The notes under the pieces: generated by a model
The model's input: only the letters and a program-made list of their open reading frames with translations
What the model was told of the DNA's origin: nothing
The model's database searches: none
In this document: positions 1 through 64,000 of the stretch, one piece after another
How positions within the stretch are numbered: the first letter of the stretch is position 1
Layout of the letters: every line of letters begins with the position of its first letter
DNA from: Bacillota bacterium
GTDB lineage: Bacteria; Bacillota; Clostridia; Oscillospirales; Oscillospiraceae
DNA: 64,000 nucleotides
Direction of reading: 5' to 3'
Assembly: GCA_028719885.1 (NCBI GenBank)
Contig: JAQYLT010000012.1
Location: 26,702-90,701, forward strand
Position numbers and translations under genes: made by a program

Positions 1-24
1 TCTGGCGTTGTTTCTCTATAGGAA

Positions 25-1032
25 TCAGGCTTTTTCGATGAGCAGCTCGGCGATCTGGATGGCGTTGGTGGCAGCGCCCTTGCGGACCTGGTCGCCGCAG
101 CACCACAGGCACAGGCCGTTGTCGTCGGTGAGGTCGGGACGGATGCGGCCCACAAACACGATGTCCTGGTCGCTGGTGTCCAGGGGCATGGGATACTGCT
201 TCTTGGCAAGATCGTCCACCAGCTTGCAGCCGGGGGCTTTGGCGATGGCTTCCCGGGCCTGCTCCACGGAGATGGGCTTGTCAAAATGCAGGCTCACGGA
301 GATGGAGTGGCTGCGGACCACGGGCACCCGGACGCAGGTGCAGCTGACCTTCAAATCGGGCAGGTGCATGATCTTCCGGCCCTCGTTCTGCATCTTCATT
401 TCCTCGCTGGTGTAGCCCTCGAACTGCTCACCGCCGATCTGGGGAATCAGGTTGAAGGCGATCTGGTGGGAGAACACCTTGGGCTCGTAGGTCTTGCCGT
501 GGCCCAGGGCCTGCACCTCGTTCATCAGCTCGATGGGGCCGCCTGCACCGGCACCGGAGACGGCCTGATAAGTGGAGGCAGTCATGGTGCGGATGGGGCT
601 GATGGCATTCAGGGCGTTCACGGCGGTGACGGTGATGATGGTGGAGCAGTTGGGGTTGGAGATGATGCCGTGGTGGTTCTTCACATCCTCGGGGTTGATT
701 TCCGGGACGATCAGGGGCACGTTGGGGTCCAGGCGGAAAGCGGAGGAATTATCCACGAACACGGCCCCGGCCTTCACAATGGCGGGAGCAAATTTCTGGG
801 CGATGTCGTTTTCCGCCGCGCCCAGCACAATGTCCACACCCTCAAAGGCCTCGTCCCGGGCCTCCTGAATGGTTACATCCTCCCCCCTGAATTTCAGGGT
901 TTTGCCTGCGGAACGGGCGGAGGCAAGAGGGATAAGCTTCCCAACGGGGAAGTTCCGCTCAGAAAGAATTTTCATCATTTCCTGTCCCACAGCGCCGGTG
1001 GCACCCAGGACGGCAACGGTATATTGCTTCAT
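25..1032 (-). CDS. asd: aspartate-semialdehyde dehydrogenase
   Basis: 335-aa ORF. N-terminal Rossmann GATGAVG and the active-site segment SNPNCSTI. Lies downstream of lysC and hom on the same strand. Confidence 0.93.
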   Translation of the reverse strand: MKQYTVAVLGATGAVGQEMMKILSERNFPVGKLIPLASARSAGKTLKFRGEDVTIQEARDEAFEGVDIVLGAAENDIAQKFAPAIVKAGAVFVDNSSAFRLDPNVPLIVPEINPEDVKNHHGIISNPNCSTIITVTAVNALNAISPIRTMTASTYQAVSGAGAGGPIELMNEVQALGHGKTYEPKVFSHQIAFNLIPQIGGEQFEGYTSEEMKMQNEGRKIMHLPDLKVSCTCVRVPVVRSHSISVSLHFDKPISVEQAREAIAKAPGCKLVDDLAKKQYPMPLDTSDQDIVFVGRIRPDLTDDNGLCLWCCGDQVRKGAATNAIQIAELLIEKA

Positions 1033-1055
1033 TTAAATATCCTCCAATCTAAATT

Positions 1056-1200
1056 GTAGGGGAGGCTATCAGCCTCCCGTGCAGTACAGGCTCACAATAA
1101 AATGCCAGGTTGGGCGAATTCACACCAATTTATCACCTGGAACCATTCATCCGGCCGCTCAGAAATGGTTGCCTGTAGGGAGGCTGATAGCCTCCCCTAC
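1056..1200. repeat. REPIN-like pair of GTAGGG-headed hairpins (GTAGGGGAGGCTATCAGCCTCCC and its reverse complement) separated by 99 bp
   Basis: 1056-1078 and 1178-1200 are exact reverse complements, and each is itself a GC-rich hairpin. The pair sits between the lysC stop and the asd start. Confidence 0.8.
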
Positions 1201-1213
1201 AGTGGCTGGTACA

Positions 1214-2527
1214 TTATTTTACAAAACTATCGTAGAGCACCCGGATGGCGGTCTTAAAGTCCTTGTTATCCACGCCGAAGATGATGTTCAGCTCATCCGG
1301 ACCCTGGTTGATCATGCGGATGTTCACCCCGGCTTCGCCCAATGTGGCGAAAATCTTGCCGGAGATACCGGGCCGGAAAGCCATCTTCCGGCCAACGGCG
1401 GCCACCACGGCGATCTGATCGTGGACTGTGAGGGAATCGGGCTCCAGCTCCTTCTGAATCTCCGCCATGATGGTGTACAGGCTGGAGCTCACCGCCTCGG
1501 TGGGCATGACCACGGACACATTGTCGATGCCGTTGGGCACATAGTCGATGGACACGTTGTGCCGCTCGAAGATGGACAGCACCTTTCTCAGATAACCCAC
1601 CTGGCCGCTGAGGCCCCGCTTGCTCAGGGAAATGACACTGAAATCCTTCTTGCCAGTGATGCCGGTGATGAACCGATCCGGGTCGGAGTCCCCGTCGAAA
1701 GCTTCCTTGATCATGGTGCCGGGGTCGTTGGGGGCGTTGGTGTTGCGGATGTTCAGGGGGATGTTCTTCTCCCGCACGGGGAAGATGGTGCCCTCATGGA
1801 GCACCTGGGCGCCGGAGTAGCTCAGTTCCCGCAGCTCGTCGTAGGTGACCTGGGGAATGGTCTGGGGATCGTCCACGATCCGGGGGTCCGCCATGAGGAT
1901 GCCGGACACATCGGTCCAGTTTTCGTACACATCCGCATCCAGAGCCGCCGCCGCCAGGGCGCCGGTGATGTCGGAGCCGCCCCGGGTAAAGGTGCGGATT
2001 TTCCCATCGGGCATCATGCCGTAGAAGCCGGGAATCACAATGCCGAAATCCTTGTACCGGTCCTTCAGCAGGGCGTAGCTGGCCTCCTGGTCCACGGAGC
2101 CGTCGAACTTAAAGCGGATCCAGTCGGCGGCATCTACAAACTGGAAGCCCAGGAAAGCCGCCATCAGCTTGGCGGAGAAATACTCGCCCCGGCTGGCCAG
2201 CTCATCCTGGCTCACCATCTTCCGGTCCAGGCCGGATTTTAAGGCGGAAAATTCCGATTCCAAATCCAGCTTGATGCCCAGTTCGTCCCGGATTTCCAGA
2301 TACCGGGAGCGAATCATTTCAAAAATATTGGAGCAGTCCACCCCGTACTGGGTGTGGGCATGGCAAAGGTACAGCAGGTCCGTGATCTTATGGTCGCCGG
2401 AGAACCGCTTGCCCGCGGCGGAGACCACCACCACCCGGCGCTCCGGGTCGGCCATGAGAATCTCCCGAATCTTCCGGTACTGGCCGGCATCCGCCATGGA
2501 GCTGCCGCCGAATTTCACAACTTTCAT
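1214..2527 (-). CDS. lysC: aspartate kinase
   Basis: 437-aa ORF starting MKVVKFGGSS (amino-acid kinase KFGGS motif), with an ACT-like C-terminus. Begins 25 nt after the hom stop. Confidence 0.92.
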   Translation of the reverse strand: MKVVKFGGSSMADAGQYRKIREILMADPERRVVVVSAAGKRFSGDHKITDLLYLCHAHTQYGVDCSNIFEMIRSRYLEIRDELGIKLDLESEFSALKSGLDRKMVSQDELASRGEYFSAKLMAAFLGFQFVDAADWIRFKFDGSVDQEASYALLKDRYKDFGIVIPGFYGMMPDGKIRTFTRGGSDITGALAAAALDADVYENWTDVSGILMADPRIVDDPQTIPQVTYDELRELSYSGAQVLHEGTIFPVREKNIPLNIRNTNAPNDPGTMIKEAFDGDSDPDRFITGITGKKDFSVISLSKRGLSGQVGYLRKVLSIFERHNVSIDYVPNGIDNVSVVMPTEAVSSSLYTIMAEIQKELEPDSLTVHDQIAVVAAVGRKMAFRPGISGKIFATLGEAGVNIRMINQGPDELNIIFGVDNKDFKTAIRVLYDSFVK

Positions 2528-2552
2528 GTATTATCCTCTCTTCCTGGAGATA

Positions 2553-3662
2553 TCACTCTCCGATGGCGGCGATGAAGGCTTCGGGGTTTTCTTTCAGCCA
2601 GGCATGCATGTCGCTTACTGCCACAGCGCCGGTAATCACCCCGTCGCCCCAGCGCTCGGTCACCTCGCCGGTCCAATTGCCCCGGACGTAGTAGCGGAGG
2701 GCTTCGGAGTTGTCGGCGGACTGGGGGGCGCCGTAGGGGGCATAGAAGCCCTTGCCGGCCAGCACATCGATCAGGTCCTGCACCACATTGTATGCAGTGG
2801 GATAGCGGCCCGCGCCCTGGCCGAAGAAGCTCATCCGGTCGGAGGTCTCGCCCACAAAGGTGATCAGGTTGTAGTTCAGGGGCACAGCGGCCTCGGGGGT
2901 GCCCTCCGCCACCAGGGTGGGCTGCACATAGGCGCTGAAGCCGGTGTCCGTCCGCTTGCCGGTGGAGATCAGCTTGCAGACCTTGCCGTGAGCCTTAAAA
3001 TTCTCCACGTCGGCGGCGGTGATGTGGGAAATGCCCGCCACGGGAACGCTCTGCTTCTCCAGGGAGATGCCGAAAGCAATGTTGGAGGAGAGAATGACCT
3101 TGTGCCAGGTGTCGATGCCCTCCACATCGGTGGCGGGGTTAGCCTCGGCGTAGCCCAGCTTCTGAGCCTGGCGCAGCGTCTCGGCATAGTCGGAGCCCAG
3201 CCGGGTCATATTGTCCAGAATGTAGTTGCAGGTGCCGTTCATAATGCCGCCCACCTGGCTGATTTTCTGGGCCCGGCGGGAGCGCTCCAGCTCTGAGAGC
3301 CAGCCGATGCCGCCGCCCACGGCAGCGGTGCAGCGCAGCTTCACGCCCATCTGGTTTGCCAGGGGGATCAGCTCGTCGTAGAAGGTGCACACCAGCGCCT
3401 TGTTGGAGGTGACCACGTTTTTGCCCGCCTTCAGGGCAGCGCTGACGAATTCAAAGCTGGGGTGCAGGCCGCCCATGGCCTCCACCACGGTGTCGATTTC
3501 CGGGTCATTTAAAATAAGGCTGAAATCCTTCACCGCTTCGGCATCGGGCAGCTGGATATCCTCCAGGCACAGCACCTTGGTCACCTGCATGTCGCTTCTT
3601 CCCTCGGTGATCTCATACACACCCCGGCCCACCACGCCGAATCCGCACAAACCGATTTTCAT
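2553..3662 (-). CDS. hom: homoserine dehydrogenase
   Basis: 369-aa ORF. N-terminal GFGVVGRGV NAD-binding motif and hom-like core. First gene of the hom-lysC-asd operon. Confidence 0.88.
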   Translation of the reverse strand: MKIGLCGFGVVGRGVYEITEGRSDMQVTKVLCLEDIQLPDAEAVKDFSLILNDPEIDTVVEAMGGLHPSFEFVSAALKAGKNVVTSNKALVCTFYDELIPLANQMGVKLRCTAAVGGGIGWLSELERSRRAQKISQVGGIMNGTCNYILDNMTRLGSDYAETLRQAQKLGYAEANPATDVEGIDTWHKVILSSNIAFGISLEKQSVPVAGISHITAADVENFKAHGKVCKLISTGKRTDTGFSAYVQPTLVAEGTPEAAVPLNYNLITFVGETSDRMSFFGQGAGRYPTAYNVVQDLIDVLAGKGFYAPYGAPQSADNSEALRYYVRGNWTGEVTERWGDGVITGAVAVSDMHAWLKENPEAFIAAIGE

Positions 3663-3882
3663 AATATCCCTCCGTTATTCAAATTGTATGGGAATAGGAT
3701 TCTTTCACCGGACGGTTTATGTATGCGCCACAAAAACAAACATCCCTGTGAAATGGTACTTGCAATTTTTCACGGTTCAGTATATCATATACTTTGTCAT
3801 ATTTCAACTGCAACAAAAAGCCAATGATTTCGACGGTTCCCGCTTCTTTTTGTGCAAATAGATAATTATTAAGGAGGAAACT

Positions 3883-5328
3883 ATGCGTTACCACTCTACC
3901 AGAAATAAAGATCATTTTGTGGACAGCGCCCAGGCCGTTCTGGAAGGCCTGGCACCGGACGGCGGCCTGTATATGCCCGAGGCCATTCCCGGCTTCGACT
4001 GGAAGCAGTGCCTGGCCGGCTCCAGCCAGCAGATGTCCGCCATGATTCTCTCCGCCCTGCTGCCGGATATTCCGGATATGGAGCAGCTGGTACAGCGTGC
4101 CTACGACGGAAAATTTGAAACCGAGGACCTGACCCCCACCGTTACCGTGGGAGACAGCACCGTGCTGGAGCTGTTCCGGGGCCCCACCTCCGCCTTTAAG
4201 GATGTGGCCCTTTCCATGCTGCCCCAGCTGCTCACCGCCGCCAAGGCCGTAAAAGGAGAGAAAGAGGATACCCTGATTCTCACCGCCACCTCCGGCGATA
4301 CCGGCAAGGCCGCTCTGGTGGGCTTCCGGGATGTGCCCGGGGTCCGCATCTGCGTGTTCTACCCCGATGGGGGCGTGTCCCAGGTCCAGCGGGCCCAGAT
4401 GGTCACCCAGGAGGGGAGCAATGTGGCAGTGTGTGCCGTGAAAGGCAATTTCGACGACGCCCAGACCGGGGTGAAGAACATCTTCGCTGCCTGCCAGGGA
4501 AAGCGGCTGCCCTTTCAGCTGTCCAGCGCCAACTCCATCAACATCGGCCGCCTGGCGCCCCAGGTGATGTACTATTTCCGGGCCTACCGGAATCTGCTGG
4601 ATGAGGGAAAAATCCGGCTGGGGGACAAGGTGAACTACGCCGTGCCCACGGGCAATTTCGGCGACATTCTGGCGGGCTTCCTGGCCAAGCTGCTGGGGCT
4701 TCCCGTGGGGATGCTGATCTGCGCCTCCAATGCCAACAATGTGCTCACGGATTTCATCCGCACCGGCACCTATGACCGCCGCCGCCCCCTGCTGAAAACC
4801 ACCTCCCCCTCCATGGACATTCTGGTGTCCTCCAATCTGGAGCGGCTGCTGTACCTGCTGTCCGGGGATACGGAGCTGGTGGCGGAGCTGATGGGGAAGC
4901 TGAATGCCGAGGGCGTGTACACTGTGCCCGATCCCCTGAAAGACGCCATTCAGTCCCAGTTCTGGGCCTCCTATTGTGACGATGCCCGGGCTTCGGAGAT
5001 CATGGGAAGGGTCTACAAGGAGCAGGGCTACCTGTGCGATCCCCACACCGCCTCCGGCTTTGCCGCCGCCCAGGATTACGTGGCCGCCACCGGGGACCAT
5101 CGCCCCATGGTGATTCTCTCCACTGCCTCCCCCTATAAATTTCCTGCCACCGTGCTGGAAGCCATCGGCGGGGATACCAGCGGCAGCGAGTATGAGCAGA
5201 TGGACCGGCTCCATGAAATCACCGGCATCCCCGTTCCCCCCGCCCTGGCCAAGCTTCGGACGATGCCCGAGCTGCATACCGATGTGATTGAAAAGAGCGC
5301 CATGCTGGAGTACGTAATGGCACTTTGA
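3883..5328 (+). CDS. thrC: threonine synthase
   Basis: 481-aa ORF. Shows YHSTR...GGLYMPE at the N-terminus and a PLP-lysine region (SAFKD). SD AAGGAGG lies upstream. Confidence 0.93.
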   Translation: MRYHSTRNKDHFVDSAQAVLEGLAPDGGLYMPEAIPGFDWKQCLAGSSQQMSAMILSALLPDIPDMEQLVQRAYDGKFETEDLTPTVTVGDSTVLELFRGPTSAFKDVALSMLPQLLTAAKAVKGEKEDTLILTATSGDTGKAALVGFRDVPGVRICVFYPDGGVSQVQRAQMVTQEGSNVAVCAVKGNFDDAQTGVKNIFAACQGKRLPFQLSSANSINIGRLAPQVMYYFRAYRNLLDEGKIRLGDKVNYAVPTGNFGDILAGFLAKLLGLPVGMLICASNANNVLTDFIRTGTYDRRRPLLKTTSPSMDILVSSNLERLLYLLSGDTELVAELMGKLNAEGVYTVPDPLKDAIQSQFWASYCDDARASEIMGRVYKEQGYLCDPHTASGFAAAQDYVAATGDHRPMVILSTASPYKFPATVLEAIGGDTSGSEYEQMDRLHEITGIPVPPALAKLRTMPELHTDVIEKSAMLEYVMAL

Positions 5329-5339
5329 TTGGAGAGATT

Positions 5340-6236
5340 ATGAAACGAGTAACCATCCGCGTTCCGGCCACCACGGCCAACCTGGGCCCGGGGTTCGATG
5401 CCTTCGGCTGCGCCCTGAGCCTGTATACTGACGTGACCTTTGAGGAAACCGACGAGGCGGGCCTCACCATCACCGGCTGCGACGAGGCTTTCACCGGGCC
5501 GGACAATCTGGCCTATACCTCCTACTGCGCCGTGCTGGCCTCCCTCAGTGAGGAAATCCGGGGTGTTAAAATCCACATCGATGCCCATATCCCCATCTGC
5601 CGAGGCTTGGGCTCCTCTGCCGCTTTGCTGGTGGCGGGGGCCATGGGCGCCAATGTACTCCGGGGCAGCCGGCTCTCTACCCAGGGCCTGCTGAACATCA
5701 CCAATGCCATGGAGGGCCACCCGGACAACCTGGCCCCTGCTTTCTACGGCGGCCTCACCGCTTCCATGGTGGACAGCGGCCTGCCCGTCACCGTGAATTT
5801 CCCCCTGCACCCCGGCTGGGAGTTTCTGGCCCTGGTGCCGGACTTCGACCTGCCCACCAGCCTGGCCCGAAGTGTGCTGCCGGAGCAGATTTCCCGGGCG
5901 GACGCCATTTATAACGTGTCCCACGGCGCCATGGTGCTGAAGGCGTTGGAGCTGGGAGACGAGAAGCTGCTGCGAAACGGCATGCAGGACCGGCTCCACC
6001 AGAAATACCGGAAAAAGCTGATTCCGGACTACGAAAAGATCGAGGCCCTGGTCCGTACCACCGGCGCGGCCTTCTGCCTCAGCGGCGCAGGTCCCACCCT
6101 GCTCTGCATCACCCGCAACCCCGGCCTGGAGGAGAAGCTCTCCAAAAAGCTGGGAACCATCACGGAGAAAAACTGGCAGATGCTCCCCCTCCATGTGGAA
6201 TTCCAGGGCGCCCATGTAATTTCCACGGAAGAATAA
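5340..6236 (+). CDS. thrB: homoserine kinase
   Basis: GHMP kinase motifs PATTANLGPGFD and GLGSSAA. ATG at 5340 follows GGAGAG. The ORF track extends to a TTG at 5325. Confidence 0.9.
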   Translation: MKRVTIRVPATTANLGPGFDAFGCALSLYTDVTFEETDEAGLTITGCDEAFTGPDNLAYTSYCAVLASLSEEIRGVKIHIDAHIPICRGLGSSAALLVAGAMGANVLRGSRLSTQGLLNITNAMEGHPDNLAPAFYGGLTASMVDSGLPVTVNFPLHPGWEFLALVPDFDLPTSLARSVLPEQISRADAIYNVSHGAMVLKALELGDEKLLRNGMQDRLHQKYRKKLIPDYEKIEALVRTTGAAFCLSGAGPTLLCITRNPGLEEKLSKKLGTITEKNWQMLPLHVEFQGAHVISTEE

Positions 6237-6256
6237 GGAGCGTTTCCTGAATTTTC

Positions 6257-6560
6257 GTAGGGAATGCATTTATGCATTCCGTCCTGGTCGCAAATCACCA
6301 GGGGGTATTGAATCGTAAAAACGTTGTGTTTTGCGTAGGGAACGGATTTATCCGTTCCGAAACGTCGGTGAACATCCGTAGTTCGTTGGATGGTAACGGG
6401 TTCCTGCTTTTTCCAACATTATTCCATTCAACATACCTCGATAAAACCGTTACCGAGGCGGAATGCATAAATGCATTCCCTACGCAAAAATCATCGTTTT
6501 GCGATTCGTCGAACCCTGGTGGTTCATGAACCTTTCGGAACGCATGAATGCGTTCCCTAC
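6257..6560. repeat. composite REP/MITE-like element: four GTAGGG-headed hairpins, two forward and two reverse
   Basis: Units at 6257-6280 (GTAGGGAATGCATTTATGCATTCC) and 6335-6358 (GTAGGGAACGGATTTATCCGTTCC), plus reverse units at 6460-6483 and 6537-6560. The spacers of the two halves are also reverse-complement related. Confidence 0.85.
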
Positions 6561-6624
6561 GAACACAGCGGAATAAATAACGTTAGTTAACAAAAGAACA
6601 TTATTATCGATTAACCGATAAGCA

Positions 6625-6672
6625 CAAAAAACATGGCTGCTTCGCGAAAAACCGTGAAGCAGCCACTTTTTT
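6625..6672. terminator. bidirectional rho-independent terminator
   Basis: Stem TGGCTGCTTC / GAAGCAGCCA flanked by an A-run and a T-run, immediately 3' of the holin gene. Confidence 0.75.
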
Positions 6673-6673
6673 G

Positions 6674-6931
6674 TTATTTGGTCTTGGGAACCTGATAGGT
6701 CATGGCGTTTTCACTGTCGGACAGGCCGGCGGTGGTGGGGTCGTTGACGATGCCCAGAATGGTCAGCACCGTGAACAGCTGATTTACCACCGCCAGCGTC
6801 CGGTTGCCCGCCTCCCCCAAATCCAGGTTGATGCCGAACATGGCCGCGCCGCTCTGCACCAGCAGCAAAACCGCGGGAATCAGGGCGGCCCAAAAGGCCC
6901 GGTTCCGAATTCTTACTTTCCAGTTGATCAT
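6674..6931 (-). CDS. holin (phi-LC3-type)
   Basis: 85 aa. Starts MINWKVRIRNRAFWAALIPAVLLLVQ, has two TM segments, and is the last gene of the lysis cassette. Confidence 0.8.
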   Translation of the reverse strand: MINWKVRIRNRAFWAALIPAVLLLVQSGAAMFGINLDLGEAGNRTLAVVNQLFTVLTILGIVNDPTTAGLSDSENAMTYQVPKTK

Positions 6932-7152
6932 TGCTTTCCTCCTCCATGCTCCAGGTCGGACAGCCGGTGGTTGATGACCCGAATCTGTTCCTCCACCACC
7001 GGCATTCTTCTTGCGAAGCCGTTGTGCTCCCGGACCTCCCGGGTCAGTTCATCCAGCTTTGTCTCGGTGACGGCCTGGCTTTTCCCGTTGGCAATCAGCA
7101 CCCCCAGCAGGGTCAGGCTGCCGGTGATGATTGCAGTGATGATGCTCTCCAT
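6928..7152 (-). CDS. BhlA/UviB-like holin-type small membrane protein
   Basis: 74 aa with an N-terminal TM helix followed by a coiled coil. Overlaps the holin start by 4 nt. Confidence 0.6.
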   Translation of the reverse strand: MESIITAIITGSLTLLGVLIANGKSQAVTETKLDELTREVREHNGFARRMPVVEEQIRVINHRLSDLEHGGGKQ

Positions 7153-7161
7153 AAATTCCTC

Positions 7162-7713
7162 CTATCTGTTTCCGGGCGGGATGTCAAAATGTACATTGGT
7201 GCTGTTGATGCGGTAGCTGTACCGGTGTCCCGGCTGGCTGGCCACAAACTGCCGCAGAGTTTCGCTGTCCACCCCGTCAACCCGCAAATCAACGGCCTCT
7301 CCATACATGTGCTGGCTGTTTCCAACACCGCCTTGGATTGCGTTCCACTTCTGGCAGCGCAGGCCGGAGATCACGTGGGCGGGTTTTCCGAAATGGGCCC
7401 GGGCGGCGTCGGCGATTTTGACCACGGCCTCCTGCATTTCCGCCGGGTAGCCGTTGCAGTATCTGCCTCCGCATTTGCATTTAAATTCATCCCGGCGAAA
7501 ATGCTTGATATCGTCCCACCAGTCTCCGGACTGTGGTTTGTCCAGCTTCGCAATCGTCCCGGCCACCGCACCAACCATGCCCTCAACGCCAACTCCGTAG
7601 TCTGCCTGGAACGCAGCCAGAGCAGCCTGGGTCTTTTTGCCGTCGATGCCGTCAATCGGGCCAGGGTCATACCCAAGATAGGCCAGCAGGCATTGGGTTT
7701 GCTTTGCCGTCAT
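7162..7713 (-). CDS. endolysin: PG-binding domain + peptidase M15 (VanY-like zinc D,D/L,D-peptidase)
   Basis: N-terminal PG_binding_1-like repeat (GPIDGIDGKKTQAAL). C-terminal SQHMYGEAVD...VHFD metal ligands. Confidence 0.85.
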   Translation of the reverse strand: MTAKQTQCLLAYLGYDPGPIDGIDGKKTQAALAAFQADYGVGVEGMVGAVAGTIAKLDKPQSGDWWDDIKHFRRDEFKCKCGGRYCNGYPAEMQEAVVKIADAARAHFGKPAHVISGLRCQKWNAIQGGVGNSQHMYGEAVDLRVDGVDSETLRQFVASQPGHRYSYRINSTNVHFDIPPGNR

Positions 7714-7730
7714 AGAAATCCCCCCTTTCG

Positions 7731-9782
7731 TCAGCCGTTCATTGTGGCCAGAAGCGTTTCCACCGCTGCCTCGTCCAGATAATCGTTGTACACCCGGAAA
7801 TCATCCAGAATTCCGCTGACGGTGTTGTATTCCCCGCCGCCCTCTTCCCGGCCGAAGAGGTACAGCGGCTCGGCGTGCAGGTGGTCCTCCGTCACCTGAT
7901 AGCCCAGGGAACAGTTATAGGCCAGGGCGCCGTCCAGGTAGAACCAGTAGTTTCCGCCCTGCTTGGCAATCACCGCCGTGTGATAGCCGTCGGTTGGCTC
8001 CGTGTATCCCGAATTGTTGTCAAAGGGGAAATTGAAGCCGCCGAAGCCTCCGGCGAAATTGTAGACCATTGTTCCGTCCGCCTGGGGAAGCAGCCTCAAA
8101 TAAGCGGCAGTCTGGGTGGAATCGTCGCTGAAATACTTCCGGGTTTCAAACACGCAGCCAATGGTGCCGTCAGAAACCACCATGTCCTCGCTGAACCGGC
8201 AGGCAATGGTCCAGTCCTTTTCCGTGTCATAGAGGCAGACCTGGGTATTCACCGCACTACCGGTGCCGGTCATGGGCCCGGTGAGCTTAAAGGCAAAGGC
8301 GCCGAATTCATCCGTTCCGTCGGTTTCGTAGCCCAGCTCCGGTTCCTTATTTCCTGCCTCTGTTCCAATCAGCTCCTCCAGCCGCTCCGTCACCAGCTTT
8401 CCGATGGCCTTGTAGCCGTAGCAGGAGAAGTGCAGGGAATCGAAGCTTTCCTCCCCGTTTCCGCCGCAGGAGTACATCAGCAGGGGGACATTCTTCTTGA
8501 TCTCATCCGTGGTGGCCCAGCCGGAGGTGTCCGGCACTCCGGCGCTGGCGGCGATTCCGGCCAGGGAATATCCCCGCCTTTGCAGCAGCGGCGGCAGGTA
8601 GAGCAGATGACACACGCCCTGTTCGTCGGTGAGGGCCTTTTGGATGCTGTTGGCGTCCTCCAGCACCCACTGGCTTGTGTATTCCCTGGCCACGATGACC
8701 AGGTAGTTGCTGTAGTTTCCGTAGGCAACCATCTGCTTGATTTTTTCGATGTATGCCCCGTGGGAGCTCACCGACCCGTTGGTTCCCATCCAGATCACGG
8801 CCACTCCGTTCCGGTAGCGGCGCATGGCGTTGGTTTCAATCATGGACTTCTCCGGCACCTGCACCGCCTCTCCGCTTTGAAGCCGCCGGAACCGGTAGGC
8901 GTAACGCCCGCTTTCATCCTTGACCATGTCCCGGAACAGCTCGCCCTCCACCCCGGCCAGGACGCAGGGGTTGATGCCCGCCTCGTTCTCGGCCAGGGGC
9001 TGCGCCAGGTCGCCGGATTTGGTTTCGATGCCCATGCGGTCGTCGGAATAGTAGTTTCCCCGGAGATAGCCCACGATCACATCCTCCGAGGCATCCGCCG
9101 GGATGGTGAAGCCGCCCACCACCATGGGGTCCGCGCCCTGCCTGGCCATGATGGTCTGAATGGTCTCCCCCCGGCAACCCAGATTTACGCAGGGGAAGCG
9201 CTGGGCAACCATGTCCGGATAGGCGCAGACGATGGCGTTCTGGATTCCATCCTGGGTGGGCAACCAGCCCCCCACACCCTCGGTGAGGGAATCCCCCCAG
9301 CAGTACACCGTGGGGACGTTTTCCCCGGTGCTGCCCCCGGTTCCCTGCTGGATTTTTTGGAGTACTTCCTCCGCCGCTTTCAGCCGGAGCAGCATTTCCT
9401 CCACCGTTCCGGGGGCGGGCTGGGCGCCCTCCGGCCCGTCGCACTGGGCAACCGAGGGCTTTACCATGCCGCAGGAGGCCCAGTTGGTGGGAATCCGCAG
9501 CTTGCCCGATGCATCCCAGCCATCCAGTCCGCATTCCAGCCGCTGCCCCGCAATCAGGCATTCCTGGGGCAGACATACCGGCCCGTCCCCATCCAGGGAG
9601 ACAATGCGGCTCACCTCTCCACAGCGCACCTTCAGGGTCTTGCTCAGGCCCTCCCATTCTTCGTCCCATTCTGCCGTAACCGGGATGCCCACCATTCCGT
9701 GAGTGATCTGCCCCTCCACCCTCGCCCTGGCCATGGCTCCCTTGCAAAAGATTGTAATGCTTGTCATGTATTCACGCTCCAT
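7731..9782 (-). CDS. tail fibre/spike protein with central SGNH (GDSL) hydrolase and C-terminal LamG/concanavalin-like domain
   Basis: GDSL block YCWGDSLTEGVGG. The C-terminus (LDDFRVYNDYL) is typical of laminin-G-like lectin folds. Start taken at the ATG 5 nt after the upstream stop; 9767 and 9806 are alternatives. Confidence 0.7.
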   Translation of the reverse strand: MEREYMTSITIFCKGAMARARVEGQITHGMVGIPVTAEWDEEWEGLSKTLKVRCGEVSRIVSLDGDGPVCLPQECLIAGQRLECGLDGWDASGKLRIPTNWASCGMVKPSVAQCDGPEGAQPAPGTVEEMLLRLKAAEEVLQKIQQGTGGSTGENVPTVYCWGDSLTEGVGGWLPTQDGIQNAIVCAYPDMVAQRFPCVNLGCRGETIQTIMARQGADPMVVGGFTIPADASEDVIVGYLRGNYYSDDRMGIETKSGDLAQPLAENEAGINPCVLAGVEGELFRDMVKDESGRYAYRFRRLQSGEAVQVPEKSMIETNAMRRYRNGVAVIWMGTNGSVSSHGAYIEKIKQMVAYGNYSNYLVIVAREYTSQWVLEDANSIQKALTDEQGVCHLLYLPPLLQRRGYSLAGIAASAGVPDTSGWATTDEIKKNVPLLMYSCGGNGEESFDSLHFSCYGYKAIGKLVTERLEELIGTEAGNKEPELGYETDGTDEFGAFAFKLTGPMTGTGSAVNTQVCLYDTEKDWTIACRFSEDMVVSDGTIGCVFETRKYFSDDSTQTAAYLRLLPQADGTMVYNFAGGFGGFNFPFDNNSGYTEPTDGYHTAVIAKQGGNYWFYLDGALAYNCSLGYQVTEDHLHAEPLYLFGREEGGGEYNTVSGILDDFRVYNDYLDEAAVETLLATMNG

Positions 9783-9787
9783 TCTCC

Positions 9788-11506
9788 TTACTCCACCCGT
9801 TTCCACATATAAACTGCCAGATAGGGCGGCATGTTGTTGTGGGCGGCATCTGCTCCCACTCCACCGGTGCTCCCCGGGGGATAGCTTTCGCCGGAGGCCA
9901 GCAGAAAGGTGTCCGCAATCCGCTCCCAGGTGCCGCCGAAGAGGCTGTCCGGCGGCGTGTCGGTGACGGAGATGTAGATGCTGCCCACGGGATAAACCCG
10001 GCTGATCACCCGGTCCACATAGGCCTTGGTGGCCGCATCCTGCTCATTGGTTGGGTCGGCCATGTTCCCGATGGCGCATTCGTTCATGTCCGTGTCCACA
10101 CCGATGCTCAGCTTTTGGGCATTCTTGGCCCGCATGCCGATGCCCACGGCCTTGGTGCTCCGGCACAGGTCCACCAGAACAAAGGCCACATTCACCAAAG
10201 CGGTTTGGCTCGTCACCTTGTTGTAATCATCCTGGACAATTACCTGGCATTCATAGGCGGTATCCTGTCCCGCGCTCATGATGAAGCTGCCGCCCTGCAC
10301 GCTGCTTTGGCTCAAATACTCCAGCAAGGTAACCTTTCTCTGCTCTTCTCCGTTGTGGACGGTGCACACCCCATAGTAGAAGATCAGCTTGTTGTAGTCC
10401 TTGTTTGCCTCCGCATCAAACACCACTTTCAGATATTCGCCGTCCGGCTGTGGCTCCCCCTGCTCATCGCAGCGGAAGGCCTCCCGGATGGTGACGCTTG
10501 GCTTCTGGTAGGGCTGCACCTGGATGATCTTTTCGTGTTTTGCAATTCTGCCCCGGCTGTCGGTCGCCGTAACGGTGATGGGGATGCTTCCGCAGTCGTC
10601 CATGGCAAATATCACCTGGTCTCCGCTGCCGGTCATCTTCCCGCAGCGCACCTGGATGTCCTGGATGGTGGAGCCGTAGATACCCTCCGCCGTGCTCTGG
10701 ACAACAATTTTGCTGATGGACTGGACATAGGCGTTGTATTCCTGCCAGATTCCTGTTTTGTCCGACACCCAGACCAGCAGGATTGGCACAACATCCTCCG
10801 GAATCTGGCAGATTATCTCCTTTTCCCGTGTGCCCACCTGAGTATCCCCCCGATAGGTGGTCACCGTCAGCACGATGGAAACCTTGGTGTCCTGGGTCTG
10901 CTGCTCTGCCAGCTCTATTGGTGGGGTCCATTCCAGCTCCGTCTGCTCCGTTTTTTCCGCAATGGTCCCCTCCAGGCTGCCGCAGCGCCAGCTCAGGGTG
11001 TCGGTAAAGCCGCTTGCCTCCCGGGTGATGCGAATGGTCAGCGGCTGGCCCAGCGTTCCATCCTCCGCCTCCAGCTGGGAGACCCGGGGGATGGCTGGCA
11101 GATAGGGGTAGACGGTTTTGTTGATGCCATAGTCCAGTGGTGCCTGATTGTAGTAGACGAACAGGTTGGCGTATACCGCGATCTGGGCGGTGCCGTCCTC
11201 CTGGTGGTTGACGGTGATGTTTTTGGTGCTGAAGCCGGAGAACCAGCTGTCTCCCTCTCCGCCGCCGGAGTAGTTCTTGGTCATGTCCACGGCGCAGCCG
11301 GTGGTGTCGGTGAGGGCAAGGGTTGCCGCCTGATTTCCGTTGATGGAAATGGTTCCCTTGATGTAGCAGCTCAGGTTCATGCTGGCAAGAGAACGCATTT
11401 CCACCCTCGTCACCCTCACCACCGACCGGTTCAGCTGGATATCCTGGGTGACCTTGTAGGTGATCCGCGCCCCAAAGGAGCTGCCAATGATTTCACAACT
11501 AGGCAT
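9788..11506 (-). CDS. tail/receptor-binding structural protein
   Basis: 572 aa. The C-terminal motif YPVGSIYISV...FGGTWERI recurs in phage fibre/baseplate proteins. SD GGAGGGAAGC precedes the ATG. Confidence 0.6.
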   Translation of the reverse strand: MPSCEIIGSSFGARITYKVTQDIQLNRSVVRVTRVEMRSLASMNLSCYIKGTISINGNQAATLALTDTTGCAVDMTKNYSGGGEGDSWFSGFSTKNITVNHQEDGTAQIAVYANLFVYYNQAPLDYGINKTVYPYLPAIPRVSQLEAEDGTLGQPLTIRITREASGFTDTLSWRCGSLEGTIAEKTEQTELEWTPPIELAEQQTQDTKVSIVLTVTTYRGDTQVGTREKEIICQIPEDVVPILLVWVSDKTGIWQEYNAYVQSISKIVVQSTAEGIYGSTIQDIQVRCGKMTGSGDQVIFAMDDCGSIPITVTATDSRGRIAKHEKIIQVQPYQKPSVTIREAFRCDEQGEPQPDGEYLKVVFDAEANKDYNKLIFYYGVCTVHNGEEQRKVTLLEYLSQSSVQGGSFIMSAGQDTAYECQVIVQDDYNKVTSQTALVNVAFVLVDLCRSTKAVGIGMRAKNAQKLSIGVDTDMNECAIGNMADPTNEQDAATKAYVDRVISRVYPVGSIYISVTDTPPDSLFGGTWERIADTFLLASGESYPPGSTGGVGADAAHNNMPPYLAVYMWKRVE

Positions 11507-11518
11507 GCTTCCCTCCTG

Positions 11519-12265
11519 TTACTTCCCCATGCTCTTGAACAGGGAAGACAGCAGGGAGCTGTTCTTCTTGGTTCCCGTCTGCTCCTCGGTCTTCTTCTTG
11601 CCGGAGGTGACGTAAACCGTCTGCACGGCAGAGGCGGCCGGGTGGGAGGCGGCCCACTGCTGGTTGTAGCGGCGCCGGTTCTCGTCGAACTCCTGCTGCC
11701 ATTTCCAGTCGGCGATTTCGTCCCGATAGGCGTTGTAGTCGGTGTCCCGGGCGTCGGTGTAGATGTTCCACAGCTGGTCAGCCTCCTTCTGCCAGGCGGC
11801 CAGGGCGTCCTGGTAGCGGCCGTATTCCTGCTGCTGGGCCCCGGAGAGCAGGTCGTATTTCTGCTGCAGGCTCTGGGTTTGCAGCCGGTATTGGTTCATT
11901 GCCAGGTTGTAAAGCTCCGGGATCCGGTCCGCCAGGCTGTCCAGCTGCCGGCTGTAGGCCTGCTGGCCTGCGGCCTGGGCGTAGGAATTGCCGTAGCCCC
12001 CGGTGAGGGCTGCCGCCTGCCCCATGGTGTCCGCCATGGCCAGTCTTCCGTTTTGGATGGCTGCGTTCCGGTATTGCCGGTAGAGGGCGTCCCCGTCCAG
12101 GTTGTAGTGAAAATCCTCCCGGTTCAGAATCCGGTCCATCACCTGCTTCAAGGAGGTCTCATAGGCGGAGGTATATTCCCCCGGCTTCGTCTTTTTTTGC
12201 TCCTGCATGGCCGCCTCCGCGTCCAAAACCTTTTGGGAGGCGGTGTATTCCTTTTTTTCTGCCAT
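11519..12265 (-). CDS. phage structural-module protein, function unknown (Q/Y-rich, coiled coil)
   Basis: 248-aa ORF in the operon with good coding periodicity. No recognisable motif. Confidence 0.55.
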   Translation of the reverse strand: MAEKKEYTASQKVLDAEAAMQEQKKTKPGEYTSAYETSLKQVMDRILNREDFHYNLDGDALYRQYRNAAIQNGRLAMADTMGQAAALTGGYGNSYAQAAGQQAYSRQLDSLADRIPELYNLAMNQYRLQTQSLQQKYDLLSGAQQQEYGRYQDALAAWQKEADQLWNIYTDARDTDYNAYRDEIADWKWQQEFDENRRRYNQQWAASHPAASAVQTVYVTSGKKKTEEQTGTKKNSSLLSSLFKSMGK

Positions 12266-12279
12266 TTATACTCCTTTCT

Positions 12280-13017
12280 TCATCGGATGCTCAGGTGGCC
12301 GTCCACCCCCTGCTCAAAGATATAGTCACCCAGCTGGAGCCATCCTACCTGGGCGCGGTCCGTCTGAATGGATGACGCCGTGACGGCAGTGACGTACAGC
12401 CGCCGGTCGCTGATGTAGGCCACCTCCACATCGTTGCTGTCGAAAAAGGACAGCCTGGAGGCGGTGAGCCGGGTGAATTTGCGGAAGCGAATCACCCCGT
12501 CCTCCCATTCCTGCTGGCCGATTTCCACACCGTAGATGTCCGCTCCGTCCGGTCCCTGGGTCAGCAGGCCGGTGCGGATGGTGGCGTTCACCTCCACCAT
12601 GGACGACTTCAATTCCGCCACTGCCGCTTCCAGCTGCTGGATATTGGAAAATTTCTGCTGAATGCTCTGGGCGTTGGCGGTGATGCGCTGCTCCGTCTCC
12701 TGACGGAACACCCCGAATTGGGACTGGGCTACATAGGAGCCGGAAAGGCTTTTCTCCACCTGCTGCTGAAAATGCTGGGTGATTTCGGCGCTTTTCAGAA
12801 TCAGGGCTTTTACGGCGGCGAAATCCACCGCTGGATTCTCCTGCCCACTGCTGGGGCTGTCCGCCTGCTGCTTGGAAGAATCAGATTGCTGGGTGACGGT
12901 ATCAAAGGCAATTTGCAGCTGCTGGGCCAGGGTGTACAGGTAGCTCTGCATCCGGCGCAGCTGCTCCTGGGTTGTGCCGCCGGAGAGCTCCGGCAGGCGA
13001 AGCTCCACCGCCGTCAA
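12280..13017 (-). CDS. phage structural-module protein, function unknown
   Basis: 245-aa ORF. Its start overlaps the upstream gene's stop by 4 nt. Confidence 0.55.
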   Translation of the reverse strand: MTAVELRLPELSGGTTQEQLRRMQSYLYTLAQQLQIAFDTVTQQSDSSKQQADSPSSGQENPAVDFAAVKALILKSAEITQHFQQQVEKSLSGSYVAQSQFGVFRQETEQRITANAQSIQQKFSNIQQLEAAVAELKSSMVEVNATIRTGLLTQGPDGADIYGVEIGQQEWEDGVIRFRKFTRLTASRLSFFDSNDVEVAYISDRRLYVTAVTASSIQTDRAQVGWLQLGDYIFEQGVDGHLSIR

Positions 13018-14744
13018 AACACATCGCTCCCTTCCTCCAGGGTTTTGGTCAGGTCATACAGCCGCATTTCCCCGGTGCCCTCCAGCCGCAGCCGGAGATG
13101 GTCGCACCGGCGTACCGCCACGGGGATGGTGACGGAGCCCAGGGGACCGGGATGAATCTCCGCCAGGGAGTGCCACAGCGGTTCCTCGTCATACCGGACG
13201 GAGAGCTTCAGGGAGGCCCCGGGAGCCAGATACAGCCGCAGGGTCAGCCGGGACAGATGCTTGTTGTCCGGGCTTTCCGTGGCCATGACGCCGGTTTCCG
13301 CCAGGTAGTGAAAATCCCCCTCCGGCTCGCCCTCGCCGGTGACGCTGATGATCTGCCCCTCCCCGTCCAGAAAATACAGGCTGTTCCGGCAGCTGCAAAA
13401 GCATGTTGCCCTGGCGCCGTCCTCCCGGTGCCAGAGTCCTTTTTCCGTGTCGTAGACAAAGAGGTGGCTCTGGCCTTCGTCATCGGCCATGGAGATGTAG
13501 TATTTTCCCCGGAGGGCCCCAGCCGCTGCCTGGGAAAAGTGCCCGGTGCCCAGTGGCCGGGAAACCTCCGTGGGCAGGGCTCCGTCGTAGGCACACACGC
13601 CGGTGGGGGATTTGTAAAACAGGGTCTCCCCCACAATGGCCAGGCTCTCCTGGCTGCCCTGCTGCACCCCCCGGCAGGGGGTGGTTTGCAGCCGGTAGCT
13701 GGCGGGATAATTGCCGTAGATTTTGTGCAGGCAGTTTTCCCGGAAAAACAGGGGGTAGCCCATGTGCTGAATTGCCCCGGTGAAAGGCCCCTCCGCCCCC
13801 AGGCTCACCTGGTAGCTGTCGGTGGAGATGCCCTGGAAGCAGTACCAGTTTTTGAAATCCCCCAGCTTGCTGGCGTAGATTTCGTTGACGATTTCCCCCT
13901 GGCTGTTGGGGCCGTAGCGGCAGCCCCAGAGCCGGTTTTCGCATTCGATGACAAAGTCCATGATGGGCAGCTTTCGGCTGAGGGTGATGGGGATGTCCCA
14001 GAGGATTTCCCCCTCCAGCAGTCCGGGCACCACCAGGTAGTCAGTGTCCCGGGCGGTGATGACGCATTGGGACGCCACCGCCTCCGGGGCTCCCGTGATG
14101 GAAATTCCATCCCCCTCCCGGAAGGCGGCGCCGATGCCGGGATGGGAGAGCCGGAGGTAGGTTTTCTCCACGCTCACCCACATCCCGGAGCCCTGGGACC
14201 ACTGCAGCAGCACCGGCGGCTGCTGGGAGGTGTCCAGCCAGAGGGCCATGTTGGCCGGGTTCTGGGGCTCCTCCGGCTGGCTGTAGGCAGGCAGCAGCGC
14301 TTCTCCGTCGGATGTGGCGGGGGTGAGGGTCACGGTGCCCTCGGTGGTAAATTCCGCCTCCAAATTGCCGAAATCCGTGAGGTTCAGGGTGTTGATGTAC
14401 TTTTTATCCGGGAAGATGATCACATAGGCCCCCATGGAAACCAGCCTTTTGGGGCAGTCCGCCTCTCGCTCCGACAGGCCCATTTCCACTTCGTACCCAT
14501 TCACCACGAATTTGGAGCCGTCCACCCAGCAAAGGCTGTCCCGGGCGATGAGCCCCTGGGCGTTGGCCGGATGCCGGTATACGCCCCGCTTTTTCCGGGT
14601 GGCGAGCAAGGGATAGTGGTCGGAGCTCATGTTCTCCATGGCGGCAAATTCCCCGGGATTGATGCGGCAGCCTGCGTGATAGCCCCCGAACACCGACAGG
14701 GTCTCCCGGCTGGCGGGCAGGGCGCTGAGGGTTGGAAAGTGCAT
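13014..14744 (-). CDS. large virion/tail protein, function unknown
   Basis: 576 aa counted from the ATG at 14744, which is preceded by AGGAGGGG. The ORF-track start at 14822 overlaps the upstream gene. Confidence 0.6.
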   Translation of the reverse strand: MHFPTLSALPASRETLSVFGGYHAGCRINPGEFAAMENMSSDHYPLLATRKKRGVYRHPANAQGLIARDSLCWVDGSKFVVNGYEVEMGLSEREADCPKRLVSMGAYVIIFPDKKYINTLNLTDFGNLEAEFTTEGTVTLTPATSDGEALLPAYSQPEEPQNPANMALWLDTSQQPPVLLQWSQGSGMWVSVEKTYLRLSHPGIGAAFREGDGISITGAPEAVASQCVITARDTDYLVVPGLLEGEILWDIPITLSRKLPIMDFVIECENRLWGCRYGPNSQGEIVNEIYASKLGDFKNWYCFQGISTDSYQVSLGAEGPFTGAIQHMGYPLFFRENCLHKIYGNYPASYRLQTTPCRGVQQGSQESLAIVGETLFYKSPTGVCAYDGALPTEVSRPLGTGHFSQAAAGALRGKYYISMADDEGQSHLFVYDTEKGLWHREDGARATCFCSCRNSLYFLDGEGQIISVTGEGEPEGDFHYLAETGVMATESPDNKHLSRLTLRLYLAPGASLKLSVRYDEEPLWHSLAEIHPGPLGSVTIPVAVRRCDHLRLRLEGTGEMRLYDLTKTLEEGSDVF

Positions 14745-14755
14745 GATATCCCCTC

Positions 14756-15103
14756 CTAAAAGAAGTTTCTCCGACCCGTCCCGGGATTTTCCCGGCGCAG
14801 GGCGTTGGCGTATTCCTGCCACAGGGACTGGAACAGGGCCATGGCGTTGTTGAATTTCAGGTACTCCTGATTGGCGTAGTTCATCTGGGCCTCCAGCCAG
14901 CGGTCATACATGGAGGCAAAGGGCTCGGGGATGGACAGCGCGGTTTCCTCGGTCACGGGCTCCCACTGCTCCTCCAGGCCGCACCGGGCCAGAAGCTGGG
15001 AGACCATCTTTTCCAGCTGGTTCAGCCAGAGCAGCTTTTCCTCCCGGGTGAACACGTTGTGCATCCTCTCGTCCACCCGGCTGATCACATCCAGGGCCGT
15101 CAT
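14756..15103 (-). CDS. phage head-tail joining region protein, function unknown
   Basis: 115-aa ORF starting 2 nt after the stop of the 75-aa gene. Confidence 0.5.
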   Translation of the reverse strand: MTALDVISRVDERMHNVFTREEKLLWLNQLEKMVSQLLARCGLEEQWEPVTEETALSIPEPFASMYDRWLEAQMNYANQEYLKFNNAMALFQSLWQEYANALRRENPGTGRRNFF

Positions 15104-15105
15104 GC

Positions 15106-15333
15106 TCAGGCCTTCTTTTCCAGCTGCTCCAGGGGCTTGGCAGCCTTTTCCTCAAATTCCAGGGCCTGAGCCAGCATTTTCTCCTGGCGCTCCAGCACCT
15201 TCACCACGTTCCAGGGCAGCTCCACCTCCACTCCCCGGGCGATCTGCCAGGTCTGGCCGTTGACGCCCACGAACACATCCTCCTTGTCGTTGCGGGTGAG
15301 AGGCAGCTTGATTTTGACGAGTTTCTTTTCCAT
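15106..15333 (-). CDS. small phage protein (75 aa) downstream of the capsid gene
   Basis: ATG at 15333 (MEKKLVKIKLPL...). The remainder of the 199-aa track ORF runs through structured repeats. Confidence 0.5.
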   Translation of the reverse strand: MEKKLVKIKLPLTRNDKEDVFVGVNGQTWQIARGVEVELPWNVVKVLERQEKMLAQALEFEEKAAKPLEQLEKKA

Positions 15334-15778
15334 AACAGTTCTCCTTTTCTGATTTTTGTTTTTGTGTTTATCGGCTTCATCCGTTAAGTTGTGCTTTTCA
15401 TAACCAGCGTGAACATCAATCCAAAATAACTGATGCACTACAGGGAACGCGCGCCGGGAGGGGGTCCTTAGGGGGAGGGCGGCTTTGGCTTCGGGAGTGA
15501 GACATTCAGCGCCTCCCCCTAAGCCGACTTCTTTGGTTACTTTCTTGTTCGGCGACAAGAAAGTGACCCGCCGGAGGCATCCCACTGGTTTTGAGCTGAT
15601 AACTGGATGCTGTCCATGCTGTTTTAACCGACATTGTATCGTTGAACCGGGTGCCCAATAACCGGAGGCCAGGCGGCGGGGGCAAGCCGCCCGCCCTACG
15701 GTCACATTTGGGAATCAACAAACCCGGCATAATTTTGCAGCGGGTCGGTGGGATCATGACCCCACCCTGTAAGCCCCC
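15334..15778. repeat. 445-bp structured non-coding insert in the head operon (several long hairpins, one GTAGGG-type unit at 15675-15699)
   Basis: Hairpins TTAGGGGGAGG.CG/CGCCTCCCCCTAA (15468-15523) and TTACTTTCTTGT/ACAAGAAAGTGA (15537-15566), plus GGCGGG...CCCGCCCTAC. No credible ORF. Confidence 0.7.
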
Positions 15779-16795
15779 TTAGTTCATCTTGGCGCTGGGG
15801 GAGAAGGCGCTGCAGCACTCCACCCGGTACATGTAGGCCTGCTGGAGAATCTCCGCCGTCTGCATGGCCTTCCAGCCCACGGTGCTGCGCTGGTTCAGGG
15901 GGTCGGCGGTACCGGCGGAGCCCAGCTGCTTGATGATGGTTTCCAGGCCGCCGCCGGTGACCTCGGTGACACCGTAGGCGCCGTTGGCAATGAACAGACA
16001 GCCGAATACCGCGAGACCCGCGGGGCAGTCGTTCTCCGTACCGGTGTAAACCGCCGCCTCGGAGGTCTCGATGAAGCGGACACCGGCAATCCGGCCGATC
16101 TCGCCCTCAAACTGATTCTCGGGCTTGCAGTACTTGTGCATTTCCTCCCAGCGGGGGTCGCTCATGATGTCATAGGCCACATAGGGATGGAGGATGCACA
16201 CATAGTCTCCACCGAACTTGGGGGCGTTGCTGGCCTTCAGCATGGCCGCCACCTTTTTCACCACATCCACGGTGAGCACGCAGGTGCCGTCCAGCTGGGA
16301 GCGGTCGGAGACGGGGGTGGTCTTGCCATCGGCGGCAATCTTGGGGCAGTAGTACACGTTGGTGCCGGACTGGAGCACATTCCGGGTGATGGTGTCCAGG
16401 GTCAGGCCCGCCTGATGGCCCACGGCCCGGGTGGCTTCCAGCACGTTGTTGTCGATGGCGGTGAGGTCCAGCACATCAGACAGGCACACATAGTCGCCGT
16501 ACTGACGCACCTCCGCCTCCACTGCCACGGCGGTCATCTTCCGGCCGTCGGGGGTCACGCCTTCGGTCAGGGGCTGGGTGGCCTTGGGCAGGGCGGCGTA
16601 GCGGCGGAATTCAATCCGCTTGCCGCCGTTTTTGGGGATGGGCCGCTTCTGGCCAAACTGCATGTGAATCAGGTTGGGGCTGGCCTCCTCCAAAAGGGCC
16701 CGGTCGTAAAAGGTCTTGTTCTCCACGGAGAGACCGGGATCGGTGGTCACGTTCACGTTCTCGGCAAAAAACTGCAGATTCATTTTCTTTTCCAT
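15779..16795 (-). CDS. major capsid protein with Prp-type N-terminal propeptide
   Basis: 338 aa, positioned after the scaffold gene. The N-terminus MEKKMNLQFFA|E matches the L27/Prp cleavage motif. Confidence 0.8.
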   Translation of the reverse strand: MEKKMNLQFFAENVNVTTDPGLSVENKTFYDRALLEEASPNLIHMQFGQKRPIPKNGGKRIEFRRYAALPKATQPLTEGVTPDGRKMTAVAVEAEVRQYGDYVCLSDVLDLTAIDNNVLEATRAVGHQAGLTLDTITRNVLQSGTNVYYCPKIAADGKTTPVSDRSQLDGTCVLTVDVVKKVAAMLKASNAPKFGGDYVCILHPYVAYDIMSDPRWEEMHKYCKPENQFEGEIGRIAGVRFIETSEAAVYTGTENDCPAGLAVFGCLFIANGAYGVTEVTGGGLETIIKQLGSAGTADPLNQRSTVGWKAMQTAEILQQAYMYRVECCSAFSPSAKMN

Positions 16796-16859
16796 ATCAT
16801 TTCTCCTTCTTGTGTGATGTACTAATTGGTTTAATTGTGCTTTTGCTAACGAACAATTC

Positions 16860-17088
16860 GTAGGGAATGCATTTATGCATTCCGCCTGGGTAATGGTTTT
16901 GCGCCGGTGCGTTGAATCGAAAAATGTTGATTCTTTCCGTAGGGAACGGATTTATCCGTTCCGATTCCTTTGTTGTTTCAAAATCGGTTGGATAAATGGT
17001 AAAACGTCGATAATATGTTCCCCCAGATGCCACTCAACAAGCTACGATGATCATCGAACCTTTCGGAAGGTCTGAATCCGTTCCCTAC
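16860..17088. repeat. second copy of the composite GTAGGG-hairpin element, inside the phage head operon
   Basis: Units at 16860-16883 and 16939-16962 are identical to those at 6257-6280 and 6335-6358. A degenerate reverse unit lies at 17065-17088. Spacers are homologous to the 6257-6560 element. Confidence 0.85.
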
Positions 17089-17154
17089 GCACACGACTGG
17101 CTGATATTAATTAACTTAACGCCCCTTTCCCTCATGAACGATTCTTCCTCTTAC

Positions 17155-17703
17155 TTATCCGAAGCTCACCCGCTCCCCCCTTTCCACCATCCGGCAGTAT
17201 TTGTCGTAGTCCTGCCGGGTCATTTGGGTGACATTCCTGCCCACCAGAGCCGCCGCGCCGCTGTCCAGGCCGTTTTCACCGGGACGGTAGCTTCCGCTTC
17301 GCAGAGCGGCGGACAGCCTTGCCTCCACGGCCTTTGCCGCGTACTCCATGGCCGCCGGAAGAATCTGTCCGGCGTGGATGGCCTGGTAGGCGCTGGAAAT
17401 GTCCACACCGGCCAGCAGCATCCCGGCAAAGCGGCGGTCCGACAGCTCCTTTCGGATGTCGAAGTCGGGGAAAAGCTGCTTCAGCTGCTCCCCCTGGGCC
17501 ATCCAATCGTTGTAGATGCGGTCCACCCGCTGCCAGTGCTCAAGCACAAGAGGGTCCTGCCGGTCTTCCGGCGTCTCTGCCCGGGCTGCTTCCTCCGCCT
17601 GCTGCTCCAGCAGGCCGGCAGCCTCCTCCCCCTGGGCCGGAGCGTCTCCCTCTGCGCTGCCCTCCGCCCCCTGGGCGAAAAGCTGTAACCATGTGTTTTT
17701 CAT
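17155..17703 (-). CDS. capsid scaffolding protein with Prp-type N-terminal propeptide
   Basis: 182 aa counted from the ATG at 17703. Acidic N-terminal half, and MKNTWLQLFA|Q resembles the Prp site. Lies between the Prp and capsid genes. Confidence 0.7.
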   Translation of the reverse strand: MKNTWLQLFAQGAEGSAEGDAPAQGEEAAGLLEQQAEEAARAETPEDRQDPLVLEHWQRVDRIYNDWMAQGEQLKQLFPDFDIRKELSDRRFAGMLLAGVDISSAYQAIHAGQILPAAMEYAAKAVEARLSAALRSGSYRPGENGLDSGAAALVGRNVTQMTRQDYDKYCRMVERGERVSFG

Positions 17704-17723
17704 CGTTTCCTCCTTTTTCTTAT

Positions 17724-18065
17724 TTAAAATCGCAGGGCTTCCTCCAGGGTGACATTCCCCGGGAAACTGGCGGCCAGCTCGGCAATGCCGTTCTGCACCG
17801 TCCAGAACACCATAGCCACCTCCTTCCGAAAGGGCTCCTTCGGTGCGGCGATGATCTCCGCGTTTCCCTCGTACAGCTCCACCCTGGGGCAGCGCCGGAG
17901 CATCCCCTGGAAATACAGCCGCTCCACCGCCCGGGCCAGGGTCTCCGTCAGGGCGCTCACCCCGGCGCATACCAGATCCTGCCCCTTGGGCCCCGCGCCG
18001 GCGTGGCCCTGGGCCTTCATATGCAGGCTGCCGTCGGCGCTGCAATAGAATTTGGAAAGAATCAT
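17724..18065 (-). CDS. prp: Prp-family cysteine protease (ribosomal-processing protease homologue, phage-encoded)
   Basis: 113 aa carrying the GHAG...GQDLVCAGVSAL His/Cys dyad signature of YsxB/Prp (DUF464). Confidence 0.8.
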   Translation of the reverse strand: MILSKFYCSADGSLHMKAQGHAGAGPKGQDLVCAGVSALTETLARAVERLYFQGMLRRCPRVELYEGNAEIIAAPKEPFRKEVAMVFWTVQNGIAELAASFPGNVTLEEALRF

Positions 18066-18078
18066 TCCATCACCTCTC

Positions 18079-19863
18079 CTACACCGGCTTGGTGGACTCC
18101 GCCACCCGCTGCCGGGCGCTTCGGGCGGCGTAGTGCTCCTGCTTTTCTTTGGGCGCCTTGGGGGAGGTGTACTTGCGGGCGGGTGCTTCCGCCTCCGGCC
18201 GCTGCGGCTGCTCCAGCTCCAGCATAGAAAGCGTCAGCTGATACTGCTGGGCATTCTTGGCGATCTGCTGCATCACCATCTCTTTCCGGTCGAAATCCAT
18301 CATGTCCATGCACAGTAGAGCCTGCTGGGCGTTCCGGGGGTCGAAGAAACCGGCGGAGTAGAATTGCAGGGCCATCTCGTTCTGGCTCATCCGGGAGTAG
18401 GCGCTCTGCTTCTGGGCGGATACGGTGATGTCGAACAGGGGCACCCGGCTGCCCAGGGGAATTCCCATCTGGCTTCCCTGATCCCGGGGCAGCAGCCCGG
18501 CGTTGGAGTATTGGACGAATTCCGCCGCGCCCTGCTCACCCATGATCCGGAAGCACCGGGGCAGGGTGTAGAACTGACGGATGAGCTCGATGACCATGAG
18601 GCACAGCTTCCGGAAGGCACGGTAGGCGGCCTTGTTGCTGTCCCGGCTGAGCTTGCTGCCCGCCTCCTGCATGGCGGCGATGGCGGAGGCCGCGGTGACG
18701 CCGCTGGAGGTGCCGCCGGTGGAAATGTCCCGGTTGCCGGTGACCTCTTTCAGCTCGTCCACCTTGCTGTTGAGCACTGCCAGGTATACCTCGCTGAGGC
18801 CGGTGCTCTGAATGGGCAGAATGCTGTCCTGGCCCAATCCGCCCTCCACGTGGACGAAATCCCGGGTCAGATCCCCGTATTCCTCCTCGTTCACGCTTCC
18901 GTCACTGCGGATGAAGTGCCGGGGCCGGGCGTTTACCAGCAGGTTCATCAAAATGGCCTGGTTGCCCCGGTCGATGTACTCCTGGGCGCTTTTGGCCACA
19001 TCGATGTAGCCGAAGCCGCAGGGGGTGCCCGCCATGCGGAACAGGGGATCGAACACAAAGGGATACAGCCCGTGGTCGTACCAGCCCCGCTGGGCGTATT
19101 CCGGCTCGTTCTCCGTGGCGAAGAGCACCTGGTCACCCACATATTTGCAGTAGTGCAGAATGCTCCGGCCGCCCTGCTGCTTTTTGTAGTACCAGTCCAC
19201 CACGGCGGATTTGTCGGTGGTGTCCACACGGTCGTCATAGAGGTACTTGCTGCCCACCGGCTCGCTGGGAGGACCGGCAAATTTGTGGGCCAGCTGGGGA
19301 TACTGCTCCTGCAGCACCTGGTTGCTTACCAGCTGGATGTGGAATACGTTGGCAGACTGCTGAATGTCCGTGATGCCGCTCTCCCAGAAGAGATTCAGAA
19401 TGTCCACCTTTTTGATGGCCACATCCCCCAAGCCGCCGGAGCCGTTGGGGTCCCAGAACACGCCGTAGATGCCGGTGCCGGCCTTGAGCTTGTAGTCGTT
19501 CACCTCGTCGTAGACCTGCTCGAATTCGCTCTGCTCCAGCACCACCGGGAGGATGGAGCCCAGCAGCTTGGCCTCCCCACGGTCACCCTCCTCCCGGGGC
19601 AGCACATTGGGGCTGGGGTAATTGTCCATCACGTCGGCGTGCTTGCTGGCGATGGCGTTAAAGAGCCAGCCGGAGGTGGGCTCCACCTGATTTTTTCCAT
19701 GGCCCCGCATACATTCCCAGTGGCGCAGCTTGTACCACTGTTCGTTGTCCACCACCCGGCGCTCCAGATTGGCCTTGCCCTCCTTGTAGCGGTTCAGAAT
19801 CACCTGGGCCCGGCGAATCTGCTCCTGGCCGATAACCGGCTGCATTGCTTCTTGTTTAATCAT
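18079..19863 (-). CDS. portal protein
   Basis: 594 aa, immediately downstream of and overlapping the large terminase gene. Acidic/basic C-terminal tail typical of portals. Confidence 0.85.
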   Translation of the reverse strand: MIKQEAMQPVIGQEQIRRAQVILNRYKEGKANLERRVVDNEQWYKLRHWECMRGHGKNQVEPTSGWLFNAIASKHADVMDNYPSPNVLPREEGDRGEAKLLGSILPVVLEQSEFEQVYDEVNDYKLKAGTGIYGVFWDPNGSGGLGDVAIKKVDILNLFWESGITDIQQSANVFHIQLVSNQVLQEQYPQLAHKFAGPPSEPVGSKYLYDDRVDTTDKSAVVDWYYKKQQGGRSILHYCKYVGDQVLFATENEPEYAQRGWYDHGLYPFVFDPLFRMAGTPCGFGYIDVAKSAQEYIDRGNQAILMNLLVNARPRHFIRSDGSVNEEEYGDLTRDFVHVEGGLGQDSILPIQSTGLSEVYLAVLNSKVDELKEVTGNRDISTGGTSSGVTAASAIAAMQEAGSKLSRDSNKAAYRAFRKLCLMVIELIRQFYTLPRCFRIMGEQGAAEFVQYSNAGLLPRDQGSQMGIPLGSRVPLFDITVSAQKQSAYSRMSQNEMALQFYSAGFFDPRNAQQALLCMDMMDFDRKEMVMQQIAKNAQQYQLTLSMLELEQPQRPEAEAPARKYTSPKAPKEKQEHYAARSARQRVAESTKPV

Positions 19864-21277
19864 TGATAATCTCCATTCCCGGCCGCTTTTGGGCCGCTTT
19901 GATTTGTTCCCTGGGGATATCCAGGAAGAGCTTCAGGGGGGAATTGTCGTAGCCGTCCCCGGTGGGCTTGGACCGGGGCTTGATGGGCCTGGACATGCAG
20001 AAGTAGCGCACCTCGTCGGCCACATGGTCCTCTCCGTCGGTGTCCACATCCTCGGCGTTTGCGCTGTCGTATTGCAGCAGAGGCATGGTGCGGATGAAGG
20101 CGCGGCAGTTTTTGAATACATACAGCATGGAATAGCCTTCTTCGTCCATACTCAGCCGGTAGTGCACCTGCATCCATCCCGGCAGCCGCTTGTGATCTCC
20201 CGGCTGGAAGTACACCTGATGCCGGGCGGCGGTCTGTGCGATGCTCTCGCCGGTCTCGGCGTCCCAGATGGCCGGGTCGGCGATGCCCTGAATCCGCTTT
20301 CCCGCCAGCCACCGGTGCTCGGTTTCAATCTGCCGGATTTTGGAGAAGACCTGGTCCGGGGTCCAGCGTACCCCCTCGTTGGGGGTGGCGGTGCAGCCGT
20401 AGAGCTCCAAAATCCGGTAGGCCACCCCGTCATAATCCACCGCCCACCAGCCGCAGGAAAAGGGACGGTGATAGCCCCAGTCGAAGCTGCGGTAGATTTT
20501 CCAGGTATCGGGGATCTCAAAGGGCTCGATCACATGGGTGAACCGCCGGTCCCGGTAGTGCTCCGGACGGTCGTAAAAATCCTCGAAGAACTGGCCCTCG
20601 TATACGTCCCACCGGCCCTCCAGCCAGGCCTGGCGGAGCTTGGGGGGCAGCTTCTCCAGGGAGCGCATGTATTCCGGCTGCCGCTCCATCAGAGCGTGGT
20701 TGTCGGTGCACAGGGCCTGGATGAAGGCGTAGTCCTCCGGGTATTCCTCCGGGGTAAACCGCCGGTCGATGAAAAGCCGCTTGAAGTAGCCGTGGCTGGG
20801 ACCGCCGGGATTCAGGGTGTAGTAGGTGCGCTTGGGGAAATCGTTGGTGCCCCGGACGCAGGCGTCGATCTGGGTCAGCCAGTTCTCCTGAAACTGGCCC
20901 GCCTCGTCGGCAAACCAGATGTCGTATTCCGCCCCCTGGTATTGGCCCAGGTCGTCGTCCCCGTCGCAGTAGCCGAAGCTGATGGTGCTGCCGTTGGGGA
21001 AGTAGAAGATTTTGTCCCCCTTGTTGTAGTTGGCTGCCCCCGCCAGCAGGGCCTGCAGGGGGGCGATGTGGTTGTTGTACAGCTCCCGGTAGGTCCGCCG
21101 GGTGATGAGGACCTTGATTCCCGGAAATTTCAGGCACAGCAGCACCGCTTTCCATCTTACAAACCAGCTTTTTCCGCCGCCTCTGGCCCCGCCGTAGCCC
21201 ACATACCGGTGAGTTTCCATCAGAGCCTGGCGCTGCTTGGGATTGGGCCGGGGCATCACAAGCACCTTACCCGGCAT
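19856..21277 (-). CDS. terL: terminase large subunit
   Basis: 473 aa. Walker A YGGARGGGKSW with a C-terminal nuclease region containing acidic residues. Confidence 0.9.
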   Translation of the reverse strand: MPGKVLVMPRPNPKQRQALMETHRYVGYGGARGGGKSWFVRWKAVLLCLKFPGIKVLITRRTYRELYNNHIAPLQALLAGAANYNKGDKIFYFPNGSTISFGYCDGDDDLGQYQGAEYDIWFADEAGQFQENWLTQIDACVRGTNDFPKRTYYTLNPGGPSHGYFKRLFIDRRFTPEEYPEDYAFIQALCTDNHALMERQPEYMRSLEKLPPKLRQAWLEGRWDVYEGQFFEDFYDRPEHYRDRRFTHVIEPFEIPDTWKIYRSFDWGYHRPFSCGWWAVDYDGVAYRILELYGCTATPNEGVRWTPDQVFSKIRQIETEHRWLAGKRIQGIADPAIWDAETGESIAQTAARHQVYFQPGDHKRLPGWMQVHYRLSMDEEGYSMLYVFKNCRAFIRTMPLLQYDSANAEDVDTDGEDHVADEVRYFCMSRPIKPRSKPTGDGYDNSPLKLFLDIPREQIKAAQKRPGMEIIND

Positions 21278-21638
21278 AGCTTTCCGCCTCCCCCTCCAGA
21301 ATCACGGTGATGCCCTCCGCCTCCGGCACCCGGTTCAGCTCCTGCTCCAGTTTTTGCAGCTTCATCTCCCGCTCCCGGGCATCCAAAGAGCCATCCCGGG
21401 AGAGAATGTCCTGCAAATCCTTTAATACGCCCGTGAGCTGCTTTAACCCCGCCCGATCCACAATTCCCTTGCGCTTGGCCTTGATCAGCTCCCAGGTTTC
21501 CTCTCCATCCTCGGTTTTTCGCTTCTCCCGGAGGAGCACCGTCCCCTTGTCCAGCTCCTCCACTGCCTGCTCCAGCCGGTCCAGCAGCCGCTGCGCCGCC
21601 AGCTGTACCCGGTCCAGGCCCGTTTTTGCCTCCTCCAC
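21267..21638 (-). CDS. putative small terminase/packaging accessory protein (assignment by position only)
   Basis: 123-aa charged coiled-coil protein overlapping the terL start by 11 nt. Confidence 0.4.
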   Translation of the reverse strand: MEEAKTGLDRVQLAAQRLLDRLEQAVEELDKGTVLLREKRKTEDGEETWELIKAKRKGIVDRAGLKQLTGVLKDLQDILSRDGSLDAREREMKLQKLEQELNRVPEAEGITVILEGEAESYAG

Positions 21639-21656
21639 CGTTTTCCCTCCTTTCCT

Positions 21657-21896
21657 CTAATCGATTTCCACCATTCTGTCTTTGACGCAGTCCGGGCACA
21701 GGGGGCTGCCGTCCTCCAAGGGGAAATACCGCTCCCCGGCGATGTGCCTGCCGCAGTCGACGCACTTTGGACGGCCCAGCAGCCAGCGGTCCGACCTGGC
21801 GGCAATCCGCTCCGCCTGCAGCCAGGGCTCGTCAACCACGGCTCCGTCCCTCCCCCCGGCCGGAGGAATCCCCCCGCCCGGCATATCCTTTTTCAT
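21657..21896 (-). CDS. small zinc-ribbon protein, first gene of the late operon
   Basis: 79 aa with CVDCG...CPDC. Confidence 0.5.
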   Translation of the reverse strand: MKKDMPGGGIPPAGGRDGAVVDEPWLQAERIAARSDRWLLGRPKCVDCGRHIAGERYFPLEDGSPLCPDCVKDRMVEID

Positions 21897-22258
21897 TTTG
21901 CTTCATTTCAGCTCCTTTCTGTCCGTTTTATTGGACACGATTCGTGGTATACTTTTTGTGAAAATTCTCATATTACAGTTGAAATTTCCATACTCCTGTG
22001 GTAAAATCCTTTTAAGACGGATGACTCCGGTGGCAATTGGAAAACATCCAGTCTTAAAATGGAAGATGCAGTTCACTTAAATTCACTGTAAGTGCATTAT
22101 AATGCTATAAAGTTTATTTGTCAAGGGACAATAGCATATAATTTTGAACTTACGGAATATTTGGTAAACTGTCATAAAACCACCATGGAAAACCCGGTGA
22201 AATTTCCCTGTTCACGCAGCAGTTTTCACAAAGGGTTTCCGGTCAGGGAGTGTCAACT

Positions 22259-22930
22259 ATGTTTTATGATCGTTTTGTTGCCTTGTGTGCCCAGCGGGGA
22301 GAAACCCCCTCCCGGGCTGCTTTGAATGCGGGCATCAGTAAAGCCATTGTGTCCAAATGGAAGCAGAACCCTGCCGCCTTCCCCTCCGGGCCGGTGGCGG
22401 AGAAGCTGGCAAACTATTTTGGAATCACCATCCCGGAGCTCATTGACGAGAGCCTGGATGTTACCCAGTGCCTGCCCGGCTCCGTCCCCGTGTCGGTAAA
22501 CCCCAATAGTCCTGCCGCTCAAGGCAGGACTCTGGCCCAGTCGGAGGAAGAGGAGCCAGAGGAAAAGCCCGAGGAAAATCCGGAAACCTTCTATGATCGG
22601 CTGGCCCGCATCTCCCGGAGCTATGGCATGAGCCCCTCCCGGGCGGCCCTGGCTGCCGGGGTGAGCAAATCCGCCGTGTCCAAATGGAAGCGGGAGCCGG
22701 ACGCCGTCCCCTCGGGCACGGTGCTGTCCAAGCTGGCCGCCTATTTCGGCATCTCCGCTTCGGAGCTGCTGGGGGAGAGCAAACCCGCCGCCCCGGAAGT
22801 TTCCGAGGAGGACATCAAATTCGCCCTGTTCGGGGGCAGCGAGGACATCACCCAGGAAATGTATGACGAAGTGCGCTCTTTTGCCGCATTTGTAAAGGAA
22901 AGGGAGGCAAATAAGCGCGGAAAGGAGTGA
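22259..22930 (+). CDS. ImmR/XRE-type repressor with two tandem HTH domains
   Basis: The segment FYDRF..SRAALNAGISKAIVSKWK...KLANYFGITIPELI is repeated as FYDRL..SRAALAAGVSKSAVSKWK...KLAAYFGISASELL. An acidic linker joins the two copies. Confidence 0.8.
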   Translation: MFYDRFVALCAQRGETPSRAALNAGISKAIVSKWKQNPAAFPSGPVAEKLANYFGITIPELIDESLDVTQCLPGSVPVSVNPNSPAAQGRTLAQSEEEEPEEKPEENPETFYDRLARISRSYGMSPSRAALAAGVSKSAVSKWKREPDAVPSGTVLSKLAAYFGISASELLGESKPAAPEVSEEDIKFALFGGSEDITQEMYDEVRSFAAFVKEREANKRGKE

Positions 22931-23364
22931 AAATGATTCTTCTACCGGAGCTTTATGCCACAGCCTCCCAGCAGAATATCCCGATTTATTCCTATCCCAT
23001 GGCCCAGTGCGGCTCCATGTCCGTCCAGCTGCAGGACGGCAGCTGCGCCATTGGCATGGATGACCGGGTGGCCGACGGCGGCGCTCAGGAGCGGGTGCAC
23101 CTGGGCCACGAGCTGGGCCACTGCCTCACCGGCAGCTTCTATAACATCTACGCCGCCGCGGACCTGCGGCAGCGGCATGAAAACCGGGCGGACAAATGGG
23201 CCATCCGGCGGCTGATTCCCGTGTCCGCCCTGGATGATGCCATCGCCGCGGGCCACACCGAGCTTTGGGACTTGGCGGAGTTTTTCGGTGTGACGGAATC
23301 CTTTTTAAAGAAGGCCATCTGCCTCTATGTCCATGGCAATACTGCCAGTGAGCTCTATTTTTAA
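22927..23364 (+). CDS. ImmA/IrrE-family zinc metallopeptidase (antirepressor protease)
   Basis: 145 aa with HELGH. Overlaps the repressor stop by 4 nt. Confidence 0.8.
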   Translation: MKMILLPELYATASQQNIPIYSYPMAQCGSMSVQLQDGSCAIGMDDRVADGGAQERVHLGHELGHCLTGSFYNIYAAADLRQRHENRADKWAIRRLIPVSALDDAIAAGHTELWDLAEFFGVTESFLKKAICLYVHGNTASELYF

Positions 23365-23435
23365 AAAAGAAAACCAGGGAAAGCAGCCCTTTTTGGGTAC
23401 TTTCCCCGGTTTCAAAATAAATTCCACTTTGATGC

Positions 23436-23464
23436 TTGACAATGAAAAAAATGTATGCTAGAAT
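23436..23464 (+). promoter_or_regulatory. sigma-70-type promoter of the tRNA cluster
   Basis: TTGACA, 17-nt spacer, TAGAAT, about 30 nt upstream of tRNA-Gly. Confidence 0.6.
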
Positions 23465-23494
23465 TTACTAGCTGAATCCGGGAAGCAGAGCTGT

Positions 23495-23568
23495 GCGGGT
23501 GTAGTTCAATGGTAGAACACCAGCCTTCCAAGCTGGATACGCGGGTCCGATTCCCGTCACCCGCTCCA
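23495..23568 (+). tRNA. tRNA-Gly (anticodon UCC), CCA encoded
   Basis: Acceptor stem GCGGGTG/CACCCGC, anticodon loop CTTCCAA, T-arm GGTCCGATTCC. Confidence 0.9.
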
Positions 23569-23576
23569 TAGACTAT

Positions 23577-23653
23577 GCGCCAGTAGCTCAGCCGGATAGA
23601 GCAACTGCCTTCTAAGCAGTAGGTCGGGGGTTCGAGTCCCTCCTGGCGTGCCA
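23577..23653 (+). tRNA. tRNA-Arg (anticodon UCU), CCA encoded
   Basis: Acceptor stem GCGCCAG/CTGGCGT, anticodon loop CTTCTAA, T-loop GGTTCGAGTCC. Confidence 0.9.
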
Positions 23654-23672
23654 TTCAGCAGCAATTTCATAT

Positions 23673-23750
23673 GGTGGATATGGCCTAGTTGGCTAAGGCG
23701 TCAGATTGTGGCTCTGAAGATCGTGGGTTCGAGTCCCATTATCCACCCCA
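23673..23750 (+). tRNA. tRNA-His (anticodon GUG) with G-1, CCA encoded
   Basis: 8-bp acceptor stem GGTGGATA/TATCCACC, anticodon stem-loop TCAGA TTGTGGC TCTGA, T-loop GGTTCGAGTCC. Confidence 0.9.
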
Positions 23751-23964
23751 GATAAGTTACCTGATTTGATACAATGTCAAGTCAGGTAATTTCATTTATA
23801 TGGCAAGAAAAAGTTGGAATTATCCCAGAAAATGAGGGTAATTCCAACTTTTCTGTTTTATAGTACCTTGACGATAGAACCGAAATGGCCTTCTGCACGA
23901 AAAAAACGCTCAACTGAGCAATCCTATCGTTCAATTGCAGGGCTATCGTTCAGGTAATCAAAAC
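23749..23964 (+). repeat. direct repeat copy 1 (~216 bp), starting at the last bases of tRNA-His
   Basis: Aligns with 35853-36067. Contains two hairpins: TTACCTGATTTGA/TCAAGTCAGGTAA, and GTTGGAATTATCCC/GGGTAATTCCAAC followed by a T-run. Ends with a doubled CTATCGTTCA motif. Confidence 0.9.
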
Positions 23965-24118
23965 CTCGAAAACCCATGTTCGGAATTTAGGTATATCAGC
24001 AGCTTGTATTTCCCAGATGCCAGAGTTCATGCTCCAGCTTTGGGTCAGCACATTCCTGATGTGAGAAATAGCTGCATATGTCTTCGTCAAGGGATTCAAA
24101 GGATTCTGGGAGGCTCTA

Positions 24119-24147
24119 TTGACAGCGCTCCGCAAAGATTGTATAAT
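24119..24147 (+). promoter_or_regulatory. consensus sigma-70 promoter upstream of the tat/reductase operon
   Basis: TTGACA, 17-nt spacer, TATAAT. Followed by TTGAAC-N17-GTTCAA, which overlaps a third TATCGTTCA motif. Confidence 0.6.
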
Positions 24148-24208
24148 TTGAACAGTAATGTAAGCGTATCGTTCAATTCGCCCATCCACCATCACAGAAG
24201 GAGTACCT

Positions 24209-24592
24209 ATGAAAATCGGCACATTGGAACTGGTTGTCATTGCCATTGTCGCCCTGCTGGTCATTGGACCCAACAAACTGCCGGAGTATGCCAGGAAGCT
24301 GGGGCAGGCCATGCGGGAATTCAAAAAGGCATCCGATTCCCTCACCAAAGAGATCAAAGAAAACATTGTAGAGCCCCTGGACGAGGTTCAAAAACCCCTG
24401 AAAGAAGCGGTTGCCCCCATCTCTGAAATGGAGAAGGAAATCAAGGGCAGCTTCAAGGAGGTAACCGACTCCGTGAGCAGCATCGGCAAGCCCCAGAAGG
24501 CGGCAGGCAAGCAGGAGCCTCCAAAGGAAGACGCCGCTGCCGAAGAAACCACCCAAGCGGAATCCACAAAACAAGAAGGAGAATCCAAATGA
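24209..24592 (+). CDS. TatA/TatB-family twin-arginine translocase protein (long, TatB-like)
   Basis: 127 aa. N-terminal TM helix plus hinge (LLVIGPNKLPEYARKLG), amphipathic helix and acidic tail. Confidence 0.8.
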   Translation: MKIGTLELVVIAIVALLVIGPNKLPEYARKLGQAMREFKKASDSLTKEIKENIVEPLDEVQKPLKEAVAPISEMEKEIKGSFKEVTDSVSSIGKPQKAAGKQEPPKEDAAAEETTQAESTKQEGESK

Positions 24593-24717
24593 AAATCAGT
24601 GTTCAAGAGCTTTTGATCGTCCTGGCCATCGTGCTCATCATCTTTGGACCCACCCAGATTCCCAAGCTGATGAAGCTCTTTAAGAAAAAGAACGATTCCG
24701 AAAAGGAAGAAAAGTAA
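24589..24717 (+). CDS. tatA: TatA (42 aa; too short for the ORF track)
   Basis: MKISVQELLIVLAIVLIIFGPTQIPKLMKLFKKKNDSEKEEK. The ATG overlaps the upstream stop (ATGA). Confidence 0.75.
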   Translation: MKISVQELLIVLAIVLIIFGPTQIPKLMKLFKKKNDSEKEEK

Positions 24718-24772
24718 TTTTTTACACACATCAGATTCTTCTGTGTGAATATCAGGAAAGAAGGTAATTATC

Positions 24773-26791
24773 ATGGGAAACAACAACTTTACCCGCAGAG
24801 ACTTTCTGAAGGGTGCCGCTGCCGGTGCCTTTGGTCTGGCCACCGCCGGAATCTTAGGCAGTCTCGGGAAAGCCTCTGCGGAGGGAATCTACACCCCCGG
24901 CACCTACACCGCCACCGCCCAGGGCATGGGCACCGTGAAGATGACCGCGGTCTTTGATGCCAACAGCATCGTCTCCATCGACCTGGATCTGGCCGAGGAG
25001 ACCCCCGCCATCGGTCAGGCCGCCAAGGACGCCATCATCGAGCAGCTGCTGGGTGCCCAGGGCACCGACATCGACGGCGTTTCCTCCGCCACCATCACCA
25101 CCAATGCTGCCAAGTCCTGCCTGGAGCAGTGCATCGCCCAGGCCAAGGGCGGCGCTGCCATCGTTAACAGCAACGTCGAGCAGGTTCTGGCCACCGAGGG
25201 CACCTTTGTCGCCACCGACATCATCCCCGAGGATGTGAACGCCTCCGCCGTGGTGATGGGGCAGATCAAGGACTTCGCCCAGGAGATCGACTGCGACATC
25301 GTGGTCTGCGGCGCCGGTGCTGCCGGTGTTGTGGCTGCCGTGAAGGCGCTGGACGAGGGCAAGAAGGTCGTGGTGCTGCAGAAGGAGCCCATCGCCGACT
25401 CCCAGGGCAACTGCGCTTCCGCTATCGTCAAGAGCGGCTCCACCCCCGGCGGTCTTGCCAGCTGGAAGAATATGTGCATCGCCACCAACGCCTGGAGAAG
25501 CGATCCCCGTCTGATCGATGCCTACATCGAGAATTCCGAGGACGCCCTGCGGTTCCTGTGCGAAAAGGGCGGCGTGGAAGGCAAGCTGGGCGACAAGAAT
25601 GAGAAAACCGGCGTGGAGGTCTACCAGTCCTCCGACACCGTGTTCACCGGCGTCCGGGTGGACGGCACCCAGAGCTGGGACTTCGGCGAGGACAAGGTGG
25701 AGATCTTCGCCCCCTGGTTCGGCCCCAAGCCCAACAACTTCGGCACTCTGGTCTCCGGCATTCTGAATGACGCCGCCGAGCAGTACGGCGATATGCTGGA
25801 TGTCCACTACTCCACTCCCGTTGTCCAGCTGATCCAGAAGGACGGCGCCGTGGTTGGCTGCATCGGCAAAGACGCCTCCGGCGCCTTCGTCAAGGTCAAC
25901 GCCAAGGCCGTCATCCTGGCCACCGGCGCTTACGAGAATAACCCCACCATGGTTCGCCGCTTCTGCCCCGACACCGAAGCCTTCGACAAGAAGGTCTACC
26001 ACCGCACCGGCGACGGCAACATCTTGGCTGTCCTGGCCGGCGGCGTGATGGAGCCCGTGGCCCACTCCACCGTTATGCACGACTTCGATGCAGGCCTCAT
26101 GTGGGACAATCCCTACCTGTTCCTGAACATGGAGGGCAAGCGCTTCACCAACGAGACCGTGGAAATGGCCTACATCTCCAAGCAGCTGCGCTGGCAGCCC
26201 AGCTTCAAGGGTGAGAACATGGATCATGAGCACCAGGAAACCGGCTCCAAGGGCTGGTACTGCCAGATCTATGACAACGACTACATGAACTACGTGGATA
26301 TGCCCATGCTGGTACCCCCCGTTGCCATGAAGAAGTACATGAAGGAAGGCCCCGCTGAGGATCATGTGGGCGTGTTCCCCCACCTCATCGACACCTTCTG
26401 CGCCGACACCCTGGAAGAGCTGGTTGAGAAGCTGGGTCTGCCCAAGGAAGAGGCTCTGGCCAGCATCGAGCGCTACAATCAGCTCTGCGATGAGGGTTAC
26501 GATCCCGACTTCGGCAAGAACCCCAAGTTCCTGAACAAGATCCAGACCGCTCCCTTCTGGGGCATCCGCCGTCACATCCGCTGCTCCTCCATCACCGCCG
26601 GTGTGCTCACTGATGCCAACTCCATGGTGGTTCGTGAGGACGGCACTCCCGTGCAGGGTCTGTACGCCGTGGGCAACCTGGGCGGCCAGTTCTTCGGCGG
26701 CTGCGACTATCCCTTCTTCTCCCCCGGCCTGTCCCTGGGCCACGCCGTGACCTTCGGCTACATCGCCGCAAAGCACGCCGCTTCCCTGTAA
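24773..26791 (+). CDS. Tat-exported flavoprotein reductase: FMN-binding (covalent flavinylation) domain + FAD-binding fumarate/urocanate-reductase-like domain
   Basis: Twin-arginine signal TRRDFLKGAAAGAF. FMN_bind motif GVSSATITTNA. Dinucleotide fold DIVVCGAGAAGVVAAV. C-terminal GLYAVGN. Confidence 0.85.
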   Translation: MGNNNFTRRDFLKGAAAGAFGLATAGILGSLGKASAEGIYTPGTYTATAQGMGTVKMTAVFDANSIVSIDLDLAEETPAIGQAAKDAIIEQLLGAQGTDIDGVSSATITTNAAKSCLEQCIAQAKGGAAIVNSNVEQVLATEGTFVATDIIPEDVNASAVVMGQIKDFAQEIDCDIVVCGAGAAGVVAAVKALDEGKKVVVLQKEPIADSQGNCASAIVKSGSTPGGLASWKNMCIATNAWRSDPRLIDAYIENSEDALRFLCEKGGVEGKLGDKNEKTGVEVYQSSDTVFTGVRVDGTQSWDFGEDKVEIFAPWFGPKPNNFGTLVSGILNDAAEQYGDMLDVHYSTPVVQLIQKDGAVVGCIGKDASGAFVKVNAKAVILATGAYENNPTMVRRFCPDTEAFDKKVYHRTGDGNILAVLAGGVMEPVAHSTVMHDFDAGLMWDNPYLFLNMEGKRFTNETVEMAYISKQLRWQPSFKGENMDHEHQETGSKGWYCQIYDNDYMNYVDMPMLVPPVAMKKYMKEGPAEDHVGVFPHLIDTFCADTLEELVEKLGLPKEEALASIERYNQLCDEGYDPDFGKNPKFLNKIQTAPFWGIRRHIRCSSITAGVLTDANSMVVREDGTPVQGLYAVGNLGGQFFGGCDYPFFSPGLSLGHAVTFGYIAAKHAASL

Positions 26792-26863
26792 ATCCCTTAT
26801 CAATTTGGGTGCCTCTGGCCTCGGCAAGGGGCACCCTTTTGTAGCGTGAAAGGAGCATATCCC

Positions 26864-27046
26864 ATGAAAATCAGCGTCCAAGAGCTTCTCATTGTTCTTT
26901 TAATCGTCCTTGTGATCTTTGGCCCCACCCAGCTGCCCAAGCTGGCCAAAACCATCGGTGAAAGCCTGAAGGGGTTCAAGAAGGGCATGGAGGACGACAC
27001 CCATGAGCAGAAGGAGCAGCCCACTGCCGATGAAAAAGAAAACTGA
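26864..27046 (+). CDS. tatA: TatA paralogue
   Basis: 60 aa counted from the ATG after AAAGGAG. The first 27 residues match the 24589 TatA at 24 of 27 positions. Confidence 0.8.
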   Translation: MKISVQELLIVLLIVLVIFGPTQLPKLAKTIGESLKGFKKGMEDDTHEQKEQPTADEKEN

Positions 27047-27782
27047 TACCGCTGATGGCAGCATGTCCCTCAGCGGCCACCTGCGGGAGCTGAGGAACCG
27101 GATCCTCGTCGTTCTGGCGGTATTCGTTGTGGGTGTGGTGGTCTGTTTTTCCTCCGCCGCCCCTGTTGTGGAGCTGCTCACCGGTCTGGGGGAGGATTTT
27201 GGTTATCAGTTCGTCTACATACGCCCCCAGGAGCTTTTGATGGTGTATTTCACCATTTCTCTTCTGGGTGCTTTTGCGCTGAGCCTCCCCGTCACCGCCT
27301 ACGAGATTTTCTCCTTTTGCAGCCCGGGTCTGAAGCAGCTTGAGAAAAGCATGATGCTCCTGGGTATGATTTTCGGCACCGTTTTCTTCGTTGTCGGGGT
27401 GCTGTTTGCCTACTTCATCACCGTTCCGTTCATGCTGCGGTTTCTGATTTCCTTCAGCAGCGATGTGGCCGTCACCGCCTCCATCAGCATCCAGGAATAC
27501 ATGTCCTTTCTTTTGATGGTTTTTACCATCTTCGGCGTCATTTTCGAACTGCCGGTGCTCAGCGTCATCCTCACCGCCCTTGGGGTCGTGCGGCCCAGCT
27601 GGCTGGTGAAAGCACGGCGGCCCATGATTGTGGCGATTTTCTTTGTGGCTGCCATCATCACCCCGCCGGATATCGTCTCCCAGATCATGGTGGCCATCCC
27701 CATCATCGCCCTGTATGAATTCAGCATCCTTCTGAGCCGTCTGGTGTACAAGGCAAAACGGAAAAAGGAAGCAGAAGCATAA
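27003..27782 (+). CDS. tatC: TatC
   Basis: Has the SLSGHLRELRNRI signature and six TM segments. The start is uncertain (27003, 27030 or 27063). Confidence 0.85.
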   Translation: MSRRSSPLPMKKKTDTADGSMSLSGHLRELRNRILVVLAVFVVGVVVCFSSAAPVVELLTGLGEDFGYQFVYIRPQELLMVYFTISLLGAFALSLPVTAYEIFSFCSPGLKQLEKSMMLLGMIFGTVFFVVGVLFAYFITVPFMLRFLISFSSDVAVTASISIQEYMSFLLMVFTIFGVIFELPVLSVILTALGVVRPSWLVKARRPMIVAIFFVAAIITPPDIVSQIMVAIPIIALYEFSILLSRLVYKAKRKKEAEA

Positions 27783-27870
27783 TTACTCCATTTCGCTGCA
27801 CCTTCCCCAGGGGTTGGCACACTCCGTGCCGGGTATGAGCAGATTGCCTTCTACCCACAGACAGTATTAC

Positions 27871-27915
27871 GCAGCCAACCATGTTCTATGAAGCATGGTT
27901 GGCTGCGTTTGCATT
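27871..27915 (+). terminator. rho-independent terminator after tatC
   Basis: GCAGCCAACCATG / CATGGTTGGCTGC followed by a T-rich tract. Confidence 0.7.
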
Positions 27916-27990
27916 TCATAGGCAAATACTGCGGGCATCTGGAAGGAGCTGCTTTCTTGCCTGAACACCTGTAAATAATAAAATCTGCTG

Positions 27991-28326
27991 GTCGGCTTAG
28001 TTCAGCAAATTGGAATTTGACGGGGAGACCCCGCTGCCAATGCGTGCCCGGGTGGTCTGTAATCGACACGCTCCTGGGTACCGCTCGGTATCGGTTCGGA
28101 TCCCCAAAAATGAATTTATCGCTCCCCCTTGGCTCCCCCTCTGGGGGAGCTGCCGAGCGAAGTGAGGCTGAGGGGGTATCGTATCGTCCGAAGGAAGAAG
28201 GCTGGAGATAGTCGATACCTTACACCATTCAACTGACGACACCCCACCCGACCTCGCAAGCTCGGCCACCCCCCAGAGGGGAGGGCGAGAGCCCGCCAAA
28301 TTCCAATTTGCTGACGAAAGCCGATA
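27991..28326. repeat. MITE-like element with ~28-nt imperfect terminal inverted repeats (17-nt perfect core CAGCAAATTGGAATTTG)
   Basis: Core at 28003-28019 and its reverse complement at 28297-28313, extended by TCGGCTT/AAGCCGA. The interior is GC-rich with hairpins and no credible ORF. Confidence 0.65.
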
Positions 28327-28340
28327 AGCATATAAATCGG

Positions 28341-28411
28341 GTAGGAGGCTGGTCATTAGTTGCCCAGCCGACCTCCCACAGAACCGTGCGTACCGGTCTG
28401 GTACACGGCTC
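28341..28411 (-). ncRNA. group II intron domain V/VI-like fragment (orphan 3' end)
   Basis: The minus strand reads GAGCCGTGT ACC AGACC GGT AC GCACGGTTC (AGC triad, 2-nt AC bulge). A second hairpin follows and ends in ...CCTCCTAC. No domain I-IV or RT ORF is adjacent. Confidence 0.35.
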
Positions 28412-28626
28412 CTCCCCTGTTTATGCCGCTACAGACTTGCGGTAGTAAGGATAGAAAAACTGGAAACCAGCCTTCTCAAGCCGTTGGTTTGAGAGGGCTG
28501 TTTGGTGCGCCCGCTGGGCGCACTATGAAAAAATGCGGAAATACATCCAGTATTCCCGCATTTTTCATGCTTTCGCTGGGGTCAAAACACTGGTCGAATC
28601 TCCTTGCACCATTATGCGGTGTTGCC

Positions 28627-29805
28627 CTAGAGCTTTACAAACCAGCCAATGATTTTCCGAAATCCCCGGTACAGGGGGCCTTCCAGTTCTCTTTGGGCGT
28701 TTTGAAGCTCCTCCCGGATGGGGATGTGCTGGGGGCAGTGCTTTTCGCATTTGCCGCAGCGGATGCAGTTGGAGGCGGCGGTGGAAGTTTTGCGGATCAT
28801 GGTGCACATCACGTAATCCTTGAGGCCATGGAAGGTGCCTTCCTGATATTTGCGGTTATAGGCGGCGAAGGTGCCGGGGATGTCTACATTCTGAGGGCAG
28901 GGCATGCAGTAGCCGCAGCCGGTGCAGCCGACCTTCATTTTGGCATTGATGGCCTTTACAACCTCTCGAAGCATTGCCTCATCCGCCTGGGTCAGTTCTC
29001 CCACGCTTGTGGTGGAAGCGGTGTGGAGATTATCCCGAACCATTTTCTCGGAGTTCATGCCCGACAGGACAACGGTGACCTCCGGCTGATTCCACAGCCA
29101 CCGGAAGGCCCACTGGGCGGGGGTGTGCCGCAGGGGGTAGTCGGCGAAAATCTTCTTCGCCCCCTCCGGCAGCCGACTAACCAGCTTTCCGCCCCGCAGG
29201 GGTTCCATAATTACAACCGGGATGCCCTTGCTGTGGGCATAGCTTAGCCCCCGGCGTCCGGCCTGAGAATGCTCGTCCATGTAGTTGTACTGGATCTGGC
29301 AGAAGTCCCAGTCCCAGGCATCCACCAGGCGGCAGAACATCTCGGAGTTTCCGTGGTAGGAAAACCCCACCTGCCGGATGGCGCCGCTTTCCTTCTTTTC
29401 CCGGAGCCAGTCCTCAATGCCCAGCCCCTTCAGCCGATCCCAGGTGGCGGTGTCCGTCAGCATATGCATCAGGTAGTAGTCCACATGGTCGGTGCGCAGG
29501 CGGCGCAGCTCCTCCGCAAAAAGCTTTTCCATGGCGTCTTTGCTTTTGATGAGATAATGGGGCAGCTTGGTGGCGATGTACACCTTATCCCGGAGGTGAT
29601 TGCGCTCCAGGATCTCTCCCAGCGCCGCTTCGCTGCCGGGATAGACGTAGGCGGTGTCAAAGTAGTTCACGCCGCCTTCAATGGCAGTCAGAAGCTCCCG
29701 CTCCGTTTCCGCCATGTCGATCAGTCCCGCCTTCCTGGGAAAGCGCATACAGCCAAAGCCCAAAACGGACAATTGATTTCCGTACCGATCCTCCCGATAA
29801 TTCAT
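28627..29805 (-). CDS. aldo/keto reductase with C-terminal 4Fe-4S ferredoxin domain
   Basis: 392 aa. AKR motifs GFGCMRF and NYFDTAYVYPGSE, plus C-terminal CTGCGYCMPCP and CIRCGKCEKHCP. Confidence 0.85.
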   Translation of the reverse strand: MNYREDRYGNQLSVLGFGCMRFPRKAGLIDMAETERELLTAIEGGVNYFDTAYVYPGSEAALGEILERNHLRDKVYIATKLPHYLIKSKDAMEKLFAEELRRLRTDHVDYYLMHMLTDTATWDRLKGLGIEDWLREKKESGAIRQVGFSYHGNSEMFCRLVDAWDWDFCQIQYNYMDEHSQAGRRGLSYAHSKGIPVVIMEPLRGGKLVSRLPEGAKKIFADYPLRHTPAQWAFRWLWNQPEVTVVLSGMNSEKMVRDNLHTASTTSVGELTQADEAMLREVVKAINAKMKVGCTGCGYCMPCPQNVDIPGTFAAYNRKYQEGTFHGLKDYVMCTMIRKTSTAASNCIRCGKCEKHCPQHIPIREELQNAQRELEGPLYRGFRKIIGWFVKL

Positions 29806-29899
29806 ATAAAATCCTCCAATCTTTCTTTCGATCCTGCCAGGGGGCTGGTGGTGTTTCCGCTTTCGGCGGCGCCGACTCGATCAGATATGCTTCCCCGGC

Positions 29900-30439
29900 T
29901 CACTGGGCTTTGTGCAGCAGATAGGGACAGAAATCCCGGGGCAGGAACATCAGGCACTGGTGCGCCAGCTTATCCGGCGGGGTTGCCATGTCCTCGAAAA
30001 GCCAGTATCGGAAGCTGTTGAAAACGCCGCCGATGTGGTAATTGCACGCCAGGGAGTGTACGGCGGCTTTGTTGTTTCCGTGCACCTGGGCAATGCGGGT
30101 GTTCAGCTCCTCCAGCAGGAGAAAGGACAGCCCCCGCTGATCCAGCAGGATCAATTCCTTCTTATACCGAAGGAAGCTCTCAAACATGCCGGTAAAATAG
30201 GCTTTGGCGGAGATATTCGCACTGACGGAGGACAGGTATTCATCCAGACGAAGCTGATAAAAGCAGCGGACCACATCCTGCTTTGTTCCGAAGTGACGGT
30301 AATAGGTGGATCGGTTCACACCGGCCTTTTCCGCAATTTCCTTCACGGAGATCTGGTCGATGACCTTGTCCTGCAAAAGCAGCAGCAGACTCTGTACGAT
30401 GCAGTCGGACAGGCCGGATGGGGCAGTCGTCTTATACAT
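29900..30439 (-). CDS. TetR/AcrR-family transcriptional regulator
   Basis: 179 aa with an N-terminal HTH (ISVKEIAEKAGVNRSTYYRHF). Confidence 0.85.
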   Translation of the reverse strand: MYKTTAPSGLSDCIVQSLLLLLQDKVIDQISVKEIAEKAGVNRSTYYRHFGTKQDVVRCFYQLRLDEYLSSVSANISAKAYFTGMFESFLRYKKELILLDQRGLSFLLLEELNTRIAQVHGNNKAAVHSLACNYHIGGVFNSFRYWLFEDMATPPDKLAHQCLMFLPRDFCPYLLHKAQ

Positions 30440-30691
30440 GGTGGTGACACCTCCATAACATGGATTCCGGAGCGTGATTCAGGGGTTTCTTTTATAAAAA
30501 TTATACGATAAAAGCAGGGAAAATACAAGCGTGGAGGAAAAACGTTCCGGTCCTCCATTGTTTAAAAAGTTCAGCAAGATACACAAAATGCGATTGCGAC
30601 AAATCCTGCCTTTTGTTGCTTGTATTTCGCCCTTTTTTTATTTATCATTAGTATTGTAATATTATACGAAATATTTGGAAAGGAGCCCTGA

Positions 30692-31360
30692 ATGGATACT
30701 TATCGTGTCATTGAGGTGAAGCAAAGCATTTTTGCTGACAACGATCGGGACGCAGACCGTCTGCGGCAGCAGATGAAGAAGGAAAAAACCTTCCTTGTAA
30801 ATCTCATGTCCTCCCCCGGTTCCGGCAAGACCACCACGCTGACGAAGCTCATTGCCGCGCTGAAGGATGACCTGCGGATCGGCGTCATGGAGGCGGATAT
30901 TGATTCGGATGTGGATGCCGACACCATCTCCCGGACCGGGGTCAAGGTGATACAGCTCCACACCGGCGGTATGTGCCATCTGGATGCGGATATGACCCGC
31001 CAGGGCATCAAGCAGCTGCAGACGCGGGAGCTGGATCTGGTGATCCTGGAAAACGTGGGCAATCTGGTCTGCCCCGCGGAATTCGATACCGGCGCGGCCA
31101 TGAATATGATGATCCTCTCTGTGCCCGAGGGCCACGACAAGCCCCTGAAATACCCCCTGGTCTTCCAGGTCTGCGATGCTATGGTCATCAACAAGATCGA
31201 TGTGCTGCCCTACTTTGACTTTGACATGGAAAAGGTCACGGAATTCGCCCGCCGCCGCAATCCCAAGATCCAAATTTTCCCCATCAGCGCAAAAACCGGA
31301 GATGGTGTGGATGCTCTGGCCGCCTACCTGAAAGAAAGAATCACGCAGTGGAAGCAATAA
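30692..31360 (+). CDS. hypB: nickel-insertion GTPase HypB
   Basis: 222 aa. P-loop SSPGSGKTT, CH metal motif GGMCHLDA, and ENVGNLVCPA. Confidence 0.88.
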   Translation: MDTYRVIEVKQSIFADNDRDADRLRQQMKKEKTFLVNLMSSPGSGKTTTLTKLIAALKDDLRIGVMEADIDSDVDADTISRTGVKVIQLHTGGMCHLDADMTRQGIKQLQTRELDLVILENVGNLVCPAEFDTGAAMNMMILSVPEGHDKPLKYPLVFQVCDAMVINKIDVLPYFDFDMEKVTEFARRRNPKIQIFPISAKTGDGVDALAAYLKERITQWKQ

Positions 31361-31373
31361 AGGAGGAAAAGAC

Positions 31374-34247
31374 ATGATTGACGAAAAGCTGAAAAACCGT
31401 GCCTTGAACCCCGTGTGCAAGGGCGATCCCGCGCCCCGGGAGAAGATCCTGAAGCTGGGCAAAAAGGTCACCGACGTGGTGCTGCACAAGCTCAAGGGCA
31501 TTACCACTGACGACCCCGAATACTGGGGTCTGGCGGCCATCCTCACCGACGAGATGGCGGACATCGCCCTGTCTATGGATGTCCGTGTGCCCTACACCCT
31601 CCCCCAGCTGATGAAGATGAACAACATCACCGAAGAGGGGAAGGCTCACTTTGAAGCGGTGCTGGAGGAAATGAGCTATATCGGCCTTCTGGAATTCGAC
31701 TATGGCTACCACTATGACCACAACGGCCGCACCGCGCCGCCTTCCGAAAAGCGGTACATTCTGACCATGTTCGTCCCCGGCTCCGCGGAGATGTTCAACA
31801 TGGAAGAGGCGGACAACCTGAGCGAAACCCCCTCCTACAATGAGCGCGGCGAGATCTCCAACTACAACAAGCGCCTGCATGACGAGCATCCCGAGGTGGG
31901 CTACTTCTTCGAGCGCATGACCTACATCCCTCTGGAGGGCGTGACCCATCTGCTGCCCCCCGGCGGCGGCGGCGTGGGTATGCACGTCATTCCCGTGGAG
32001 AAGGCCATCGAGATGGAGAATACCTCCGTGGATCTGGAGCATTTGTCCTACTGGCTGAAGAAGTACGAAGGCCACATCGGTGTGGGCCAGTGCTCCTGCC
32101 GGGCCAGCCGGGGTGTCATGGGGGAGGGCTGCGCGGACGACCCCTCCTCCTGGTGCATCGGCGTGGGCGACTTTGCCGACTACTGCCGGGAGACCGGGAA
32201 GGGCCACGACATCACCTACGAAGAAGCCATGCACATCCTGCAGGTGGCAGAGGACAACGGCTTTGTCCACCAGGTCACCAACATCGACGGCGAGAACAAG
32301 ATCTTCGGCATCTGCAACTGCAATGTGAAGATCTGCAACGCCCTGCGTACCTCCCAGCTGTTCAATACCCCCAACCTGTCCCGCAGCGCCTATACCGCCG
32401 AGGTGGATAAGGCCAAGTGCGTGGCCTGCGGCAAATGCGTGGAATACTGCCCCGCCGGGGCGGTGAAGCTGGGTCAGAAGCTCTGCGACAAGCAGGGCAA
32501 GACCGTGGAGTACCCCAAGCATGAGCTGCCCCATGGCCTGAAATGGGGCCCGGAGCATTGGGACCCCGACTACCGGGACAACAACAGAAAGAACTGCTAC
32601 GACAAGGGCACCGCGCCCTGCAAGACCGCCTGCCCCGCCCACATTGCAGTGCAGGGCTACCTGAAGCTGGCCGCCCAGGGCCGGTACACCGACGCCCTGG
32701 CGCTGATCAAGAAGGACAACCCCTTCCCCGCTGTCTGCGGCCGCATCTGCAACAAGCGCTGCGAGGACGCCTGCACCCGGGGCACCATCGATGAGGCGGT
32801 TTCCATCGATGCCGTCAAAAAGTTCATCGCCCAGAAGGATCTTGATGCCAAAACCCGCTACATTCCCCCGGTGGTGATCGCCTCCAACCGGGTCAAGACC
32901 TGGGCCCAGAAGATCGCCATCATCGGCGGCGGCCCTGCCGGTCTTTCCGCTGCCTACTATCTGGCCACCATCGGCTACAAGCCCACGGTGTTTGAAAAGA
33001 GCGCCAAGCCCGGCGGCATGATGATGTACGGCATCCCCTCTTTCAAGCTGGAAAAGGATGTCATCGACGCGGAGATCGATGTCCTGCGGGAGCTGGGCGT
33101 GGAAATCAAGTGCGGTGTGGAAGTGGGCCGGGATGTGACCATCCAGCAGCTCCGGGACCAGGGCTACGAGGCCTTCTACATTGCCATCGGCTGCCAGGGC
33201 GGCCGCCGTCCCGGCGTCCCCGGTGACCAGGCAGCGGGCACCTCCATTGCCGTGGACTTCCTGCACCATGCCCTGGAGGATGAGAGCCAGAGGATGGAAG
33301 GCAATGTGGTGGTAGTCGGCGGCGGCAACGTGGCCGTGGACTGCGTCAAGACCGCCAAGCGCTTCGGTGCCGCTAAGGTTTCCATGGTCTGTCTGGAGGA
33401 CAGAGCCTCCATGCCTGCTTCCAAAAACGAGATCGCCGAAGCCCTGGAAGAGAACATTGCCATCTGCAACAGCTGGGGTCCCAAGGAGGTCAAGGTGGAT
33501 GCAGCGGGCCATGTCACCGCCATCGTCTTCAAGAAGTGCCTGCGCACCATGGACGAGAACGGGAAATTCAACCCCGCCTATGATGAGAACGATACCATGA
33601 CCCTGGAGGCGGACCACATCGTCTTTGCCATCGGCCAGGCCATCGAGTGGGGCAGCCTGCTGGAGGGAACCAAGGTGGAATTCTGGCGGGGCAACTACCC
33701 CGTGGCAGATCCCCTCACCTACCAGACCGCTGAACCCGACATCTTCGTGGGCGGCGACGTGTACCATGGCCCCAAGTTCGTCATCGATGCCATCGAAGAG
33801 GGCAAATGCGCGGCTGAATCCCTGCACCGCTATGTCCACAAGGGCGCAGATATGAAGATCGGCCGGAACCGCCGGGACTTCATCATGCTGGACAAGGACG
33901 ACATCTATGTGGATTCCTATGACCACGCAGGCCGCCAGGAGGCGGGCATGGACGAGACCATCGATCCCCACTCCTTCCGGGATGCCCACAAGACCCTTAC
34001 CGAGGAGCAGGTGAAGATCGAGACGGCCCGCTGCCTGGGCTGCGGCGCAAGCTGGGTTGACCCCAACAAGTGCATCGGCTGCGGCGTCTGCACCACCAAG
34101 TGCATGTTTGACGCCATCCATCTGAAGCGGGATCACCCCGAGTGCACCGACATGCGCCGGGCGGAGGACAAGATCAAGGTGGTTGCCTCCATGGCCGTCA
34201 AGCGGCTGGGGGAGGACATCTCCGACCTTTTTAAGAAGAAGGACTGA
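31374..34247 (+). CDS. 957-aa multidomain Fe-S flavoprotein: Cys-rich N-terminal domain + 2x[4Fe-4S] ferredoxin + GltD-like NAD(P)H/FAD oxidoreductase + C-terminal ferredoxin
   Basis: N-terminal Cys motifs QCSCR...C...C and CNCNVKIC. Ferredoxin motif CVACGKCVEYCP. GltD-type APCKTACP...GRICNKRCEDAC. Dinucleotide fold IIGGGPAGLSAAYYL. C-terminal CLGCG...CIGCGVCTTKC. Confidence 0.75.
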   Translation: MIDEKLKNRALNPVCKGDPAPREKILKLGKKVTDVVLHKLKGITTDDPEYWGLAAILTDEMADIALSMDVRVPYTLPQLMKMNNITEEGKAHFEAVLEEMSYIGLLEFDYGYHYDHNGRTAPPSEKRYILTMFVPGSAEMFNMEEADNLSETPSYNERGEISNYNKRLHDEHPEVGYFFERMTYIPLEGVTHLLPPGGGGVGMHVIPVEKAIEMENTSVDLEHLSYWLKKYEGHIGVGQCSCRASRGVMGEGCADDPSSWCIGVGDFADYCRETGKGHDITYEEAMHILQVAEDNGFVHQVTNIDGENKIFGICNCNVKICNALRTSQLFNTPNLSRSAYTAEVDKAKCVACGKCVEYCPAGAVKLGQKLCDKQGKTVEYPKHELPHGLKWGPEHWDPDYRDNNRKNCYDKGTAPCKTACPAHIAVQGYLKLAAQGRYTDALALIKKDNPFPAVCGRICNKRCEDACTRGTIDEAVSIDAVKKFIAQKDLDAKTRYIPPVVIASNRVKTWAQKIAIIGGGPAGLSAAYYLATIGYKPTVFEKSAKPGGMMMYGIPSFKLEKDVIDAEIDVLRELGVEIKCGVEVGRDVTIQQLRDQGYEAFYIAIGCQGGRRPGVPGDQAAGTSIAVDFLHHALEDESQRMEGNVVVVGGGNVAVDCVKTAKRFGAAKVSMVCLEDRASMPASKNEIAEALEENIAICNSWGPKEVKVDAAGHVTAIVFKKCLRTMDENGKFNPAYDENDTMTLEADHIVFAIGQAIEWGSLLEGTKVEFWRGNYPVADPLTYQTAEPDIFVGGDVYHGPKFVIDAIEEGKCAAESLHRYVHKGADMKIGRNRRDFIMLDKDDIYVDSYDHAGRQEAGMDETIDPHSFRDAHKTLTEEQVKIETARCLGCGASWVDPNKCIGCGVCTTKCMFDAIHLKRDHPECTDMRRAEDKIKVVASMAVKRLGEDISDLFKKKD

Positions 34248-34250
34248 CCC

Positions 34251-34595
34251 ATGCATGAGCTTGGCGTTGTATTTCATATTGCCGACAGCGTGGTAAAGGT
34301 GGCAGAAGAAAACCGGGCACGGAAGGTGCATACGGTCACGCTGGAGATCGGTGAGGTTTCCACCATCATCCCGGACTACCTGATCGATGTGTGGAACTGG
34401 AACTGCAAGCGGGTCCCACTGCTGGAGGGCTGCACGCTGAACGTGGAGCAGATCCATGCCGTTACCCACTGTGACAGCTGCGGCAGGGATTACGACACGG
34501 TGCCCCAGGGTAAGATCTGCCCCCACTGCGGCAGCGGCCAAACCTGGCTGCTCACAGGAAACGAAGTGAACATCAAGGACATCACCATTGAATGA
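34251..34595 (+). CDS. hypA: nickel metallochaperone HypA
   Basis: 114 aa. N-terminal MHE nickel site and a zinc site CDSCG...CPHCG. Starts 3 nt after the upstream stop. Confidence 0.88.
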   Translation: MHELGVVFHIADSVVKVAEENRARKVHTVTLEIGEVSTIIPDYLIDVWNWNCKRVPLLEGCTLNVEQIHAVTHCDSCGRDYDTVPQGKICPHCGSGQTWLLTGNEVNIKDITIE

Positions 34596-34601
34596 TACGC
34601 T

Positions 34602-34628
34602 GAAAGGCCCCATTATTGGGGCCTTTCC
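34602..34628 (+). terminator. terminator hairpin after hypA
   Basis: AAAGGCCCC ATTATT GGGGCCTTT. Confidence 0.6.
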
Positions 34629-34695
34629 ATAGTTTGCCCACCAGCGTCTTTGCGCTGGTGGGCAAAGTCTGCGTGAAATCGGGATCTCCTCTCGT

Positions 34696-35100
34696 TCAAT
34701 CCATCTTTTTCAGCGATTCTTTCAGGGCTATGATCTTTTCTTTGATTCGGGCGATGACTTCTCTGAATTCGGAGTCGGATTTCCCGGTGGGGTCCTCCAG
34801 GCCCCAGTTGTCGTCGAAGGCTCTGCCAATGAAGGGGCAGCCTACGTTGCAGCCCATGGAGATGGCGATGTCGGGCGCCGGGATTTGGGAAATCAGCTTG
34901 GAATACTGGGTCTTTTCCATATCGATGCCGTAAAGCGCCTTCATCAGCCGCACCGCGTCCGGGTTGATGCGGGGCTTTGTTTCCGTTCCGGCGGAATAGC
35001 TTTCAAACACATCGGAAGCAAGGTGCTTTCCCAGCGCCTCGGCGATCTGGCTACGGCAGGAATTGTGAACACAAATGAAGGCTACCTTCTTCTTATCCAT
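34696..35100 (-). CDS. arsC: arsenate reductase, LMW-PTP (thioredoxin-coupled) family
   Basis: 134 aa counted from the ATG at 35100. Shows CVHNSCRSQ (the CX5R P-loop) and a downstream Cys pair GCNVGCP. Confidence 0.8.
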   Translation of the reverse strand: MDKKKVAFICVHNSCRSQIAEALGKHLASDVFESYSAGTETKPRINPDAVRLMKALYGIDMEKTQYSKLISQIPAPDIAISMGCNVGCPFIGRAFDDNWGLEDPTGKSDSEFREVIARIKEKIIALKESLKKMD

Positions 35101-35647
35101 GGAAGGGGCACCTCTTTCCGATACACTGGGCATTTTGGGAGGAATAAGTACATAGGGGCTCCTCCTGCTCCAATGTGACGGGATAGTTCTCGTTCACATA
35201 GGCGACCGCCTGCCGGAATGCCAGCAGGGCATCCCGCTTGCAGCATCTGGGGCCGTTGATTTTCCCCAGCTCCGCCACTGCCCCGGAGGTGAATTTCATG
35301 TGGTCGCCCCAGGTCCCGTCCCCGGACAGGGGACCGGTGCCGTCGATGATGGCCAGCGCCGCCCCCATGGAGGTGACGGCTCCGCAAACGCCCCACAGGC
35401 CGCACATGGCTCCTGGCATCCGAAGCCCCTCCGCCTTCAGCCGTTCCAGCGCGGCCTCCAGGTCGAGCTCGCCTCCCGCATTGCGGTAGGCCACCAGCAG
35501 GCTGGCCCCATCCAGAATGTGATGCTCCGGGCCGTGAATGGACATATACTCCTTTTGCGCAATGTTATGGAAGATCCGAACCGGGTTTGTTCCCGTCTCC
35601 TGCCGGATGTCCTGGATGATCCGTTCCGCTTTTTCCGCGACTGTCAT
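35093..35647 (-). CDS. Cys-rich protein (DUF5714-like / C_GCAxxG_C_C-like), function unknown
   Basis: 184 aa counted from the ATG at 35647, which follows GGAGGAAC. Motifs GAMCGLWGVCGAV, GPRCCKRD and C-terminal CIGKRCPFHG. Overlaps the arsC start by 8 nt. Confidence 0.6.
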   Translation of the reverse strand: MTVAEKAERIIQDIRQETGTNPVRIFHNIAQKEYMSIHGPEHHILDGASLLVAYRNAGGELDLEAALERLKAEGLRMPGAMCGLWGVCGAVTSMGAALAIIDGTGPLSGDGTWGDHMKFTSGAVAELGKINGPRCCKRDALLAFRQAVAYVNENYPVTLEQEEPLCTYSSQNAQCIGKRCPFHG

Positions 35648-35852
35648 TTTTGTTCCTCCGTTTTGAAATAAGTATGAAGGATCCCTGTCGATTCCCTCAG
35701 CACCTGGCGGTTCAGAGCGCGGCAATGCCATTTTTCCTCGGATCCGCTTCCGGACCTTTTTCCACGGGGCGCTTCCTGTGGCGGGGTGGAGTGGGGGGAA
35801 ACATCAAACCGCGATTTGCCACCAGGGACTGTGCCGGGAAGCGCAATGTTCT

Positions 35853-36067
35853 CAGATAAGTTACCTGATTTGATACCATGTCAAATCAGGTAATTTCATT
35901 TTTATGGCAAGAGAAAGTTGGAATTATCCAAGAAAATGAGGGTAATTCCAACTTTTCCGTTTTATAGCACCAGAACGATTGAACCAATATATCCTCCTAC
36001 GCAGGAAAAATGCCAAACCTGACAGTCCTATCGTTCATTTATGGGCTATCGTTCAGGCAATCAAAAC
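35853..36067 (+). repeat. direct repeat copy 2 (~215 bp)
   Basis: Aligns with 23749-23964. There are about 7 mismatches/indels in the first ~127 nt, then a diverged ~50-nt middle, then a conserved TCCTATCGTTCA..GGGCTATCGTTCAGG.AATCAAAAC end. Confidence 0.9.
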
Positions 36068-36358
36068 GGCCGGAGGAAGTATATCCTTTCCCGCATACAA
36101 AGGAGGATGTTTACGGCTCACACATCAAGCCGGTTGTAGGCTTCGCAGCAGTCCAGGCAGACCTTTTTGCCGCCCATGATGCGAATCCAGTTTGCACCGA
36201 TGCTTTCGCCGCAGCATTCGCAGGTGTAGGAATCGAACAGCTTTGCCTTCACAACCCGGGTAGGGGGATAAATTGAGTGAACAGTGAAAAACGGTTACTT
36301 CGCTATTCACTTTTCACGCATTTTATCCCCCCGGGGGGCTTAAAAGGCGAAAGGATAT

Positions 36359-37300
36359 GTGATAGAATACTTTCAGAAAAAGAGAGAAGGTGGCACTACG
36401 GTTCTGAACTATGACAGCGGGACGATTTCCGCGAAGCTGGAGCAATCCGAAAAAGAACTGGTCAGCGGTGTCCGGTTCTCCATGGAAGAAGGAAGGAGTC
36501 TTGCGCTGATCGGGGAGACCGGTTCCGGCAAGACGATGATTGCCCGCTCCATCATGGGGCTGCTGCCGGGAAATGTCCAAATGAAGGATGGGAAGATTCT
36601 GTTCTGCGGTGACGAATTGACAGGCCGCTCTGCCCGGAAGCTCCTTGGGGATCGGATTGTCTACATCCCCCAGAACGGTCTGGAATCGCTGAACCCTTCC
36701 CGAAAAATCCGGCACCACCTGTATGACAATCTGAAAAAGATCGGCATTCCCCGCGCAGAGCTGGAACAGGAAGCCCTCTCCAAGCTGGCCTTGGTTGGGT
36801 TCCCGGAGCCGGAGAAGCTTCTGGACAAGTATCCCTTTCAGCTCTCCGGCGGCATGGCCCAGCGGGTGACCATTGCCATCTCCGCCTGTTCCCGGGGGGC
36901 TCTGATGATTGCGGACGAGCCTACCAACGGTCTGGACGACGGGGCTAAGCTGAAATTCATGGAGCTGCTGCAAACGGTTTTCCCCCATGCGGCGAAGCTG
37001 ATGATCACCCACGATATTACTCTGGCGGAATTATGCGACGAAACCCTGGTGCTCTGCGGCGGCAGGATGATGGAAAAGGGGCCGTCCTCCCAGATTCTGC
37101 ACGCACCCAGAAATCAATACACCTGTGCGCTCATTCTGTCTCTGATCAAAAACGGGATGCGGGAAACGCCGGTTTTGCACTCCGAAACCGGGGAATGCCC
37201 CTTTTTCCGCCGATGCCAGGCTGCTAGACCCAGCTGCCGGGTAAACGTAGAGCATCATCAGTCTGGGCAGAGAGAATGGTGGTGCAATCATTTGATATGA
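36359..37300 (+). CDS. ABC transporter ATP-binding protein (Opp/Dpp/Nik D-type)
   Basis: Walker A GETGSGKT, signature LSGGMAQR, and a C-terminal oligopeptide-type extension. Starts with GTG. Confidence 0.85.
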   Translation: MIEYFQKKREGGTTVLNYDSGTISAKLEQSEKELVSGVRFSMEEGRSLALIGETGSGKTMIARSIMGLLPGNVQMKDGKILFCGDELTGRSARKLLGDRIVYIPQNGLESLNPSRKIRHHLYDNLKKIGIPRAELEQEALSKLALVGFPEPEKLLDKYPFQLSGGMAQRVTIAISACSRGALMIADEPTNGLDDGAKLKFMELLQTVFPHAAKLMITHDITLAELCDETLVLCGGRMMEKGPSSQILHAPRNQYTCALILSLIKNGMRETPVLHSETGECPFFRRCQAARPSCRVNVEHHQSGQREWWCNHLI

Positions 37301-37971
37301 TTCGGATAGAGCACTTGCAAAAACGTTTTGGCGGCAGGCTGATTTTTGATGATCTGAATATGGAGATCGCCCCGGGGCAGATCGTGGGCCTCTACGGTGC
37401 CAGCGGCATCGGCAAATCCACCCTGGCAAAGCTTCTCTGCGGCGTGCTGAAGCCGGATTCCGGCAGCGTGTATCTGGACGACAGGCTCCTTTATTCTGCG
37501 GACACGCCCTATGACCGGAAGCGGGGCATCCAGATTCAGATGGTCTATCAGCAGCCCTATTCCTCCCTGGACGGCAGCCAGAAGCTGGGAAACGGCTTCC
37601 GGGAGCTGATTCGATACCACGCTCTGGCCCCCCGGCGGGAGGAAACCCGGCGAATCAACGACACACTGGCACAGGTGGGACTGGAGCCGGGCATTTTGGA
37701 GCATCTTCCTCACCAGATTTCCGGCGGAGAAGCCCAGCGGGTTGCCATTGCCCGATGCCTGCTGTTCCAGCCCAGACTGCTGATTCTGGATGAAGCCACC
37801 TCCATGCTGGATGTGTCCACCCAGGCCAACGTCATCGCCCTGGTGAAGCGGGTGATGCTTGACCGGGGCGGCAGCGTCCTGCTCATCAGCCATGACCGGG
37901 AGCTGGTGAATTACCTGTGTCATCAAATATATTTATTTGATCAATTTGTTGCAAAGGAGAAAGAGCGATGA
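37297..37971 (+). CDS. ABC transporter ATP-binding protein (Opp/Dpp/Nik F/E-type)
   Basis: Walker A GASGIGKST, signature ISGGEAQR. ATGA overlap with the upstream gene. Confidence 0.85.
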   Translation: MIRIEHLQKRFGGRLIFDDLNMEIAPGQIVGLYGASGIGKSTLAKLLCGVLKPDSGSVYLDDRLLYSADTPYDRKRGIQIQMVYQQPYSSLDGSQKLGNGFRELIRYHALAPRREETRRINDTLAQVGLEPGILEHLPHQISGGEAQRVAIARCLLFQPRLLILDEATSMLDVSTQANVIALVKRVMLDRGGSVLLISHDRELVNYLCHQIYLFDQFVAKEKER

Positions 37972-39578
37972 AAAAACTGTTTTCCGTCCTGATGGTTCTG
38001 GCACTGTCGATTTCCCTGCTGGCAGTCACAGCAGGCGCCGCTCCCATCGAAAAGGTCACCATCGGCACCACCTCTGTCATTGAGGTTGCCGACAGCAGCG
38101 AGTACGCCTACGAAATGCTGTCCAGCGGTGTCAGCGCCATGCCCCTGGTCTGCCAGGACACCACTGGCGGCTATCATCCGTTGCTTGCCACCTACGAAAC
38201 CCAGGATGCCCAGACCTGGGTCTACACCATTGTGGAAGGAATGCACTGGTGTGACGGCGAAAAGGTGACCGCCGAGGACATTCTGTTCACTTTGGAATAC
38301 GATGATGCTCACGGCAGCGCCAACCTGATTGACCAGACCGATTCCGAGGGCAAGACCACCGCTGCCAAATATTCCGGTTACGAGCTGTCCGAGGACGGCA
38401 TGAGCATCTCCCTGACCCTGGCCAAGGCAAACGTCCGGGAGCTGAGCAACATGACCTCCTTCCGGGTGGTGCCCAAGCACATTCTGGAGGGCAAGGACGA
38501 ACCAACCAGTGATGATCTGCGCATCGGCTGCGGCCCCTATATGTTCGACTCCTTCAACAAGGATGCAGGCACCATTTCCTTTGTGGTGAATCCCCATTAT
38601 CCCACCGCCCCCAACGTGGATACCATTGTATACCAGCTGTTCAGCAACGAGGACACCATGTACATGGCTCTGCAAATGGGCGACATCGACTTCACCTGGA
38701 ATTACTCCATGGGCGTTCCCGCCACCTATCAGGACATTCTGGCAGCCTCCGAGAATGTGACCCTGGAAAGCGTTTCCGCCGCCAACGAGCCCGCAGTTCT
38801 GGCCTTCAACAACGCCAAGGGCCCCTTCGCGGACGAGAATCTGCGTAAAGCTGTTTCCTATGCCCTGGACTATGAAGCCTTCAAGACCTACTTTGGCAGT
38901 GCCTTTGCCGAAATCCCCAACACCGGCTTTGTCCCCACCTCCACCATTGGCTTCAAGGAAACCGATAAGCTGACCACCGATACCGAAAAGGCTGCCGAAT
39001 ACATGGCTGCTGCCGGTTACACCGAGAAGAACGCTGACGGCTTCTATGTGGATGCCCAAGGGAATGTGGCTTCCTTCGCGCTGACGGTCAATGCGGGAAA
39101 GACCGCCCATGTGGGCTACGCCGAGCTGGTGAAGACCCAGCTGGAGCAGTTCGGAATTCAGGTTACGCTGGATGCTCTGGACGGTGACTCCTACAACGCG
39201 AAAACCAGCAACAAGTTCTCCGAGAACAACATCACCATGGAGGCCGCTATCTATGGCTACACCGTGGCCGGTATGGGTATGATGAATGGCCTGGGCTCTA
39301 TTTATGTAAGCGGCAATCATCCCGTTCAGGGCGGCTGCCAGGTCTTTGATGAGGAATTCCAGGGGATTCTTTCTGAAATGAGCGCCGCCGCCAATGTGGA
39401 GGAATACACCGCCGCCGCCGGAAAGCTCCAGGACTTCTATGCCCAGCACACGCCCCTGCTGGCTCTGTACTGGGACAACATGGTTCATGCCCACGCTGCC
39501 CGCTTTGAAAACATCACCATTGACTACACCTTTGGCATCAACAATGTAAACAACTGGTTTACCATTTCCGAAAAGTAA
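37968..39578 (+). CDS. ABC substrate-binding protein, family 5 (peptide/nickel/opine type), secreted
   Basis: 536 aa with a signal peptide (MKKLFSVLMVLALSISLLAVTAGA) and an SBP_bac_5-like core. Confidence 0.8.
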   Translation: MKKLFSVLMVLALSISLLAVTAGAAPIEKVTIGTTSVIEVADSSEYAYEMLSSGVSAMPLVCQDTTGGYHPLLATYETQDAQTWVYTIVEGMHWCDGEKVTAEDILFTLEYDDAHGSANLIDQTDSEGKTTAAKYSGYELSEDGMSISLTLAKANVRELSNMTSFRVVPKHILEGKDEPTSDDLRIGCGPYMFDSFNKDAGTISFVVNPHYPTAPNVDTIVYQLFSNEDTMYMALQMGDIDFTWNYSMGVPATYQDILAASENVTLESVSAANEPAVLAFNNAKGPFADENLRKAVSYALDYEAFKTYFGSAFAEIPNTGFVPTSTIGFKETDKLTTDTEKAAEYMAAAGYTEKNADGFYVDAQGNVASFALTVNAGKTAHVGYAELVKTQLEQFGIQVTLDALDGDSYNAKTSNKFSENNITMEAAIYGYTVAGMGMMNGLGSIYVSGNHPVQGGCQVFDEEFQGILSEMSAAANVEEYTAAAGKLQDFYAQHTPLLALYWDNMVHAHAARFENITIDYTFGINNVNNWFTISEK

Positions 39579-39649
39579 GAAATCTATCCCATAGCGAGGC
39601 CGGCCTTCGGGCTGGTCTCGCTATGGCAGTCTTTTAAGGAGGGACATCC

Positions 39650-40624
39650 TTGAAGCAATACTCAAAAAATATCCTTGTGGCTTTGGTGTGCTTCCTGATT
39701 GTGATTGTGCTGAATTTCCTGCTGCCCAGGCTGTTGCCGGGAAATCCCATCGCCTATCTCACCGGCTTTTCCGAGGAGGATATGACCGTCGCCCAGCAGG
39801 AATTTTACGAAAACGCCCTGCATCTGAAGGAAAGCGGCTTCGTCCAGTTCGGGTTCTATCTGCGCTCCCTGTTGGACGGCACCCTGGGCTATTCCTACAA
39901 AAAGAACGCCGTGGTTTCCGCTCTGATTCTGGAAAGGCTGGGCATAACCCTGCAAATCACACTGCCCAGCGTACTGCTCTCCACCGTCCTGGGCCTTGTG
40001 TGGGGGCTCCACAATGGCTATCAAAAGGACAGCCTTTCGGATCGGCTGTCCACCTCCGCCATGATTGTGGTGAACACCATCCCAACCTTTCTGATCGGAC
40101 TGGTGCTGATTATTCTGTTTTGCTTCCGGGTACGCTGGCTGCCCTATACGGGCCTCAGCTCCAGCCATCCTGGAACGGGCCCTGCGTGGCTCCTTGACCG
40201 GCTGAAGCATCTCTTTCTGCCGGTGCTGACCCTGACAATTGCCACAACCCCCTCCCGGTATCTGCTGATGCGCAACACCGCCAGCCGGGTTGCGGATGAA
40301 AAATACATCCTCTACGCCAAGGAACGGGGACTGTCTGACCATACCATCAAATACCATTACCTTCTGAAAAACATCGCCCAGCCCTTCATCACCATGGTGG
40401 GCATGAGCGTCAGTACCTGCGTGGGGGGTTCTTTGATTATCGAGAATATCTTCTCCATCAACGGCATGGGCAAGCTGCTCACCGATGCGGTGTACACCCT
40501 GGACTATCCGCTGATGCAGGGCATCCTGTTTGTGACCACGCTGATTATGGTCATTTCCATCGTGGTGACGGATTTCATCTGCATTGCCATCGACCCGAAA
40601 GTGAGGCTGCGCCATGAGAAATAG
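39650..40624 (+). CDS. ABC permease (DppB/NikB-type)
   Basis: 324 aa, multi-TM, with an EAA-like loop. Starts with TTG. Confidence 0.8.
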   Translation: MKQYSKNILVALVCFLIVIVLNFLLPRLLPGNPIAYLTGFSEEDMTVAQQEFYENALHLKESGFVQFGFYLRSLLDGTLGYSYKKNAVVSALILERLGITLQITLPSVLLSTVLGLVWGLHNGYQKDSLSDRLSTSAMIVVNTIPTFLIGLVLIILFCFRVRWLPYTGLSSSHPGTGPAWLLDRLKHLFLPVLTLTIATTPSRYLLMRNTASRVADEKYILYAKERGLSDHTIKYHYLLKNIAQPFITMVGMSVSTCVGGSLIIENIFSINGMGKLLTDAVYTLDYPLMQGILFVTTLIMVISIVVTDFICIAIDPKVRLRHEK

Positions 40625-41426
40625 ACGGCTGCTTCCTCTGATTCTGGGCTGCCTGCTCCTGTCCCTTTTCCTGCTGATGGCGCTTTTCCCCCAGCTGTTC
40701 ACCCCCTATGGGGTGAAGCAGATGTTCGCCCCCTGGCAGACATGCACCGGGGAGCATCTATTGGGAACCAACGCATTGGGCTATGACATCTTCACTGAGC
40801 TGGTCTACGGCACCCGGGAAACGCTGTTCATCGGACTGATGAGCAGCCTGCTGACCATGCTCCTGGGCACGGCCATCGGCACGGCGGCTGCCTGCCGGGG
40901 CTTTGTTGGCCATTTCTTCAACGGCCTGATTAACATTTTCGTCCTGCTGCCCCGGCTGATTACGCTGATTGTGCTGGCCTCCTTTGTGGGAAGCTCCCAG
41001 TGGAATCTAATTTGGCTGATCTGCGCCTTCAGTTGGGTGGGCATCGCCAGAAATGTCCGCTCCAAGGTGATGCATCTGAATGAGCAAACCTTCATTGAGA
41101 ATTGCATCATCCAGGGCTATGACCGGGTGCATATCGCAGTGCACCACATCCTCCCCAATCTCTATGATGTGCTGATCTCCCGGTTCCTGCTGGGGGTGAA
41201 CAGCTGCATCATGATGGAATCCACCCTGAGCTTTTTGGGCTTTGGTGACCTGTACCACCCCACCTGGGGAACGATGATTAACTTTGCTTACAAACGGGGG
41301 GCCTTTATCCGGCAGGCCTATTCCTATCTGCTGACGCCGGGCATCTGCATCATGCTGCTGTCGCTGTCATTCTTCTTCCTCAGCCTCTATTTCGAGGGCA
41401 GGAGGGACACCATTTCGGAGGGATAA
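40614..41426 (+). CDS. ABC permease (DppC/NikC-type)
   Basis: 270 aa, multi-TM, overlapping the upstream gene. Confidence 0.8.
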   Translation: MRNRRLLPLILGCLLLSLFLLMALFPQLFTPYGVKQMFAPWQTCTGEHLLGTNALGYDIFTELVYGTRETLFIGLMSSLLTMLLGTAIGTAAACRGFVGHFFNGLINIFVLLPRLITLIVLASFVGSSQWNLIWLICAFSWVGIARNVRSKVMHLNEQTFIENCIIQGYDRVHIAVHHILPNLYDVLISRFLLGVNSCIMMESTLSFLGFGDLYHPTWGTMINFAYKRGAFIRQAYSYLLTPGICIMLLSLSFFFLSLYFEGRRDTISEG

Positions 41427-41427
41427 T

Positions 41428-42180
41428 ATGGAGCCTTTCTTTTCTGAATTTCACGCTTCCGCCGCCAGCCAGCTGAATGGGAAGCCCTGTCAGCTGAGGC
41501 AGAGTGCGGATTCCTTCGATGGCTGGATGAAGCTGGGAAAATCTCTCAGTCACGAGCTGCGCTATCTGGAAGCCATTGAAGCCTATTCCCATGCCATCCT
41601 TTTGGAGTCCAACCGCATGGACGCCCTCCGGCAGCGGGGAGGAAAGTATCTGGCCACCTTGCAGCCGGAGAAGGCCATGGCGGACTTCGAGCGCTGCCGG
41701 ATGCTGGGGGGCGAAGAAAGCGACCTGAGCTACCGCATGGGACTGTGCTGGTTTTATGCCGGTGTTTACGGCATGGCCATCCGGGAATTCTCCCACTGCT
41801 GGGAGGTCTGCGACGACGAGCTGGGCATCGGGGCAATCTACTGGAGCATGATTGCGTCCTGGCGCAGCGGGAGAGAAGCCAGCCTGCTGCAAAATTACCG
41901 TGATGATATGAATGTGGGCCATCATACTGCCTATGCTTTCGCCGTCCGGGTCGCCCTGGGAAGGATTTCCCTGGAGGATGCCCTCTGGGAGCTGGACATT
42001 CAGCGGGAGGATTTGGAATTTTCCATGATGGCCTACGGTGTCGCCGCCTACTGTGAACACATCGGCGAGAGAGAAACGGCACAGGTCCTCTACCGGGAAA
42101 TTCTGGAGCGGGAGAGCTTCTGGATCAGCTTCGGCTTCCTGGCTGCCTGGAATGACAGAAAGCGGGGCAGACAATGCTGA
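41428..42180 (+). CDS. TPR-like repeat protein, function unknown
   Basis: 250 aa with TPR-like helices (YLEAIEAYSHAILLESNRMDAL...). Starts 1 nt after the permease stop. Confidence 0.55.
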   Translation: MEPFFSEFHASAASQLNGKPCQLRQSADSFDGWMKLGKSLSHELRYLEAIEAYSHAILLESNRMDALRQRGGKYLATLQPEKAMADFERCRMLGGEESDLSYRMGLCWFYAGVYGMAIREFSHCWEVCDDELGIGAIYWSMIASWRSGREASLLQNYRDDMNVGHHTAYAFAVRVALGRISLEDALWELDIQREDLEFSMMAYGVAAYCEHIGERETAQVLYREILERESFWISFGFLAAWNDRKRGRQC

Positions 42181-43007
42181 CGCTGGAGGAAGCCCTGAAA
42201 AACTGGGAGCAAGCCGGTCACCACGGCACCCGGGAGCAGCGGATCGCCCGGGGCAAGAAATGGCTGCCCTACTATGCCTATCTGGCGCAGCGGCAAAAGG
42301 ATGCCCCCTTTTCCCTGCCGGAAAAACCCAATGTCTTTGTTGCAGCCCTGCTGGAAGAAGGAGCAGTTCAGCCCGGAGATACCGTGCTGGACATCGGCGC
42401 AGGGCTAGGCAGCTACGCCCTGGAATTTGCCCGGGTTGGCTGCCGTGTTACTGCCTTGGATGCCAGCCAGGAATGCCTGGATGTTTTGAAAATCCGTGCC
42501 GTCCAATGCGGTTTTGAAATTGAAACCGTTCAATCCACCTGGGAGGAATTCGCACCGAAACAAACCTACGATGTGGCCTTCAGCTCCATGTGTCCGGCCA
42601 TCTGCAATATGGAAGAACTGGAACGGATGGAATCCATCACAAACAAAACCTGCTGCCTGATCACTACAGCCCGGGGCTCCCGGGACAAGCACCGCAAGGC
42701 CATGATGGCCGCACTGGACATCCACCCCCAGGGCGGCATGACCACAGAGGCACTGCACTATCGGAACGCCCTGTCCCTCTCCGGCAGACCCTTCCGGATG
42801 AAAAGCATGTCCACCCATTCCACCCACCGCATCAGCACCGACACAGCCCTGGAGCAGTATCCCATCTATTTCCACATTTTCGGAGTCCCCGAAGAAAAAT
42901 CAATCCCTTTTCTGAAAACCTATCTGGAAGACAATGCGAAAGACGGTTTTCTGGAGGAGGAAAGTCAAATGAATCTGGAGATGCTGTTTTGGAATGTGAA
43001 TAGATGA
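42174..43007 (+). CDS. class I SAM-dependent methyltransferase
   Basis: Motif I VLDIGAGLGSYALEFA with an acidic residue after beta-2 (ALDAS). Overlaps the TPR gene by 7 nt. Confidence 0.75.
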   Translation: MLTLEEALKNWEQAGHHGTREQRIARGKKWLPYYAYLAQRQKDAPFSLPEKPNVFVAALLEEGAVQPGDTVLDIGAGLGSYALEFARVGCRVTALDASQECLDVLKIRAVQCGFEIETVQSTWEEFAPKQTYDVAFSSMCPAICNMEELERMESITNKTCCLITTARGSRDKHRKAMMAALDIHPQGGMTTEALHYRNALSLSGRPFRMKSMSTHSTHRISTDTALEQYPIYFHIFGVPEEKSIPFLKTYLEDNAKDGFLEEESQMNLEMLFWNVNR

Positions 43008-43175
43008 TAAAATGGAGCTTGAAACAGATGCTCTCTCCTCACAGAGTAACAGAAAAAGTGGGGGTGATGCCAATTTAAGCGATTTGCAAAATCGCGCAGC
43101 CGCTGGAATTTTCCAGCGTTTTCAGAACACACTTTCAGTGTTCTGCGGGGATTGGGGCAGCGCCTTAACAAGCAG

Positions 43176-43214
43176 AAAACGCTCATCTCTACCGAAGCGG
43201 AGATGAGCGTTTTT
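43176..43214 (+). terminator. rho-independent terminator of the ABC-TPR-MTase operon
   Basis: AAAACGCTCATCTC / GAGATGAGCGTTTTT. Confidence 0.8.
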
Positions 43215-43254
43215 CCCATATGGCGCGCCATATGCATTGCTTGCCACGAGTGTC

Positions 43255-43776
43255 TTATGCCGTTTTCTCCACCTTGCTATAAGAGAAAACAGCACGCTTC
43301 CCATAGTGATGATTTGCAATCTCTATGTAATCCGGTTCGCTGTCGTGAACTCTACTGTCAAAAGTGATTTCCGCTTCATCGCCGGTGTGAAGCACCTTCA
43401 CTTCTTCATCCCCGGATTCCGGCGGCAAACACCATAATCCTACAATACCGTCATAACTGTGATGATGAATCTCGATTTCCCCCAACTTCACGCAAAATCG
43501 GTAGGTTGACTTCCCTGGGTCCTGTGAAAAATCGATTGCATAGCCATGCAGTGCCAAAACAGGATGCAAGGTAACGGTCTTTTCTTCCATGTATACTCCA
43601 TCTTCTTTCTGCAAAATAGCCTTGCTGAGACTGGACTGTGTGACATAGAGATTCTGTGATGCCTGGTTGATCGATCCGCAGTGTGCGATCTCAACTGCGT
43701 ATTTCATCTGTTTTACAGAGATATCCAGCATTTTCTGCCTCACATTCTTGTCTGTAGCCTTATTTCTGTTTTCCAA
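43255..43776 (-). pseudogene. chimeric ORF: LysR-type HTH fragment fused to an unrelated ~110-aa His-containing segment
   Basis: MKYAVEIAHCGSINQASQNLYVTQSSLSKAI is a LysR HTH, but homology stops before the co-inducer domain. GC content is lower than in the neighbouring genes. Confidence 0.45.
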
Positions 43777-43995
43777 ATTATAGTGCGGATGCGTCGGTTT
43801 TTGTAGTCTCTTTATTTCATATTGTTATGAATCTATTTCATAACGCAGATTTCAAGTAGAATGCCGCAAGAAAAAACCACCAGTTCAACAGCTGGTGGTT
43901 TCCTTTTCCCTTCCGATATCCCGATTCAAGCTACAGATCGCAGGCCTATCCCTGTATCGCCAAAACGGGAGTTCAGAGTGATTGTTTCCCTGAAT

Positions 43996-45345
43996 TTACA
44001 GCACATGCGTTTCCCTATCCTTCCAAATCGACCTATAAAAGAAGATGGACATCACCGTTGCAACGCTCCATCCGATTGGCCAGGAGAGCCAGATGCCTGT
44101 CACTCCCCAGAGCTTGGAGAGTCCAAACGCGAGCACCACCCGAAGCACCAGGTCGGTAAAGGTGGCAGTCATGAACTGTCGCATTTTGCCCATGCCGCGA
44201 AGGACGCCGTCTGAGACCAGCTTGGCGGCAACCACAAAGTAAAAAGGTGCCACGATACGCAGGAATGTGACCCCCGTCTGCATTGCCTCTCCGGAGCCAT
44301 CATCCAGGAAAATATACACAAGGCTTTTTCCGAGGAAGAAATACAGGAGCGCAAAGGGAACGCAGAGGGTCCACACCAGCCCCAGTCCCGCCCGGAAACC
44401 GGCGCGAATACGGTCCAGCTTCCCTGCTCCCAAATTTTGGGCAGAGAAGTTGGAGATGCCATTGCCCAGCGTGGTCAGCGATGTGATGACCAGATTGTTC
44501 AGCTTGACCGCTGCGGAATATCCGGCAATGACTGCCGAACCAAAGGAATTGATCACGCCCTGGATGATGATGTTACCCACAGAAATAAAGCTTTGCTGCA
44601 AAATACTGGGCACTGCAACCACAGAAATCTTCCCCAGCAGCCTCCAGGAAAACAGCTCGGGCTTCTCGTCTGTTTCAATTCTTCCGAACCGCCTGAACAC
44701 AAAAATCACGGCTAGAATGCAGCTGACCCCCTGGCACAAAAAGGTTGCCCACGCCACACCGTCAACGCCCCGGGTGAACACGGTGGACAGCGCGGTGGTA
44801 AACAGGATGTCCATGCCGATATTGGAGACGGAGGACGCGGCAAGAAAATAAAAGGGTGTCTTGGAATCCCCCATCGCAGAGAAAATGCCCGTGGAAATAT
44901 TGTAGAAAAATACAAAAGGCAAGCCCAAAATGTAGATATCCAGATACAGCCTGGAGTTCGCCAGAATATCCGCCGGGGTGTGAATCCATTCCAGCAGCTG
45001 GCTGCTGAAACCGAAGCCCAGCGCCATCAGCACGGCACACAGCACGCCTGTTGCAATCAGCGCCGTAAATACCGCCGTCTTCATCTGCCCAAACCGCTTT
45101 GCCCCGAAAAGCTGGGAGGCAATCACGCTGCAGCCGATGTTGCAGCCGAATCCGAAGGCGATGAAAATCAGGGTCACTTCATAGCTGTTGCCCACCGCGG
45201 CCAAAGCCGCCTCTCCGACGAATTTGCCCGCCACAAAACTGTCCGCCACATTATAAAGCTGCTGGAAAATCACACTGCCGAAGAGCGGCAGGCAGAATTT
45301 CAGCAAGACCCTGGAGGGTTCGCCAACGGTCAAGTCTTTATTCAT
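43996..45345 (-). CDS. MATE-family efflux transporter
   Basis: 449 aa, 12 TM segments, MatE-type N-terminus (LLKFCLPLFGSVIFQQLYNVADS). Confidence 0.88.
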   Translation of the reverse strand: MNKDLTVGEPSRVLLKFCLPLFGSVIFQQLYNVADSFVAGKFVGEAALAAVGNSYEVTLIFIAFGFGCNIGCSVIASQLFGAKRFGQMKTAVFTALIATGVLCAVLMALGFGFSSQLLEWIHTPADILANSRLYLDIYILGLPFVFFYNISTGIFSAMGDSKTPFYFLAASSVSNIGMDILFTTALSTVFTRGVDGVAWATFLCQGVSCILAVIFVFRRFGRIETDEKPELFSWRLLGKISVVAVPSILQQSFISVGNIIIQGVINSFGSAVIAGYSAAVKLNNLVITSLTTLGNGISNFSAQNLGAGKLDRIRAGFRAGLGLVWTLCVPFALLYFFLGKSLVYIFLDDGSGEAMQTGVTFLRIVAPFYFVVAAKLVSDGVLRGMGKMRQFMTATFTDLVLRVVLAFGLSKLWGVTGIWLSWPIGWSVATVMSIFFYRSIWKDRETHVL

Positions 45346-45351
45346 AGATGC

Positions 45352-45615
45352 TCACACTTTCTTTTCAGGAAAGGAAAACACCGCCGTGGTGTAGCTCAGC
45401 ATCGCGCCGATGACATAGAACGCAAATATCCAGGGGACTGGCTTCTCCATCGCTTTCCAGACGATTCCCACCACAAATCCAATACAGATGGTAATCATGG
45501 TCAGCCGTTCCCACTTTGCAGCGGACTGTCCGCCGCTGCTGAGAAAACGCAGCAATTCCCAAGCCAGCCCGGCGCAAATACACAGAATCATCATACACTC
45601 GAAAATCGTTTCCAT
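45352..45615 (-). CDS. small membrane protein (3 TM), function unknown
   Basis: 87 aa, ending 6 nt upstream of the MATE start. Confidence 0.5.
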   Translation of the reverse strand: METIFECMMILCICAGLAWELLRFLSSGGQSAAKWERLTMITICIGFVVGIVWKAMEKPVPWIFAFYVIGAMLSYTTAVFSFPEKKV

Positions 45616-45732
45616 ATCTCTTTCCTTTCTTTTTGTTGACTCCCGAAGGTGCCTGTATTATAATCCAGTTCAGATTGATATGTAAAATATATTATTTGCA
45701 TATCGGAAATATAAAAAAGGTATGATTTGAGC

Positions 45733-46626
45733 ATGTACATCAATTTGGACCATTACAGGGCTTTTTACTACGTTGCCAAATACGGGAATATTACCCGGGC
45801 GGCAGCCGCACTGATGAATAACCAGCCCAATGTGACAAGAACCATAAAGCTTCTGGAAAAGGAGCTGGGCTGCACCCTGTTTGTTCGTTCCAGCCGGGGT
45901 GTTCAGCTGACCCCCGACGGAGAAAAGCTGTTTGCCCATGTCCGTATCGCCATGGAGCAGCTGGAGATGGGTGCGGAGGAGCTGATGATGGATCAGACCC
46001 TGCAGAGCGGCACCGTCACCATCGGCGCAAGCGAGGTGGCGCTGCGCTGCTTCCTGCTGCCGGTTCTGAAGGAATTCCATCAACAGTATCCCAATGTGCG
46101 GCTGAGAATCTATAATTACTCCGCTGCCGAAGCAATCACCAGTCTGAAGAACGGCATTGTGGATCTGTCCGTTGCCCGGGTTCCCATGGAGGCGGCGAAA
46201 GGCTTGTCTGCACGAATCCTCTGCCACATTCCGGAGGTCGCCGTCTGTGGAAACGCCTTTCGGCACCTTGCCCAGCAGGAATGCGATCTGGAGCAGCTGA
46301 CCCATTATCCGATCATTTCCCTGGACGCCAATACATTGATGTATCAGGTCTACAGCACCTGGTTTGCCAGCCATGGACTGCGCTTTTGCCCAGAGGTGGA
46401 GGTGACGACTTCCGACCAGATTCTCCCCATCGCGGCATGCAATCTTGGAATTGGCTTTGTCCCGGAAGCTTTTCTGTCCGAGGCCCCGGAGGGAAGCGTT
46501 TACCGGCTGCGGCTGAAAGAACCCATTCCGGTGCGCTCTCTGTGCTTCCTGAAACGAAAGGATCTTCCAGCCTCTGCCGCCGGGAAACGGTTGGAGGAGA
46601 TGATTCTCAGCGCTGCCAGAAAATGA
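45733..46626 (+). CDS. LysR-family transcriptional regulator
   Basis: HTH YVAKYGNITRAAAALMNNQPNVTRTIKLLE with a LysR substrate-binding domain. ATG at 45733; the ORF track starts at a TTG at 45727. Confidence 0.85.
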   Translation: MYINLDHYRAFYYVAKYGNITRAAAALMNNQPNVTRTIKLLEKELGCTLFVRSSRGVQLTPDGEKLFAHVRIAMEQLEMGAEELMMDQTLQSGTVTIGASEVALRCFLLPVLKEFHQQYPNVRLRIYNYSAAEAITSLKNGIVDLSVARVPMEAAKGLSARILCHIPEVAVCGNAFRHLAQQECDLEQLTHYPIISLDANTLMYQVYSTWFASHGLRFCPEVEVTTSDQILPIAACNLGIGFVPEAFLSEAPEGSVYRLRLKEPIPVRSLCFLKRKDLPASAAGKRLEEMILSAARK

Positions 46627-46627
46627 A

Positions 46628-46656
46628 TTGACAAGTCCTCTATCTATCAGTATAAT
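46628..46656 (+). promoter_or_regulatory. consensus sigma-70 promoter driving the riboswitch leader
   Basis: TTGACA, 17-nt spacer, TATAAT. Confidence 0.65.
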
Positions 46657-46679
46657 TATATCGGAACGAAAAAATGTAC

Positions 46680-46843
46680 CATTCAGGTGCCCGGGGTGGA
46701 ATCAACACGGACGGGTGAAAAGGGAAGCCGGTGGGAATCCGGCACGATGCTGTCACTGTGTATGGGAGCTGTTTTCGATTGCTCACTGGGAAACCGGGAA
46801 GAGGAAAATGGCGATGATCAAAGTCAGGAGACCTGCCTGAATG
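46680..46843 (+). promoter_or_regulatory. cobalamin (B12) riboswitch aptamer
   Basis: P1 helix CATTCAGG/CCTGAATG. Core AAAAGGGAAGCCGGTGGGAATCCGGCAC...CACTGT, GCTCACTGGGAAACCGGGAAG, and B12 box AGTCAGGAGACCTGCC. Confidence 0.85.
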
Positions 46844-46980
46844 TGGAATTTCGGATTCGCAGTCTACGGATCGTCTTTCTCACATGTTTTCTTTCATTGG
46901 GCAGAAAAAAGCTGTGCGTCGATTGGCGCATGGCAGTTTTGTGTATGCTTTTTCCGATGAAAGGGAAGCTGTTTTGATTG

Positions 46981-47005
46981 CCGCCGTAGCAATACGGCGG
47001 TTTTT
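46981..47005 (+). terminator. intrinsic terminator (expression platform candidate) 25 nt upstream of the LysR ATG
   Basis: CCGCCGTA GCAA TACGGCGG TTTTT. Confidence 0.7.
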
Positions 47006-47029
47006 GCTGCCTTTTTGGAGGGATCAAGG

Positions 47030-47962
47030 ATGAATACGCTGTACTTCAACTACGCACTGGAGGTAGAAAAAACAGCCTCCATCACCCAGGCCGCGGACAA
47101 TCTGTTTATGACCCAGCCCACCTTGAGCAAAGCCATCAAGGACCTGGAAAACAGTCTGGGCTTTTCCATATTTCGCCGCACCTCCAAGGGAGTGGTTCCC
47201 ACCCAGAAGGGACGGGAATTTCTGGAGCACGCCCGGAAAATTGTGGCGCAGATTGAAAAGATGGAGCTGTCCCTGCAATCCAGAGATTCTGTAAACCAGG
47301 TCTTCAGCCTTGCCATTCCCCGAGCCAGCTATATTTCCCAGGCTGCGGCGAAATTCCTGTGCTCTTTTGACAACAGCCGGGAAATGGAGCTGGACATTCT
47401 GGAAACCAGCTCCCTGAATGTAATTGAAAAGGTGGCCACTGGAAATTTTGTGCTGGGTATCATCCGCTGCCATGTAGAGGACGAGGATTATTTTCTGAAA
47501 AATCTGGCGGAAAAGGGGCTGCAATATGAAAATCTGTGGCAGTCCCACTTTGTGGCGCTGATGTCCCAGAATCACCCCCTTGCCCGACAGTCCAAGCTGA
47601 CGGCAGAGGAGTTTGCCCCTTATATTGAAGTCGCCTTTGGGGATGACCATGTGCCCTATGTTCGGGTGAGCAGCCACAGCAGAGCAACGGATACGCTGAA
47701 TAACAAGCGGATTCTGGTTTATGACCGTGCCATGCAGTTTGACCTGCTGCGGGCCAACTCCCTGGCGTATATGTGGACATCTCCCCTGCCCGTGCAGCTG
47801 CTGGAGCAGAACAACCTGGTCCAGCGCAAAATCAAAAACAGCTGTGAATTCAAGGACCTGCTTATCAGCCGGGCCGGCTACCGGTACAGCAAGCTGGACC
47901 GGGATTTCATCAACGAATTGACGTTACAGCGAAATGAGGTTGCCTATACAGACGGCTTCTGA
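47030..47962 (+). CDS. LysR-family transcriptional regulator (downstream of the B12 riboswitch)
   Basis: 310 aa counted from the ATG after GGAGGGA. HTH ITQAADNLFMTQPTLSKAIKDLE. Confidence 0.85.
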   Translation: MNTLYFNYALEVEKTASITQAADNLFMTQPTLSKAIKDLENSLGFSIFRRTSKGVVPTQKGREFLEHARKIVAQIEKMELSLQSRDSVNQVFSLAIPRASYISQAAAKFLCSFDNSREMELDILETSSLNVIEKVATGNFVLGIIRCHVEDEDYFLKNLAEKGLQYENLWQSHFVALMSQNHPLARQSKLTAEEFAPYIEVAFGDDHVPYVRVSSHSRATDTLNNKRILVYDRAMQFDLLRANSLAYMWTSPLPVQLLEQNNLVQRKIKNSCEFKDLLISRAGYRYSKLDRDFINELTLQRNEVAYTDGF

Positions 47963-48518
47963 GCCATGCCACACCGGAATGTCTGTCATTCCGTTTTCAA
48001 TCACCTTTCTCTCTTCTGGGTTTCAAAAAAATAGGAGCCTGCCGAAAAAAGATGGCCGCTTGCGGGGTCAGTGAATTTTTCGGCAGGCTCTTTTTATCTT
48101 TTTGTGAGAAATGTCATAAGAAGTCAGTTGCTCCTTTGTGGCAATCTTCGATGTCATATTTTGATTTGCTTTAAGCTGTTTTACCCCCAAATGACACCGC
48201 TTTTATGGGAAAAAGGGTCAGAGAAATCAAGTCTATCCATACAAGAATGGAATCTGTGCCATTCGGAAGTTGAATTGACGGGAGCGCACAGGAATGATAT
48301 GATGGGAGCGTCAATAAACTTCAATTGATAACACACCGAAACTACATGGATATTGACTGGTCCATCCATGCGTGTCGGTGTGTTGACAAAACAAGTTTTC
48401 TCAGAACGAACCTTCCTCGTTCTTTGAAATCACCTTCTTATGGAAATGCGCCGCGTATCTTGCAGTCAGATGTGCGGCGTGTTTTCATAAGCATAAACCA
48501 TGTCAGAAAGGATTGTGC

Positions 48519-49619
48519 ATGATGTCAACCATCTTCATCTCCCCCTCCAAATACATTCAGGGCCCGGGCGAAATAAACAACATCGGTAAATATACCGCTG
48601 GGCTGGGCAAAAAGGCGCTGTGCGTGATCTCCAAGGGTGGATATACCCGTCAGGGTTCCCAGATTGAAGCCAGCTTTGCAGGTGTCGATGCCGATGTGAT
48701 TTTTGACTATTTTAATGGCGAATGCTCTATGAATGAGATTAACCGACTGGTTGACGTCGTCAAAGAGAAGCAGTGTGACGTGGTTATCGGTGTCGGCGGC
48801 GGCAAGATTTTCGACACCGCAAAGGCTGTGGCCTACCATGTGGGAGCTCCGGTCATCATCTGCCCCACCATCGCCTCCACTGACGCTCCCTGCTCCGCAC
48901 TTTCCGTCATTTATACCGATGAGGGCGTATTCCAGGAGTATCTGTTCCTGCCCTCTAATCCCAATCTGGTCATAATGGACACCCAGATCATTGCCGACAG
49001 CCCTGTCCGGCTGACGGTTTCCGGCATGGGCGATGCCATGGCCACCTGCTTTGAGGCAAGAGCCTGCTGCCTTTCCGGTGCCAGCACCTGTGCAGGCGGC
49101 AAGGTCAGCGTTGCGGCCTTGGGCATTGCAAAGCTGTGCTTTGACACGCTGATGAATGACGGTCTGCTGGCGAAATCCGCATTGGAAACCCACACCTGCA
49201 CCCCTGCCGTAGAGCGGGTCATTGAGGCCAATACGCTGCTGTCCGGCATTGGTTTTGAGTCCGGCGGTCTGGCGGGTGCCCATGCCATCCACAACGGCCT
49301 GACTGTCCTGGAGGAATGCCACCACATGCAGCACGGCGAAAAGGTCAACTTCGGTACCCTCACCCAGCTGGTTTTGGAGCAGATTCCCGAGGAGGAATTG
49401 TGTGTTATGCTGAACTGGATGACCGCTGTCGGGTTGCCGGTTACGCTGAAGGAGCTGGGCATCACCGATGACAGCCGTGAACATCTGATGCCCGTTGCCG
49501 AGGCAGCCTGCGCTGTAAACGATACCATGCACAACCTCCCCTTCCAAGTGGACGCCGAGCGCGTCTACAATGCGATCCTGGTTGCGGATTCCTACGGCCG
49601 GGCAGCGCTGGCAATGTAA
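48519..49619 (+). CDS. gldA: glycerol dehydrogenase (iron-containing ADH family)
   Basis: GVGGGKIFDTAKA, IASTDAPCSALSV and GMGDAMAT motifs. ATG at 48519 follows AAAGGA. Confidence 0.88.
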   Translation: MMSTIFISPSKYIQGPGEINNIGKYTAGLGKKALCVISKGGYTRQGSQIEASFAGVDADVIFDYFNGECSMNEINRLVDVVKEKQCDVVIGVGGGKIFDTAKAVAYHVGAPVIICPTIASTDAPCSALSVIYTDEGVFQEYLFLPSNPNLVIMDTQIIADSPVRLTVSGMGDAMATCFEARACCLSGASTCAGGKVSVAALGIAKLCFDTLMNDGLLAKSALETHTCTPAVERVIEANTLLSGIGFESGGLAGAHAIHNGLTVLEECHHMQHGEKVNFGTLTQLVLEQIPEEELCVMLNWMTAVGLPVTLKELGITDDSREHLMPVAEAACAVNDTMHNLPFQVDAERVYNAILVADSYGRAALAM

Positions 49620-49932
49620 ATCCAGCCGAACGCCCAGGGGAACCCCATGCTATGCTCCATGCCGTAATCAGATTGCAAAACTATTTCAAATTATTCTCTC
49701 CTACCCATGCCAAAGAAGAAAGAGTGCCATAAATGTTTTCTATTTCCCTTTTTCTCAACGATGTTGTATAATAAAGGCACATAGGAAATACCCCCTTTAC
49801 CGATGCTTCTGACAGGTGACAGATTTTTCTTCTTGTATCTGTGTTGGAGCAGCTGCCGGAAGCATCGGTACTCCTTTTCTTTTGTCATTTCGGAATGCTG
49901 CCCAATCATTCTGGTATGATTTCCCTAGCTGG

Positions 49933-49972
49933 AAACACGCCGCACACTCTTGAGGAGGTGCGGCGTGTTTTC
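49933..49972. terminator. bidirectional terminator hairpin
   Basis: AAACACGCCGCAC / GTGCGGCGTGTTT flanked by T-rich tracts, 3' of the minus-strand CGGC gene. Confidence 0.7.
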
Positions 49973-49999
49973 TGTGATGGGTTTCTTTACAAATCCAGT

Positions 50000-50335
50000 T
50001 CAATGGGTTCCCCATACAACGCGGATGCCCTTTTCTTCCAGCAAATCCGCAGACCTTTGCATATGGGGACAGTGGGTGCCGTCCCGGTGGGAGGCGCAGA
50101 TTCCAATGTGGGCGGTTTCCACGCCGCAGCTGACGATTCGTTCCAGCTTTTCCATCATTCCAGCATCTGCTTCCGGGTCCACACCGCATTGGCTGCACCG
50201 CAGGAACGCACACAGCTGCACCTGCTCACCGGCATATTCCCGGAAATAGGCCCGCCGCTGCTCCAGCGCATCTAGGCACCCCACTCCGGCGCACACATCG
50301 TTGGCCTTCAGGCAGGCCAGAATGGCGATCTTCAT
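50000..50335 (-). CDS. CGGC-domain-like Cys/His-rich protein
   Basis: 111 aa: MKIAILACLK...VCAGVGC...CSQCG...HIGIC...HCPH. Its start lies 3 nt after the ABC ATPase stop. Confidence 0.7.
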   Translation of the reverse strand: MKIAILACLKANDVCAGVGCLDALEQRRAYFREYAGEQVQLCAFLRCSQCGVDPEADAGMMEKLERIVSCGVETAHIGICASHRDGTHCPHMQRSADLLEEKGIRVVWGTH

Positions 50336-50338
50336 TTT

Positions 50339-51115
50339 TTACCCCCATTCACTTTGAGAGAAGTATACCACATTCAGCTTTCCGGTTTTCGGATGGCGCA
50401 TCACATCGCAATCCACCTCGTAAACCTCCCGGATCAGCTCCGACGTGATGATCTGCTCCGGGCAGCCGTGGGCAACCACGCAGCCGTCCTTCATCACATA
50501 CACATAGTCACAGTACATCAGCGTCAGATTCAGGTCATGCAGCGCCGCCAAGACACCAATATTCAAGGATTTCACCACATCCATGATCTGAATCTGATAC
50601 TTGATATCCAAATGGTTTGTGGGTTCATCCAGAATCATCATGTCCACCTGCTGTGCCAATGTTCTTGCTAGCAGGATTCTCTGCTTCTCCCCGCCGGACA
50701 GGGTGAGAAAGCTGCGATCCCGGAATTCCAGCATATTCACCCGGCGCAGACTATCCTCTACAATTTGAAAATCCTCTGCGGTGTCCCGGGACAGTGCCTT
50801 TTTGTGGGGGGCTCTGCCCATGAGGACGACCTCCTCCACCGTAAAATCGAAGCTCATGTTTGTAAACTGGCTGACCACACCCATCCGTTTCGCAGATTCC
50901 CGATGGGGAAGCCGGGTGATATCCGTATCATCCAGAGTGATGATTCCTGAGGCTGGCTTTAATACCCGGTACACGCTTTTCAGCAGGGTGGTCTTTCCGC
51001 TGCCGTTGGGCCCCAGCAGTCCCACAAACTGCCTTCCCTTTACCTGAAGGGAAGCCTGCTTCACAATGTCCTTTCTGGACAGGCGAACCACCACATCCGT
51101 CGCTTTCAGCTCCAT
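50339..51115 (-). CDS. ABC ATP-binding protein (FecE/BtuD-type)
   Basis: 258 aa counted from the ATG at 51115 (ATGA overlap with the permease stop). Walker A GPNGSGKTT, signature LSGGEKQR. Confidence 0.88.
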   Translation of the reverse strand: MELKATDVVVRLSRKDIVKQASLQVKGRQFVGLLGPNGSGKTTLLKSVYRVLKPASGIITLDDTDITRLPHRESAKRMGVVSQFTNMSFDFTVEEVVLMGRAPHKKALSRDTAEDFQIVEDSLRRVNMLEFRDRSFLTLSGGEKQRILLARTLAQQVDMMILDEPTNHLDIKYQIQIMDVVKSLNIGVLAALHDLNLTLMYCDYVYVMKDGCVVAHGCPEQIITSELIREVYEVDCDVMRHPKTGKLNVVYFSQSEWG

Positions 51116-52203
51116 CAGTCGTGCCCTCCAAATCCATAGGATTTTTTCACCATCATGTAGACGAAAATCGGAGCACCCACAGCGGAAGTAATCACGCCAA
51201 TGGGAATCTCCGTGTTGGCAATCAGCACTCTGGCCAGCACATCCGCCCAGATGAGAAAGATGCCTCCGGTCAATGCTGCCATGGGAAGCAGAAAGCGATG
51301 ATCCGACCCCACAAAGCCCCGGACGATATGGGGAATCATCAGACCTACAAAGCCCACAATGCCGCAGGTACACACCGCCACAGCGGACAGCAGGGAGGTC
51401 AGTACCATATACACCTTTCGCCGCTTTGCCAAATCCACGCCCAGGGTGATGGCTGCTTCATCTCCCAGCAGCAGGGTGTTCAGCGTCCGGCCCTGGGTCA
51501 GGAAGAACAAAAGCCCCAGCCCCATGCAGATGCCCGGAAGCAGGAGCTTCTCCCAGCGTGCGGAGGTCATGCTGCCCAGCAGCCAGTAGGACACGGTTTT
51601 CATGTCCTCCGAATTGCTGTTGCCCACATAAATAATCATATTCGTAAAGGAACTGCATAGACTGCCTACCACACTGCCCGCCAGCACCAGCTTAGCTGAG
51701 GTGATTCTCCCCCCACCCATACTGGCAAGCAGCATCACCAGACTCATGGCCCCCAACGCCCCGGCAAAGGCCCAGAAAGCGGTGCCCATTCCCGCAAGCA
51801 CGCCGGTAAATACCGCAGATGCGCCAATCATAATGGAAAAGGTGGCACCCAAGGAAGCACCGGAGGAGATACCCAGAATATAGGGGTCTGCCAGAGGATT
51901 CTGTACGGTGGCCTGCATGACCACGCCGCACATCGCTAGCAGCACCCCAATGATTGCCCCCATAAGAACCCGGGGCATCCGAATATTCCAGACAATCTCA
52001 TAAACGGTTCCCTTGGAAAGAAAGCTCGCCTCACCAATGGGGATATGGGTCAGCTTATATAGAATAATGCGGTAAACATCCCACAGGGGTATTTTCACCG
52101 CACCGATGGTCACTGCCAGAAGCACAGAGAACACGAACAGTCCGGCAAAGCCCACTGTCAAGGCACTCAGCATCAAATGACGCTGGCGCAAATGCTTGTC
52201 CAT
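51115..52203 (-). CDS. ABC permease (FecCD/BtuC-type)
   Basis: About 362 aa counted from the ATG at 52203, FecCD-like multi-TM. The upstream part of the track ORF is rejected. Confidence 0.85.
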   Translation of the reverse strand: MDKHLRQRHLMLSALTVGFAGLFVFSVLLAVTIGAVKIPLWDVYRIILYKLTHIPIGEASFLSKGTVYEIVWNIRMPRVLMGAIIGVLLAMCGVVMQATVQNPLADPYILGISSGASLGATFSIMIGASAVFTGVLAGMGTAFWAFAGALGAMSLVMLLASMGGGRITSAKLVLAGSVVGSLCSSFTNMIIYVGNSNSEDMKTVSYWLLGSMTSARWEKLLLPGICMGLGLLFFLTQGRTLNTLLLGDEAAITLGVDLAKRRKVYMVLTSLLSAVAVCTCGIVGFVGLMIPHIVRGFVGSDHRFLLPMAALTGGIFLIWADVLARVLIANTEIPIGVITSAVGAPIFVYMMVKKSYGFGGHD

Positions 52204-52279
52204 CCGATACACCTTCCTTGATATGGCCATTCGCCACTCCGGCGGGGTTTCCACCGGAGTGGCTTGGTATCGATGCTTC

Positions 52280-53311
52280 TTATTCTCCGTACATGAAGTT
52301 GAACATTGCCTCCACAGAAGGCACCATACGGATGCCTCCTCCGTAGACATCGGTCAGGTTAACGGCCATTACCTTGCCGTTGGCCACTGCGGGGATTTCC
52401 GCCAGAGCTCCAACAGAGGTCACCGTTTCGATGGCATTGCGGGCGCATTCCTCGGTGGACACGCCTTCCTTCTCCATGTAATCTACGATAATCACATCGG
52501 GGTTCAGATTTACCAGATCCTCCACAGACAGCGTACCGCCATCGGGGCAGGCATACACACCGCCGGCAGCCACCGCCAGAGAGCCCGTCAGGGTGCTGGC
52601 ACCCCAGCAGTACCAGGAGCCCTCAGAAGGCTCAATCACAATTACGGACAAGGGCTGATCGATGGAGGCAACCTTCTGTGCTACCTTTTCCAGCAGGGCA
52701 TTTGTATCGGCAATATAGGCATCCGTCTTGTCCTCAATGTTGAAAATCGCACCAATATCGGCAATGTCTGCCAGCACCGCATTCAGATTCCGCTCCTCCG
52801 CAGGGACGGTGTTATTGGAGCAGCGCAGGATCATAGTGGCCACGCCCAGGTCATGCCATTCGGCCACATTGCCCAGGGCATTGTCCGAGAAAGCGCTTCT
52901 CCAGCCGAAAATGAAATCCGGCTCCAGGGACAGAACCACTTCCTTGGAAGGATAGCCCTTCACCGTCAGCTCTTTTCCGGCAGCAGCCAACGCATCATAC
53001 TGCTCCTTCAGGTCATTCCGAACGGCTCCGTCCAGATATGCCATTCCGGCGATGTATTCATCCAGGCCAAAGTACAGCATCAGCTCCGTCTGGCTCTGGT
53101 TGGTGCAAATTACCTTCTGCGGGCACTGCTGGAAGGTGACCTGGATGGGATTTTTTTCATAGTCATAGGTGTTGATCGTTACGGGGTAGTGGTCAGCTTC
53201 CGTTTCCGCATTGGCAGCTGCGGTAAGGCAGAAGCTGGGAGCCATGAGCGCCAACGCACTGATCATCAGAGCGGCAGCAAGCAGAATGGACAGGATTTTT
53301 CGGTTTTTCAT
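52280..53311 (-). CDS. periplasmic-binding-protein-2 family substrate-binding protein (BtuF/siderophore type), secreted
   Basis: 343 aa with a signal peptide. First gene after the cobalamin riboswitch. Confidence 0.8.
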   Translation of the reverse strand: MKNRKILSILLAAALMISALALMAPSFCLTAAANAETEADHYPVTINTYDYEKNPIQVTFQQCPQKVICTNQSQTELMLYFGLDEYIAGMAYLDGAVRNDLKEQYDALAAAGKELTVKGYPSKEVVLSLEPDFIFGWRSAFSDNALGNVAEWHDLGVATMILRCSNNTVPAEERNLNAVLADIADIGAIFNIEDKTDAYIADTNALLEKVAQKVASIDQPLSVIVIEPSEGSWYCWGASTLTGSLAVAAGGVYACPDGGTLSVEDLVNLNPDVIIVDYMEKEGVSTEECARNAIETVTSVGALAEIPAVANGKVMAVNLTDVYGGGIRMVPSVEAMFNFMYGE

Positions 53312-53346
53312 TGTGTCTCGAACCTTTCAAAATGAAGTCAATGAGT

Positions 53347-53388
53347 AAAAAATAAAGCCATTTCCCGTATCTGAACGGAAAATGGCTT
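53347..53388 (-). terminator. riboswitch-associated intrinsic terminator
   Basis: On the minus strand: AAGCCATTTTCCGT / ACGGGAAATGGCTT followed by TTATTTTTT. Confidence 0.75.
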
Positions 53389-53486
53389 ATCCAAAACTAC
53401 AACGAAACCGGACTTGCCCTGCCAGGCAAGCCCATAACGCATCATTTCAGACAAGCTACTTTCTTCGGAAGATACTCATCGTTCCA

Positions 53487-53646
53487 TCCAAGCAGGCTTC
53501 CTGGCTTACGGAATCGCTCCAAATGCGCCTTCTCGCCTTTCGGCAATGGCATATGCCCTGGGATAACCGCTTACAGTGACCGGATCGCTCGGGACTTTCA
53601 CCCGATTTCCTTTTACCTTTTCCGTTTCCACGGAAAAGCACTTGGA
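53487..53646 (-). promoter_or_regulatory. cobalamin riboswitch aptamer (minus strand) controlling the BtuFCD-type importer
   Basis: The minus strand reads TCCAAG...AAAAGGAAATCGGGTGAAAGTCCCGAGC...GGTCACTGTA...AAGCCAGGAAGCCTGCTTGGA (P1 helix TCCAAG/CTTGGA). Confidence 0.8.
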
Positions 53647-53804
53647 CAGTAGTATTCAGCTTTATCGTACGCCTTTGGCGCACTTGAATCACTCATTGCT
53701 GTCTATAAAGATACCACATTGCAGGATGCTTGTCAACAATCTGCGTTGCCTGAGGTATTGCAAAAAAGCGGGTGATATGTTATCATATTAGAGAACTGAA
53801 TAAG

Positions 53805-53987
53805 GAATCGGTGCCGTTTGTTCCTGTGGGAATGGAACGGATAATAGGGAAACAGGTGAAAGGCCTGTACGATCTCGTCACTGTATGTAACGAGCGCACC
53901 CTCTGTGTCAGAAAAGGACAGTCACTGGCGAAAGCCGGGAAGACGAAGGTGCGTGATGACTTACGAGTCAGGAGACCTGCCGATTGC
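53805..53987 (+). promoter_or_regulatory. cobalamin riboswitch aptamer (plus strand) controlling cbiK-DUF1638-RACo
   Basis: P1 helix AATCGG/CCGATT. Core AATAGGGAAACAGGTGAAAGGCCTGTAC...GTCACTGTA, GTCACTGGCGAAAGCCGGGAAG, and B12 box AGTCAGGAGACCTGCC. Confidence 0.85.
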
Positions 53988-54081
53988 TGGTACGGGAGCA
54001 TCGTCGAGGTGTTCCAGATCACGAGGAATTGATTGTACCGTGTTCACGGGGGGGCTGAATGGCGTCCCGCGGTCATTGTGC

Positions 54082-54112
54082 GTGGTCATCTTTATGGATG
54101 ATCACTTTTTTT
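54082..54112 (+). terminator. riboswitch-associated terminator upstream of cbiK
   Basis: GTGGTCATC / GATGATCAC followed by TTTTTTT. Confidence 0.6.
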
Positions 54113-54179
54113 CGGCGTGTTTCCGTACCTGACTTTGTTGTTGTGCTTTTTACATTGCAAAACGAAGGAGGAAACACCA

Positions 54180-55049
54180 ATGAACCCACAGACAATCCAT
54201 CAGGCGGATAACCCCAGAAACCAGGATGGTATCGGAGAAAAGGAGCTGCTGGCGGTCAGCTTCGGCACCAGCTATCTTGACAGCTGCCGGCTGACCATCG
54301 GAGCCATCGAGGATGCTCTGGAAAGGGCCTTTCCGGGGTACGATCTTCGCAGGAGCTTTACCAGCCAAATGATCATTAACCACATTCAGCGTCGGGACGG
54401 GATCTCCATCGACAATGTTACCCAGGCTTTGGATCGGGCCGTATCCAATGGAGTGAAAAACCTGGTCATTCAGCCAACGCATATCATGGACGGCTTTGAA
54501 TATCAGAAACTGGTCAAGCAGGCCGCCCGGTATCAGGATGCTTTCCTTTCCCTTTCCATTGGTACCCCGCTGTTGACCTCTGATGAGGATTTCCGGATCG
54601 TTGCCGATGCCCTGGCTGCATCCGTCGCCGCCTATGACGATGAAAAAACCGCCATCTGCTTTATGGGCCACGGCACGGAAGCCGCCGCCAACAAAGTGTA
54701 CGAAAGAATGCAGCAGCAGCTGACGGACAGCGGCAGAGACAATTACTTCATTGGCACGGTGGAGGCGGTCCCCACCGTTGAAAAGGTATTGTCCCTGGTG
54801 AAGGCCGGGAATTACAGGCGTGTGCTTTTGCGGCCAATGATGATCGTCGCCGGGGACCACGCCAACAACGACATGGCCGGTGAGGAAGAGGGCTCCTGGA
54901 AGCACATCTTTGAAAGCGCCGGTTATGAGGTGGCATGCCAGGTGCATGGCCTCGGGGAACTGGAAGCCATTCAGAACCTGTTTGTGAAGCACGCAAAAGC
55001 GGCCATTGAGGTTATCAGCAGCCTGTATGCTACCCGTAAGCGGTACTGA
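54180..55049 (+). CDS. cbiK: sirohydrochlorin cobaltochelatase (anaerobic, CbiK-type)
   Basis: 289 aa counted from the ATG after AAGGAGG. LLAVSFGTSY and VIQPTHIMDGFEY motifs. Confidence 0.8.
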   Translation: MNPQTIHQADNPRNQDGIGEKELLAVSFGTSYLDSCRLTIGAIEDALERAFPGYDLRRSFTSQMIINHIQRRDGISIDNVTQALDRAVSNGVKNLVIQPTHIMDGFEYQKLVKQAARYQDAFLSLSIGTPLLTSDEDFRIVADALAASVAAYDDEKTAICFMGHGTEAAANKVYERMQQQLTDSGRDNYFIGTVEAVPTVEKVLSLVKAGNYRRVLLRPMMIVAGDHANNDMAGEEEGSWKHIFESAGYEVACQVHGLGELEAIQNLFVKHAKAAIEVISSLYATRKRY

Positions 55050-55066
55050 ACGACGAGGGGTGTCTG

Positions 55067-55702
55067 ATGAAACGGATGATACTCTCCTGCCCCACGTTGA
55101 AAAAAGAACTCATGCAGCTGCTCTCCAACTATCATCTGGAATACCCTGTATACTTCCTTCCTACCAATCTCCACAGCAGCCCCAGTCAATTGCACGAATA
55201 TCTACAAACAATCATCGACGCACAAATGGATGCAGAACAGATTCTCATCTGTATCTCCGGCTGCGGCGGTGGAACCTCCAGACTGAAAGCAACCACCGCA
55301 GAACTGGTTATTCCAAAAACAAGGGACTGCGTGGACATCCTGCTCTCTCAGGACTCTGTTCCAGGTATTCGCCGGGCAACAGATGGAATATTCCTGACGG
55401 ACAGCTGGATGGAGTTTTTCCGGGAATCCTCGCTGGACTATCAGAGCATGGTTAATCTTTGCGGACAATCCCGTGGGGAGGAGCGACTGAAAACCATCTA
55501 TCAGGGTTTTGAGCATTTCTATATAATTGATACCGGCACCTATGATCTTACTCCCGTCAAGGAGTACATACAGCCGCTGGTAAGTCTCCTGGGTGGAACA
55601 CTTGAAATCGTACCCGGAAAATGTGGGATTTTGAAGAAGCTCGTCACTGGCATTTTTGATGATAATTTTCAGATCGTACCGAAAGGCACTATCTCCCAAT
55701 AG
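55067..55702 (+). CDS. DUF1638-like protein
   Basis: 211 aa. The family is recurrently linked to corrinoid methyltransferase systems. Call rests on overall sequence resemblance only. Confidence 0.55.
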   Translation: MKRMILSCPTLKKELMQLLSNYHLEYPVYFLPTNLHSSPSQLHEYLQTIIDAQMDAEQILICISGCGGGTSRLKATTAELVIPKTRDCVDILLSQDSVPGIRRATDGIFLTDSWMEFFRESSLDYQSMVNLCGQSRGEERLKTIYQGFEHFYIIDTGTYDLTPVKEYIQPLVSLLGGTLEIVPGKCGILKKLVTGIFDDNFQIVPKGTISQ

Positions 55703-55782
55703 CACTTGCCTGGTTTCGCTTTCTTTTTAAAAGCATTTGACAAGAGAATCAACATTCAAATCCAAATGAAAGGAGCCCCAAT

Positions 55783-57708
55783 ATGAGTAAAGTGATTTTC
55801 AAAATTGAGGGCGGAACTCCCGTCTCCATCACCTGCAACACCGGGGATAACCTGCTGGAAGCTGCCCGCCGGGCCAATGTGGCCATTGACGCTCCCTGCT
55901 CCGGCAATGGTTCCTGCGGCAAATGCCGGGTAAAGCTCATCGAAGGCAGTCTGGACAGTATCCAATCCCGTCACATCTCTGAAGAAGAATGGGCAGAAGG
56001 CTGGCGCTTAAGCTGCTGCTCCAAGGTGTCCGGCGACTGCACGGTTCTGGTACCGGACATCGCCTCCGCCTACCAGAGCCGCATGAAAACCGCCGACCTG
56101 TCCAGCCCAAAGGAGATTGCCATTTTTGAAAATGCCCAGGCGGGCCTGAAAGCAAGTGGAATTCCGTTCACCAATCATTTCCGCGCCGTGGTGCTGACCA
56201 TGGCGGAGCCTACTCTGGACGATACCATGCCCGATATAGAGCGGCTGATCTGGGCGGTTGAGGAAGCACTGGGTGTGGATCAAGTGGAAGTTCCTTTCGC
56301 TGTCATGGTAAAGCTGGCTTCCACGCTCCGGGAGCACGACTTTACAGTGTGTGTCAAGGGTGAATTGGCCGGTAATGCGTTCCGGTGCATGGAGGTCTGC
56401 GGGCCGGATGACACCGCCATTGTCGGATGCGCCATCGACATCGGTACAACCACGGTGACCATGGTTCTGACTGACTTGACCAACGGAAAGCTGCTTGCCA
56501 AAGGTTCCTCCGGCAACGGGCAAATCCGTTATGGTGCGGATGTCATCAACCGCATCATCGAGCAGAGTAAGCCCGGCGGCAGGAAAAAACTCCAGGATGC
56601 CATTGTAAAGGAAACTTTGACTCCCATCATAGCCAACCTTTGCAAATCAGCCGAGATCAACGCAAGAAGCATCCTGCGGCTCAGCGTAGGAGCCAATACA
56701 ACCATGAACCATCTGTTTGTAGGTGTGGACGCCAACCCAGTCCGAATGGACCCCTATATTCCCAGCTTCTTCCGCTGGGAGGGATTGCTGGCCGGAGACC
56801 TGAAGCTGCCTGCCAATCCCCTGGCCCCGGTTCTCATCGCGCCCAACATTGGCTCCTATGTGGGCGGGGATATTACCGCCGGTACACTGGCCAGCCTGAT
56901 CTGGGACAAGGAGGAAATGAGCCTATTTATCGACCTGGGAACCAACGGCGAGATCGTGTTCGGCAATCGGGATTTTCTCATGTCCTGTGCCTGTTCCGCT
57001 GGTCCCGCTTTTGAGGGAGGCGATATTTCCTGCGGTATGCGAGCTACGGACGGTGCCATTGAGGCCTGCACCATTGACTGCGAGACCATGGAACCCATCC
57101 TATCCATTGTTGGTGATCCCGGTCAGAAACCGGTGGGTATCTGTGGCTCCGGCATCATCGATATTATCTCCGAGCTGTACCGCTGTCGCATGATCAACGC
57201 CAAGGGCCTGTTTATCCGGGAGGGCAGTCGGGTGAAGCGGGACGCCCATAACATGGGCCGCTATGTAATCGCCGCTGCTGAAGAATCCGAAACAGGCCGA
57301 GAGATTTCCATCAACGAGGTGGACATCGACAACTTCATCCGGGCAAAGGGCGCCATCTTCTCCGCCATTGATACCCTGCTGCAAAGCGTGGACATGACCG
57401 TGGATATGATCGATAAGGTCTATGTCGCAGGCGGCATCGGCTCTGGGATCAACATGAAAAATGCCGTGAATATCGGTATGTTCCCGGATGTGGAACTGGA
57501 GAAATTCCAATACATCGGCAATTCCTCGCTTACCGGTGCCTACGCCATGGTCATGAGCGATGAAGCCACCGCCAAGTGTTCGGAGGTCGCAGCCAATATG
57601 ACCTATCTGGAGCTGAGCACCCATCCAGGATATATGGATTCTTTTGTTGCCGCCTGCTTCATTCCCCACACGGACAACAGACTGTTTCCCAACAGCATTC
57701 AGGCATAA
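55783..57708 (+). CDS. corrinoid reductive activase (RACo-type: 2Fe-2S ferredoxin + ASKHA ATPase)
   Basis: 641 aa. Plant-type 2Fe-2S motif CSGNGSCGKCRV...SCC, followed by an ASKHA/DUF4445-like domain (AIDIGTTTV, DLGTNGEI). Confidence 0.8.
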   Translation: MSKVIFKIEGGTPVSITCNTGDNLLEAARRANVAIDAPCSGNGSCGKCRVKLIEGSLDSIQSRHISEEEWAEGWRLSCCSKVSGDCTVLVPDIASAYQSRMKTADLSSPKEIAIFENAQAGLKASGIPFTNHFRAVVLTMAEPTLDDTMPDIERLIWAVEEALGVDQVEVPFAVMVKLASTLREHDFTVCVKGELAGNAFRCMEVCGPDDTAIVGCAIDIGTTTVTMVLTDLTNGKLLAKGSSGNGQIRYGADVINRIIEQSKPGGRKKLQDAIVKETLTPIIANLCKSAEINARSILRLSVGANTTMNHLFVGVDANPVRMDPYIPSFFRWEGLLAGDLKLPANPLAPVLIAPNIGSYVGGDITAGTLASLIWDKEEMSLFIDLGTNGEIVFGNRDFLMSCACSAGPAFEGGDISCGMRATDGAIEACTIDCETMEPILSIVGDPGQKPVGICGSGIIDIISELYRCRMINAKGLFIREGSRVKRDAHNMGRYVIAAAEESETGREISINEVDIDNFIRAKGAIFSAIDTLLQSVDMTVDMIDKVYVAGGIGSGINMKNAVNIGMFPDVELEKFQYIGNSSLTGAYAMVMSDEATAKCSEVAANMTYLELSTHPGYMDSFVAACFIPHTDNRLFPNSIQA

Positions 57709-57780
57709 CCTGTGACAAAGCGGCTTCTGATTCCTGCGTAATGAAACGCTCTGCAAAAGCGCAACATCCAAACGAAAAGA

Positions 57781-57823
57781 AATGATACCTGCGGTTCGGT
57801 TTGTTCGCAGGTATCATTTTTTC
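57781..57823 (+). terminator. rho-independent terminator after RACo
   Basis: AATGATACCTGCG / CGCAGGTATCATT followed by TTTTT. Confidence 0.8.
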
Positions 57824-57893
57824 CGGGCAGGCATACCTGGCTATCCAGTGTGCCCGATGGAGTACAGCGGCGCAGCCCCGGATACACAACAGT

Positions 57894-59396
57894 CTATTGC
57901 CCCAGGCTTCTTTCGCATTCTTTCCGAAGCGTTTCCTCCTTCAGCCGAATCTGCAGCCGTCCGCATTCTTTCAGATACTCCGGGCAATTGTGCCGGGCGA
58001 TAAAGGTCATAATGGCAGGACTGGCGGTCATCTCAGAAAGGAGGGCTGTCAGTTCCTGTCCGTTTCCAAGGCTGTCCCGCAGCCATTTGATCCCATTTTC
58101 AAGCATCCGGCGGACTTCCTGAACCTGCTCATTGCGAGCGATCAGCCGTTTCTCAAAGCGGCTGCGAAGGTGTTCTTTTATCTCCTCCGGCGCAGTCAGT
58201 CGTTTCTCTTTCAGCTCCAGCGCCATTGCTTCCAGCTGCGTGAGCACCGCTTCTTCTCTGCGGAGCTCCCCATCGGTGAGCAGGGAGAATTTCTGTTTGG
58301 TCTGCATCGCTTCCCGGCGCTTGGACAGGTACTCCGTAAAATCCTCCTTTTGGGCGAAATAGATTTTCAGCGCTTCGTGGAGCAGAACCGTTTCCTCCTC
58401 CATACGGCTGTATTTTCCGCACACATCCCGCAGACGGTGGAGCACCATTTCTGTCACTGCAAAGCGCTCCACAAAATCCCCATCAGCTGCCAGGGCGCAT
58501 TTTTCCCAATACGCTTCTTGGGAGATTTCCCCGGACAGGATTTCCGGGATGCAGTAGTCACTTCCGTACTTTCGATAGAGACTGTAATAGGCAAAAAATT
58601 CCCGGGATGTTTCCGGCAGGCATAGATATTCGGAAATCACTTCCTCCGCCACCGGGATGCCCAGCTTCTCGTAGCTCTCCAGAAGCGCCGACAAATCCTC
58701 CCACCCCCGGGCTGTCACATAAAAAAGCCGGTTTTCCTGGCGGCTCACATGGTAAAACCGTTCCGGGTGCAGCCGCAGATAGGATTGAACTGCCCCGTGA
58801 AGCCCCTGCTGGCAGCCGTATTGCAGGAACACCTCCACATTGGGGGTCACTTCGATGGTTCGGATTCGATCCAGAGTCACAATATCAAACTCCCGTACGG
58901 ATTTGTTATACTCCGCCGGGTTGCCCGCCGCCACAATGATCCACCCTCGGGGAAGGGCGTGGGTGCCGAAGGTTTTGTTCTGCAAAAACTGCAGCATGGT
59001 GGGCGCCAGGGTATCCGAGACGCAGTTGATTTCGTCCAGGAACAAAATTCCCTCCCGGCAGTGGGTTCGCTCCATGGTGTCATAAACCGATGCAATGATC
59101 TCGCTCATGGTATATCGGGTCACGGAGACCGTTTCGGTCCCATAGGTCTGCTGGTTGATCTGGGGCAGGCCGATGGCACTCTGGCGGGTGTGATGGGTCA
59201 TGGTGTAGGAAACCAGACCGATGTGCAGCTGCTGGGCAATCTGTTCCATGATGGCCGTTTTTCCAATGCCGGGAGGGCCCATCAGCAGAATCGGCCTCTG
59301 GCGGACGGTGGGAAACAGATAATTTCCTCCTTCATCCTTACACAGATAGGCACGAAGGGTATTTTCTATCTCCTGTTTTGCTTCCTGAATGTTCAT
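57894..59396 (-). CDS. MoxR/AAA_5-type AAA+ ATPase with long helical C-terminal extension
   Basis: Walker A LMGPPGIGKT, Walker B ILFLDEIN, and AAGNP sensor region. Confidence 0.8.
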   Translation of the reverse strand: MNIQEAKQEIENTLRAYLCKDEGGNYLFPTVRQRPILLMGPPGIGKTAIMEQIAQQLHIGLVSYTMTHHTRQSAIGLPQINQQTYGTETVSVTRYTMSEIIASVYDTMERTHCREGILFLDEINCVSDTLAPTMLQFLQNKTFGTHALPRGWIIVAAGNPAEYNKSVREFDIVTLDRIRTIEVTPNVEVFLQYGCQQGLHGAVQSYLRLHPERFYHVSRQENRLFYVTARGWEDLSALLESYEKLGIPVAEEVISEYLCLPETSREFFAYYSLYRKYGSDYCIPEILSGEISQEAYWEKCALAADGDFVERFAVTEMVLHRLRDVCGKYSRMEEETVLLHEALKIYFAQKEDFTEYLSKRREAMQTKQKFSLLTDGELRREEAVLTQLEAMALELKEKRLTAPEEIKEHLRSRFEKRLIARNEQVQEVRRMLENGIKWLRDSLGNGQELTALLSEMTASPAIMTFIARHNCPEYLKECGRLQIRLKEETLRKECERSLGQ

Positions 59397-60610
59397 AAAA
59401 CCTCCTTGATCACCGCCCAGGGGGGCAGAAGCTCCGGGTGAATCGTCTTTCCCGCCAAAATGAAGACCGTCTCATAGTCCGGCGGCTCAGAGGGATACGC
59501 ACCATCCCCATCCGTAAAATACAGCAATGCCCTTGGTTTTTTCAGAATGCCCTCTTTTCGGAGACGCTCGATCTCCCGGAATACCGGACGGAAATCCGTA
59601 CCGCCCCGGCCATGGATTTTCACATTCCAGGCATAATTCAGCCATTCCTCCCGGGAGCGGATTCTGGCCATATCCTGCAAGCAGCAATCGCACTGGAAGA
59701 AAATCACATTCATCCTGCGGAAGAAGTTTTCCTGAGCCGTCAGGATGGCGTAGGCCTCCCGCAGAAAGCGGCTCACCGTTTCCTCATCGCAGGAGGATGA
59801 GGTGTCGATGGCAATGACCAATTCATCCAGCCGGGTAACCTCCCTGTATTCCAGCGGTTCCAGCAGGGGAAGATTGCCGTACTGCCGCATTCCCAGGTCG
59901 TAGTAAATATAATCAAAGCTTTCATCGTCCAGTTCCATTTCCTCCCCGGGCACCATGTATTTTCGCAGATACGGGCGGTAATCCCGGGGCTCCGGCTTCA
60001 AAAGGATGAATTCTCCCCATTCCGAGTCCGTGGAGGTTCCTCTTGTCCCCTGCCCGAAGGCACCGCTGCCGGACTGGACAGACTGCCATTTCTGAATCAG
60101 TTCCGGATGGCGCATCTCCCACCAGAGCCGATGGTCATCGAAGCGGAACGCCTGTGTCAGTTCTTCTTTCGTGAAAGGGAGCTTTTGGATGTAGGCCATC
60201 ATTTCATAAGGGGACTGATCCCCCTCCGGCAGCTGCGCAAGAACCTGGGTGCGAATGGGTACGTCTGTTTCCAGCCGGGGCTGGGAAAGGGCTGTGATCT
60301 GCCTTTCCACCAGCACATCGCAGGCAAGTCCCCACAGCTTCACATCCACTCCCGGGGGCGGGAAAATGTGAAGATACAGGCAGTGCAGAAGCGTGTGGAG
60401 GAAGCCTCTGCGAAGGGCAGCGGGAGAAGCTGCATAGATAGGAAAAATGGCTTCCGAGGCATACAGTCGGATGCCGTCCGTCCCAAAGGGAATTTCTTCG
60501 GATGGTTGATAAGGCAGCCATGCAAAGGCCAGGTTCAACCCGGGGTACAGCTGGCAGAGCTCTGTACGGCATATGGTCAGCAGGTCATGAATCAGTGTCT
60601 GCTTATCCAT
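59393..60610 (-). CDS. VWA-like protein with N-terminal putative metallopeptidase-like domain (DUF2201-type)
   Basis: 405 aa. MIDAS-like motif AIDTSSSC. Overlaps the AAA+ start by 4 nt. Confidence 0.7.
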   Translation of the reverse strand: MDKQTLIHDLLTICRTELCQLYPGLNLAFAWLPYQPSEEIPFGTDGIRLYASEAIFPIYAASPAALRRGFLHTLLHCLYLHIFPPPGVDVKLWGLACDVLVERQITALSQPRLETDVPIRTQVLAQLPEGDQSPYEMMAYIQKLPFTKEELTQAFRFDDHRLWWEMRHPELIQKWQSVQSGSGAFGQGTRGTSTDSEWGEFILLKPEPRDYRPYLRKYMVPGEEMELDDESFDYIYYDLGMRQYGNLPLLEPLEYREVTRLDELVIAIDTSSSCDEETVSRFLREAYAILTAQENFFRRMNVIFFQCDCCLQDMARIRSREEWLNYAWNVKIHGRGGTDFRPVFREIERLRKEGILKKPRALLYFTDGDGAYPSEPPDYETVFILAGKTIHPELLPPWAVIKEVL

Positions 60611-60611
60611 A

Positions 60612-60998
60612 TTATAAGGAAAAATCCCTGTCCGGGAATCCGAAACGTCTTTCCTTTAATTGCAGCAGCCACACGGTGGCCTCCTGTGCACCTGCGGAAA
60701 TGGCCGTTTCCAGGAAGCTGTCTGTCAGCTCTGCGGTAAAAGCACCCTGTTCCTCCAATTCCGCAAGCTGGGATACCCGCCCGGAAAGAATCAGCTCCGA
60801 AACCGCAGGACGAATCCTGTTCATCAGATACTGTAAATAAACATCCGCTTTCCCTGCCCCAAAATAGCCATACAGCGCACAGGCCAGCTTCACATCCGCT
60901 CTGCTTGCAGACTGAAATTTCCGCATCAGCGCCTCCTCCGTCATATTGGAACGGGCAAGCTCCGCCTCGATCCTCTGAACCTCTGTGATCAGCACCAT
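60612..60998 (-). CDS. small protein with ankyrin-like C-terminal repeat, function unknown
   Basis: 128 aa, ending 1 nt upstream of the VWA gene start. Confidence 0.5.
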   Translation of the reverse strand: MVLITEVQRIEAELARSNMTEEALMRKFQSASRADVKLACALYGYFGAGKADVYLQYLMNRIRPAVSELILSGRVSQLAELEEQGAFTAELTDSFLETAISAGAQEATVWLLQLKERRFGFPDRDFSL

Positions 60999-61080
60999 TT
61001 TCCATCCCCCGCCTTCCCTGATTTTCTGTATTATAGCAAATTCTGCGCTGCATTGAAACCACTGTCAATCAAAAATATAC

Positions 61081-61132
61081 AAAAAACAGCAATCCGTTTC
61101 GACACAGCTTTGATTGCATCGAAGCGGATTGC
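61081..61132 (-). terminator. rho-independent terminator of the Nik-type operon
   Basis: On the minus strand: GCAATCCGCTTCGA / TCGAAACGGATTGC followed by TGTTTTTT. Confidence 0.75.
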
Positions 61133-61183
61133 CTGAATTCAAGAACGTCTGACGCACATCACCGGCAGCGCAAATCCCGGAGC

Positions 61184-61397
61184 CTAAAGCGGGTGTGCCT
61201 GCCGCAATGCTTCATCGATTTCTTTTTCGGTATGTCTGTGGCCATGTTTTCTCTCATTGGAAAGGTGATTGTGTGGATGGCTGTGTTTCAGAATGTGGGT
61301 GTGGGTTACGCCGCCGTGGGTATGGATAACAAGATGGGTGTGGGTAAAACAATGCAGCCAAAACAGCGTATCCAATTGCCAATCGTTTTGCTTTCAT
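61184..61397 (-). CDS. His-rich micro-ORF region: 63-aa His-rich frame (61184-61375, TTG start) overlapped by an SD-led 47-aa signal-peptide-like frame (61254-61397)
   Basis: The His-rich frame has 15 His in 63 aa (HTH/THTH repeats). The ATG at 61397 is preceded by AAAGGTGAGA and encodes MKAKRLAIGYAVLAALF... in the neighbouring frame. Confidence 0.45.
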
Positions 61398-61543
61398 CGT
61401 GTCTCACCTTTGCATCTTTCGTGCTGCCAATCCAAATTACGGGGAATCAAAAAGCCTTTTCCCTCATTTTACCGCAGGGAACCCACTTGCGTAAACACGC
61501 AAATTTTGAAACCATTACCCCCACTGATGTTGGGGCAGCTGTG

Positions 61544-61876
61544 TTAATGAGTGAGTTCTTCATAGGAGATGCCCTGGGAAGCCAAAGCCTGCTTCAGCAG
61601 GTCGAGCTGCTCACATTTGTGGACAATGCAGGTGGCGATGTGGACTTTGTCAACATTTTCCTGCTTCATTCGTTCCAGCTTTTCGGTGAAGCCGGGGTCG
61701 GCCAGCTTATCGGCCTCACAGCCATTGCAGTGGAAGTAGGCGGAGAGCTCCACTTCCTGACCTTCGTACTGAGTGAAGTTTTTCTTACGGTCATAGAAGC
61801 TGCGGAAGCAGGCCGCACCTGTGCAGACCCGTCCGGATTTCTTGCAGTACAGAATGGCAATTTTCTTGATATCCAT
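61544..61876 (-). CDS. CGGC-domain-like Cys/His-rich protein (paralogue of 50000-50335)
   Basis: 110 aa: KIAILYCKK...VCTGAAC...HCNGCE...HIATC...HKC. Its start directly abuts the ABC ATPase stop. Confidence 0.7.
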   Translation of the reverse strand: MDIKKIAILYCKKSGRVCTGAACFRSFYDRKKNFTQYEGQEVELSAYFHCNGCEADKLADPGFTEKLERMKQENVDKVHIATCIVHKCEQLDLLKQALASQGISYEELTH

Positions 61877-62557
61877 TTATGTTCCCTCCGGTTCGACAAT
61901 TCCGTTTTCAACGATATAGATGCGGTCACAAACTCCGTCGCAGAGACAGCGGTTGTGGGTAATGAAAATGTAGGAAGCTCTGTTTTCCTGTTGGTATTCC
62001 CGAAGCATCTGGATCATCTGTGCCTGGGTGATGACATCCAGCATGCTTGTGGGCTCATCCAGGATGATAACCTTCGGCTTCATGACCAGCAGTCTGGAAA
62101 GTGCCGCCCGCTGCAGTTCACCTCCGGAAAGCTCCGCAGGCTTGCGGTAGAGGTGCTCTTCATGAAGGCCGAATTTCTCGATATTCTCAATCAGAATATC
62201 CGTGGAGTATGGAAGCCGATAGAGCTTGTAGGGTTCTTTCAGGCTGGCAATCAGCGGCAGCGATGGGTTGAAAGAAATCTCCGGGTGCTGAAAGAGAATT
62301 TGGATATTCTTTCTTGCTTCCCCACGGAATGGATAACGGATTTCCTGTTCCTCGAAAAAGATTTTCCCGGAGGTTGGCTTCAGCAGACCGGAGAGCATCT
62401 GGCCCAGGGTTGATTTCCCGCTCCCGCTGTCGCCAAAAAGTCCGACCGTTTCCCCTTCTGCCAGGGTGATTTCCACATCCCTGCAGGCATAAAAGGATTT
62501 GCCCTGCTCCGTCCGGCTTTTGTAGGTTTTACAAAGCTTTTCTGTTCGGATCCGCAT
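61877..62557 (-). CDS. ABC ATP-binding protein (NikE/OppF-type)
   Basis: Walker A GDSGSGKST, signature LSGGELQR. Confidence 0.85.
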   Translation of the reverse strand: MRIRTEKLCKTYKSRTEQGKSFYACRDVEITLAEGETVGLFGDSGSGKSTLGQMLSGLLKPTSGKIFFEEQEIRYPFRGEARKNIQILFQHPEISFNPSLPLIASLKEPYKLYRLPYSTDILIENIEKFGLHEEHLYRKPAELSGGELQRAALSRLLVMKPKVIILDEPTSMLDVITQAQMIQMLREYQQENRASYIFITHNRCLCDGVCDRIYIVENGIVEPEGT

Positions 62558-63473
62558 AGAGCCAGCACCTCACTTTCCGGTCTCCCACGTCGAAAATGGG
62601 AGGCATTTTTTCGCACTGTGTGGTGCAATACCTGCAGCGATGCCGGTAGCGGCAGCCATAGTTCTTGTAACCGGTGTGGGGTGGGGCAAAGCCCGCCTGA
62701 TCCACCTTCATCCCATTTTCAGGAATGGCATCAATCATATCCAGGGTGTAGGGATGCAGGGGGGAGACGAGAATCTGCTCCGTGGTTCCAAATTCCACCT
62801 GCTGCGCCGCATACAGAACACAGATATGGTCGGATATTTTACTCGCAAACATCAAATCATGGGTGACGCACAGAATGCTTTTTTCCTCCAGCCGGTTAAA
62901 GGCATCCACCACCAGGGCAACACGCTTTTCGTCCAGCCCCTTACTGGGTTCGTCCGCCAGCAGAATTCTGGCACCGGCGGCAATTCCCATGGCAATCATG
63001 GCACGTTGGCGCATTCCGCCGCTGAAAGTATGTGGATAAGCCTGAGCCAGTGTTTCCTCGCTGCCCAGGTGGAAATATCGAAGCAAATCCACACTTTTGG
63101 CGACAGCATCCTTTTTTCGGAAGCCCTTGTGCTCCATTAAGGGTTCGCCAACCTGGAAGCCTACCTTCATCAGGGGGTTCATGCTTCCGCCCCCACCCTG
63201 GGGGACATAGGAAATCACGCCGCCGCGCAGTCTGTTCAGCTCCCGCCGCTTCATCTTCCAGATGCTTACACCGTCTAAAAGCACATCGCCCTTCGTCTGA
63301 GCAGCTTCAGGAAGCAGCCGAAGCACAGCCAGCAGAAGAACACTTTTTCCGCTGCCGGTTTCGCCCACCAAGGCAATCCTTCCCCCGGCAGGCAGCACCA
63401 GGGACACATCCTCAACCGCCTGAACATCGCTGTCGGCGCTGAATTTGACGGACACGTTTTTCATTTCCAGCAT
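62529..63473 (-). CDS. ABC ATP-binding protein (NikD/OppD-type)
   Basis: 314 aa counted from the ATG at 63473 after AGGAGGGA. Walker A GETGSGKS, signature FSGGMRQR, and a C-terminal oligo_HPY-like HPYT. Confidence 0.85.
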   Translation of the reverse strand: MLEMKNVSVKFSADSDVQAVEDVSLVLPAGGRIALVGETGSGKSVLLLAVLRLLPEAAQTKGDVLLDGVSIWKMKRRELNRLRGGVISYVPQGGGGSMNPLMKVGFQVGEPLMEHKGFRKKDAVAKSVDLLRYFHLGSEETLAQAYPHTFSGGMRQRAMIAMGIAAGARILLADEPSKGLDEKRVALVVDAFNRLEEKSILCVTHDLMFASKISDHICVLYAAQQVEFGTTEQILVSPLHPYTLDMIDAIPENGMKVDQAGFAPPHTGYKNYGCRYRHRCRYCTTQCEKMPPIFDVGDRKVRCWLYADPNRKAL

Positions 63474-63484
63474 ACCGTCCCTCC

Positions 63485-64000
63485 TTACCTGCTCTGCTGG
63501 CCGTAGTAACCAACCAGCATGAAGCCCAGCACTGCCAGAGAGGTACAGAGAATCGGCGGCAAATACCACCATGTGAAGCCGCGGATGACGCCATTGCGAA
63601 AGAAAGCATAATGCAAAATGGCGCCCCAGCTCTTCTCTCCGAATTCCCCCAAGCCCAGAAAGCTCAGGGATGCCTCCGTCATCATGGCAGAGGACACGGC
63701 CATAGCGCCTCGGGAGAGGATGATATCCTTCAGATTTGGCACCAGATGCTTGCCCATAATCACAAGATCCCTCTGGCCAATTGCCTTTTCAATCTTTACA
63801 AAGGGTTCCTCCGTCAGTGCCAGAATCCTTGATCGAAGCACGCGGGCGGTACCTGTCCAGGCGGTGATGCTGATGGCGACGATGATGCTGATTTTGCCGG
63901 GGGACAGATAGCAGACCAGAAGTGTGGTCAGCGCCAGGCCCGGCACTGCCATGGCCAGATTGGTCAGAGCAGTGACAGCTTTGTCCACAATTCCGCCGTA
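63485..64000 (-). CDS. ABC permease (NikC/DppC-type), 5' end outside the window
   Basis: C-terminal TM segments and an EAA-like loop (SSAMMTEASLSFLGLG). The ORF is open to the window edge. Confidence 0.8.
   Translation of the reverse strand, partial: YGGIVDKAVTALTNLAMAVPGLALTTLLVCYLSPGKISIIVAISITAWTGTARVLRSRILALTEEPFVKIEKAIGQRDLVIMGKHLVPNLKDIILSRGAMAVSSAMMTEASLSFLGLGEFGEKSWGAILHYAFFRNGVIRGFTWWYLPPILCTSLAVLGFMLVGYYGQQSR

Follow-up and report, generated by a model that had tools for sequence, protein, structure and literature searches.

Does a compact phage-like gene cluster that lacks integrase and replication genes represent a prophage in decay or a particle-producing module that its host has kept? 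This question is raised by a 16.7-kb locus (positions 6674–23364) in the window analyzed here, a stretch of 64,000 nt (GCA_028719885.1, contig JAQYLT010000012.1, positions 26,702–90,701, forward strand) from a gut Oscillospiraceae host of the Faecousia type. The locus is flanked by thrB and a tRNA Gly-Arg-His cluster; to its left lie the host genes asd, aspartokinase, hom, thrC and thrB, and to its right the tRNAs, tatA, a flavoprotein gene and tatC. An earlier note on this DNA had proposed a domesticated particle producer rather than a decaying prophage, a reading that is supported by conservation, dN/dS, a fixed site and truncation of the small terminase. With a probability of about 0.68, we consider the locus to be a fixed, non-autonomous temperate-podovirus derivative that the host keeps as a particle module, either a gene transfer agent (GTA) like FpGTA of Faecalibacterium prausnitzii or a close functional analog.

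The structural genes form one minus-strand operon, as the earlier note had described, with every gene that it named in place: Zn-ribbon, TerS-like, TerL, portal, Prp, scaffold and N4-gp56-type capsid genes, followed by two small ORFs, a tail nozzle, two virion proteins, a DUF859 fiber, an SGNH/lectin protein, an M15 endolysin and a holin. Overlaps at 21267–21277, 19856–19863, 13014–17 and 6928–31 are consistent with the translational coupling suggested previously. The divergent ImmR/ImmA pair beside the operon was also recovered, with matches to HTH and M78 families on the plus strand. Integrase and replication families, reported as missing, were found on neither strand nor in the flanks, and the locus yielded no match to tape-measure, tube or sheath families; ten long antisense ORFs gave no Pfam match. 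The set of structural and lysis genes is complete, but in the absence of replication, excision and integration genes the locus has no means of amplifying or moving itself. Its boundaries and control region contain the following features:

6252–6566, unstranded: four GTAGGG hairpins, REP/BIME-like, filling the left junction from thrB to the element
6634–6665, unstranded: hairpin with a 13-bp stem and T-runs on both strands, bidirectional terminator for the operon and thrB
21657–21896, minus: Zn-ribbon protein, 79 aa, first gene of the operon (CxxC...CxxC motif; weak zf-dskA_traR match)
22096–22124, minus: sigma-70 consensus promoter of the structural operon (TTGACA-17-TATAAT, 12/12 positions)
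22250–22930, plus: ImmR-like repressor, 226 aa (Pfam HTH_3 and HTH_26, two stretches; PHROG transcriptional repressor families)
22927–23364, plus: ImmA-like M78 (IrrE-type) metalloprotease (Peptidase_M78, 26 bits; phrog_87 metallo-protease, E = 7e-21)
23495–23750, plus: tRNA-Gly(tcc), tRNA-Arg(tct) and tRNA-His(gtg), marking the right-hand host boundary

ImmR has two Cro/C1-type HTH domains because of an internal duplication, visible as a 148-nt direct repeat (22306–22453 and 22633–22780), and a promoter-like site for immR (21979–22007, plus strand) opposes the promoter of the structural operon. The immA gene, which overlaps immR by 4 nt at its start and has a dN/dS of 0.08 against the closest relative, L017, presumably encodes the anti-repressor; its end lies 130 bp from tRNA-Gly (23495), as previously noted. 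This arrangement resembles the immR-immA-int operons of ICEBs1 and phi105 in its divergent HTH repressor and co-transcribed M78 protease at the element end, beside a tRNA cluster, but differs in the duplicated HTH and in the lack of int after immA, here and in every relative examined. The Zn-ribbon gene is kept upstream of TerS in relatives.

The packaging and head genes are, in the order of transcription:

21267–21638, minus: small terminase TerS, 123 aa, without N-terminal HTH (11-nt overlap with the TerL start)
19856–21277, minus: large terminase TerL, 473 aa (Terminase_6N and Terminase_3; phrog_2; dN/dS 0.03)
18079–19863, minus: portal, P22/SU10-like, 594 aa (P22_portal, 97.6 bits; phrog_156)
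17724–18065, minus: Prp-type cysteine protease (Pfam Peptidase_Prp, 50.7 bits)
17155–17703, minus: scaffolding protein, 182 aa (phrog_13908)
16796–17154, unstranded: scaffold–capsid spacer, 359 bp, with GTAGGG hairpins at 16857–17094, REP/BIME-like
15779–16795, minus: major capsid protein, N4-gp56 family, 338 aa (TIGR04387, 278 bits, cut-off 60; phrog_1357)
15334–15778, unstranded: structured capsid–p75 spacer, 445 nt (RNA fold z = −3.9 versus shuffled sequence)

From the 123-aa protein, a small terminase, the N-terminal DNA-binding HTH has been lost. The protein aligns (48% identity, E = 3e-30) to residues 69–186 of the 187-aa TerS of related elements, in which the N-termini match phrog_1206 ‘terminase small subunit’ and HTH_psq, and only six open codons lie upstream of its start. 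Its dN/dS is 0.09, and the short form (115–130 aa) is kept in about 120 homologs with identity down to 51%. Loss of the N-terminal HTH has been proposed as the defining trait of GTA-type TerS (PMC6854486). An HTH-containing TerS is present in the sister elements L028 and P0105-type, both without integrase or replication genes, and HTH loss is thus not required for the reduced state. The match of TerL to the PBSX-family terminase model is weak (68 bits, below the cut-off). Capsid homologs number more than 8000, and the capsid dN/dS is 0.05. Cleavage-type motifs in the capsid (MNLQFFA) and scaffold (WLQLFA) are kept across relatives, and Prp presumably cleaves the N-terminal propeptides off both proteins.

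Downstream of the capsid gene lie the tail and lysis genes:

15106–15333, minus: 75-aa virion-module protein (phrog_15239; position kept in all relatives)
14756–15103, minus: 115-aa virion-module protein (phrog_12105; position conserved)
13014–14744, minus: tail nozzle/hub protein, 576 aa (phrog_511; Foldseek on an AF2 model, pLDDT 60)
12280–13017, minus: 245-aa virion protein (coiled coil and C-terminal beta domain)
11519–12265, minus: 248-aa Q/A/E-rich protein, p248, conserved among relatives
9788–11506, minus: tail fiber/baseplate-type protein, 572 aa (DUF859, 128.6 bits; Gp10_C, 46 bits; phrog_372 tail)
7731–9782, minus: SGNH-hydrolase and concanavalin/Laminin_G_3 tail protein, ~683 aa (Laminin_G_3, 30.6 bits; PHROG tail/tail-fiber families)
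7162–7713, minus: endolysin (PG_binding_1 and Peptidase_M15_3)
6928–7152, minus: 74-aa membrane/coiled-coil protein, candidate lysis accessory (phrog_1863; kept beside the holin in relatives)
6674–6931, minus: holin, last gene of the operon (Phage_holin_1, 97.5 bits)

The nozzle assignment is based on Foldseek matches to the phage E1004 tail (2e-10), P22 gp10 (8eap_D, 3e-9), the PhiM1 nozzle, T7 gp12 and SU10. The 75-aa protein is possibly a head–tail joining or decoration protein, and the 115-aa protein, from its position only, a probable head–tail adaptor. The 245-aa protein had no PDB or Pfam match, and all relatives, phages included, keep it in the position behind the nozzle. The 248-aa protein, for which no PDB match was found, is probably an internal or ejected protein; its homolog precedes a giant MuF_C protein in phage relatives, and by position it is the counterpart of a ‘TolA’-annotated protein abundant in FpGTA particles by proteomics (PMC12946183). 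For the SGNH fiber named in the earlier note, Laminin_G_3 and tail-family matches were obtained, and the SGNH call itself comes from a sub-threshold GDSL_2 match and a GDSLTEG motif; the protein, variable or missing among relatives, is a candidate receptor-binding protein or depolymerase. Of two genes previously called holin-type, the terminal one is a holin, and its 74-aa neighbor matches only an unnamed PHROG.

Relatives that carry replication genes exist among uncultured Oscillospiraceae podophages (L057–L059, also L046/L048). The module from TerL to p248 is common to the locus and L057–L059 at 25–71% identity (TerL 68%, portal 71% with L057, capsid about 61–64%, nozzle 51%), as are the Prp gene and Prp cleavage motifs. 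The phages, however, also encode an SSB, a Lin1244_N protein, a DUF927 primase-helicase, a full-length HTH-containing TerS and a giant MuF_C polyvalent protein of 3131 aa, all absent from the locus. Their 346-aa scaffold is twice the length of the scaffold in the locus, in which residues 55–181 align to 220–346 of the L057 protein and ~165 central residues are missing. In gene content, L057–L059 show what the locus has lost.

More than 20 genomes and metagenome contigs of Faecousia/Oscillospiraceae share this layout without integrase or replication genes, among them 17 species-level genomes, L060–L063 and IMG/VR contigs, and P0105-type reduced loci occupy more than 1000 contigs. We searched for close relatives with integrase or replication genes at variable sites; the closest ones, 20 or more with capsids 79–98% identical, all carry neither. 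Ordinary host genes are the neighboring ORFs in ten reduced loci, and in 11 loci no more than 1.5 kb separates ImmR from TerL. No orthologue contains a frameshift or stop, and every gene has a dN/dS below 1, with values from 0.02 to 0.22 against L017 (at dS about 0.2) and from 0.02 to 0.6 across diverged reduced loci. TerL, TerS and portal are the most constrained (0.03–0.09), and the receptor-binding DUF859 and SGNH/lectin genes are the fastest evolving and most variable. Intact ORFs and purifying selection would also be expected of an active phage. The element has a fixed position within the species, beside tRNA Gly-Arg-His in at least five independent same-species samples, and the cluster adjoins it in L017 and L049–L053; the thr/asd side is common to L028 and L018, and the site is shared with three related species. 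Synonymous divergence is similar in host flanks and element (L028: thrB 0.54 and thrC 0.55 versus capsid 0.48 and portal 0.71; L018: asd 0.40 versus capsid 0.41), which we count as co-divergence. Eight or more other chromosomal contexts harbor the element in more distant species, which could reflect mobility rather than strict vertical descent.

Particles of this kind are already known through FpGTA, and the idea of a domesticated particle is no longer new. FpGTA is a podovirus-like gene transfer agent with particles of ~40 nm that were shown experimentally to carry random 8.4–8.9 kb host DNA (PMC12946183; Nat Commun 2026;17:2046; bioRxiv 2024.11.15.623857). The locus is collinear in gene set and order with FpGTA operons I and II: TerS without a DNA-binding domain, TerL, portal, Prp, scaffold, an N4-gp56-family capsid of the same NCBI family, two small ORFs, a nozzle (best PDB homolog 8eap in both), a further ORF, a Q/A-rich ‘TolA’ protein, a fiber protein, an SGNH hydrolase, holin and endolysin. 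Both lack integrase and replication genes and reside in gut Oscillospirales. FpGTA, in contrast, is divided into two operons about 125 kb apart rather than one contiguous 16.7-kb locus, its host belongs to Ruminococcaceae rather than Oscillospiraceae/Faecousia, nothing in the locus obviously corresponds to its ‘upper fiber’ or sialidase-like RBP, and the divergent ImmR/ImmA switch is attached only to the locus. By analogy, the locus is likely a relative of FpGTA. RcGTA of Rhodobacter capsulatus and other alphaproteobacterial GTAs are likewise domesticated structural clusters devoid of genes for replication and integration, released by lysis, under purifying selection and with a TerS from which the N-terminal DNA-binding domain is missing (PMC6854486). 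However, RcGTA is siphovirus-like, with a tape measure, a tube and unrelated structural proteins; its accessory loci are spread around the genome, and it is controlled by CtrA/GafA and quorum sensing, host regulators in place of which the locus has a phage-type ImmR/ImmA pair.

An inert, decaying prophage remnant that recently lost its integrase and replication genes, with structural genes still undegraded, would account for the missing genes, the repeats inserted in spacers and two contigs (L049 and L060) without half of the locus. We regard it as very improbable: the same reduced layout is intact and constrained in more than 20 diverged loci, the replication-carrying relatives are distant in capsid sequence, and the consensus promoter, terminator and gene overlaps are all kept. 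The breakpoints in L049 and L060 are located within dispersed repeats and could have been created by assembly. Also unlikely is a self-transmissible minimalist podophage or helper-dependent element that packages its own ~17-kb genome and moves via host recombination or a helper. The locus size suits a small podovirus genome, related elements occupy at least nine chromosomal contexts across species, homologous loci were assembled from VLP-enriched fecal viromes, and the TerS HTH is kept in P0105-type elements and L028; were heads to hold at least 17 kb, the locus could package itself. Against this stand the loss of the DNA-recognition domain from TerS in the locus, an identical site in all same-species contigs and in a sister species, the similar dS of flanks and element, and borders at which no direct repeats or att-like sequences were found. 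In addition, host genes adjoin the cluster on virome contig L002, an arrangement consistent with either particle-borne host DNA or contamination, and the homologous-looking FpGTA packages random 8.4–8.9 kb DNA (PMC12946183).

It is doubtful, too, that the module is selected for something other than gene transfer, as a PBSX-like killer or for programmed lysis with DNA packaging incidental, a non-transfer function that the FpGTA authors leave as an open possibility (PMC12946183). The logic of PBSX of Bacillus subtilis is similar, namely a Firmicutes defective prophage with an Xre-family repressor, its own lysis cassette, probable stress induction, random 13-kb DNA, no delivery and no self-propagation, and strain targeting predicts the variability of the DUF859 and SGNH/lectin genes. 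PBSX, however, is a 28-kb killer particle with a contractile myovirus tail and other capsid and portal families. Contractile and flexible tailocins kill by tail puncture, a mode that is not known for short-tailed capsid particles. The strongest constraint falls on TerL, TerS and portal, and packaging itself therefore seems to matter.

Under the preferred reading of a host-kept particle module, ImmR would repress the consensus promoter (22124–22096) until a stress or DNA-damage signal activates ImmA, which, judging from the protein families and as in ICEBs1, would inactivate ImmR. Derepression would then drive transcription of the single 15.5-kb operon. The short scaffold and N4-gp56-type capsid would assemble on the P22-like portal, with Prp trimming the propeptides of capsid and scaffold, and TerL with the HTH-less TerS would package any available DNA by a headful mechanism. 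Adaptor, nozzle, DUF859 fiber and SGNH/lectin proteins would finish the short tail, and the holin and M15 endolysin would lyse the producer cell. We infer that packaging is random, that head capacity is below the length of the locus and that DNA is delivered to recipient cells.

Two spacers of the head module vary among relatives. The GTAGGG repeats that the earlier note placed in this module lie in the scaffold–capsid spacer and also at the left junction; in L017 that spacer has a length of only about 114 bp. The reported 445-bp insert is structured as described and corresponds to the capsid–p75 spacer, which had no match in Rfam, measures about 90 bp in L017 and holds a different insert in L013/L010; it is a repeat-derived insert, variable within the species. 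Host REP-like repeats now occupy the spacers of the element and are signs of long residence in the host.

The element at 6674–23364 is a set of phage-like structural, packaging and lysis genes (assigned through Pfam, PHROG, NCBIfam and the fold of its nozzle) that lies in the chromosome between host flanks. To its left are the housekeeping genes asd, aspartokinase, hom, thrC and thrB, and to its right three tRNAs, tatA, a flavoprotein gene and tatC. The gene map drawn in the earlier note was reproduced by ORF listing, translation and a GC3-based gene call, and comprises the following features.

21896 down to 6674, minus strand: structural operon (Pfam, PHROG and NCBIfam assignments), made up of the next seven lines
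operon genes 1 and 2, minus strand: 79-aa Zn-ribbon protein and 123-aa protein (p123; ORF listing)
operon, minus strand: TerL (Terminase_6N/Terminase_3), P22/SU10-type portal and Prp cysteine protease (Pfam: P22_portal, Peptidase_Prp)
operon, minus strand: 182-aa scaffold (phrog_13908)
operon, minus strand: capsid protein, N4-gp56 family (TIGR04387, 278 bits)
operon, minus strand: ORFs of 75 and 115 aa, then proteins of 576, 245 and 248 aa (p576, p245, p248)
operon, minus strand: 572-aa DUF859 + Gp10_C tail protein and ~683-aa SGNH/Laminin_G_3 protein
operon end, minus strand: PG_binding_1 + Peptidase_M15_3 endolysin, 74-aa membrane protein and Phage_holin_1 holin
divergent from the operon, plus strand: ImmR (two HTH domains) and ImmA (M78)
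22124–22096, minus strand: operon promoter (sigma-70 consensus, 12/12)
6634–6665: operon terminator, a strong bidirectional hairpin

As had been claimed from the sequence alone, no integrase, recombinase, excision or replication family was found in the called ORFs; none was found in the antisense ORFs or the flanks either, and the same holds for relatives of the element. The ten long antisense ORFs, of a kind usual in high-GC DNA, have no Pfam match and were rejected as hidden opposite-strand genes. Tape-measure, tube and sheath families were likewise not detected at the locus. An Rfam scan of 6000–24500 returned three tRNAs and nothing else, and megablast of the locus against the INPHARED phages gave a single 457-bp match to an unannotated virome contig. 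In immR-immA-int operons of the ICEBs1/phi105 type, int lies immediately after immA, whereas here immA is followed by a 130-bp non-coding stretch and then by tRNA-Gly; int was absent after immA in every relative examined. Integration at a tRNA was rejected because no direct repeats flank the element, which is on the 5' side of tRNA-Gly, and Xer integration at dif because the window shows a monotonic cumulative GC skew. The HTH of ImmR is duplicated internally through a 148-nt repeat (22306–22453 and 22633–22780, 71% identical), yielding a two-HTH, 226-aa repressor; more distant relatives (L028–L032 and the smaller P0105-type sister element) carry a one-HTH form of 124 aa.

The gene for p123 immediately precedes that for TerL, with which it overlaps, and p123 aligns with residues 69–186 of a 187-aa protein at the equivalent position in related elements (48% identity, E = 3e-30). 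In these full-length homologues, and in equivalents of 154–206 aa from distant relatives, the first ~55 residues match phrog_1206, 'terminase small subunit', and HTH_psq. Because only six open codons precede the start of p123, the HTH is absent from the window protein, which is, on sequence comparison, a truncated small terminase without its N-terminal DNA-binding HTH. The short form (115–130 aa) is common to ~120 homologues, with identity down to 51%, and p123 is under constraint (dN/dS 0.09). The HTH is retained in TerS of the related-species locus L028, at the same thrB site, and in that of the P0105-type element. An AF2 model of p123 gave no informative Foldseek match, so the TerS assignment rests on homology to full-length TerS and on gene position. 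Absence of the sequence-specific N-terminal DNA-binding domain has been proposed as the hallmark of GTA-type small terminases (PMC6854486), and the comparison finds the same domain missing from p123.

The short tail suspected earlier is backed by the predicted structure of p576. Its AF2 model, built from a 26-sequence alignment and of moderate quality (pLDDT 60), consistently matched podovirus tail nozzle/hub proteins in Foldseek, with probability 1.00 throughout. The matches include the phage E1004 tail (E = 2e-10) and P22 gp10 (8eap_D; E = 3e-9), as well as Pa223, the PhiM1 nozzle, HRP29, T7 gp12 and SU10. TM-scores are low (0.33–0.40), since the model is only moderate. This resemblance predicts a short-tailed particle. 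Sequence and profile searches of the PDB with p576, the DUF859 protein, p245 and p248 returned nothing significant, and p245 and p248 had no detectable structural relatives. The N-termini of the capsid protein (MEKKMNLQFF|A) and the scaffold (MKNTWLQLF|A) resemble the L27-type Prp cleavage motif and are kept in relatives; given the known behaviour of Prp in Firmicutes and in phage 80alpha, Prp presumably trims both proteins at these sites.

Uncultured Oscillospiraceae podophages (L057–L059) share the module from TerL to p248, with identities of 68% for TerL, 71% for the portal, ~61–64% for the capsid and 51% for the nozzle. They additionally encode SSB, a Lin1244_N protein, a DUF927 primase-helicase, an HTH-containing TerS, a 346-aa scaffold and a 3131-aa MuF_C protein, and two further phage relatives (L046 and L048) carry VRR-NUC and ArdC genes. 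Compared with these phages, ~165 central residues are missing from the window scaffold, in which the N-terminal Prp site and the last 127 residues are retained; speculatively, the shortening would be consistent with a smaller head. Giant MuF_C polyvalent proteins of 2685–3131 aa directly follow the p248 homologue in phage relatives (L057 17471–21047, L001 13404–21461), and the gene is absent from the domesticated elements. Together, these loci would form a graded domestication series, from full phage, through elements that have an HTH-containing TerS and no integrase or replication genes, to elements whose TerS has lost the HTH and whose scaffold is shortened. The second and third stages occupy the same chromosomal site and so offer a natural experiment on the route from phage to GTA, on packaging specificity and on head size.

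The closest described counterpart is FpGTA, the gene transfer agent of Faecalibacterium prausnitzii (bioRxiv, November 2024; Nat Commun, January 2026), which is the first podovirus-like GTA according to its authors (PMC12946183). Its operon I encodes a TerS without a DNA-binding domain, TerL, portal, Prp, an N4-gp56-family capsid, a nozzle with PDB homologue 8eap and an abundant protein annotated 'TolA'; operon II encodes a BppU-like fibre, an upper fibre, an RBP, an SGNH hydrolase, holin and endolysin (PMC12946183). The particles are ~40 nm and contain random host fragments of 8.4–8.9 kb (PMC12946183). Together with the shortened window scaffold, that fragment size hints, indirectly, that heads made by the window locus may hold less than its gene set. 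The window locus shares the N4-gp56-family capsid, the adjacent Prp and the P22-like portal, and RCH50849, RCH50850 and RCH50851 bear the same names as the window proteins. The window nozzle is also structurally like P22 gp10 (8eap), as judged from its moderate model. Gene order likewise corresponds (TerS-TerL-portal-Prp/scaffold-capsid-x-x-nozzle-x-'TolA', then fibre, SGNH and lysis genes) when compared, by annotation only, with the accession order RCH50852 to RCH50844 and RCH48794 to RCH48797. The match is thus one of annotation, family and fold rather than of directly compared sequences; the representative-library search and cluster look-ups contained no Faecalibacterium entries. FpGTA is divided between two distant operons, whereas the window locus is contiguous, as in most relatives, and the window locus has an added ImmR/ImmA switch.

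Among species-representative genomes, one scan found the same gene order in 17 Faecousia/Oscillospiraceae loci; the ImmR-to-TerL interval never exceeded ~1.5 kb. Their visible neighbours are host genes (among them RimP, MetN, P-type ATPase, PTS EIIA, GH3, ECF S-component, DegV, HlyD and FHA/VWA proteins). In all same-species contigs with an identical 123-aa protein, and in the sister-species locus L017, the element adjoins the tRNA Gly-Arg-His cluster; two related-species loci share the left side with the window, L028 on the thrB side and L018 on the asd side. For all 12 genes shared with L017, dN/dS is 0.02–0.22 at dS ~0.2, the orthologues contain no stop codons, and dS of the host flanks is similar to that of the element in L028 and L018. 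The site is thus constant within the species and the genes are under purifying selection (dN/dS < 1). Intact orthologues, low dN/dS, shared sites and a layout common among relatives rule out a recent deletion as the origin of the reduced layout. The results fit long co-residence with the host. Although the site is kept in the same species, L017, L028 and L018, more distant species hold the element in other chromosomal contexts, so strict vertical descent is not established across the whole family. An exact-protein look-up of thrB for empty sites gave no match. The P0105-type element (12.4 kb) has the same design, with an identical capsid protein on > 1000 contigs and one fixed site in six independent samples; in loci L003–L008 it carries a holin with an 86-aa partner and a full-length, HTH-containing TerS, and lacks the SGNH fibre and a recognisable endolysin.

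We consider it probable, at roughly two chances in three, that the locus is an FpGTA-like, host-retained particle producer. The earlier note's domesticated-particle reading was sound, and the kind has since been published (PMC12946183). We regard an inert prophage remnant as very improbable. A PBSX-like killer or lysis device is unlikely. A self-transmissible or helper-dependent element is quite unlikely too. A capsid-forming satellite resembling cf-PICIs was rejected: those satellites have their own integrase and replication module with capsid and packaging genes, have no tail or lysis genes and take tails from a helper, whereas the window locus has nozzle, fibres, endolysin and holin and no integrase or replication genes.

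It is doubtful, and we give it a low probability, that the family is instead a new selfish class reduced to structural genes, moving between sites without integrase or replicase, rather than a passive GTA. Such an element might package itself or its halves and reach new genomes through host recombination, whether homologous or repeat-mediated, or might rely on resident phages for integrase or replicase. Movement of this kind would explain the at least nine chromosomal contexts of related copies and for repeat-mediated splitting of loci.

If the FpGTA-like reading is confirmed, podovirus-like GTAs would extend from Faecalibacterium to Faecousia and other Oscillospiraceae. Because the capsid family is very large (> 8000 close database homologues; 3916 clusters at 50% identity), the family could be among the most widespread gene-exchange devices of the human and animal gut. 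GTA-type packaging (~5.9 kb) was seen in an Oscillospiraceae MAG for which no gene cluster was found (PMC12946183), and the window locus is a concrete candidate type for it. The podovirus-like kind itself is already published, and what is new here is a further member; added value lies in the clear series of TerS truncation and scaffold shortening and in the very wide distribution.

A contig from a VLP-enriched faecal virome (L002, MT835662.1, 1–10100) holds a related cluster that has neither integrase nor replication genes. Ordinary host genes, for a ZIP transporter, a C1 peptidase-lectin and an M23/G5/LysM protein, come after it; these fit either host DNA inside particles or contamination.

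REP/BIME-like elements, in which a GTAGGG head precedes an imperfect palindrome (for example CGTAGGGAATGCATTTATGCATTCC) and which are arranged in inverted pairs, fill the thrB-holin junction (6252–6566), the scaffold-capsid spacer (16857–17094) and the asd-aspartokinase spacer (1056–1200); the corresponding spacers are short in L017. The 445-nt spacer between the capsid gene and the 75-aa ORF (15334–15778) folds far better than its shuffled counterparts (z = -3.9) and matches no Rfam family. It is ~90 nt in L017, holds a different repeat-derived insert in other same-species contigs and is an insertion hot spot across the element family.

Two further relatives with a reduced layout, L060 and L061, share 99.9% identity over a stretch that runs from the p75 gene to past the holin. 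They part at ~8800–9160 in both contigs: on the upstream side L061 continues into the head half of the element and L060 into dnaA-dnaN, and the switch point lies inside a ~250-nt dispersed repeat also present in other spacers. Either the locus in L060 has genuinely been split through the repeat and occupies two sites, as FpGTA does, or the contig is an assembly chimera. In the same-species contig L049, from 14638 onward, window homology breaks off at window position 16995, within the REP cluster between scaffold and capsid, and unrelated host genes (GGDEF, sulfatase) follow, possibly a deletion variant or chimera. A large serine recombinase (Resolvase + Recombinase + Zn_ribbon_recom) lies at 20995–21716 of L060/L061. 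SpoIIP, a deaminase and an EF-G-like gene separate it from the holin, ~4.2 kb away, so it is probably part of a different element.

Beyond the tRNAs, a 12.1-kb block (window 23749–36040) lies between 188-nt direct repeats (84% identical), the first starting at the 3' end of tRNA-His. It encodes tatA, an FAD/FMN flavoprotein, tatC, an aldo-keto reductase, TetR, hypB/hypA, a GltD-like oxidoreductase, an LMW phosphatase and DUF5714, and no integrase was found in it. The block is missing from L017 and from the same-species contig L051, and a C11 peptidase takes its place in other strains (L049 and L050). It looks like a variable island at tRNA-His, on the opposite side of the tRNAs from the element.

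What the first reader, a model, noticed from the sequence alone, without database searches (positions are those of the whole stretch)
30692..34595. hypB - 957-aa Fe-S/GltD-like flavoprotein - hypA: nickel chaperones bracketing a non-hydrogenase client
Seen: the three genes are tightly coupled (13-nt and 3-nt gaps, with one terminator after hypA).
- HypB has the GTPase P-loop and the CH metal motif.
- HypA has its MHE nickel site and Zn ribbon.
- The middle protein has an uncharacterised Cys-rich N-terminal ~330 aa (QCSCR..C..C, CNCNVKIC).
- It also has ferredoxin clusters and a GltD-type NAD(P)H:FAD module.
- No hydrogenase large/small subunit, hypCDEF, CODH or urease gene is present in the 64 kb.

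Established: HypA and HypB deliver Ni to [NiFe]-hydrogenase, and to urease in Helicobacter.

Inference: either the 957-aa protein is a new nickel-dependent or nickel-sensing redox enzyme, or it is an electron-transfer partner of a Ni enzyme encoded elsewhere. The sandwich arrangement is not the canonical hyp layout and deserves attention.
Basis: partly seen in the sequence, partly recalled or inferred. Interest (0 to 1): 0.65.

Follow-up and report, generated by a model that had tools for sequence, protein, structure and literature searches.

The report
Nickel-chaperone-linked IsrA-family reductase operon
The three genes are real and stay together across hundreds of gut anaerobe species, so the large iron-sulfur flavoprotein is very likely what the nickel chaperones HypA and HypB serve; this family and this link were already described in 2023 (putative isoprene reductase IsrA), and nickel content is still unproven.

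Summary
hypB (30692-31360), a 957-aa Fe-S/FAD protein X (31374-34247) and hypA (34251-34595) lie 13 nt and 3 nt apart, and two strong hairpins follow hypA.

The arrangement is not chance. Of 64 species-level loci with enough flanking sequence, 61 have hypA and 51 also have hypB within 1.5 kb of an X homologue, in several gene orders and phyla. No other neighbour recurs in more than 16 loci. A related Faecousia genome shares only the block tetR-hypB-X-hypA (29897-34631, 90% nt identity), so this is a self-contained module.

X is a full-length homologue (46% identity) of IsrA, the putative isoprene reductase of Acetobacterium wieringae (Kronen et al. 2023, PMC10134865). That paper already reported the HypA/HypB/TetR/DUF5692 neighbourhood and proposed a nickel site at two CxC motifs. 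X keeps those motifs (C240/C242, C314/C316) plus C261, C321 and H299. It differs from the IsrA clade at H204 and C253, so it is a separate gut subfamily with an unknown substrate.

The N-terminal catalytic domain has no solved structural relative. Best reading: an NAD(P)H-driven reductase whose Cys-rich site is matured by dedicated HypAB. This is a new member of a known, biochemically untested kind.

The parts
29900..30439 (-). tetR-family regulator, divergently transcribed from hypB. It is part of the conserved 4.7-kb module.
   Evidence: PF00440 TetR_N, E = 1.6e-8. It is 92% identical in L003, and the block shared with L003 starts at 29897. TetR was also a recurrent neighbour in Kronen et al. 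(co-occurrence 0.21) and in the distant subfamily locus L084.
30440..30691 (.). Divergent intergenic/promoter region with a 12-nt direct repeat (AAAATTATACGA / AATATTATACGA), a possible operator.
   Evidence: Promoter-like hits only reach consensus level. The operator role is inference.
30692..31360 (+). hypB: a G-domain-only HypB GTPase with no N-terminal CxxCGC or His-rich stretch.
   Evidence: TIGR00073 256 bits, above the 121 cutoff. P-loop, MCH94-96 and C127 are conserved in 64/64 linked HypBs. It is 64% identical to the HypB of the isr operon.
31374..34247 (+). X: a 957-aa IsrA-family Fe-S flavoprotein reductase.
   Evidence: 46% identity to IsrA (P0317) over X residues 48-921. Domain hits. 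The full-length AF2 model has pLDDT 86.4 and pTM 0.89.
31431..31703 (+). X residues ~20-110: winged-helix-like N-terminal module.
   Evidence: High pLDDT. Foldseek gives only weak matches to ArsR/MarR-type winged-helix proteins (E >= 0.24).
31881..32378 (+). X residues ~170-335: Cys-rich putative catalytic/metal module. It carries C240-S-C242, C253, C261, H299, C314-N-C316 and C321, plus the PPGGxGxGMHVIPVE loop containing H204.
   Evidence: Invariant residues. C240/C242 and C314/C316 align to IsrA C180/C182 and C254/C256. No Pfam hit. No PDB relative by fold or by profile.
32400..32489 (+). X residues 343-372: ferredoxin-type [4Fe-4S] motif (C349, C352, C355, C359, C371).
   Evidence: PF00037/PF12837. 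The Cys residues are invariant and align to IsrA C289-C299.
32589..32843 (+). X residues 406-490: DPD-domain-II type module that binds two [4Fe-4S] clusters.
   Evidence: PF14691, E = 5.6e-20. PDB sequence matches to NfnB, DPD and GltD.
32910..33803 (+). X residues 513-810: FAD/NAD(P)H-binding module of GltD/NfnB type.
   Evidence: PF07992, E = 1.2e-27. PDB matches 4ylf_B, 5jca_L and 2vdc_G.
34023..34148 (+). X residues 884-925: C-terminal ferredoxin-type Cys motifs (C887, C890, C900, C903, C906, C910, C924).
   Evidence: Fer4-family hits with a second stretch; the best stretch of PF12797 is 894-910. Cys positions.
34251..34595 (+). hypA: nickel metallochaperone with N-terminal MHE and a CxxC...CxxC zinc site.
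   Evidence: PF01155 101 bits. MHE is conserved in 64/64 linked HypAs. TIGR00100 is below its cutoff.
34602..34666 (.). Two tandem GC-rich hairpins between the convergent hypA and arsC-like genes. They act as a likely bidirectional terminator and mark the end of the module.
   Evidence: -54.4 kcal/mol, z = -9.3. The block shared with L003 ends at 34631. There is no T-run, so the pattern scan did not call it.

Best explanation
tetR-hypB-X-hypA is a self-contained module. It encodes a member of the IsrA-like ('clade 9') family of NAD(P)H-dependent Fe-S flavoprotein reductases together with its own maturation factors.

Proposed mechanism:
- HypB (a GTPase) binds Ni at its Cys-His...Cys site and passes it to the MHE N-terminus of HypA (established for these chaperones in [NiFe]-hydrogenase maturation).
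- HypA delivers Ni to the Cys-rich N-terminal module of X (inferred). That site is built from two Cys-x-Cys motifs plus C261, C321 and H299.
- The mature site is a Ni-containing, or Ni plus Fe-S, centre (inferred).
- Electrons flow from NAD(P)H to FAD, then through the chain of [4Fe-4S] clusters to this site. The domain content is shown; the path is inferred.
- There a hydrophobic unsaturated substrate is reduced, by analogy with isoprene reduction to methylbutene by IsrA.
- The divergent TetR probably senses the substrate or an analogue (inferred).

X belongs to a gut subfamily that differs from the IsrA clade at H204 and C253. Its substrate is probably not isoprene and remains unknown.
For: - Family membership: X is 46% identical to IsrA (P0317) over the full length. 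P0317 was verified as IsrA by its isrA-hypA-hypB-fdx-hypA operon on GCA_902175055.1.
- Motifs: X C240/C242 and C314/C316 align to IsrA C180/C182 and C254/C256. The 74-residue spacing holds in every family representative checked.
- Linkage: of 64 loci with flanks, 61 have hypA and 51 have both hypA and hypB within 1.5 kb, in six or more gene orders (B-X-A, B-B-X-A, X-A-B, B-A-X and others). Contig labels span Oscillospirales, Lachnospirales, Christensenellales, Anaeroplasma/Acholeplasmatales, Bacteroidales, Spirochaetes and Coriobacteriia.
- No competing neighbour: no other gene recurs in more than 16 loci. The top ones are DUF5692 and GntR, with no hydrogenase, CODH or urease.
- Distant subfamily: a subfamily with 38% N-domain identity still shows TetR-X'-HypA.
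- Chaperone motifs: the Ni-binding MHE of HypA and CH...C of HypB are conserved in 64/64.
- Co-divergence: pairwise X and HypA identities correlate at r = 0.80.
- Module behaviour: only 29897-34631 is shared with the closest genome.
- Structure: the full-length AF2 model is compact (pTM 0.89). Loops 193-218 and 300-345 are disordered in the isolated N-domain model and become ordered in the full-length context.
- Literature: IsrA, HypA and HypB are induced by isoprene, and that genome lacks a [NiFe]-hydrogenase and hypCDEF (PMC10134865). hypA and hypB rise about 370-fold and 585-fold in an isoprene-reducing Pelotomaculum culture (bioRxiv 10.64898/2026.02.25.708027).
Against: - No metal analysis exists for any family member. 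The Cys-rich site could be an ordinary or unusual Fe-S cluster.
- hypB is missing next to X in about 20% of loci, and 3 of 64 loci have neither chaperone.
- The HypB-X identity correlation is weak (r = 0.38).
- HypA scores below the curated TIGR00100 cutoff.
- The rest of this genome could not be inspected. Faecousia genomes frequently encode Ni-CODH/ACS, so another Ni client may exist.
- The substrate assignment rests on analogy with a 46%-identical protein. According to Kronen et al., Acetobacterium strains whose homologues are 47-49% identical to IsrA do not reduce isoprene.
Confidence: 0.6

Rival explanations
1. HypA and HypB mature a nickel enzyme encoded elsewhere (CODH/ACS or a [NiFe]-hydrogenase). 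X is only an electron-transfer partner, or a co-located gene, and contains no nickel.
For: Faecousia, the genus of the closest hit (L003), frequently carries cooS-cooC-acsB (282 of 446 genomes; PMC11338639). In some Clostridium genomes hypAB lie upstream of cooS (same paper). The rest of the window's genome could not be searched.
Against: None of the 80 related loci shows hydrogenase, CODH or urease genes as a recurrent neighbour, whereas X-hypA is nearly universal. CODH/ACS clusters carry their own CooC/AcsF. A. wieringae ISORED-2 has the same chaperones beside IsrA but no [NiFe]-hydrogenase or hypCDEF. The module transfers as tetR-hypB-X-hypA. The linkage persists in lineages labelled Anaeroplasma and Acholeplasmatales.
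Confidence: 0.12
2. The Cys-rich N-terminal site is a purely iron-sulfur centre (for example an unusual or double-cubane-type cluster) or a zinc site. The HypA/HypB paralogues here deliver a metal other than nickel, or act as assembly or gate-keeping factors.
For: CxC motifs also bind Fe-S clusters (examples cited by Kronen et al.). HypA is divergent: it is below the TIGR00100 cutoff and only 28-32% identical to the isr HypAs. HypB belongs to the broad CobW/UreG/HypB GTPase class, whose members handle several metals (Pfam PF02492; own knowledge).
Against: The specific Ni ligands are strictly kept in all 64 linked pairs: MHE in HypA, and Cys-His plus Cys in HypB. HypB passes the HypB equivalog cutoff. 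General Fe-S assembly does not use Hyp proteins (own knowledge).
Confidence: 0.2
3. X is a nickel- or redox-sensing regulator that uses its N-terminal winged-helix-like module, rather than an enzyme.
For: Residues ~20-110 give weak Foldseek matches to ArsR/MarR-type metal and redox sensors such as CadC, CzrA and BigR.
Against: All matches have E >= 0.24 and TM-score normalised to the query <= 0.21. X carries a complete NAD(P)H/FAD/[4Fe-4S] electron-input module typical of enzymes. A dedicated TetR regulator sits beside the operon. The homologue IsrA is tied to a catalytic activity by proteomics.
Confidence: 0.03

Closest known systems
IsrA, putative isoprene reductase of Acetobacterium wieringae ISORED-2 (VUZ27132.1; Kronen et al. 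2023, PMC10134865), and its 'clade 9' homologues
   Same: Full-length homology (46% identity). The same domain order: an unannotated N-domain with two CxC motifs 74 residues apart, then Fer4, Fer4_20, FAD/NAD and a C-terminal Fer4. The same neighbourhood of hypA, hypB, TetR and, in relatives, DUF5692.
   Different: X has about 60 extra N-terminal residues and a private insertion at ~146-168. The gut clade has His204 where the IsrA clade has Arg, and Cys253 where it has Thr/Gly. The window lacks the second hypA and the N-domain-like ferredoxin of the isr operon. No link to isoprene is known, and Kronen et al. report that Acetobacterium strains with 47-49%-identical homologues do not reduce isoprene.
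NfnB / GltD / DPD-type NADPH:FAD:2[4Fe-4S] electron-input modules (e.g. PDB 4ylf_B, 5jca_L, 2vdc_G, 1gt8_A)
   Same: Residues ~400-825 align with E-values of 1e-55 to 1e-62. Pfam Fer4_20 and Pyr_redox_2 are present.
   Different: All GltD/NfnB/AegA/YgfK NCBIfam models score below their cutoffs. X adds a 340-residue N-terminal domain and flanking ferredoxin motifs, and it has no partner large subunit nearby.
HypA/HypB nickel delivery to [NiFe]-hydrogenase, and to urease in Helicobacter pylori
   Same: The chaperone families and their Ni-binding motifs are conserved.
   Different: No hydrogenase subunits, hypCDEF, endopeptidase or urease genes were found in the window or as recurrent neighbours in related loci. 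HypB is the short G-domain-only type. Some lineages carry two tandem hypB copies.
Ni-thiolate / Ni-Fe-S sites of acetyl-CoA synthase (A-cluster, Cys-Gly-Cys) and CODH (C-cluster)
   Same: This is an analogy only. Cys-x-Cys motifs sit next to an Fe-S relay, as Kronen et al. discuss and from own knowledge.
   Different: No sequence or fold similarity was detected. ACS and CODH are matured by AcsF and CooC, not by HypAB.

Membership tests
IsrA-like 'clade 9' oxidoreductases (Kronen et al. 2023) | Aligns to the whole ~900-aa IsrA sequence, not only to the ~500-aa GltD-like core | tested here: met
   BLASTP of X against P0317 (IsrA): 46% identity over 901 columns, X residues 48-921. P0317 was identified by its operon and assembly.
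IsrA-like 'clade 9' oxidoreductases (Kronen et al. 2023) | Two CxC motifs (IsrA C180/C182 and C254/C256) within a cluster of about six Cys, followed 35 residues later by a Fer4 motif | tested here: met
   X C240/C242 and C314/C316 align to those residues, and C349 aligns to IsrA C289. C261 and C321 are also universal across 202 sequences from three clades plus X.
IsrA-like 'clade 9' oxidoreductases (Kronen et al. 2023) | Gene neighbourhood enriched in hypA, hypB and TetR | tested here: met
   All three are present in the window. In related loci, 61 of 64 have hypA and 51 of 64 have hypB.
isr operon proper (isrA-hypA-hypB-fdx-hypA) | Five-gene arrangement with a second hypA and an N-domain-like 4Fe-4S ferredoxin | tested here: not met
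   The window has a single hypA and no such ferredoxin. The isr locus L089 has both.
isr operon proper (isrA-hypA-hypB-fdx-hypA) | Isoprene-induced expression and isoprene reduction | not testable with these tools
   This needs culture and enzyme work. The active-site-region differences at H204 and C253 argue against assuming it.
HypB (TIGR00073) | Score above the curated cutoff; GTPase P-loop; Cys-His...Cys metal site | tested here: met
   256 bits against a cutoff of 121. Motifs shown.
HypA (PF01155 / TIGR00100) | Family score above cutoff; N-terminal MHE; two CxxC motifs | tested here: inconclusive
   Pfam 101 bits, well above 28.9, but TIGR00100 68.7 is below 88.1. The motifs are present. 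It is a divergent HypA.
Glutamate synthase small subunit / NfnB proper | Score above the curated cutoff of the equivalog or subfamily models | tested here: not met
   TIGR01318 273.7 against 483; TIGR01317 226 against 448; PRK12771 444 against 516. X shares the module but is not a member of these enzymes.
[NiFe]-hydrogenase maturation locus | Hydrogenase large and small subunits and hypCDEF in the neighbourhood | tested here: not met
   None were found among the 50 scanned ORFs of the 64-kb window or among recurrent neighbours in about 80 loci. The whole genome was not available.

The most novel reading that the evidence does not exclude
The IsrA-like family would be a new class of nickel enzyme. 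Its Ni (or Ni-Fe-S) centre would be held by two Cys-x-Cys motifs in a fold with no solved relative, and it would be matured by HypA/HypB alone. The gut clade found here (His204/Cys253 signature, at least several hundred species) would reduce an abundant gut or dietary unsaturated compound other than isoprene.
Probability: 0.4. Interest if true: 0.85.

Novelty: new member of a known kind. Interest (0 to 1): 0.5.

Why it matters
If nickel is confirmed, this family would add a new nickel enzyme class and a third client type for HypA/HypB, after [NiFe]-hydrogenase and Helicobacter urease. The candidate chemistry is reduction of unactivated or conjugated C=C bonds.

The family is very common in gut and rumen anaerobes. 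A functional assignment would therefore explain a widespread and currently blind spot of gut microbial redox metabolism.

The compact tetR-hypB-X-hypA module gives a ready-made expression cassette, and its TetR repressor offers a handle for finding the substrate.

Tried and rejected
- Structural relative of the N-domain: Foldseek against the PDB gave only weak winged-helix hits for ~80 residues and nothing at E <= 1e-3. A profile of 52 N-domains against PDB sequences gave nothing meaningful.
- IsrA sequence from the paper: the supplements held no sequences. Cluster look-ups of representatives gave no useful names. IsrA was eventually recovered through a search seeded with a distant representative.
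- Suspected selenocysteine or stop-codon recoding: many homologues are listed at ~564-573 aa. In L002 the cause is a TAG at a codon that is Lys in relatives. In L087/L088 it is a frameshift. These are lesions, not recoding.
- P0023, an apparent 'N-domain plus ferredoxin only' variant next to hypA, is an internal deletion that also has C253V. It is a single case and was not used as evidence.
- Other window neighbours as functional partners: the AKR-Fe-S protein, arsC-like gene and DUF5714 are not conserved next to X elsewhere, and the block shared with L003 excludes them.
- Riboswitch control: there are no Rfam hits near the triad or the nearby Nik/Opp-type transporter.
- Nickel specificity of the ABC transporter at 36359-41426: NikD-type and 'nickel permease' models (NikD, Opp2B) score best for the first ATPase and the first permease, while oligopeptide models (Opp4A, Opp4C) score best for the binding protein and the second permease. 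All are far below their cutoffs, so this is inconclusive.
- Cys-to-cluster distances: model coordinates are not exposed by the tools, so they could not be measured.

Full report
OBSERVATION

The gaps are 13 nt and 3 nt, and each start has a Shine-Dalgarno-like sequence.

HypB passes the curated HypB equivalog (TIGR00073, 256 bits against a cutoff of 121). It shows the P-loop, the Cys-His motif and the second Cys. It is the short, G-domain-only type.

HypA passes Pfam PF01155 (101 bits) but falls below the TIGR00100 cutoff (68.7 against 88.1). It keeps the N-terminal Met-His-Glu and two CxxC pairs. It is a divergent HypA.

X has a ferredoxin motif (343-364), a DPD-domain-II two-cluster module (406-490), a GltD/NfnB-type FAD/NAD(P)H module (513-810) and C-terminal ferredoxin motifs. 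Residues 1-340 hit no Pfam family. PDB sequence matches (NfnB, DPD, GltD and GltD-like modules in larger enzymes) begin only at residue ~400.

After hypA come two very stable hairpins (34602-34627 and 34633-34666; -54.4 kcal/mol, z = -9.3). They lack a T-run, so the pattern scan did not call them.

I scanned 50 of 57 candidate ORFs of the window. No hydrogenase, hypCDEF, CODH/ACS or urease family appeared. The seven unscanned small ORFs lie inside a prophage.

IS THE ARRANGEMENT MORE THAN CHANCE?

It found 560 confirmed relatives and returned the best 80 loci. The closest is a Faecousia sp. MAG at 97% protein identity.

I ran tblastn with the window's HypB, X and HypA against these loci. Among the 64 loci with enough flanking DNA, hypA lies within 1.5 kb of X in 61, hypB in 51, both in 51, and neither in 3.

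The orders vary:
- B-X-A: 37 loci
- X-A: 9 loci
- B-B-X-A: 8 loci
- X-A-B, B-A-X and A-X, plus inverted hypB: the remainder

The contig labels span Oscillospirales, Lachnospirales, Christensenellales, Anaeroplasma/Acholeplasmatales, Bacteroidales, Spirochaetes and Coriobacteriia.

Clustering all other ORFs within 5 kb found no neighbour in more than 16 loci. The most frequent are a DUF5692 membrane protein (16 loci) and a GntR regulator (11 loci). No alternative nickel enzyme recurs.

The Ni-binding motifs are kept in all 64 linked chaperones, counting the window's own. Pairwise identities of X and HypA correlate (r = 0.80); those of X and HypB correlate only weakly (r = 0.38).

A distant subfamily (846 aa, 38% N-domain identity) still shows TetR-X'-HypA, followed by an OYE-type reductase.

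The closest genome shares with the window only the block 29897-34631, at 89.9% nucleotide identity. That block is tetR-hypB-X-hypA up to the first hairpin, and the flanks on both sides are unrelated. The unit is therefore a discrete, relocatable four-gene module.

WHAT IT IS

A literature search led to Kronen et al. 2023 (mSystems, PMC10134865).
- They identified a 901-aa oxidoreductase, IsrA, in an isoprene-reducing Acetobacterium wieringae.
- It is encoded in an isoprene-induced operon with two hypA genes, hypB and a ferredoxin.
- They noted that the first ~270 residues have no known domain.
- They noted that two CxC motifs (C180/C182, C254/C256) lie among six clustered cysteines near a predicted substrate tunnel.
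- That genome has no [NiFe]-hydrogenase or hypCDEF.
- Among 988 homologues, hypA (0.73), hypB (0.56), TetR (0.21) and DUF5692 are the enriched neighbours.
- They proposed that these Hyp proteins insert nickel into IsrA.

I recovered IsrA itself as P0317 (901 aa, assembly GCA_902175055.1) and confirmed its five-gene operon.

X aligns to IsrA over its full length at 46% identity. X C240/C242 and C314/C316 align with IsrA C180/C182 and C254/C256, and the following ferredoxin motif aligns too. The 74-residue CxC spacing holds in all family representatives checked. The window's HypB is 64% identical to the isr HypB; HypA is only 28-32% identical to the two isr HypAs. X is therefore a member of the published 'clade 9' IsrA-like family.

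WHAT IS SPECIFIC TO THIS CLADE

I aligned X with 202 full-length sequences from three clades: 77 gut relatives of X, 120 IsrA-side sequences and 5 from the distant subfamily.
- Universal N-domain residues include C240, C242, R243, R246, C261, E293, H299, C314, N315, C316 and C321.
- The X clade has His204 (99%) where the other two clades have Arg.
- The X clade has Cys253 (99%) where the IsrA clade has Thr or Gly.
- The X clade has its own invariant loop, PPGGxGxGMHVIPVE.

Kronen et al. report that Acetobacterium strains whose homologues are 47-49% identical to IsrA do not reduce isoprene. X should therefore not be called an isoprene reductase.

STRUCTURE

The isolated N-domain model is moderate (pLDDT 70.7). 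Residues 193-218 and 300-345 are poorly defined.

In the full-length model (pLDDT 86.4, pTM 0.89) those segments become ordered. This fits an N-domain that packs onto the Fe-S/flavin body.

Foldseek against the PDB matched only a winged-helix-like piece (~80 residues, E >= 0.24) and found nothing for the Cys-rich module. A profile search of PDB sequences was also empty.

MECHANISM (BEST READING, CONFIDENCE ABOUT 0.6)

- Shown: the domain inventory, the conserved residues, and the conserved, co-diverging, co-transferred linkage with chaperones whose Ni-binding motifs are conserved.
- Established from the literature: the roles of HypB and HypA in nickel delivery, and isoprene-linked induction of IsrA/HypA/HypB.
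- Inferred: HypAB load nickel into the CxC/CxC site; electrons run from NAD(P)H through FAD and the [4Fe-4S] chain to that site; the substrate is a hydrophobic unsaturated compound sensed by the adjacent TetR.

RIVALS

- The chaperones serve another Ni enzyme (about 0.12). Faecousia often has CODH/ACS and this genome could not be searched. This does not explain the conserved linkage.
- The site is Fe-S or Zn only, and the chaperones carry another metal or play another role (about 0.2).
- X is a sensor or regulator (about 0.03).

NOVELTY

This is a new member of a known, biochemically untested kind.

- the strength and breadth of the linkage in gut lineages
- the four-gene module boundaries
- the universal versus clade-specific residues
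- the lack of any solved structural relative for the catalytic domain

Noticed in passing
window 7162-23364: Prophage block on the minus strand: endolysin, tail proteins, internal virion protein, major head protein, portal and terminase large subunit. Repressor-like and ImmA-type metalloprotease genes sit at 22250-23364. The block abuts a tRNA-Gly/Arg/His cluster at 23495-23750.
   Followed up: partly
window 28336-28413 (- strand): An Rfam group II intron catalytic-domain match (47.8 bits against a gathering score of 40) lies in a gene-poor stretch between tatC and the AKR-Fe-S gene. It is probably an intron remnant.
   Followed up: no
window 46668-46854 (+), 53474-53660 (-), 53792-53998 (+): Three cobalamin riboswitches. 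The two at ~53.5-54.0 kb flank divergent operons: FecCD/BtuF-type transport on one side and CbiK cobalt chelatase plus a RACo-type corrinoid activator on the other.
   Followed up: no
window 36359-41426 (+) and 61877-63988 (-): Two Nik/Opp-family ABC transporters. For the first, 1.8 kb from hypA, NikD-type and 'nickel permease' NCBIfam models score best for the first ATPase and first permease, while oligopeptide models score best for the binding protein and second permease. All are far below cutoff, so nickel specificity is open.
   Followed up: partly
window 35093-35731 (-): A DUF5714 protein next to an arsC-like phosphatase, convergent with hypA. It shows weak, below-cutoff similarity to the 'metal-binding double selenoprotein MbdU' model. 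It is not a conserved neighbour of X elsewhere.
   Followed up: partly
L002 9720; L087 ~3680-3770; L088 ~3641-3731: In one lineage (amine-oxidase-like gene, then X, then hypA, with no hypB) X is interrupted. L002 has a TAG at a codon that is Lys in relatives. L087 and L088 have a frameshift, and the same 564-aa product is listed from many independent assemblies. This looks like recurrent inactivation, or a split gene, in a common gut species.
   Followed up: partly
L025-L029, L031-L034, L037-L039 (e.g. L028 6642-7969): Several lineages, including some labelled Christensenella, carry two tandem hypB paralogues upstream of X (each ~50-57% identical to the window's HypB). This suggests a heterodimeric HypB.
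   Followed up: no
window 31809-31877 (X residues ~146-168): The window's X has a private ~23-residue insertion (ADNLSETPSYNERGEISNYNKRL) that is absent from all aligned relatives and is modelled with low confidence.
   Followed up: no
L089 4796-5785 and 9801-10931: The isr locus of A. wieringae holds two stand-alone proteins homologous to the N-domain of X (22-27% identity), each fused to ferredoxin motifs. The Cys-rich domain therefore also exists without the flavin module.
   Followed up: no
L015 4298-6889 (-) and 8001-10763 (+): One rumen Clostridia MAG has two divergent X paralogues side by side (49% and 73% identity to X). Only the more distant one is followed by a hypA.
   Followed up: no

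What the first reader, a model, noticed from the sequence alone, without database searches (positions are those of the whole stretch)
46628..47962. Cobalamin riboswitch placed in front of a LysR-type transcription factor
Seen:
- A perfect promoter (TTGACA-17-TATAAT) is followed by a canonical B12 aptamer (46680-46843, B12 box AGTCAGGAGACCTGCC).
- About 135 nt of spacer comes next.
- An intrinsic terminator follows (46981-47005).
- 25 nt later comes the SD and ATG of a LysR regulator.
- No transporter or cob/cbi gene follows. The next gene is gldA.

Established: B12 riboswitches almost always control transport or biosynthesis genes. The few regulatory exceptions act through non-coding RNAs, such as the antisense RNA to pocR in Listeria and EutX in Enterococcus.

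Inference: B12 availability may be relayed here to a transcription factor, or to a short riboswitch-terminated sRNA. This could tie corrinoid status to glycerol/diol metabolism or to the neighbouring LysR/MATE genes.
Basis: partly seen in the sequence, partly recalled or inferred. Interest (0 to 1): 0.62.

Follow-up and report, generated by a model that had tools for sequence, protein, structure and literature searches.

The report
B12 riboswitch controlling a LysR regulator
A genuine vitamin-B12-sensing RNA switch sits in the leader of a LysR-type transcription factor gene in pig-gut Faecousia bacteria, and this regulator normally sits beside a fumarate-to-succinate fermentation operon, so B12 supply is probably passed through a protein regulator to fermentation genes, not to B12 transport or synthesis.

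Summary
The leader has a 12/12 sigma-70 promoter (46628-46656), an Rfam cobalamin aptamer (46668-46854, 92 bits), a ~125-nt spacer and a strong terminator (46980-47005). The SD and ATG of a 310-aa LysR regulator follow 25 nt later.

The linkage is not a one-off. The same leader precedes orthologues of this LysR in five protein lineages of Oscillospiraceae (65-98 % identity). It has been lost in sister lineages, in one case by a visible ~300-nt deletion that keeps the promoter. The aptamer evolves far more slowly than synonymous sites.

The spacer holds an invariant P13/L13 hairpin. [quoted passage not shown] This antiterminator is the predicted ground state at the decision point in four diverged leaders. 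That matches the experimentally dissected repressing corrinoid riboswitch, so B12 most likely turns the regulator off.

In 32 of 36 related loci the regulator is followed by an Ldh-FumC-Flx/Hdr-fumarate-reductase "succinate operon", or by an Fe-alcohol dehydrogenase. In this strain that operon was deleted at 48175, which placed gldA next door.

Verdict: a new variant of a known kind, moderately interesting.

The parts
46628..46656 (+). Sigma-70 promoter TTGACA-17-TATAAT. It abuts the stop codon of the upstream LysR1 gene (46624-46626). The TSS is inferred at about 46660-46664.
   Evidence: 12/12 match. The same promoter is retained in L005, which has deleted the aptamer. The '-10 + TATATCGG' arrangement is unique in the window.
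46668..46854 (+). Cobalamin (corrinoid) riboswitch aptamer with a P6 peripheral extension. B12 box at 46822-46837; P1 at about 46680-46687 / 46836-46843; L5 = UGCUG at 46748-46752.
   Evidence: Rfam RF00174, 92.2 bits, E 1.4e-21. Identity to strains is 96.8-100 % where synonymous divergence is 0.08-0.23.
46854..46872 (+). P13 hairpin (GAUUCG / CGGAUC) with the invariant loop L13, CAGUCUA. CAG of L13 (46860-46862) is complementary to CUG of L5 (46750-46752), giving the proposed kissing loop.
   Evidence: 100 % paired in 6 distinct leaders, with two U-G/C-G exchanges. The loop and the following GUCUUUC are invariant while the rest of the linker is only ~55 % identical. Paralogue RS3 pairs L5 CUCG with a first-hairpin loop CGAG.
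46864..46869 (+). 5' strand of the antiterminator (CUACGG). It overlaps the 3' side of P13.
   Evidence: Pairs with 46984-46989. The helix is part of the unconstrained MFE of transcripts cut before the terminator's 3' side in window, L006, L099 and L098. 97 % of cells are paired.
46882..46972 (+). Long, lineage-variable hairpin acting as a structured spacer. Its tip (46911-46934, plus UUUUGUGU) looks like a terminator but is not conserved.
   Evidence: It is replaced by unrelated hairpins in L098 and L099.
46980..47005 (+). Intrinsic terminator T2, with a 9-bp stem, GCAA loop and U5. Its 5' side, 46984-46989 (CCGUAG), is the 3' strand of the antiterminator.
   Evidence: 98 % paired across lineages, with two compensatory pairs (GC<->AU, UA<->CG).
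47017..47022 (+). Shine-Dalgarno sequence GGAGGG, 7 nt before the ATG.
   Evidence: Sequence.
47030..47962 (+). LysR-type transcription factor ('LysR2', 310 aa).
   Evidence: HTH_1 and LysR_substrate. 928 homologues. dN/dS 0.10-0.19. Orthologues precede the succinate operon.
47975..48092 (+). Terminators after LysR2: GGAAT-N7-ATTCC hairpin at 47975-47993 and a large A-tract/hairpin/U-tract at about 48028-48100.
   Evidence: Metatranscriptome depth is 0 at 47933-48074 in X25.
48100..48175 (+). Remnant of the promoter region of the lost Ldh/succinate operon (GGCAATCTTCGATGTCATA...). The deletion breakpoint is at 48175 and the -10 box is gone.
   Evidence: blastn of L002/L003 against the window. 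Comparison of intergenic regions.
48519..49619 (+). gldA (glycerol dehydrogenase). It is adjacent only through the strain-specific deletion and is not part of the conserved unit.

Best explanation
This is a functional, repressing (B12-OFF) transcriptional corrinoid riboswitch that acts in cis on the mRNA of a LysR-type transcription factor.

Proposed mechanism:
- Transcription starts at the consensus promoter (46628-46656).
- With corrinoid bound, loop L5 (CUG, 46750-52) kisses loop L13 (CAG, 46860-62) and stabilises hairpin P13 (46854-46872). The terminator T2 (46980-47005) is then free to form, and the transcript ends 25 nt before the start codon.
- Without corrinoid, P13 opens. Its 3' part, CUACGG (46864-69), pairs with CCGUAG (46984-89) in the 5' side of T2. 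The long variable hairpin (46882-46972) brings the two together. This antiterminator lets RNA polymerase read into the LysR gene.

Proposed physiology:
- The regulator belongs to an orthologous group that sits directly upstream of fermentative NADH-sink genes. These are Ldh-like dehydrogenase, fumarase, Flx/Hdr-type bifurcating complex and TfrAB-like fumarate reductase (the 'succinate operon'), or an AdhE-like alcohol dehydrogenase.
- The most likely physiological meaning is therefore a two-step cascade: B12 scarcity leads to more LysR protein, which changes expression of B12-independent fermentation or electron-sink pathways.

What is shown and what is inferred:
- Shown here: the elements, their conservation, the synteny, and the predicted alternative structures.
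- Inferred: ligand binding, the sign of regulation, the kissing loop, and that the LysR protein regulates the adjacent operon.
- In this particular strain the neighbouring operon has been deleted, so the regulator's remaining targets are unknown.
For: - Aptamer: 92.2 bits, full length, perfect B12 box.
- Promoter: 12/12 match.
- Recurrence: the same leader plus the same gene is found in window/L001-L004, L098, L006/L097, L099/L100 and L083-85, with LysR identity of 65-98 %.
- Loss by deletion: L005 keeps the promoter and the first ~55 nt of the leader, but lacks ~300 nt up to the SD. The promoter therefore serves the LysR gene, and the switch was ancestral there.
- Selection: aptamer divergence is 0-3 % where synonymous divergence is 8-23 %. 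LysR dN/dS is 0.10-0.19.
- Structure counts: T2 is 98 % paired with 2 compensatory pairs, and P13 is 100 % paired. The antiterminator is 97 % paired.
- Folding: the antiterminator is in the MFE of pre-terminator transcripts in 4 of 4 lineages, although their linkers are ~55 % identical.
- RNA: pig-gut metatranscriptome contigs span aptamer, T2 and CDS, and stop after the LysR gene.
- Synteny: the operon lies directly downstream in 32 of 36 loci with at least 55 % identity and at least 2 kb of downstream sequence. Its gene content is given, and it matches the 'succinate operon' of P. thermosuccinogenes (PMC7282089).
- Shared promoter features: a conserved promoter architecture lies upstream of that operon, and a similar ATATCG(A/G) motif lies at the start of the LysR leader.
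Against: - There is no experimental ligand-binding or termination data.
- RNA evidence consists of low-depth assembled contigs without strand information. DNA carry-over cannot be excluded, and similar depth on both sides of T2 gives no measure of regulation.
- The full-length MFE always contains T2, by 1.8-10.7 kcal/mol over the antiterminator, so read-through rests on kinetic control.
- The antiterminator strands are invariant, so it has no covariation support.
- The kissing loop has only 3 Watson-Crick pairs.
- The riboswitch is absent from most orthologues, about 75 of 80 genome loci, so it is dispensable for the regulator's core role.
- The L083 version has a low-scoring aptamer (46 bits), a deviant B12 box and a different, unresolved platform.
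- No operator for the LysR protein was established.
- In the window strain its neighbouring operon is gone.
Confidence: 0.68

Rival explanations
1. The riboswitch mainly produces a stand-alone, terminator-ended ~340-nt RNA that acts in trans as a sponge or antisense RNA, like EutX/Rli55 or AspocR. LysR expression from read-through would then be incidental.
For: - T2 is strong and is always in the full-length MFE.
- The linker is unusually long and structured.
- One metatranscriptome contig (X28, 46581-46862) covers little more than the aptamer.
Against: - There is no room for a promoter between T2 and the SD (25 nt).
- The deletion variant L005 keeps the same promoter for the LysR gene.
- Contigs bridge T2 into the CDS in three runs.
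- The hairpin loops are 4 nt (GAUU, GCAA), not ANTAR-type hexaloops.
- The middle hairpin is not conserved, so there is no conserved trans-acting module.
- The target gene is on the same strand, not antisense.
Confidence: 0.1
2. The LysR protein is part of corrinoid homeostasis: it regulates uptake, salvage or cofactor-loading genes. The riboswitch would then simply extend the ordinary B12 regulon, and the link to fermentation genes would be coincidental synteny.
For: - The window has two more B12 riboswitches within 7 kb, in front of btuFCD-like genes and cbiK-DUF1638-RACo.
- In L083 a DUF4430 protein gene lies 1.8 kb upstream.
Against: - In 32 of 36 orthologue loci the gene next door is the succinate operon, with no B12 gene nearby and no riboswitch.
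- B12 genes in the window have their own riboswitches.
- Strain L002 carries the riboswitch-LysR unit in a rearranged context.
Confidence: 0.12
3. The element is a decaying relic or neutral passenger. The riboswitch would have been captured by rearrangement from a former transport or biosynthesis operon and would no longer regulate anything useful.
For: - Its distribution is patchy, with repeated losses.
- The locus is structurally unstable in this species.
- The L083 aptamer is degenerate at the B12 box.
Against: - The aptamer is 5-10 times more conserved than synonymous sites.
- P13/L13, T2 and the AT strands are maintained across lineages whose linkers have diverged to ~55 % identity.
- The same downstream gene follows in all five lineages.
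Confidence: 0.05
4. It is an activating (B12-ON) riboswitch like A. halodurans cobT, so the LysR protein would be made when corrinoid is present.
For: Activating corrinoid riboswitches exist (PMC10653944). The sign was not measured here.
Against: In the activating type, the 3' side of P13 shares sequence with the terminator's 5' side, so the two exclude each other. Here P13 and T2 are 107 nt apart and compatible. The 3' side of P13 is complementary to T2's 5' side, not identical to it, which is the repressing layout.
Confidence: 0.05

Closest known systems
Repressing transcriptional corrinoid riboswitch of Priestia megaterium metE (Kennedy et al. 2023, PMC10653944)
   Same: It has an aptamer with an L5-L13 kissing loop of ~3 bp and a P13 hairpin. 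[quoted passage not shown]
   Different: The regulated gene is a transcription factor, not a B12-independent enzyme. P13 and the terminator are separated by a 107-nt structured, lineage-variable hairpin; that study saw 0-82 nt in 38 riboswitches. Nothing has been tested experimentally here.
B12 riboswitches in front of B12-independent isozymes (metE, nrdDG/nrdEF; established knowledge from Rodionov/Vitreschak 2003, recalled from memory)
   Same: The logic is to switch on the B12-independent alternative when B12 is scarce.
   Different: Here the signal would pass through a LysR protein to a whole pathway, not directly to an isozyme gene. The B12-dependent counterpart is not identified.
EutX/Rli55 (Enterococcus, Listeria) and AspocR (Listeria): B12 riboswitches that control regulators through non-coding RNAs
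   Same: B12 status is relayed to a regulatory protein (EutV, PocR) and hence to a catabolic programme.
   Different: Those act in trans, by an ANTAR-site sponge or an antisense RNA. Here the riboswitch is a classical cis leader of the regulator's own mRNA, with no ANTAR hairpins and no antisense arrangement.
c-di-GMP riboswitch Vc2 in the tfoY leader of Vibrio cholerae (recalled from memory)
   Same: A riboswitch sits in the 5' leader of a transcription-factor gene, creating a riboswitch-to-TF cascade.
   Different: The ligand class, regulator family and organism group all differ.
'Succinate operon' of Pseudoclostridium thermosuccinogenes (fumarate hydratase + Flx-Hdr + novel fumarate reductase; PMC7282089)
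   Same: Gene content matches the operon that follows the LysR orthologues: FumC, HdrB/C/A-like, MvhD, Fe-S/FAD subunits and TfrA/B-like.
   Different: In the Oscillospiraceae loci an Ldh/Mdh-like gene usually leads the operon and a LysR gene precedes it. No riboswitch or LysR link is described in that paper.

Membership tests
Cobalamin riboswitch (Rfam RF00174) | Covariance-model score above the curated gathering threshold over the full model | tested here: met
   92.2 bits against 31.5, model positions 1-189/189, E 1.4e-21.
Cobalamin riboswitch (Rfam RF00174) | Conserved B12 box and core junction nucleotides | tested here: met
   AGUCAGGAGACCUGCC at 46822-46837 matches the consensus AGCCAGGAGACCuGCC. 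GGGAA/GGUG/AAUCC core present (alignment).
Cobalamin riboswitch (Rfam RF00174) | L5-L13 kissing loop linking aptamer and expression platform | tested here: inconclusive
   L5 CUG (46750-52) and L13 CAG (46860-62) are complementary and invariant in all Faecousia-clade leaders. The paralogue at 53792 has the matching pair CUCG/CGAG. Only 3 bp are involved, there is no covariation within the clade, and no mutational test was done.
Cobalamin riboswitch (Rfam RF00174) | Expression platform with mutually exclusive antiterminator and terminator | tested here: met
   Met by prediction only. The AT helix is in the MFE at the decision point in 4 of 4 lineages. T2 has 2 compensatory pairs. AT is 97 % paired.
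Cobalamin riboswitch (Rfam RF00174) | Binds a corrinoid and changes gene expression | not testable with these tools
   Needs in-line probing/ITC and termination or reporter assays.
LysR-type transcriptional regulators (LTTR) | N-terminal winged HTH (PF00126) plus C-terminal substrate-binding domain (PF03466), about 300 aa | tested here: met
   HTH_1 60.4 bits (residues 8-62). LysR_substrate 32.6 bits against a cut-off of 28 (residues 118-297). 310 aa. No NCBIfam equivalog reaches its cut-off. The nearest PDB relatives match mainly the N-terminal region and only weakly.
LysR-type transcriptional regulators (LTTR) | Regulates an adjacent gene or operon through T-N11-A type sites, often with autoregulation | tested here: inconclusive
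   Synteny with the Ldh-FumC-Hdr-Tfr operon is strong, 32 of 36 loci, and sequence blocks around its promoter are conserved. No operator could be assigned, and the ATTCC/GGAAT palindromes may be terminators.
Trans-acting riboswitch RNAs (EutX/Rli55 type) | ANTAR-binding dual hairpins with hexanucleotide loops (A at 1, G at 4) downstream of the aptamer | tested here: not met
   The hairpin loops in the leader are GAUU and GCAA (4 nt) and CAGUCUA (7 nt). The middle hairpin is not conserved.
Antisense-acting riboswitches (AspocR type) | Riboswitch transcript runs antisense to the regulator gene it controls | tested here: not met
   The riboswitch and the LysR gene are on the same strand, and the terminator lies 25 nt upstream of the ATG.

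The most novel reading that the evidence does not exclude
In gut Oscillospiraceae, a corrinoid riboswitch sets the level of a dedicated LysR regulator. That regulator in turn governs the choice of NADH/electron sink: the Flx-Hdr-coupled fumarate reductase 'succinate operon', Ldh and Adh. This would be a riboswitch-to-transcription-factor cascade in which vitamin B12 availability reprogrammes fermentation end-products (succinate, lactate, ethanol) and not B12 supply itself.
Probability: 0.35. Interest if true: 0.75.

Novelty: new variant of a known kind. Interest (0 to 1): 0.6.

Why it matters
Cobalamin riboswitches are textbook regulators of B12 transport, B12 synthesis and B12-independent isozymes. 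A conserved cis-acting B12 riboswitch on a transcription-factor mRNA would let one small-molecule sensor control a distal regulon.

The likely regulon here is a flavin-based electron-bifurcating fumarate reductase pathway and other fermentative sinks, found in abundant but uncultured gut Oscillospiraceae. Three things would follow:
- It would link cross-fed corrinoids in the gut to succinate, lactate and ethanol output, which are metabolites with host effects.
- It would give a handle on the regulation of the poorly understood Flx-Hdr/Tfr 'succinate operon'.
- It would add a natural example of an unusually long, structured P13-to-terminator spacer to the design rules for corrinoid riboswitches.

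The repeated loss of the switch, including a caught-in-the-act deletion, also offers a natural experiment on when such coupling pays.

Tried and rejected
1. Antiterminator between the aptamer segment just 5' of the B12 box (46808-46823) and 46973-46987. It is strong in the window (-16 kcal/mol, 0.7 % of shuffles), with apparent covariation in L006. It is weak or absent in L097, L099 and L083, so I rejected it as the conserved mechanism.

2. The terminator-like hairpin at 46911-46934 plus UUUUGUGU as the regulated terminator. It is present in window, L006 and (similar) L083, but unrelated hairpins replace it in L098 and L099. I treat it as a structured spacer.

3. Search of JGI metagenome contigs for the P13 motif. 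It gave only one chance hit inside a coding region (L081).

4. Riboswitch search in all 80 genome loci of LysR homologues, down to 43 % identity, with Rfam on 24 loci and my own CM on all. Only L001-L004 and L006 were positive. The other positives came from exact-protein look-ups.

5. Candidate LTTR boxes. ATTCC-N5-GGAAT palindromes follow the LysR stop codon in many loci, but in the window they are no commoner than chance and look like terminators. TTCRATKTCA occurs only as the remnant at 48147, plus one chance site.

6. Literature searches for a B12 riboswitch upstream of a LysR or other transcription factor found nothing relevant.

7. Whole-leader MFE folding does not reproduce the aptamer fold, and I did not use it for the aptamer.

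8. Metatranscriptome contigs give presence only. No 3'-end or depth step at T2 could be read.
Full report
**1. Observation**

- The promoter scan finds a perfect TTGACA-17-TATAAT at 46628-46656. It is the only 12/12 site in 45-49 kb.
- Rfam places a full-length cobalamin aptamer at 46668-46854 (+), with 92.2 bits against a gathering score of 31.5 and E 1.4e-21.
- The B12 box AGUCAGGAGACCUGCC lies at 46822-46837.
- A GC-rich 9-bp hairpin at 46980-47001, followed by U5, is found by the terminator scan and by folding.
- GGAGGG at 47017-47022 and ATG at 47030 open a 310-aa ORF with HTH_1 and LysR_substrate domains.
- The next gene, 48519-49619, is a glycerol dehydrogenase.
- Upstream lie a second LysR gene (45727-46626) and a divergent MATE gene.
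- Two further cobalamin riboswitches, at 53474-53660 (-) and 53792-53998 (+), precede a btuFCD-like ABC transporter and cbiK-DUF1638-RACo/AcsV.

**2. Organism and strain variation**

LysR homologue loci at 94-96 % identity come from pig and other gut MAGs named Faecousia (Oscillospiraceae). Runs holding the sequence are mostly pig-gut metagenomes.

Within this species the locus is structurally unstable:
- L003 and L002 follow the window up to 48175 and then continue into an Ldh-like gene.
- L002 carries 3.8 kb there: an Ldh-like gene, a truncated fumC fused to an hdrA fragment, and a TfrA-like flavoprotein. gldA comes only after that.
- L004 jumps from 47991 to 49523 and lacks gldA.
- L001 has 838 bp more at 43617, which makes a third LysR gene intact. 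In the window only a fragment of it is left (43255-43776).

The adjacency to gldA is therefore a strain-specific deletion product.

**3. Is the riboswitch-LysR linkage conserved?**

Among 80 genome loci encoding relatives (43-96 % identity), Rfam scans of 24 loci and my own covariance model on all of them found the aptamer only in L001-L004 and in L006 (78 % identity).

Exact-protein look-ups added more cases:
- L097 (a variant of L006).
- L099/L100 (77 %).
- L098 (81 %). Its contig starts inside the leader but holds P13, the linker and the terminator.
- L083-L085 (65 %; an abundant cluster seen on 573 contigs). There Rfam scores a more divergent aptamer at 46.1 bits, directly upstream of the LysR gene.

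On a neighbour-joining tree the riboswitch-bearing lineages are interleaved with lineages that lack it.

One loss is directly visible. L005 (83 %) keeps the same promoter and the first ~55 nt of the leader, then lacks ~300 nt up to just before the SD. This shows two things: the promoter serves the LysR gene, and the switch is ancestral to at least that clade.

**4. Selection**

- Against strains of the same species, the aptamer differs at 0-3.2 % of positions while synonymous sites of the LysR gene differ at 8-23 %.
- Against L006, the aptamer is 83 % identical, the linker 55 %, and synonymous sites are saturated.
- LysR dN/dS is 0.10-0.19.

Both the aptamer and the regulator are under purifying selection, even in the species whose neighbouring operon is decaying.

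**5. Expression platform**

The first hairpin after the aptamer is GAUUCG-CAGUCUA-CGGAUC (46854-46872). Together with the following GUCUUUC it is invariant or compensated in all Faecousia-clade leaders.
- Its loop contains CAG, which is complementary to CUG in L5 (46750-46752).
- The paralogous riboswitch at 53792 has L5 CUCG, and its first downstream hairpin loop has CGAG. This supports reading the hairpin as P13/L13.

The 3' part, CUACGG (46864-46869), is complementary to CCGUAG (46984-46989), the inner 5' side of the terminator.
- When transcripts are cut just before the terminator's 3' side, the unconstrained minimum-free-energy structure contains this helix in the window, L006, L099 and L098. 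Their intervening sequences are unrelated.
- With the full terminator present, the terminator fold wins by 1.8-10.7 kcal/mol.
- On a spliced alignment of six distinct leaders, T2 is 98 % paired with two compensatory pairs, P13 is 100 % paired, and the antiterminator is 97 % paired but invariant.

[quoted passage not shown] In that system the kissing loop stabilises P13. [quoted passage not shown]

In the activating type, P13 and the terminator share sequence. That is not the case here. I therefore infer a B12-OFF attenuator.

The 46882-46972 hairpin is a lineage-variable spacer. Its tip scores as a terminator-like site, but it is not conserved.

The L083 leader has the same order of parts (aptamer, hairpin, terminator, SD), but it has a deviant B12 box and I could not resolve its switching helices.

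**6. RNA evidence**

Four pig-gut metatranscriptome runs hold parts of the region.
- Assembled contigs run from the aptamer through T2 into the coding sequence: X26 46714-47116, X29 46714-47164, and X25 45630-46905 abutting 46906-47421.
- Coverage vanishes after the LysR stop codon in X25.

This fits co-transcription and read-through in vivo. However, depth is low, contigs carry no strand, and DNA carry-over cannot be ruled out. Nothing can be said about regulation from these data.

**7. What the regulator is for**

Clustering of neighbours and annotated contigs show a conserved operon directly downstream of the orthologues. Its genes are:
- an L-LDH-family dehydrogenase;
- often a class II fumarase;
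- HdrB-like (CCG), HdrC-like, HdrA-like and MvhD/FlpD;
- two Fe-S proteins;
- an AsrB/DHODB-like FAD/NAD subunit;
- TfrB/TfrA-like fumarate reductase subunits.

Of 36 loci with at least 55 % identity and at least 2 kb of downstream sequence, 32 have it.

This is the gene set called the 'succinate operon' in Pseudoclostridium thermosuccinogenes: fumarate hydratase, Flx-Hdr bifurcating complex and a novel fumarate reductase (PMC7282089).

In L006/L097 and L099/L100 the downstream gene is instead an AdhE-like iron alcohol dehydrogenase. More distant relatives sit next to Rex, Adh, hydrogenase or Nfn-like genes.

The intergenic regions share a promoter block, TTCAATTTCAC(A)...TATAAT...ATATCGATA. 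The window retains its upstream half up to the breakpoint at 48175. A similar TATAAT-N-ATATCGG opens the riboswitch leader and is unique in the window.

I infer that this LysR family regulates fermentative NADH sinks. No operator was established.

**8. Model**

B12 scarcity allows read-through, which yields more LysR protein and adjusts B12-independent electron-sink pathways. B12 sufficiency leads to termination.

This mirrors the known logic of B12 riboswitches on B12-independent isozymes, but works through a protein regulator.

Several points are unknown:
- whether the protein activates or represses;
- which B12-dependent process is the counterpart. Candidates are methylmalonyl-CoA mutase downstream of succinate, or corrinoid-dependent methyl transfer or acetogenesis, hinted at by the riboswitch-controlled RACo at 55783-57708;
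- what the regulator still controls in this strain, which has lost the neighbouring operon.

**9. Comparison and novelty**

The RNA is an ordinary member of RF00174, and the protein is an ordinary LTTR with a diverged effector domain.

What is unusual is the pairing. It is a cis riboswitch on a transcription-factor mRNA, conserved in several lineages. It contrasts with the trans or antisense solutions of EutX/Rli55 and AspocR.

Full-text searches found no description of a cobalamin riboswitch in front of a LysR or other transcription-factor gene. That search covers only the open literature held here.

I class the finding as a new variant of a known kind, with interest 0.6.

Noticed in passing
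window 53474-53660 (-) and 53792-53998 (+): Two more full-length cobalamin riboswitches (94 and 111 bits) lie back to back. One leads a Peripla_BP_2/FecCD/ABC (btuFCD-like) operon at 53311-50339 (-). The other leads cbiK (54177-55049), DUF1638 (55067-55702) and a RACo/AcsV corrinoid reductive activase (55783-57708; NF040756, 921 bits). A B12 riboswitch in front of a corrinoid-protein reactivase is itself uncommon.
   Followed up: partly
window 43255-43776 (-), junction at about 43617: This is a truncated third LysR gene. Strain L001 has 838 bp more here and encodes an intact 328-aa LTTR (33 % identical to the riboswitch-controlled one). In the window only the HTH part, fused to unrelated sequence, remains.
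   Followed up: partly
window 48175; L002:7144-10976; L003:4203; L004:2901: This is a hot spot of structural variation downstream of the LysR gene. Strains carry an intact Ldh-like gene, a decayed Ldh-fumC'-hdrA'-tfrA' remnant, only gldA (window), or neither (L004). The succinate operon seems to be in the process of being lost in this species.
   Followed up: yes
L083:10160-10504: In the lineage with an intact operon, the Ldh/succinate operon has a ~340-nt 5' leader. It contains a hairpin followed by GGUUUGUGUU. The same 'hairpin + UUUGUGU' motif occurs in the riboswitch leaders of the window (46911-46944), L006 and L083 (8897-8925). Its meaning is unknown.
   Followed up: no
just after the LysR stop codon in many loci (e.g. 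L086:9931-9970, L095:6931-6970, L083:9950-9985; window 47975-47993): Conserved ATTCC-N4-5-GGAAT (window: GGAAT-N7-ATTCC) palindromes occur, sometimes in tandem. They may be terminators or protein-binding sites.
   Followed up: partly
window 24773-26791 (+): A 672-aa protein with a TAT signal, an FMN_bind domain and an FAD_binding_2 domain, that is, an exported flavin reductase of the fumarate/urocanate-reductase type. In strain L002 this region (window 24716-28217) lies next to the riboswitch-LysR unit.
   Followed up: no
window 28336-28413 (-): Rfam group II intron domain hit (47.8 bits against 40). The adjacent ORF, 28627-29805 (-), is an aldo/keto reductase with a 4Fe-4S domain, not a reverse transcriptase, so this may be an ORF-less intron or a fragment.
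   Followed up: partly
window 57894-60610 (-): A MoxR-like AAA ATPase (500 aa) and a DUF2201 VWA-like protein (405 aa) form a pair immediately after the RACo gene.
   Followed up: no
window 42174-43007 (+): A SAM methyltransferase with a weak match to the corrinoid-protein-associated methyltransferase CpaM (42.9 bits, far below the cut-off of 180). It is preceded by a TPR protein and an oligopeptide-type ABC transporter.
   Followed up: no
L083:8689-8900: The riboswitch in front of the 65 %-identical LysR orthologue has a deviant B12 box (AGUCAGAAGAACUAC) and scores only 46 bits. It may have altered ligand preference or be degenerating.
   Followed up: partly
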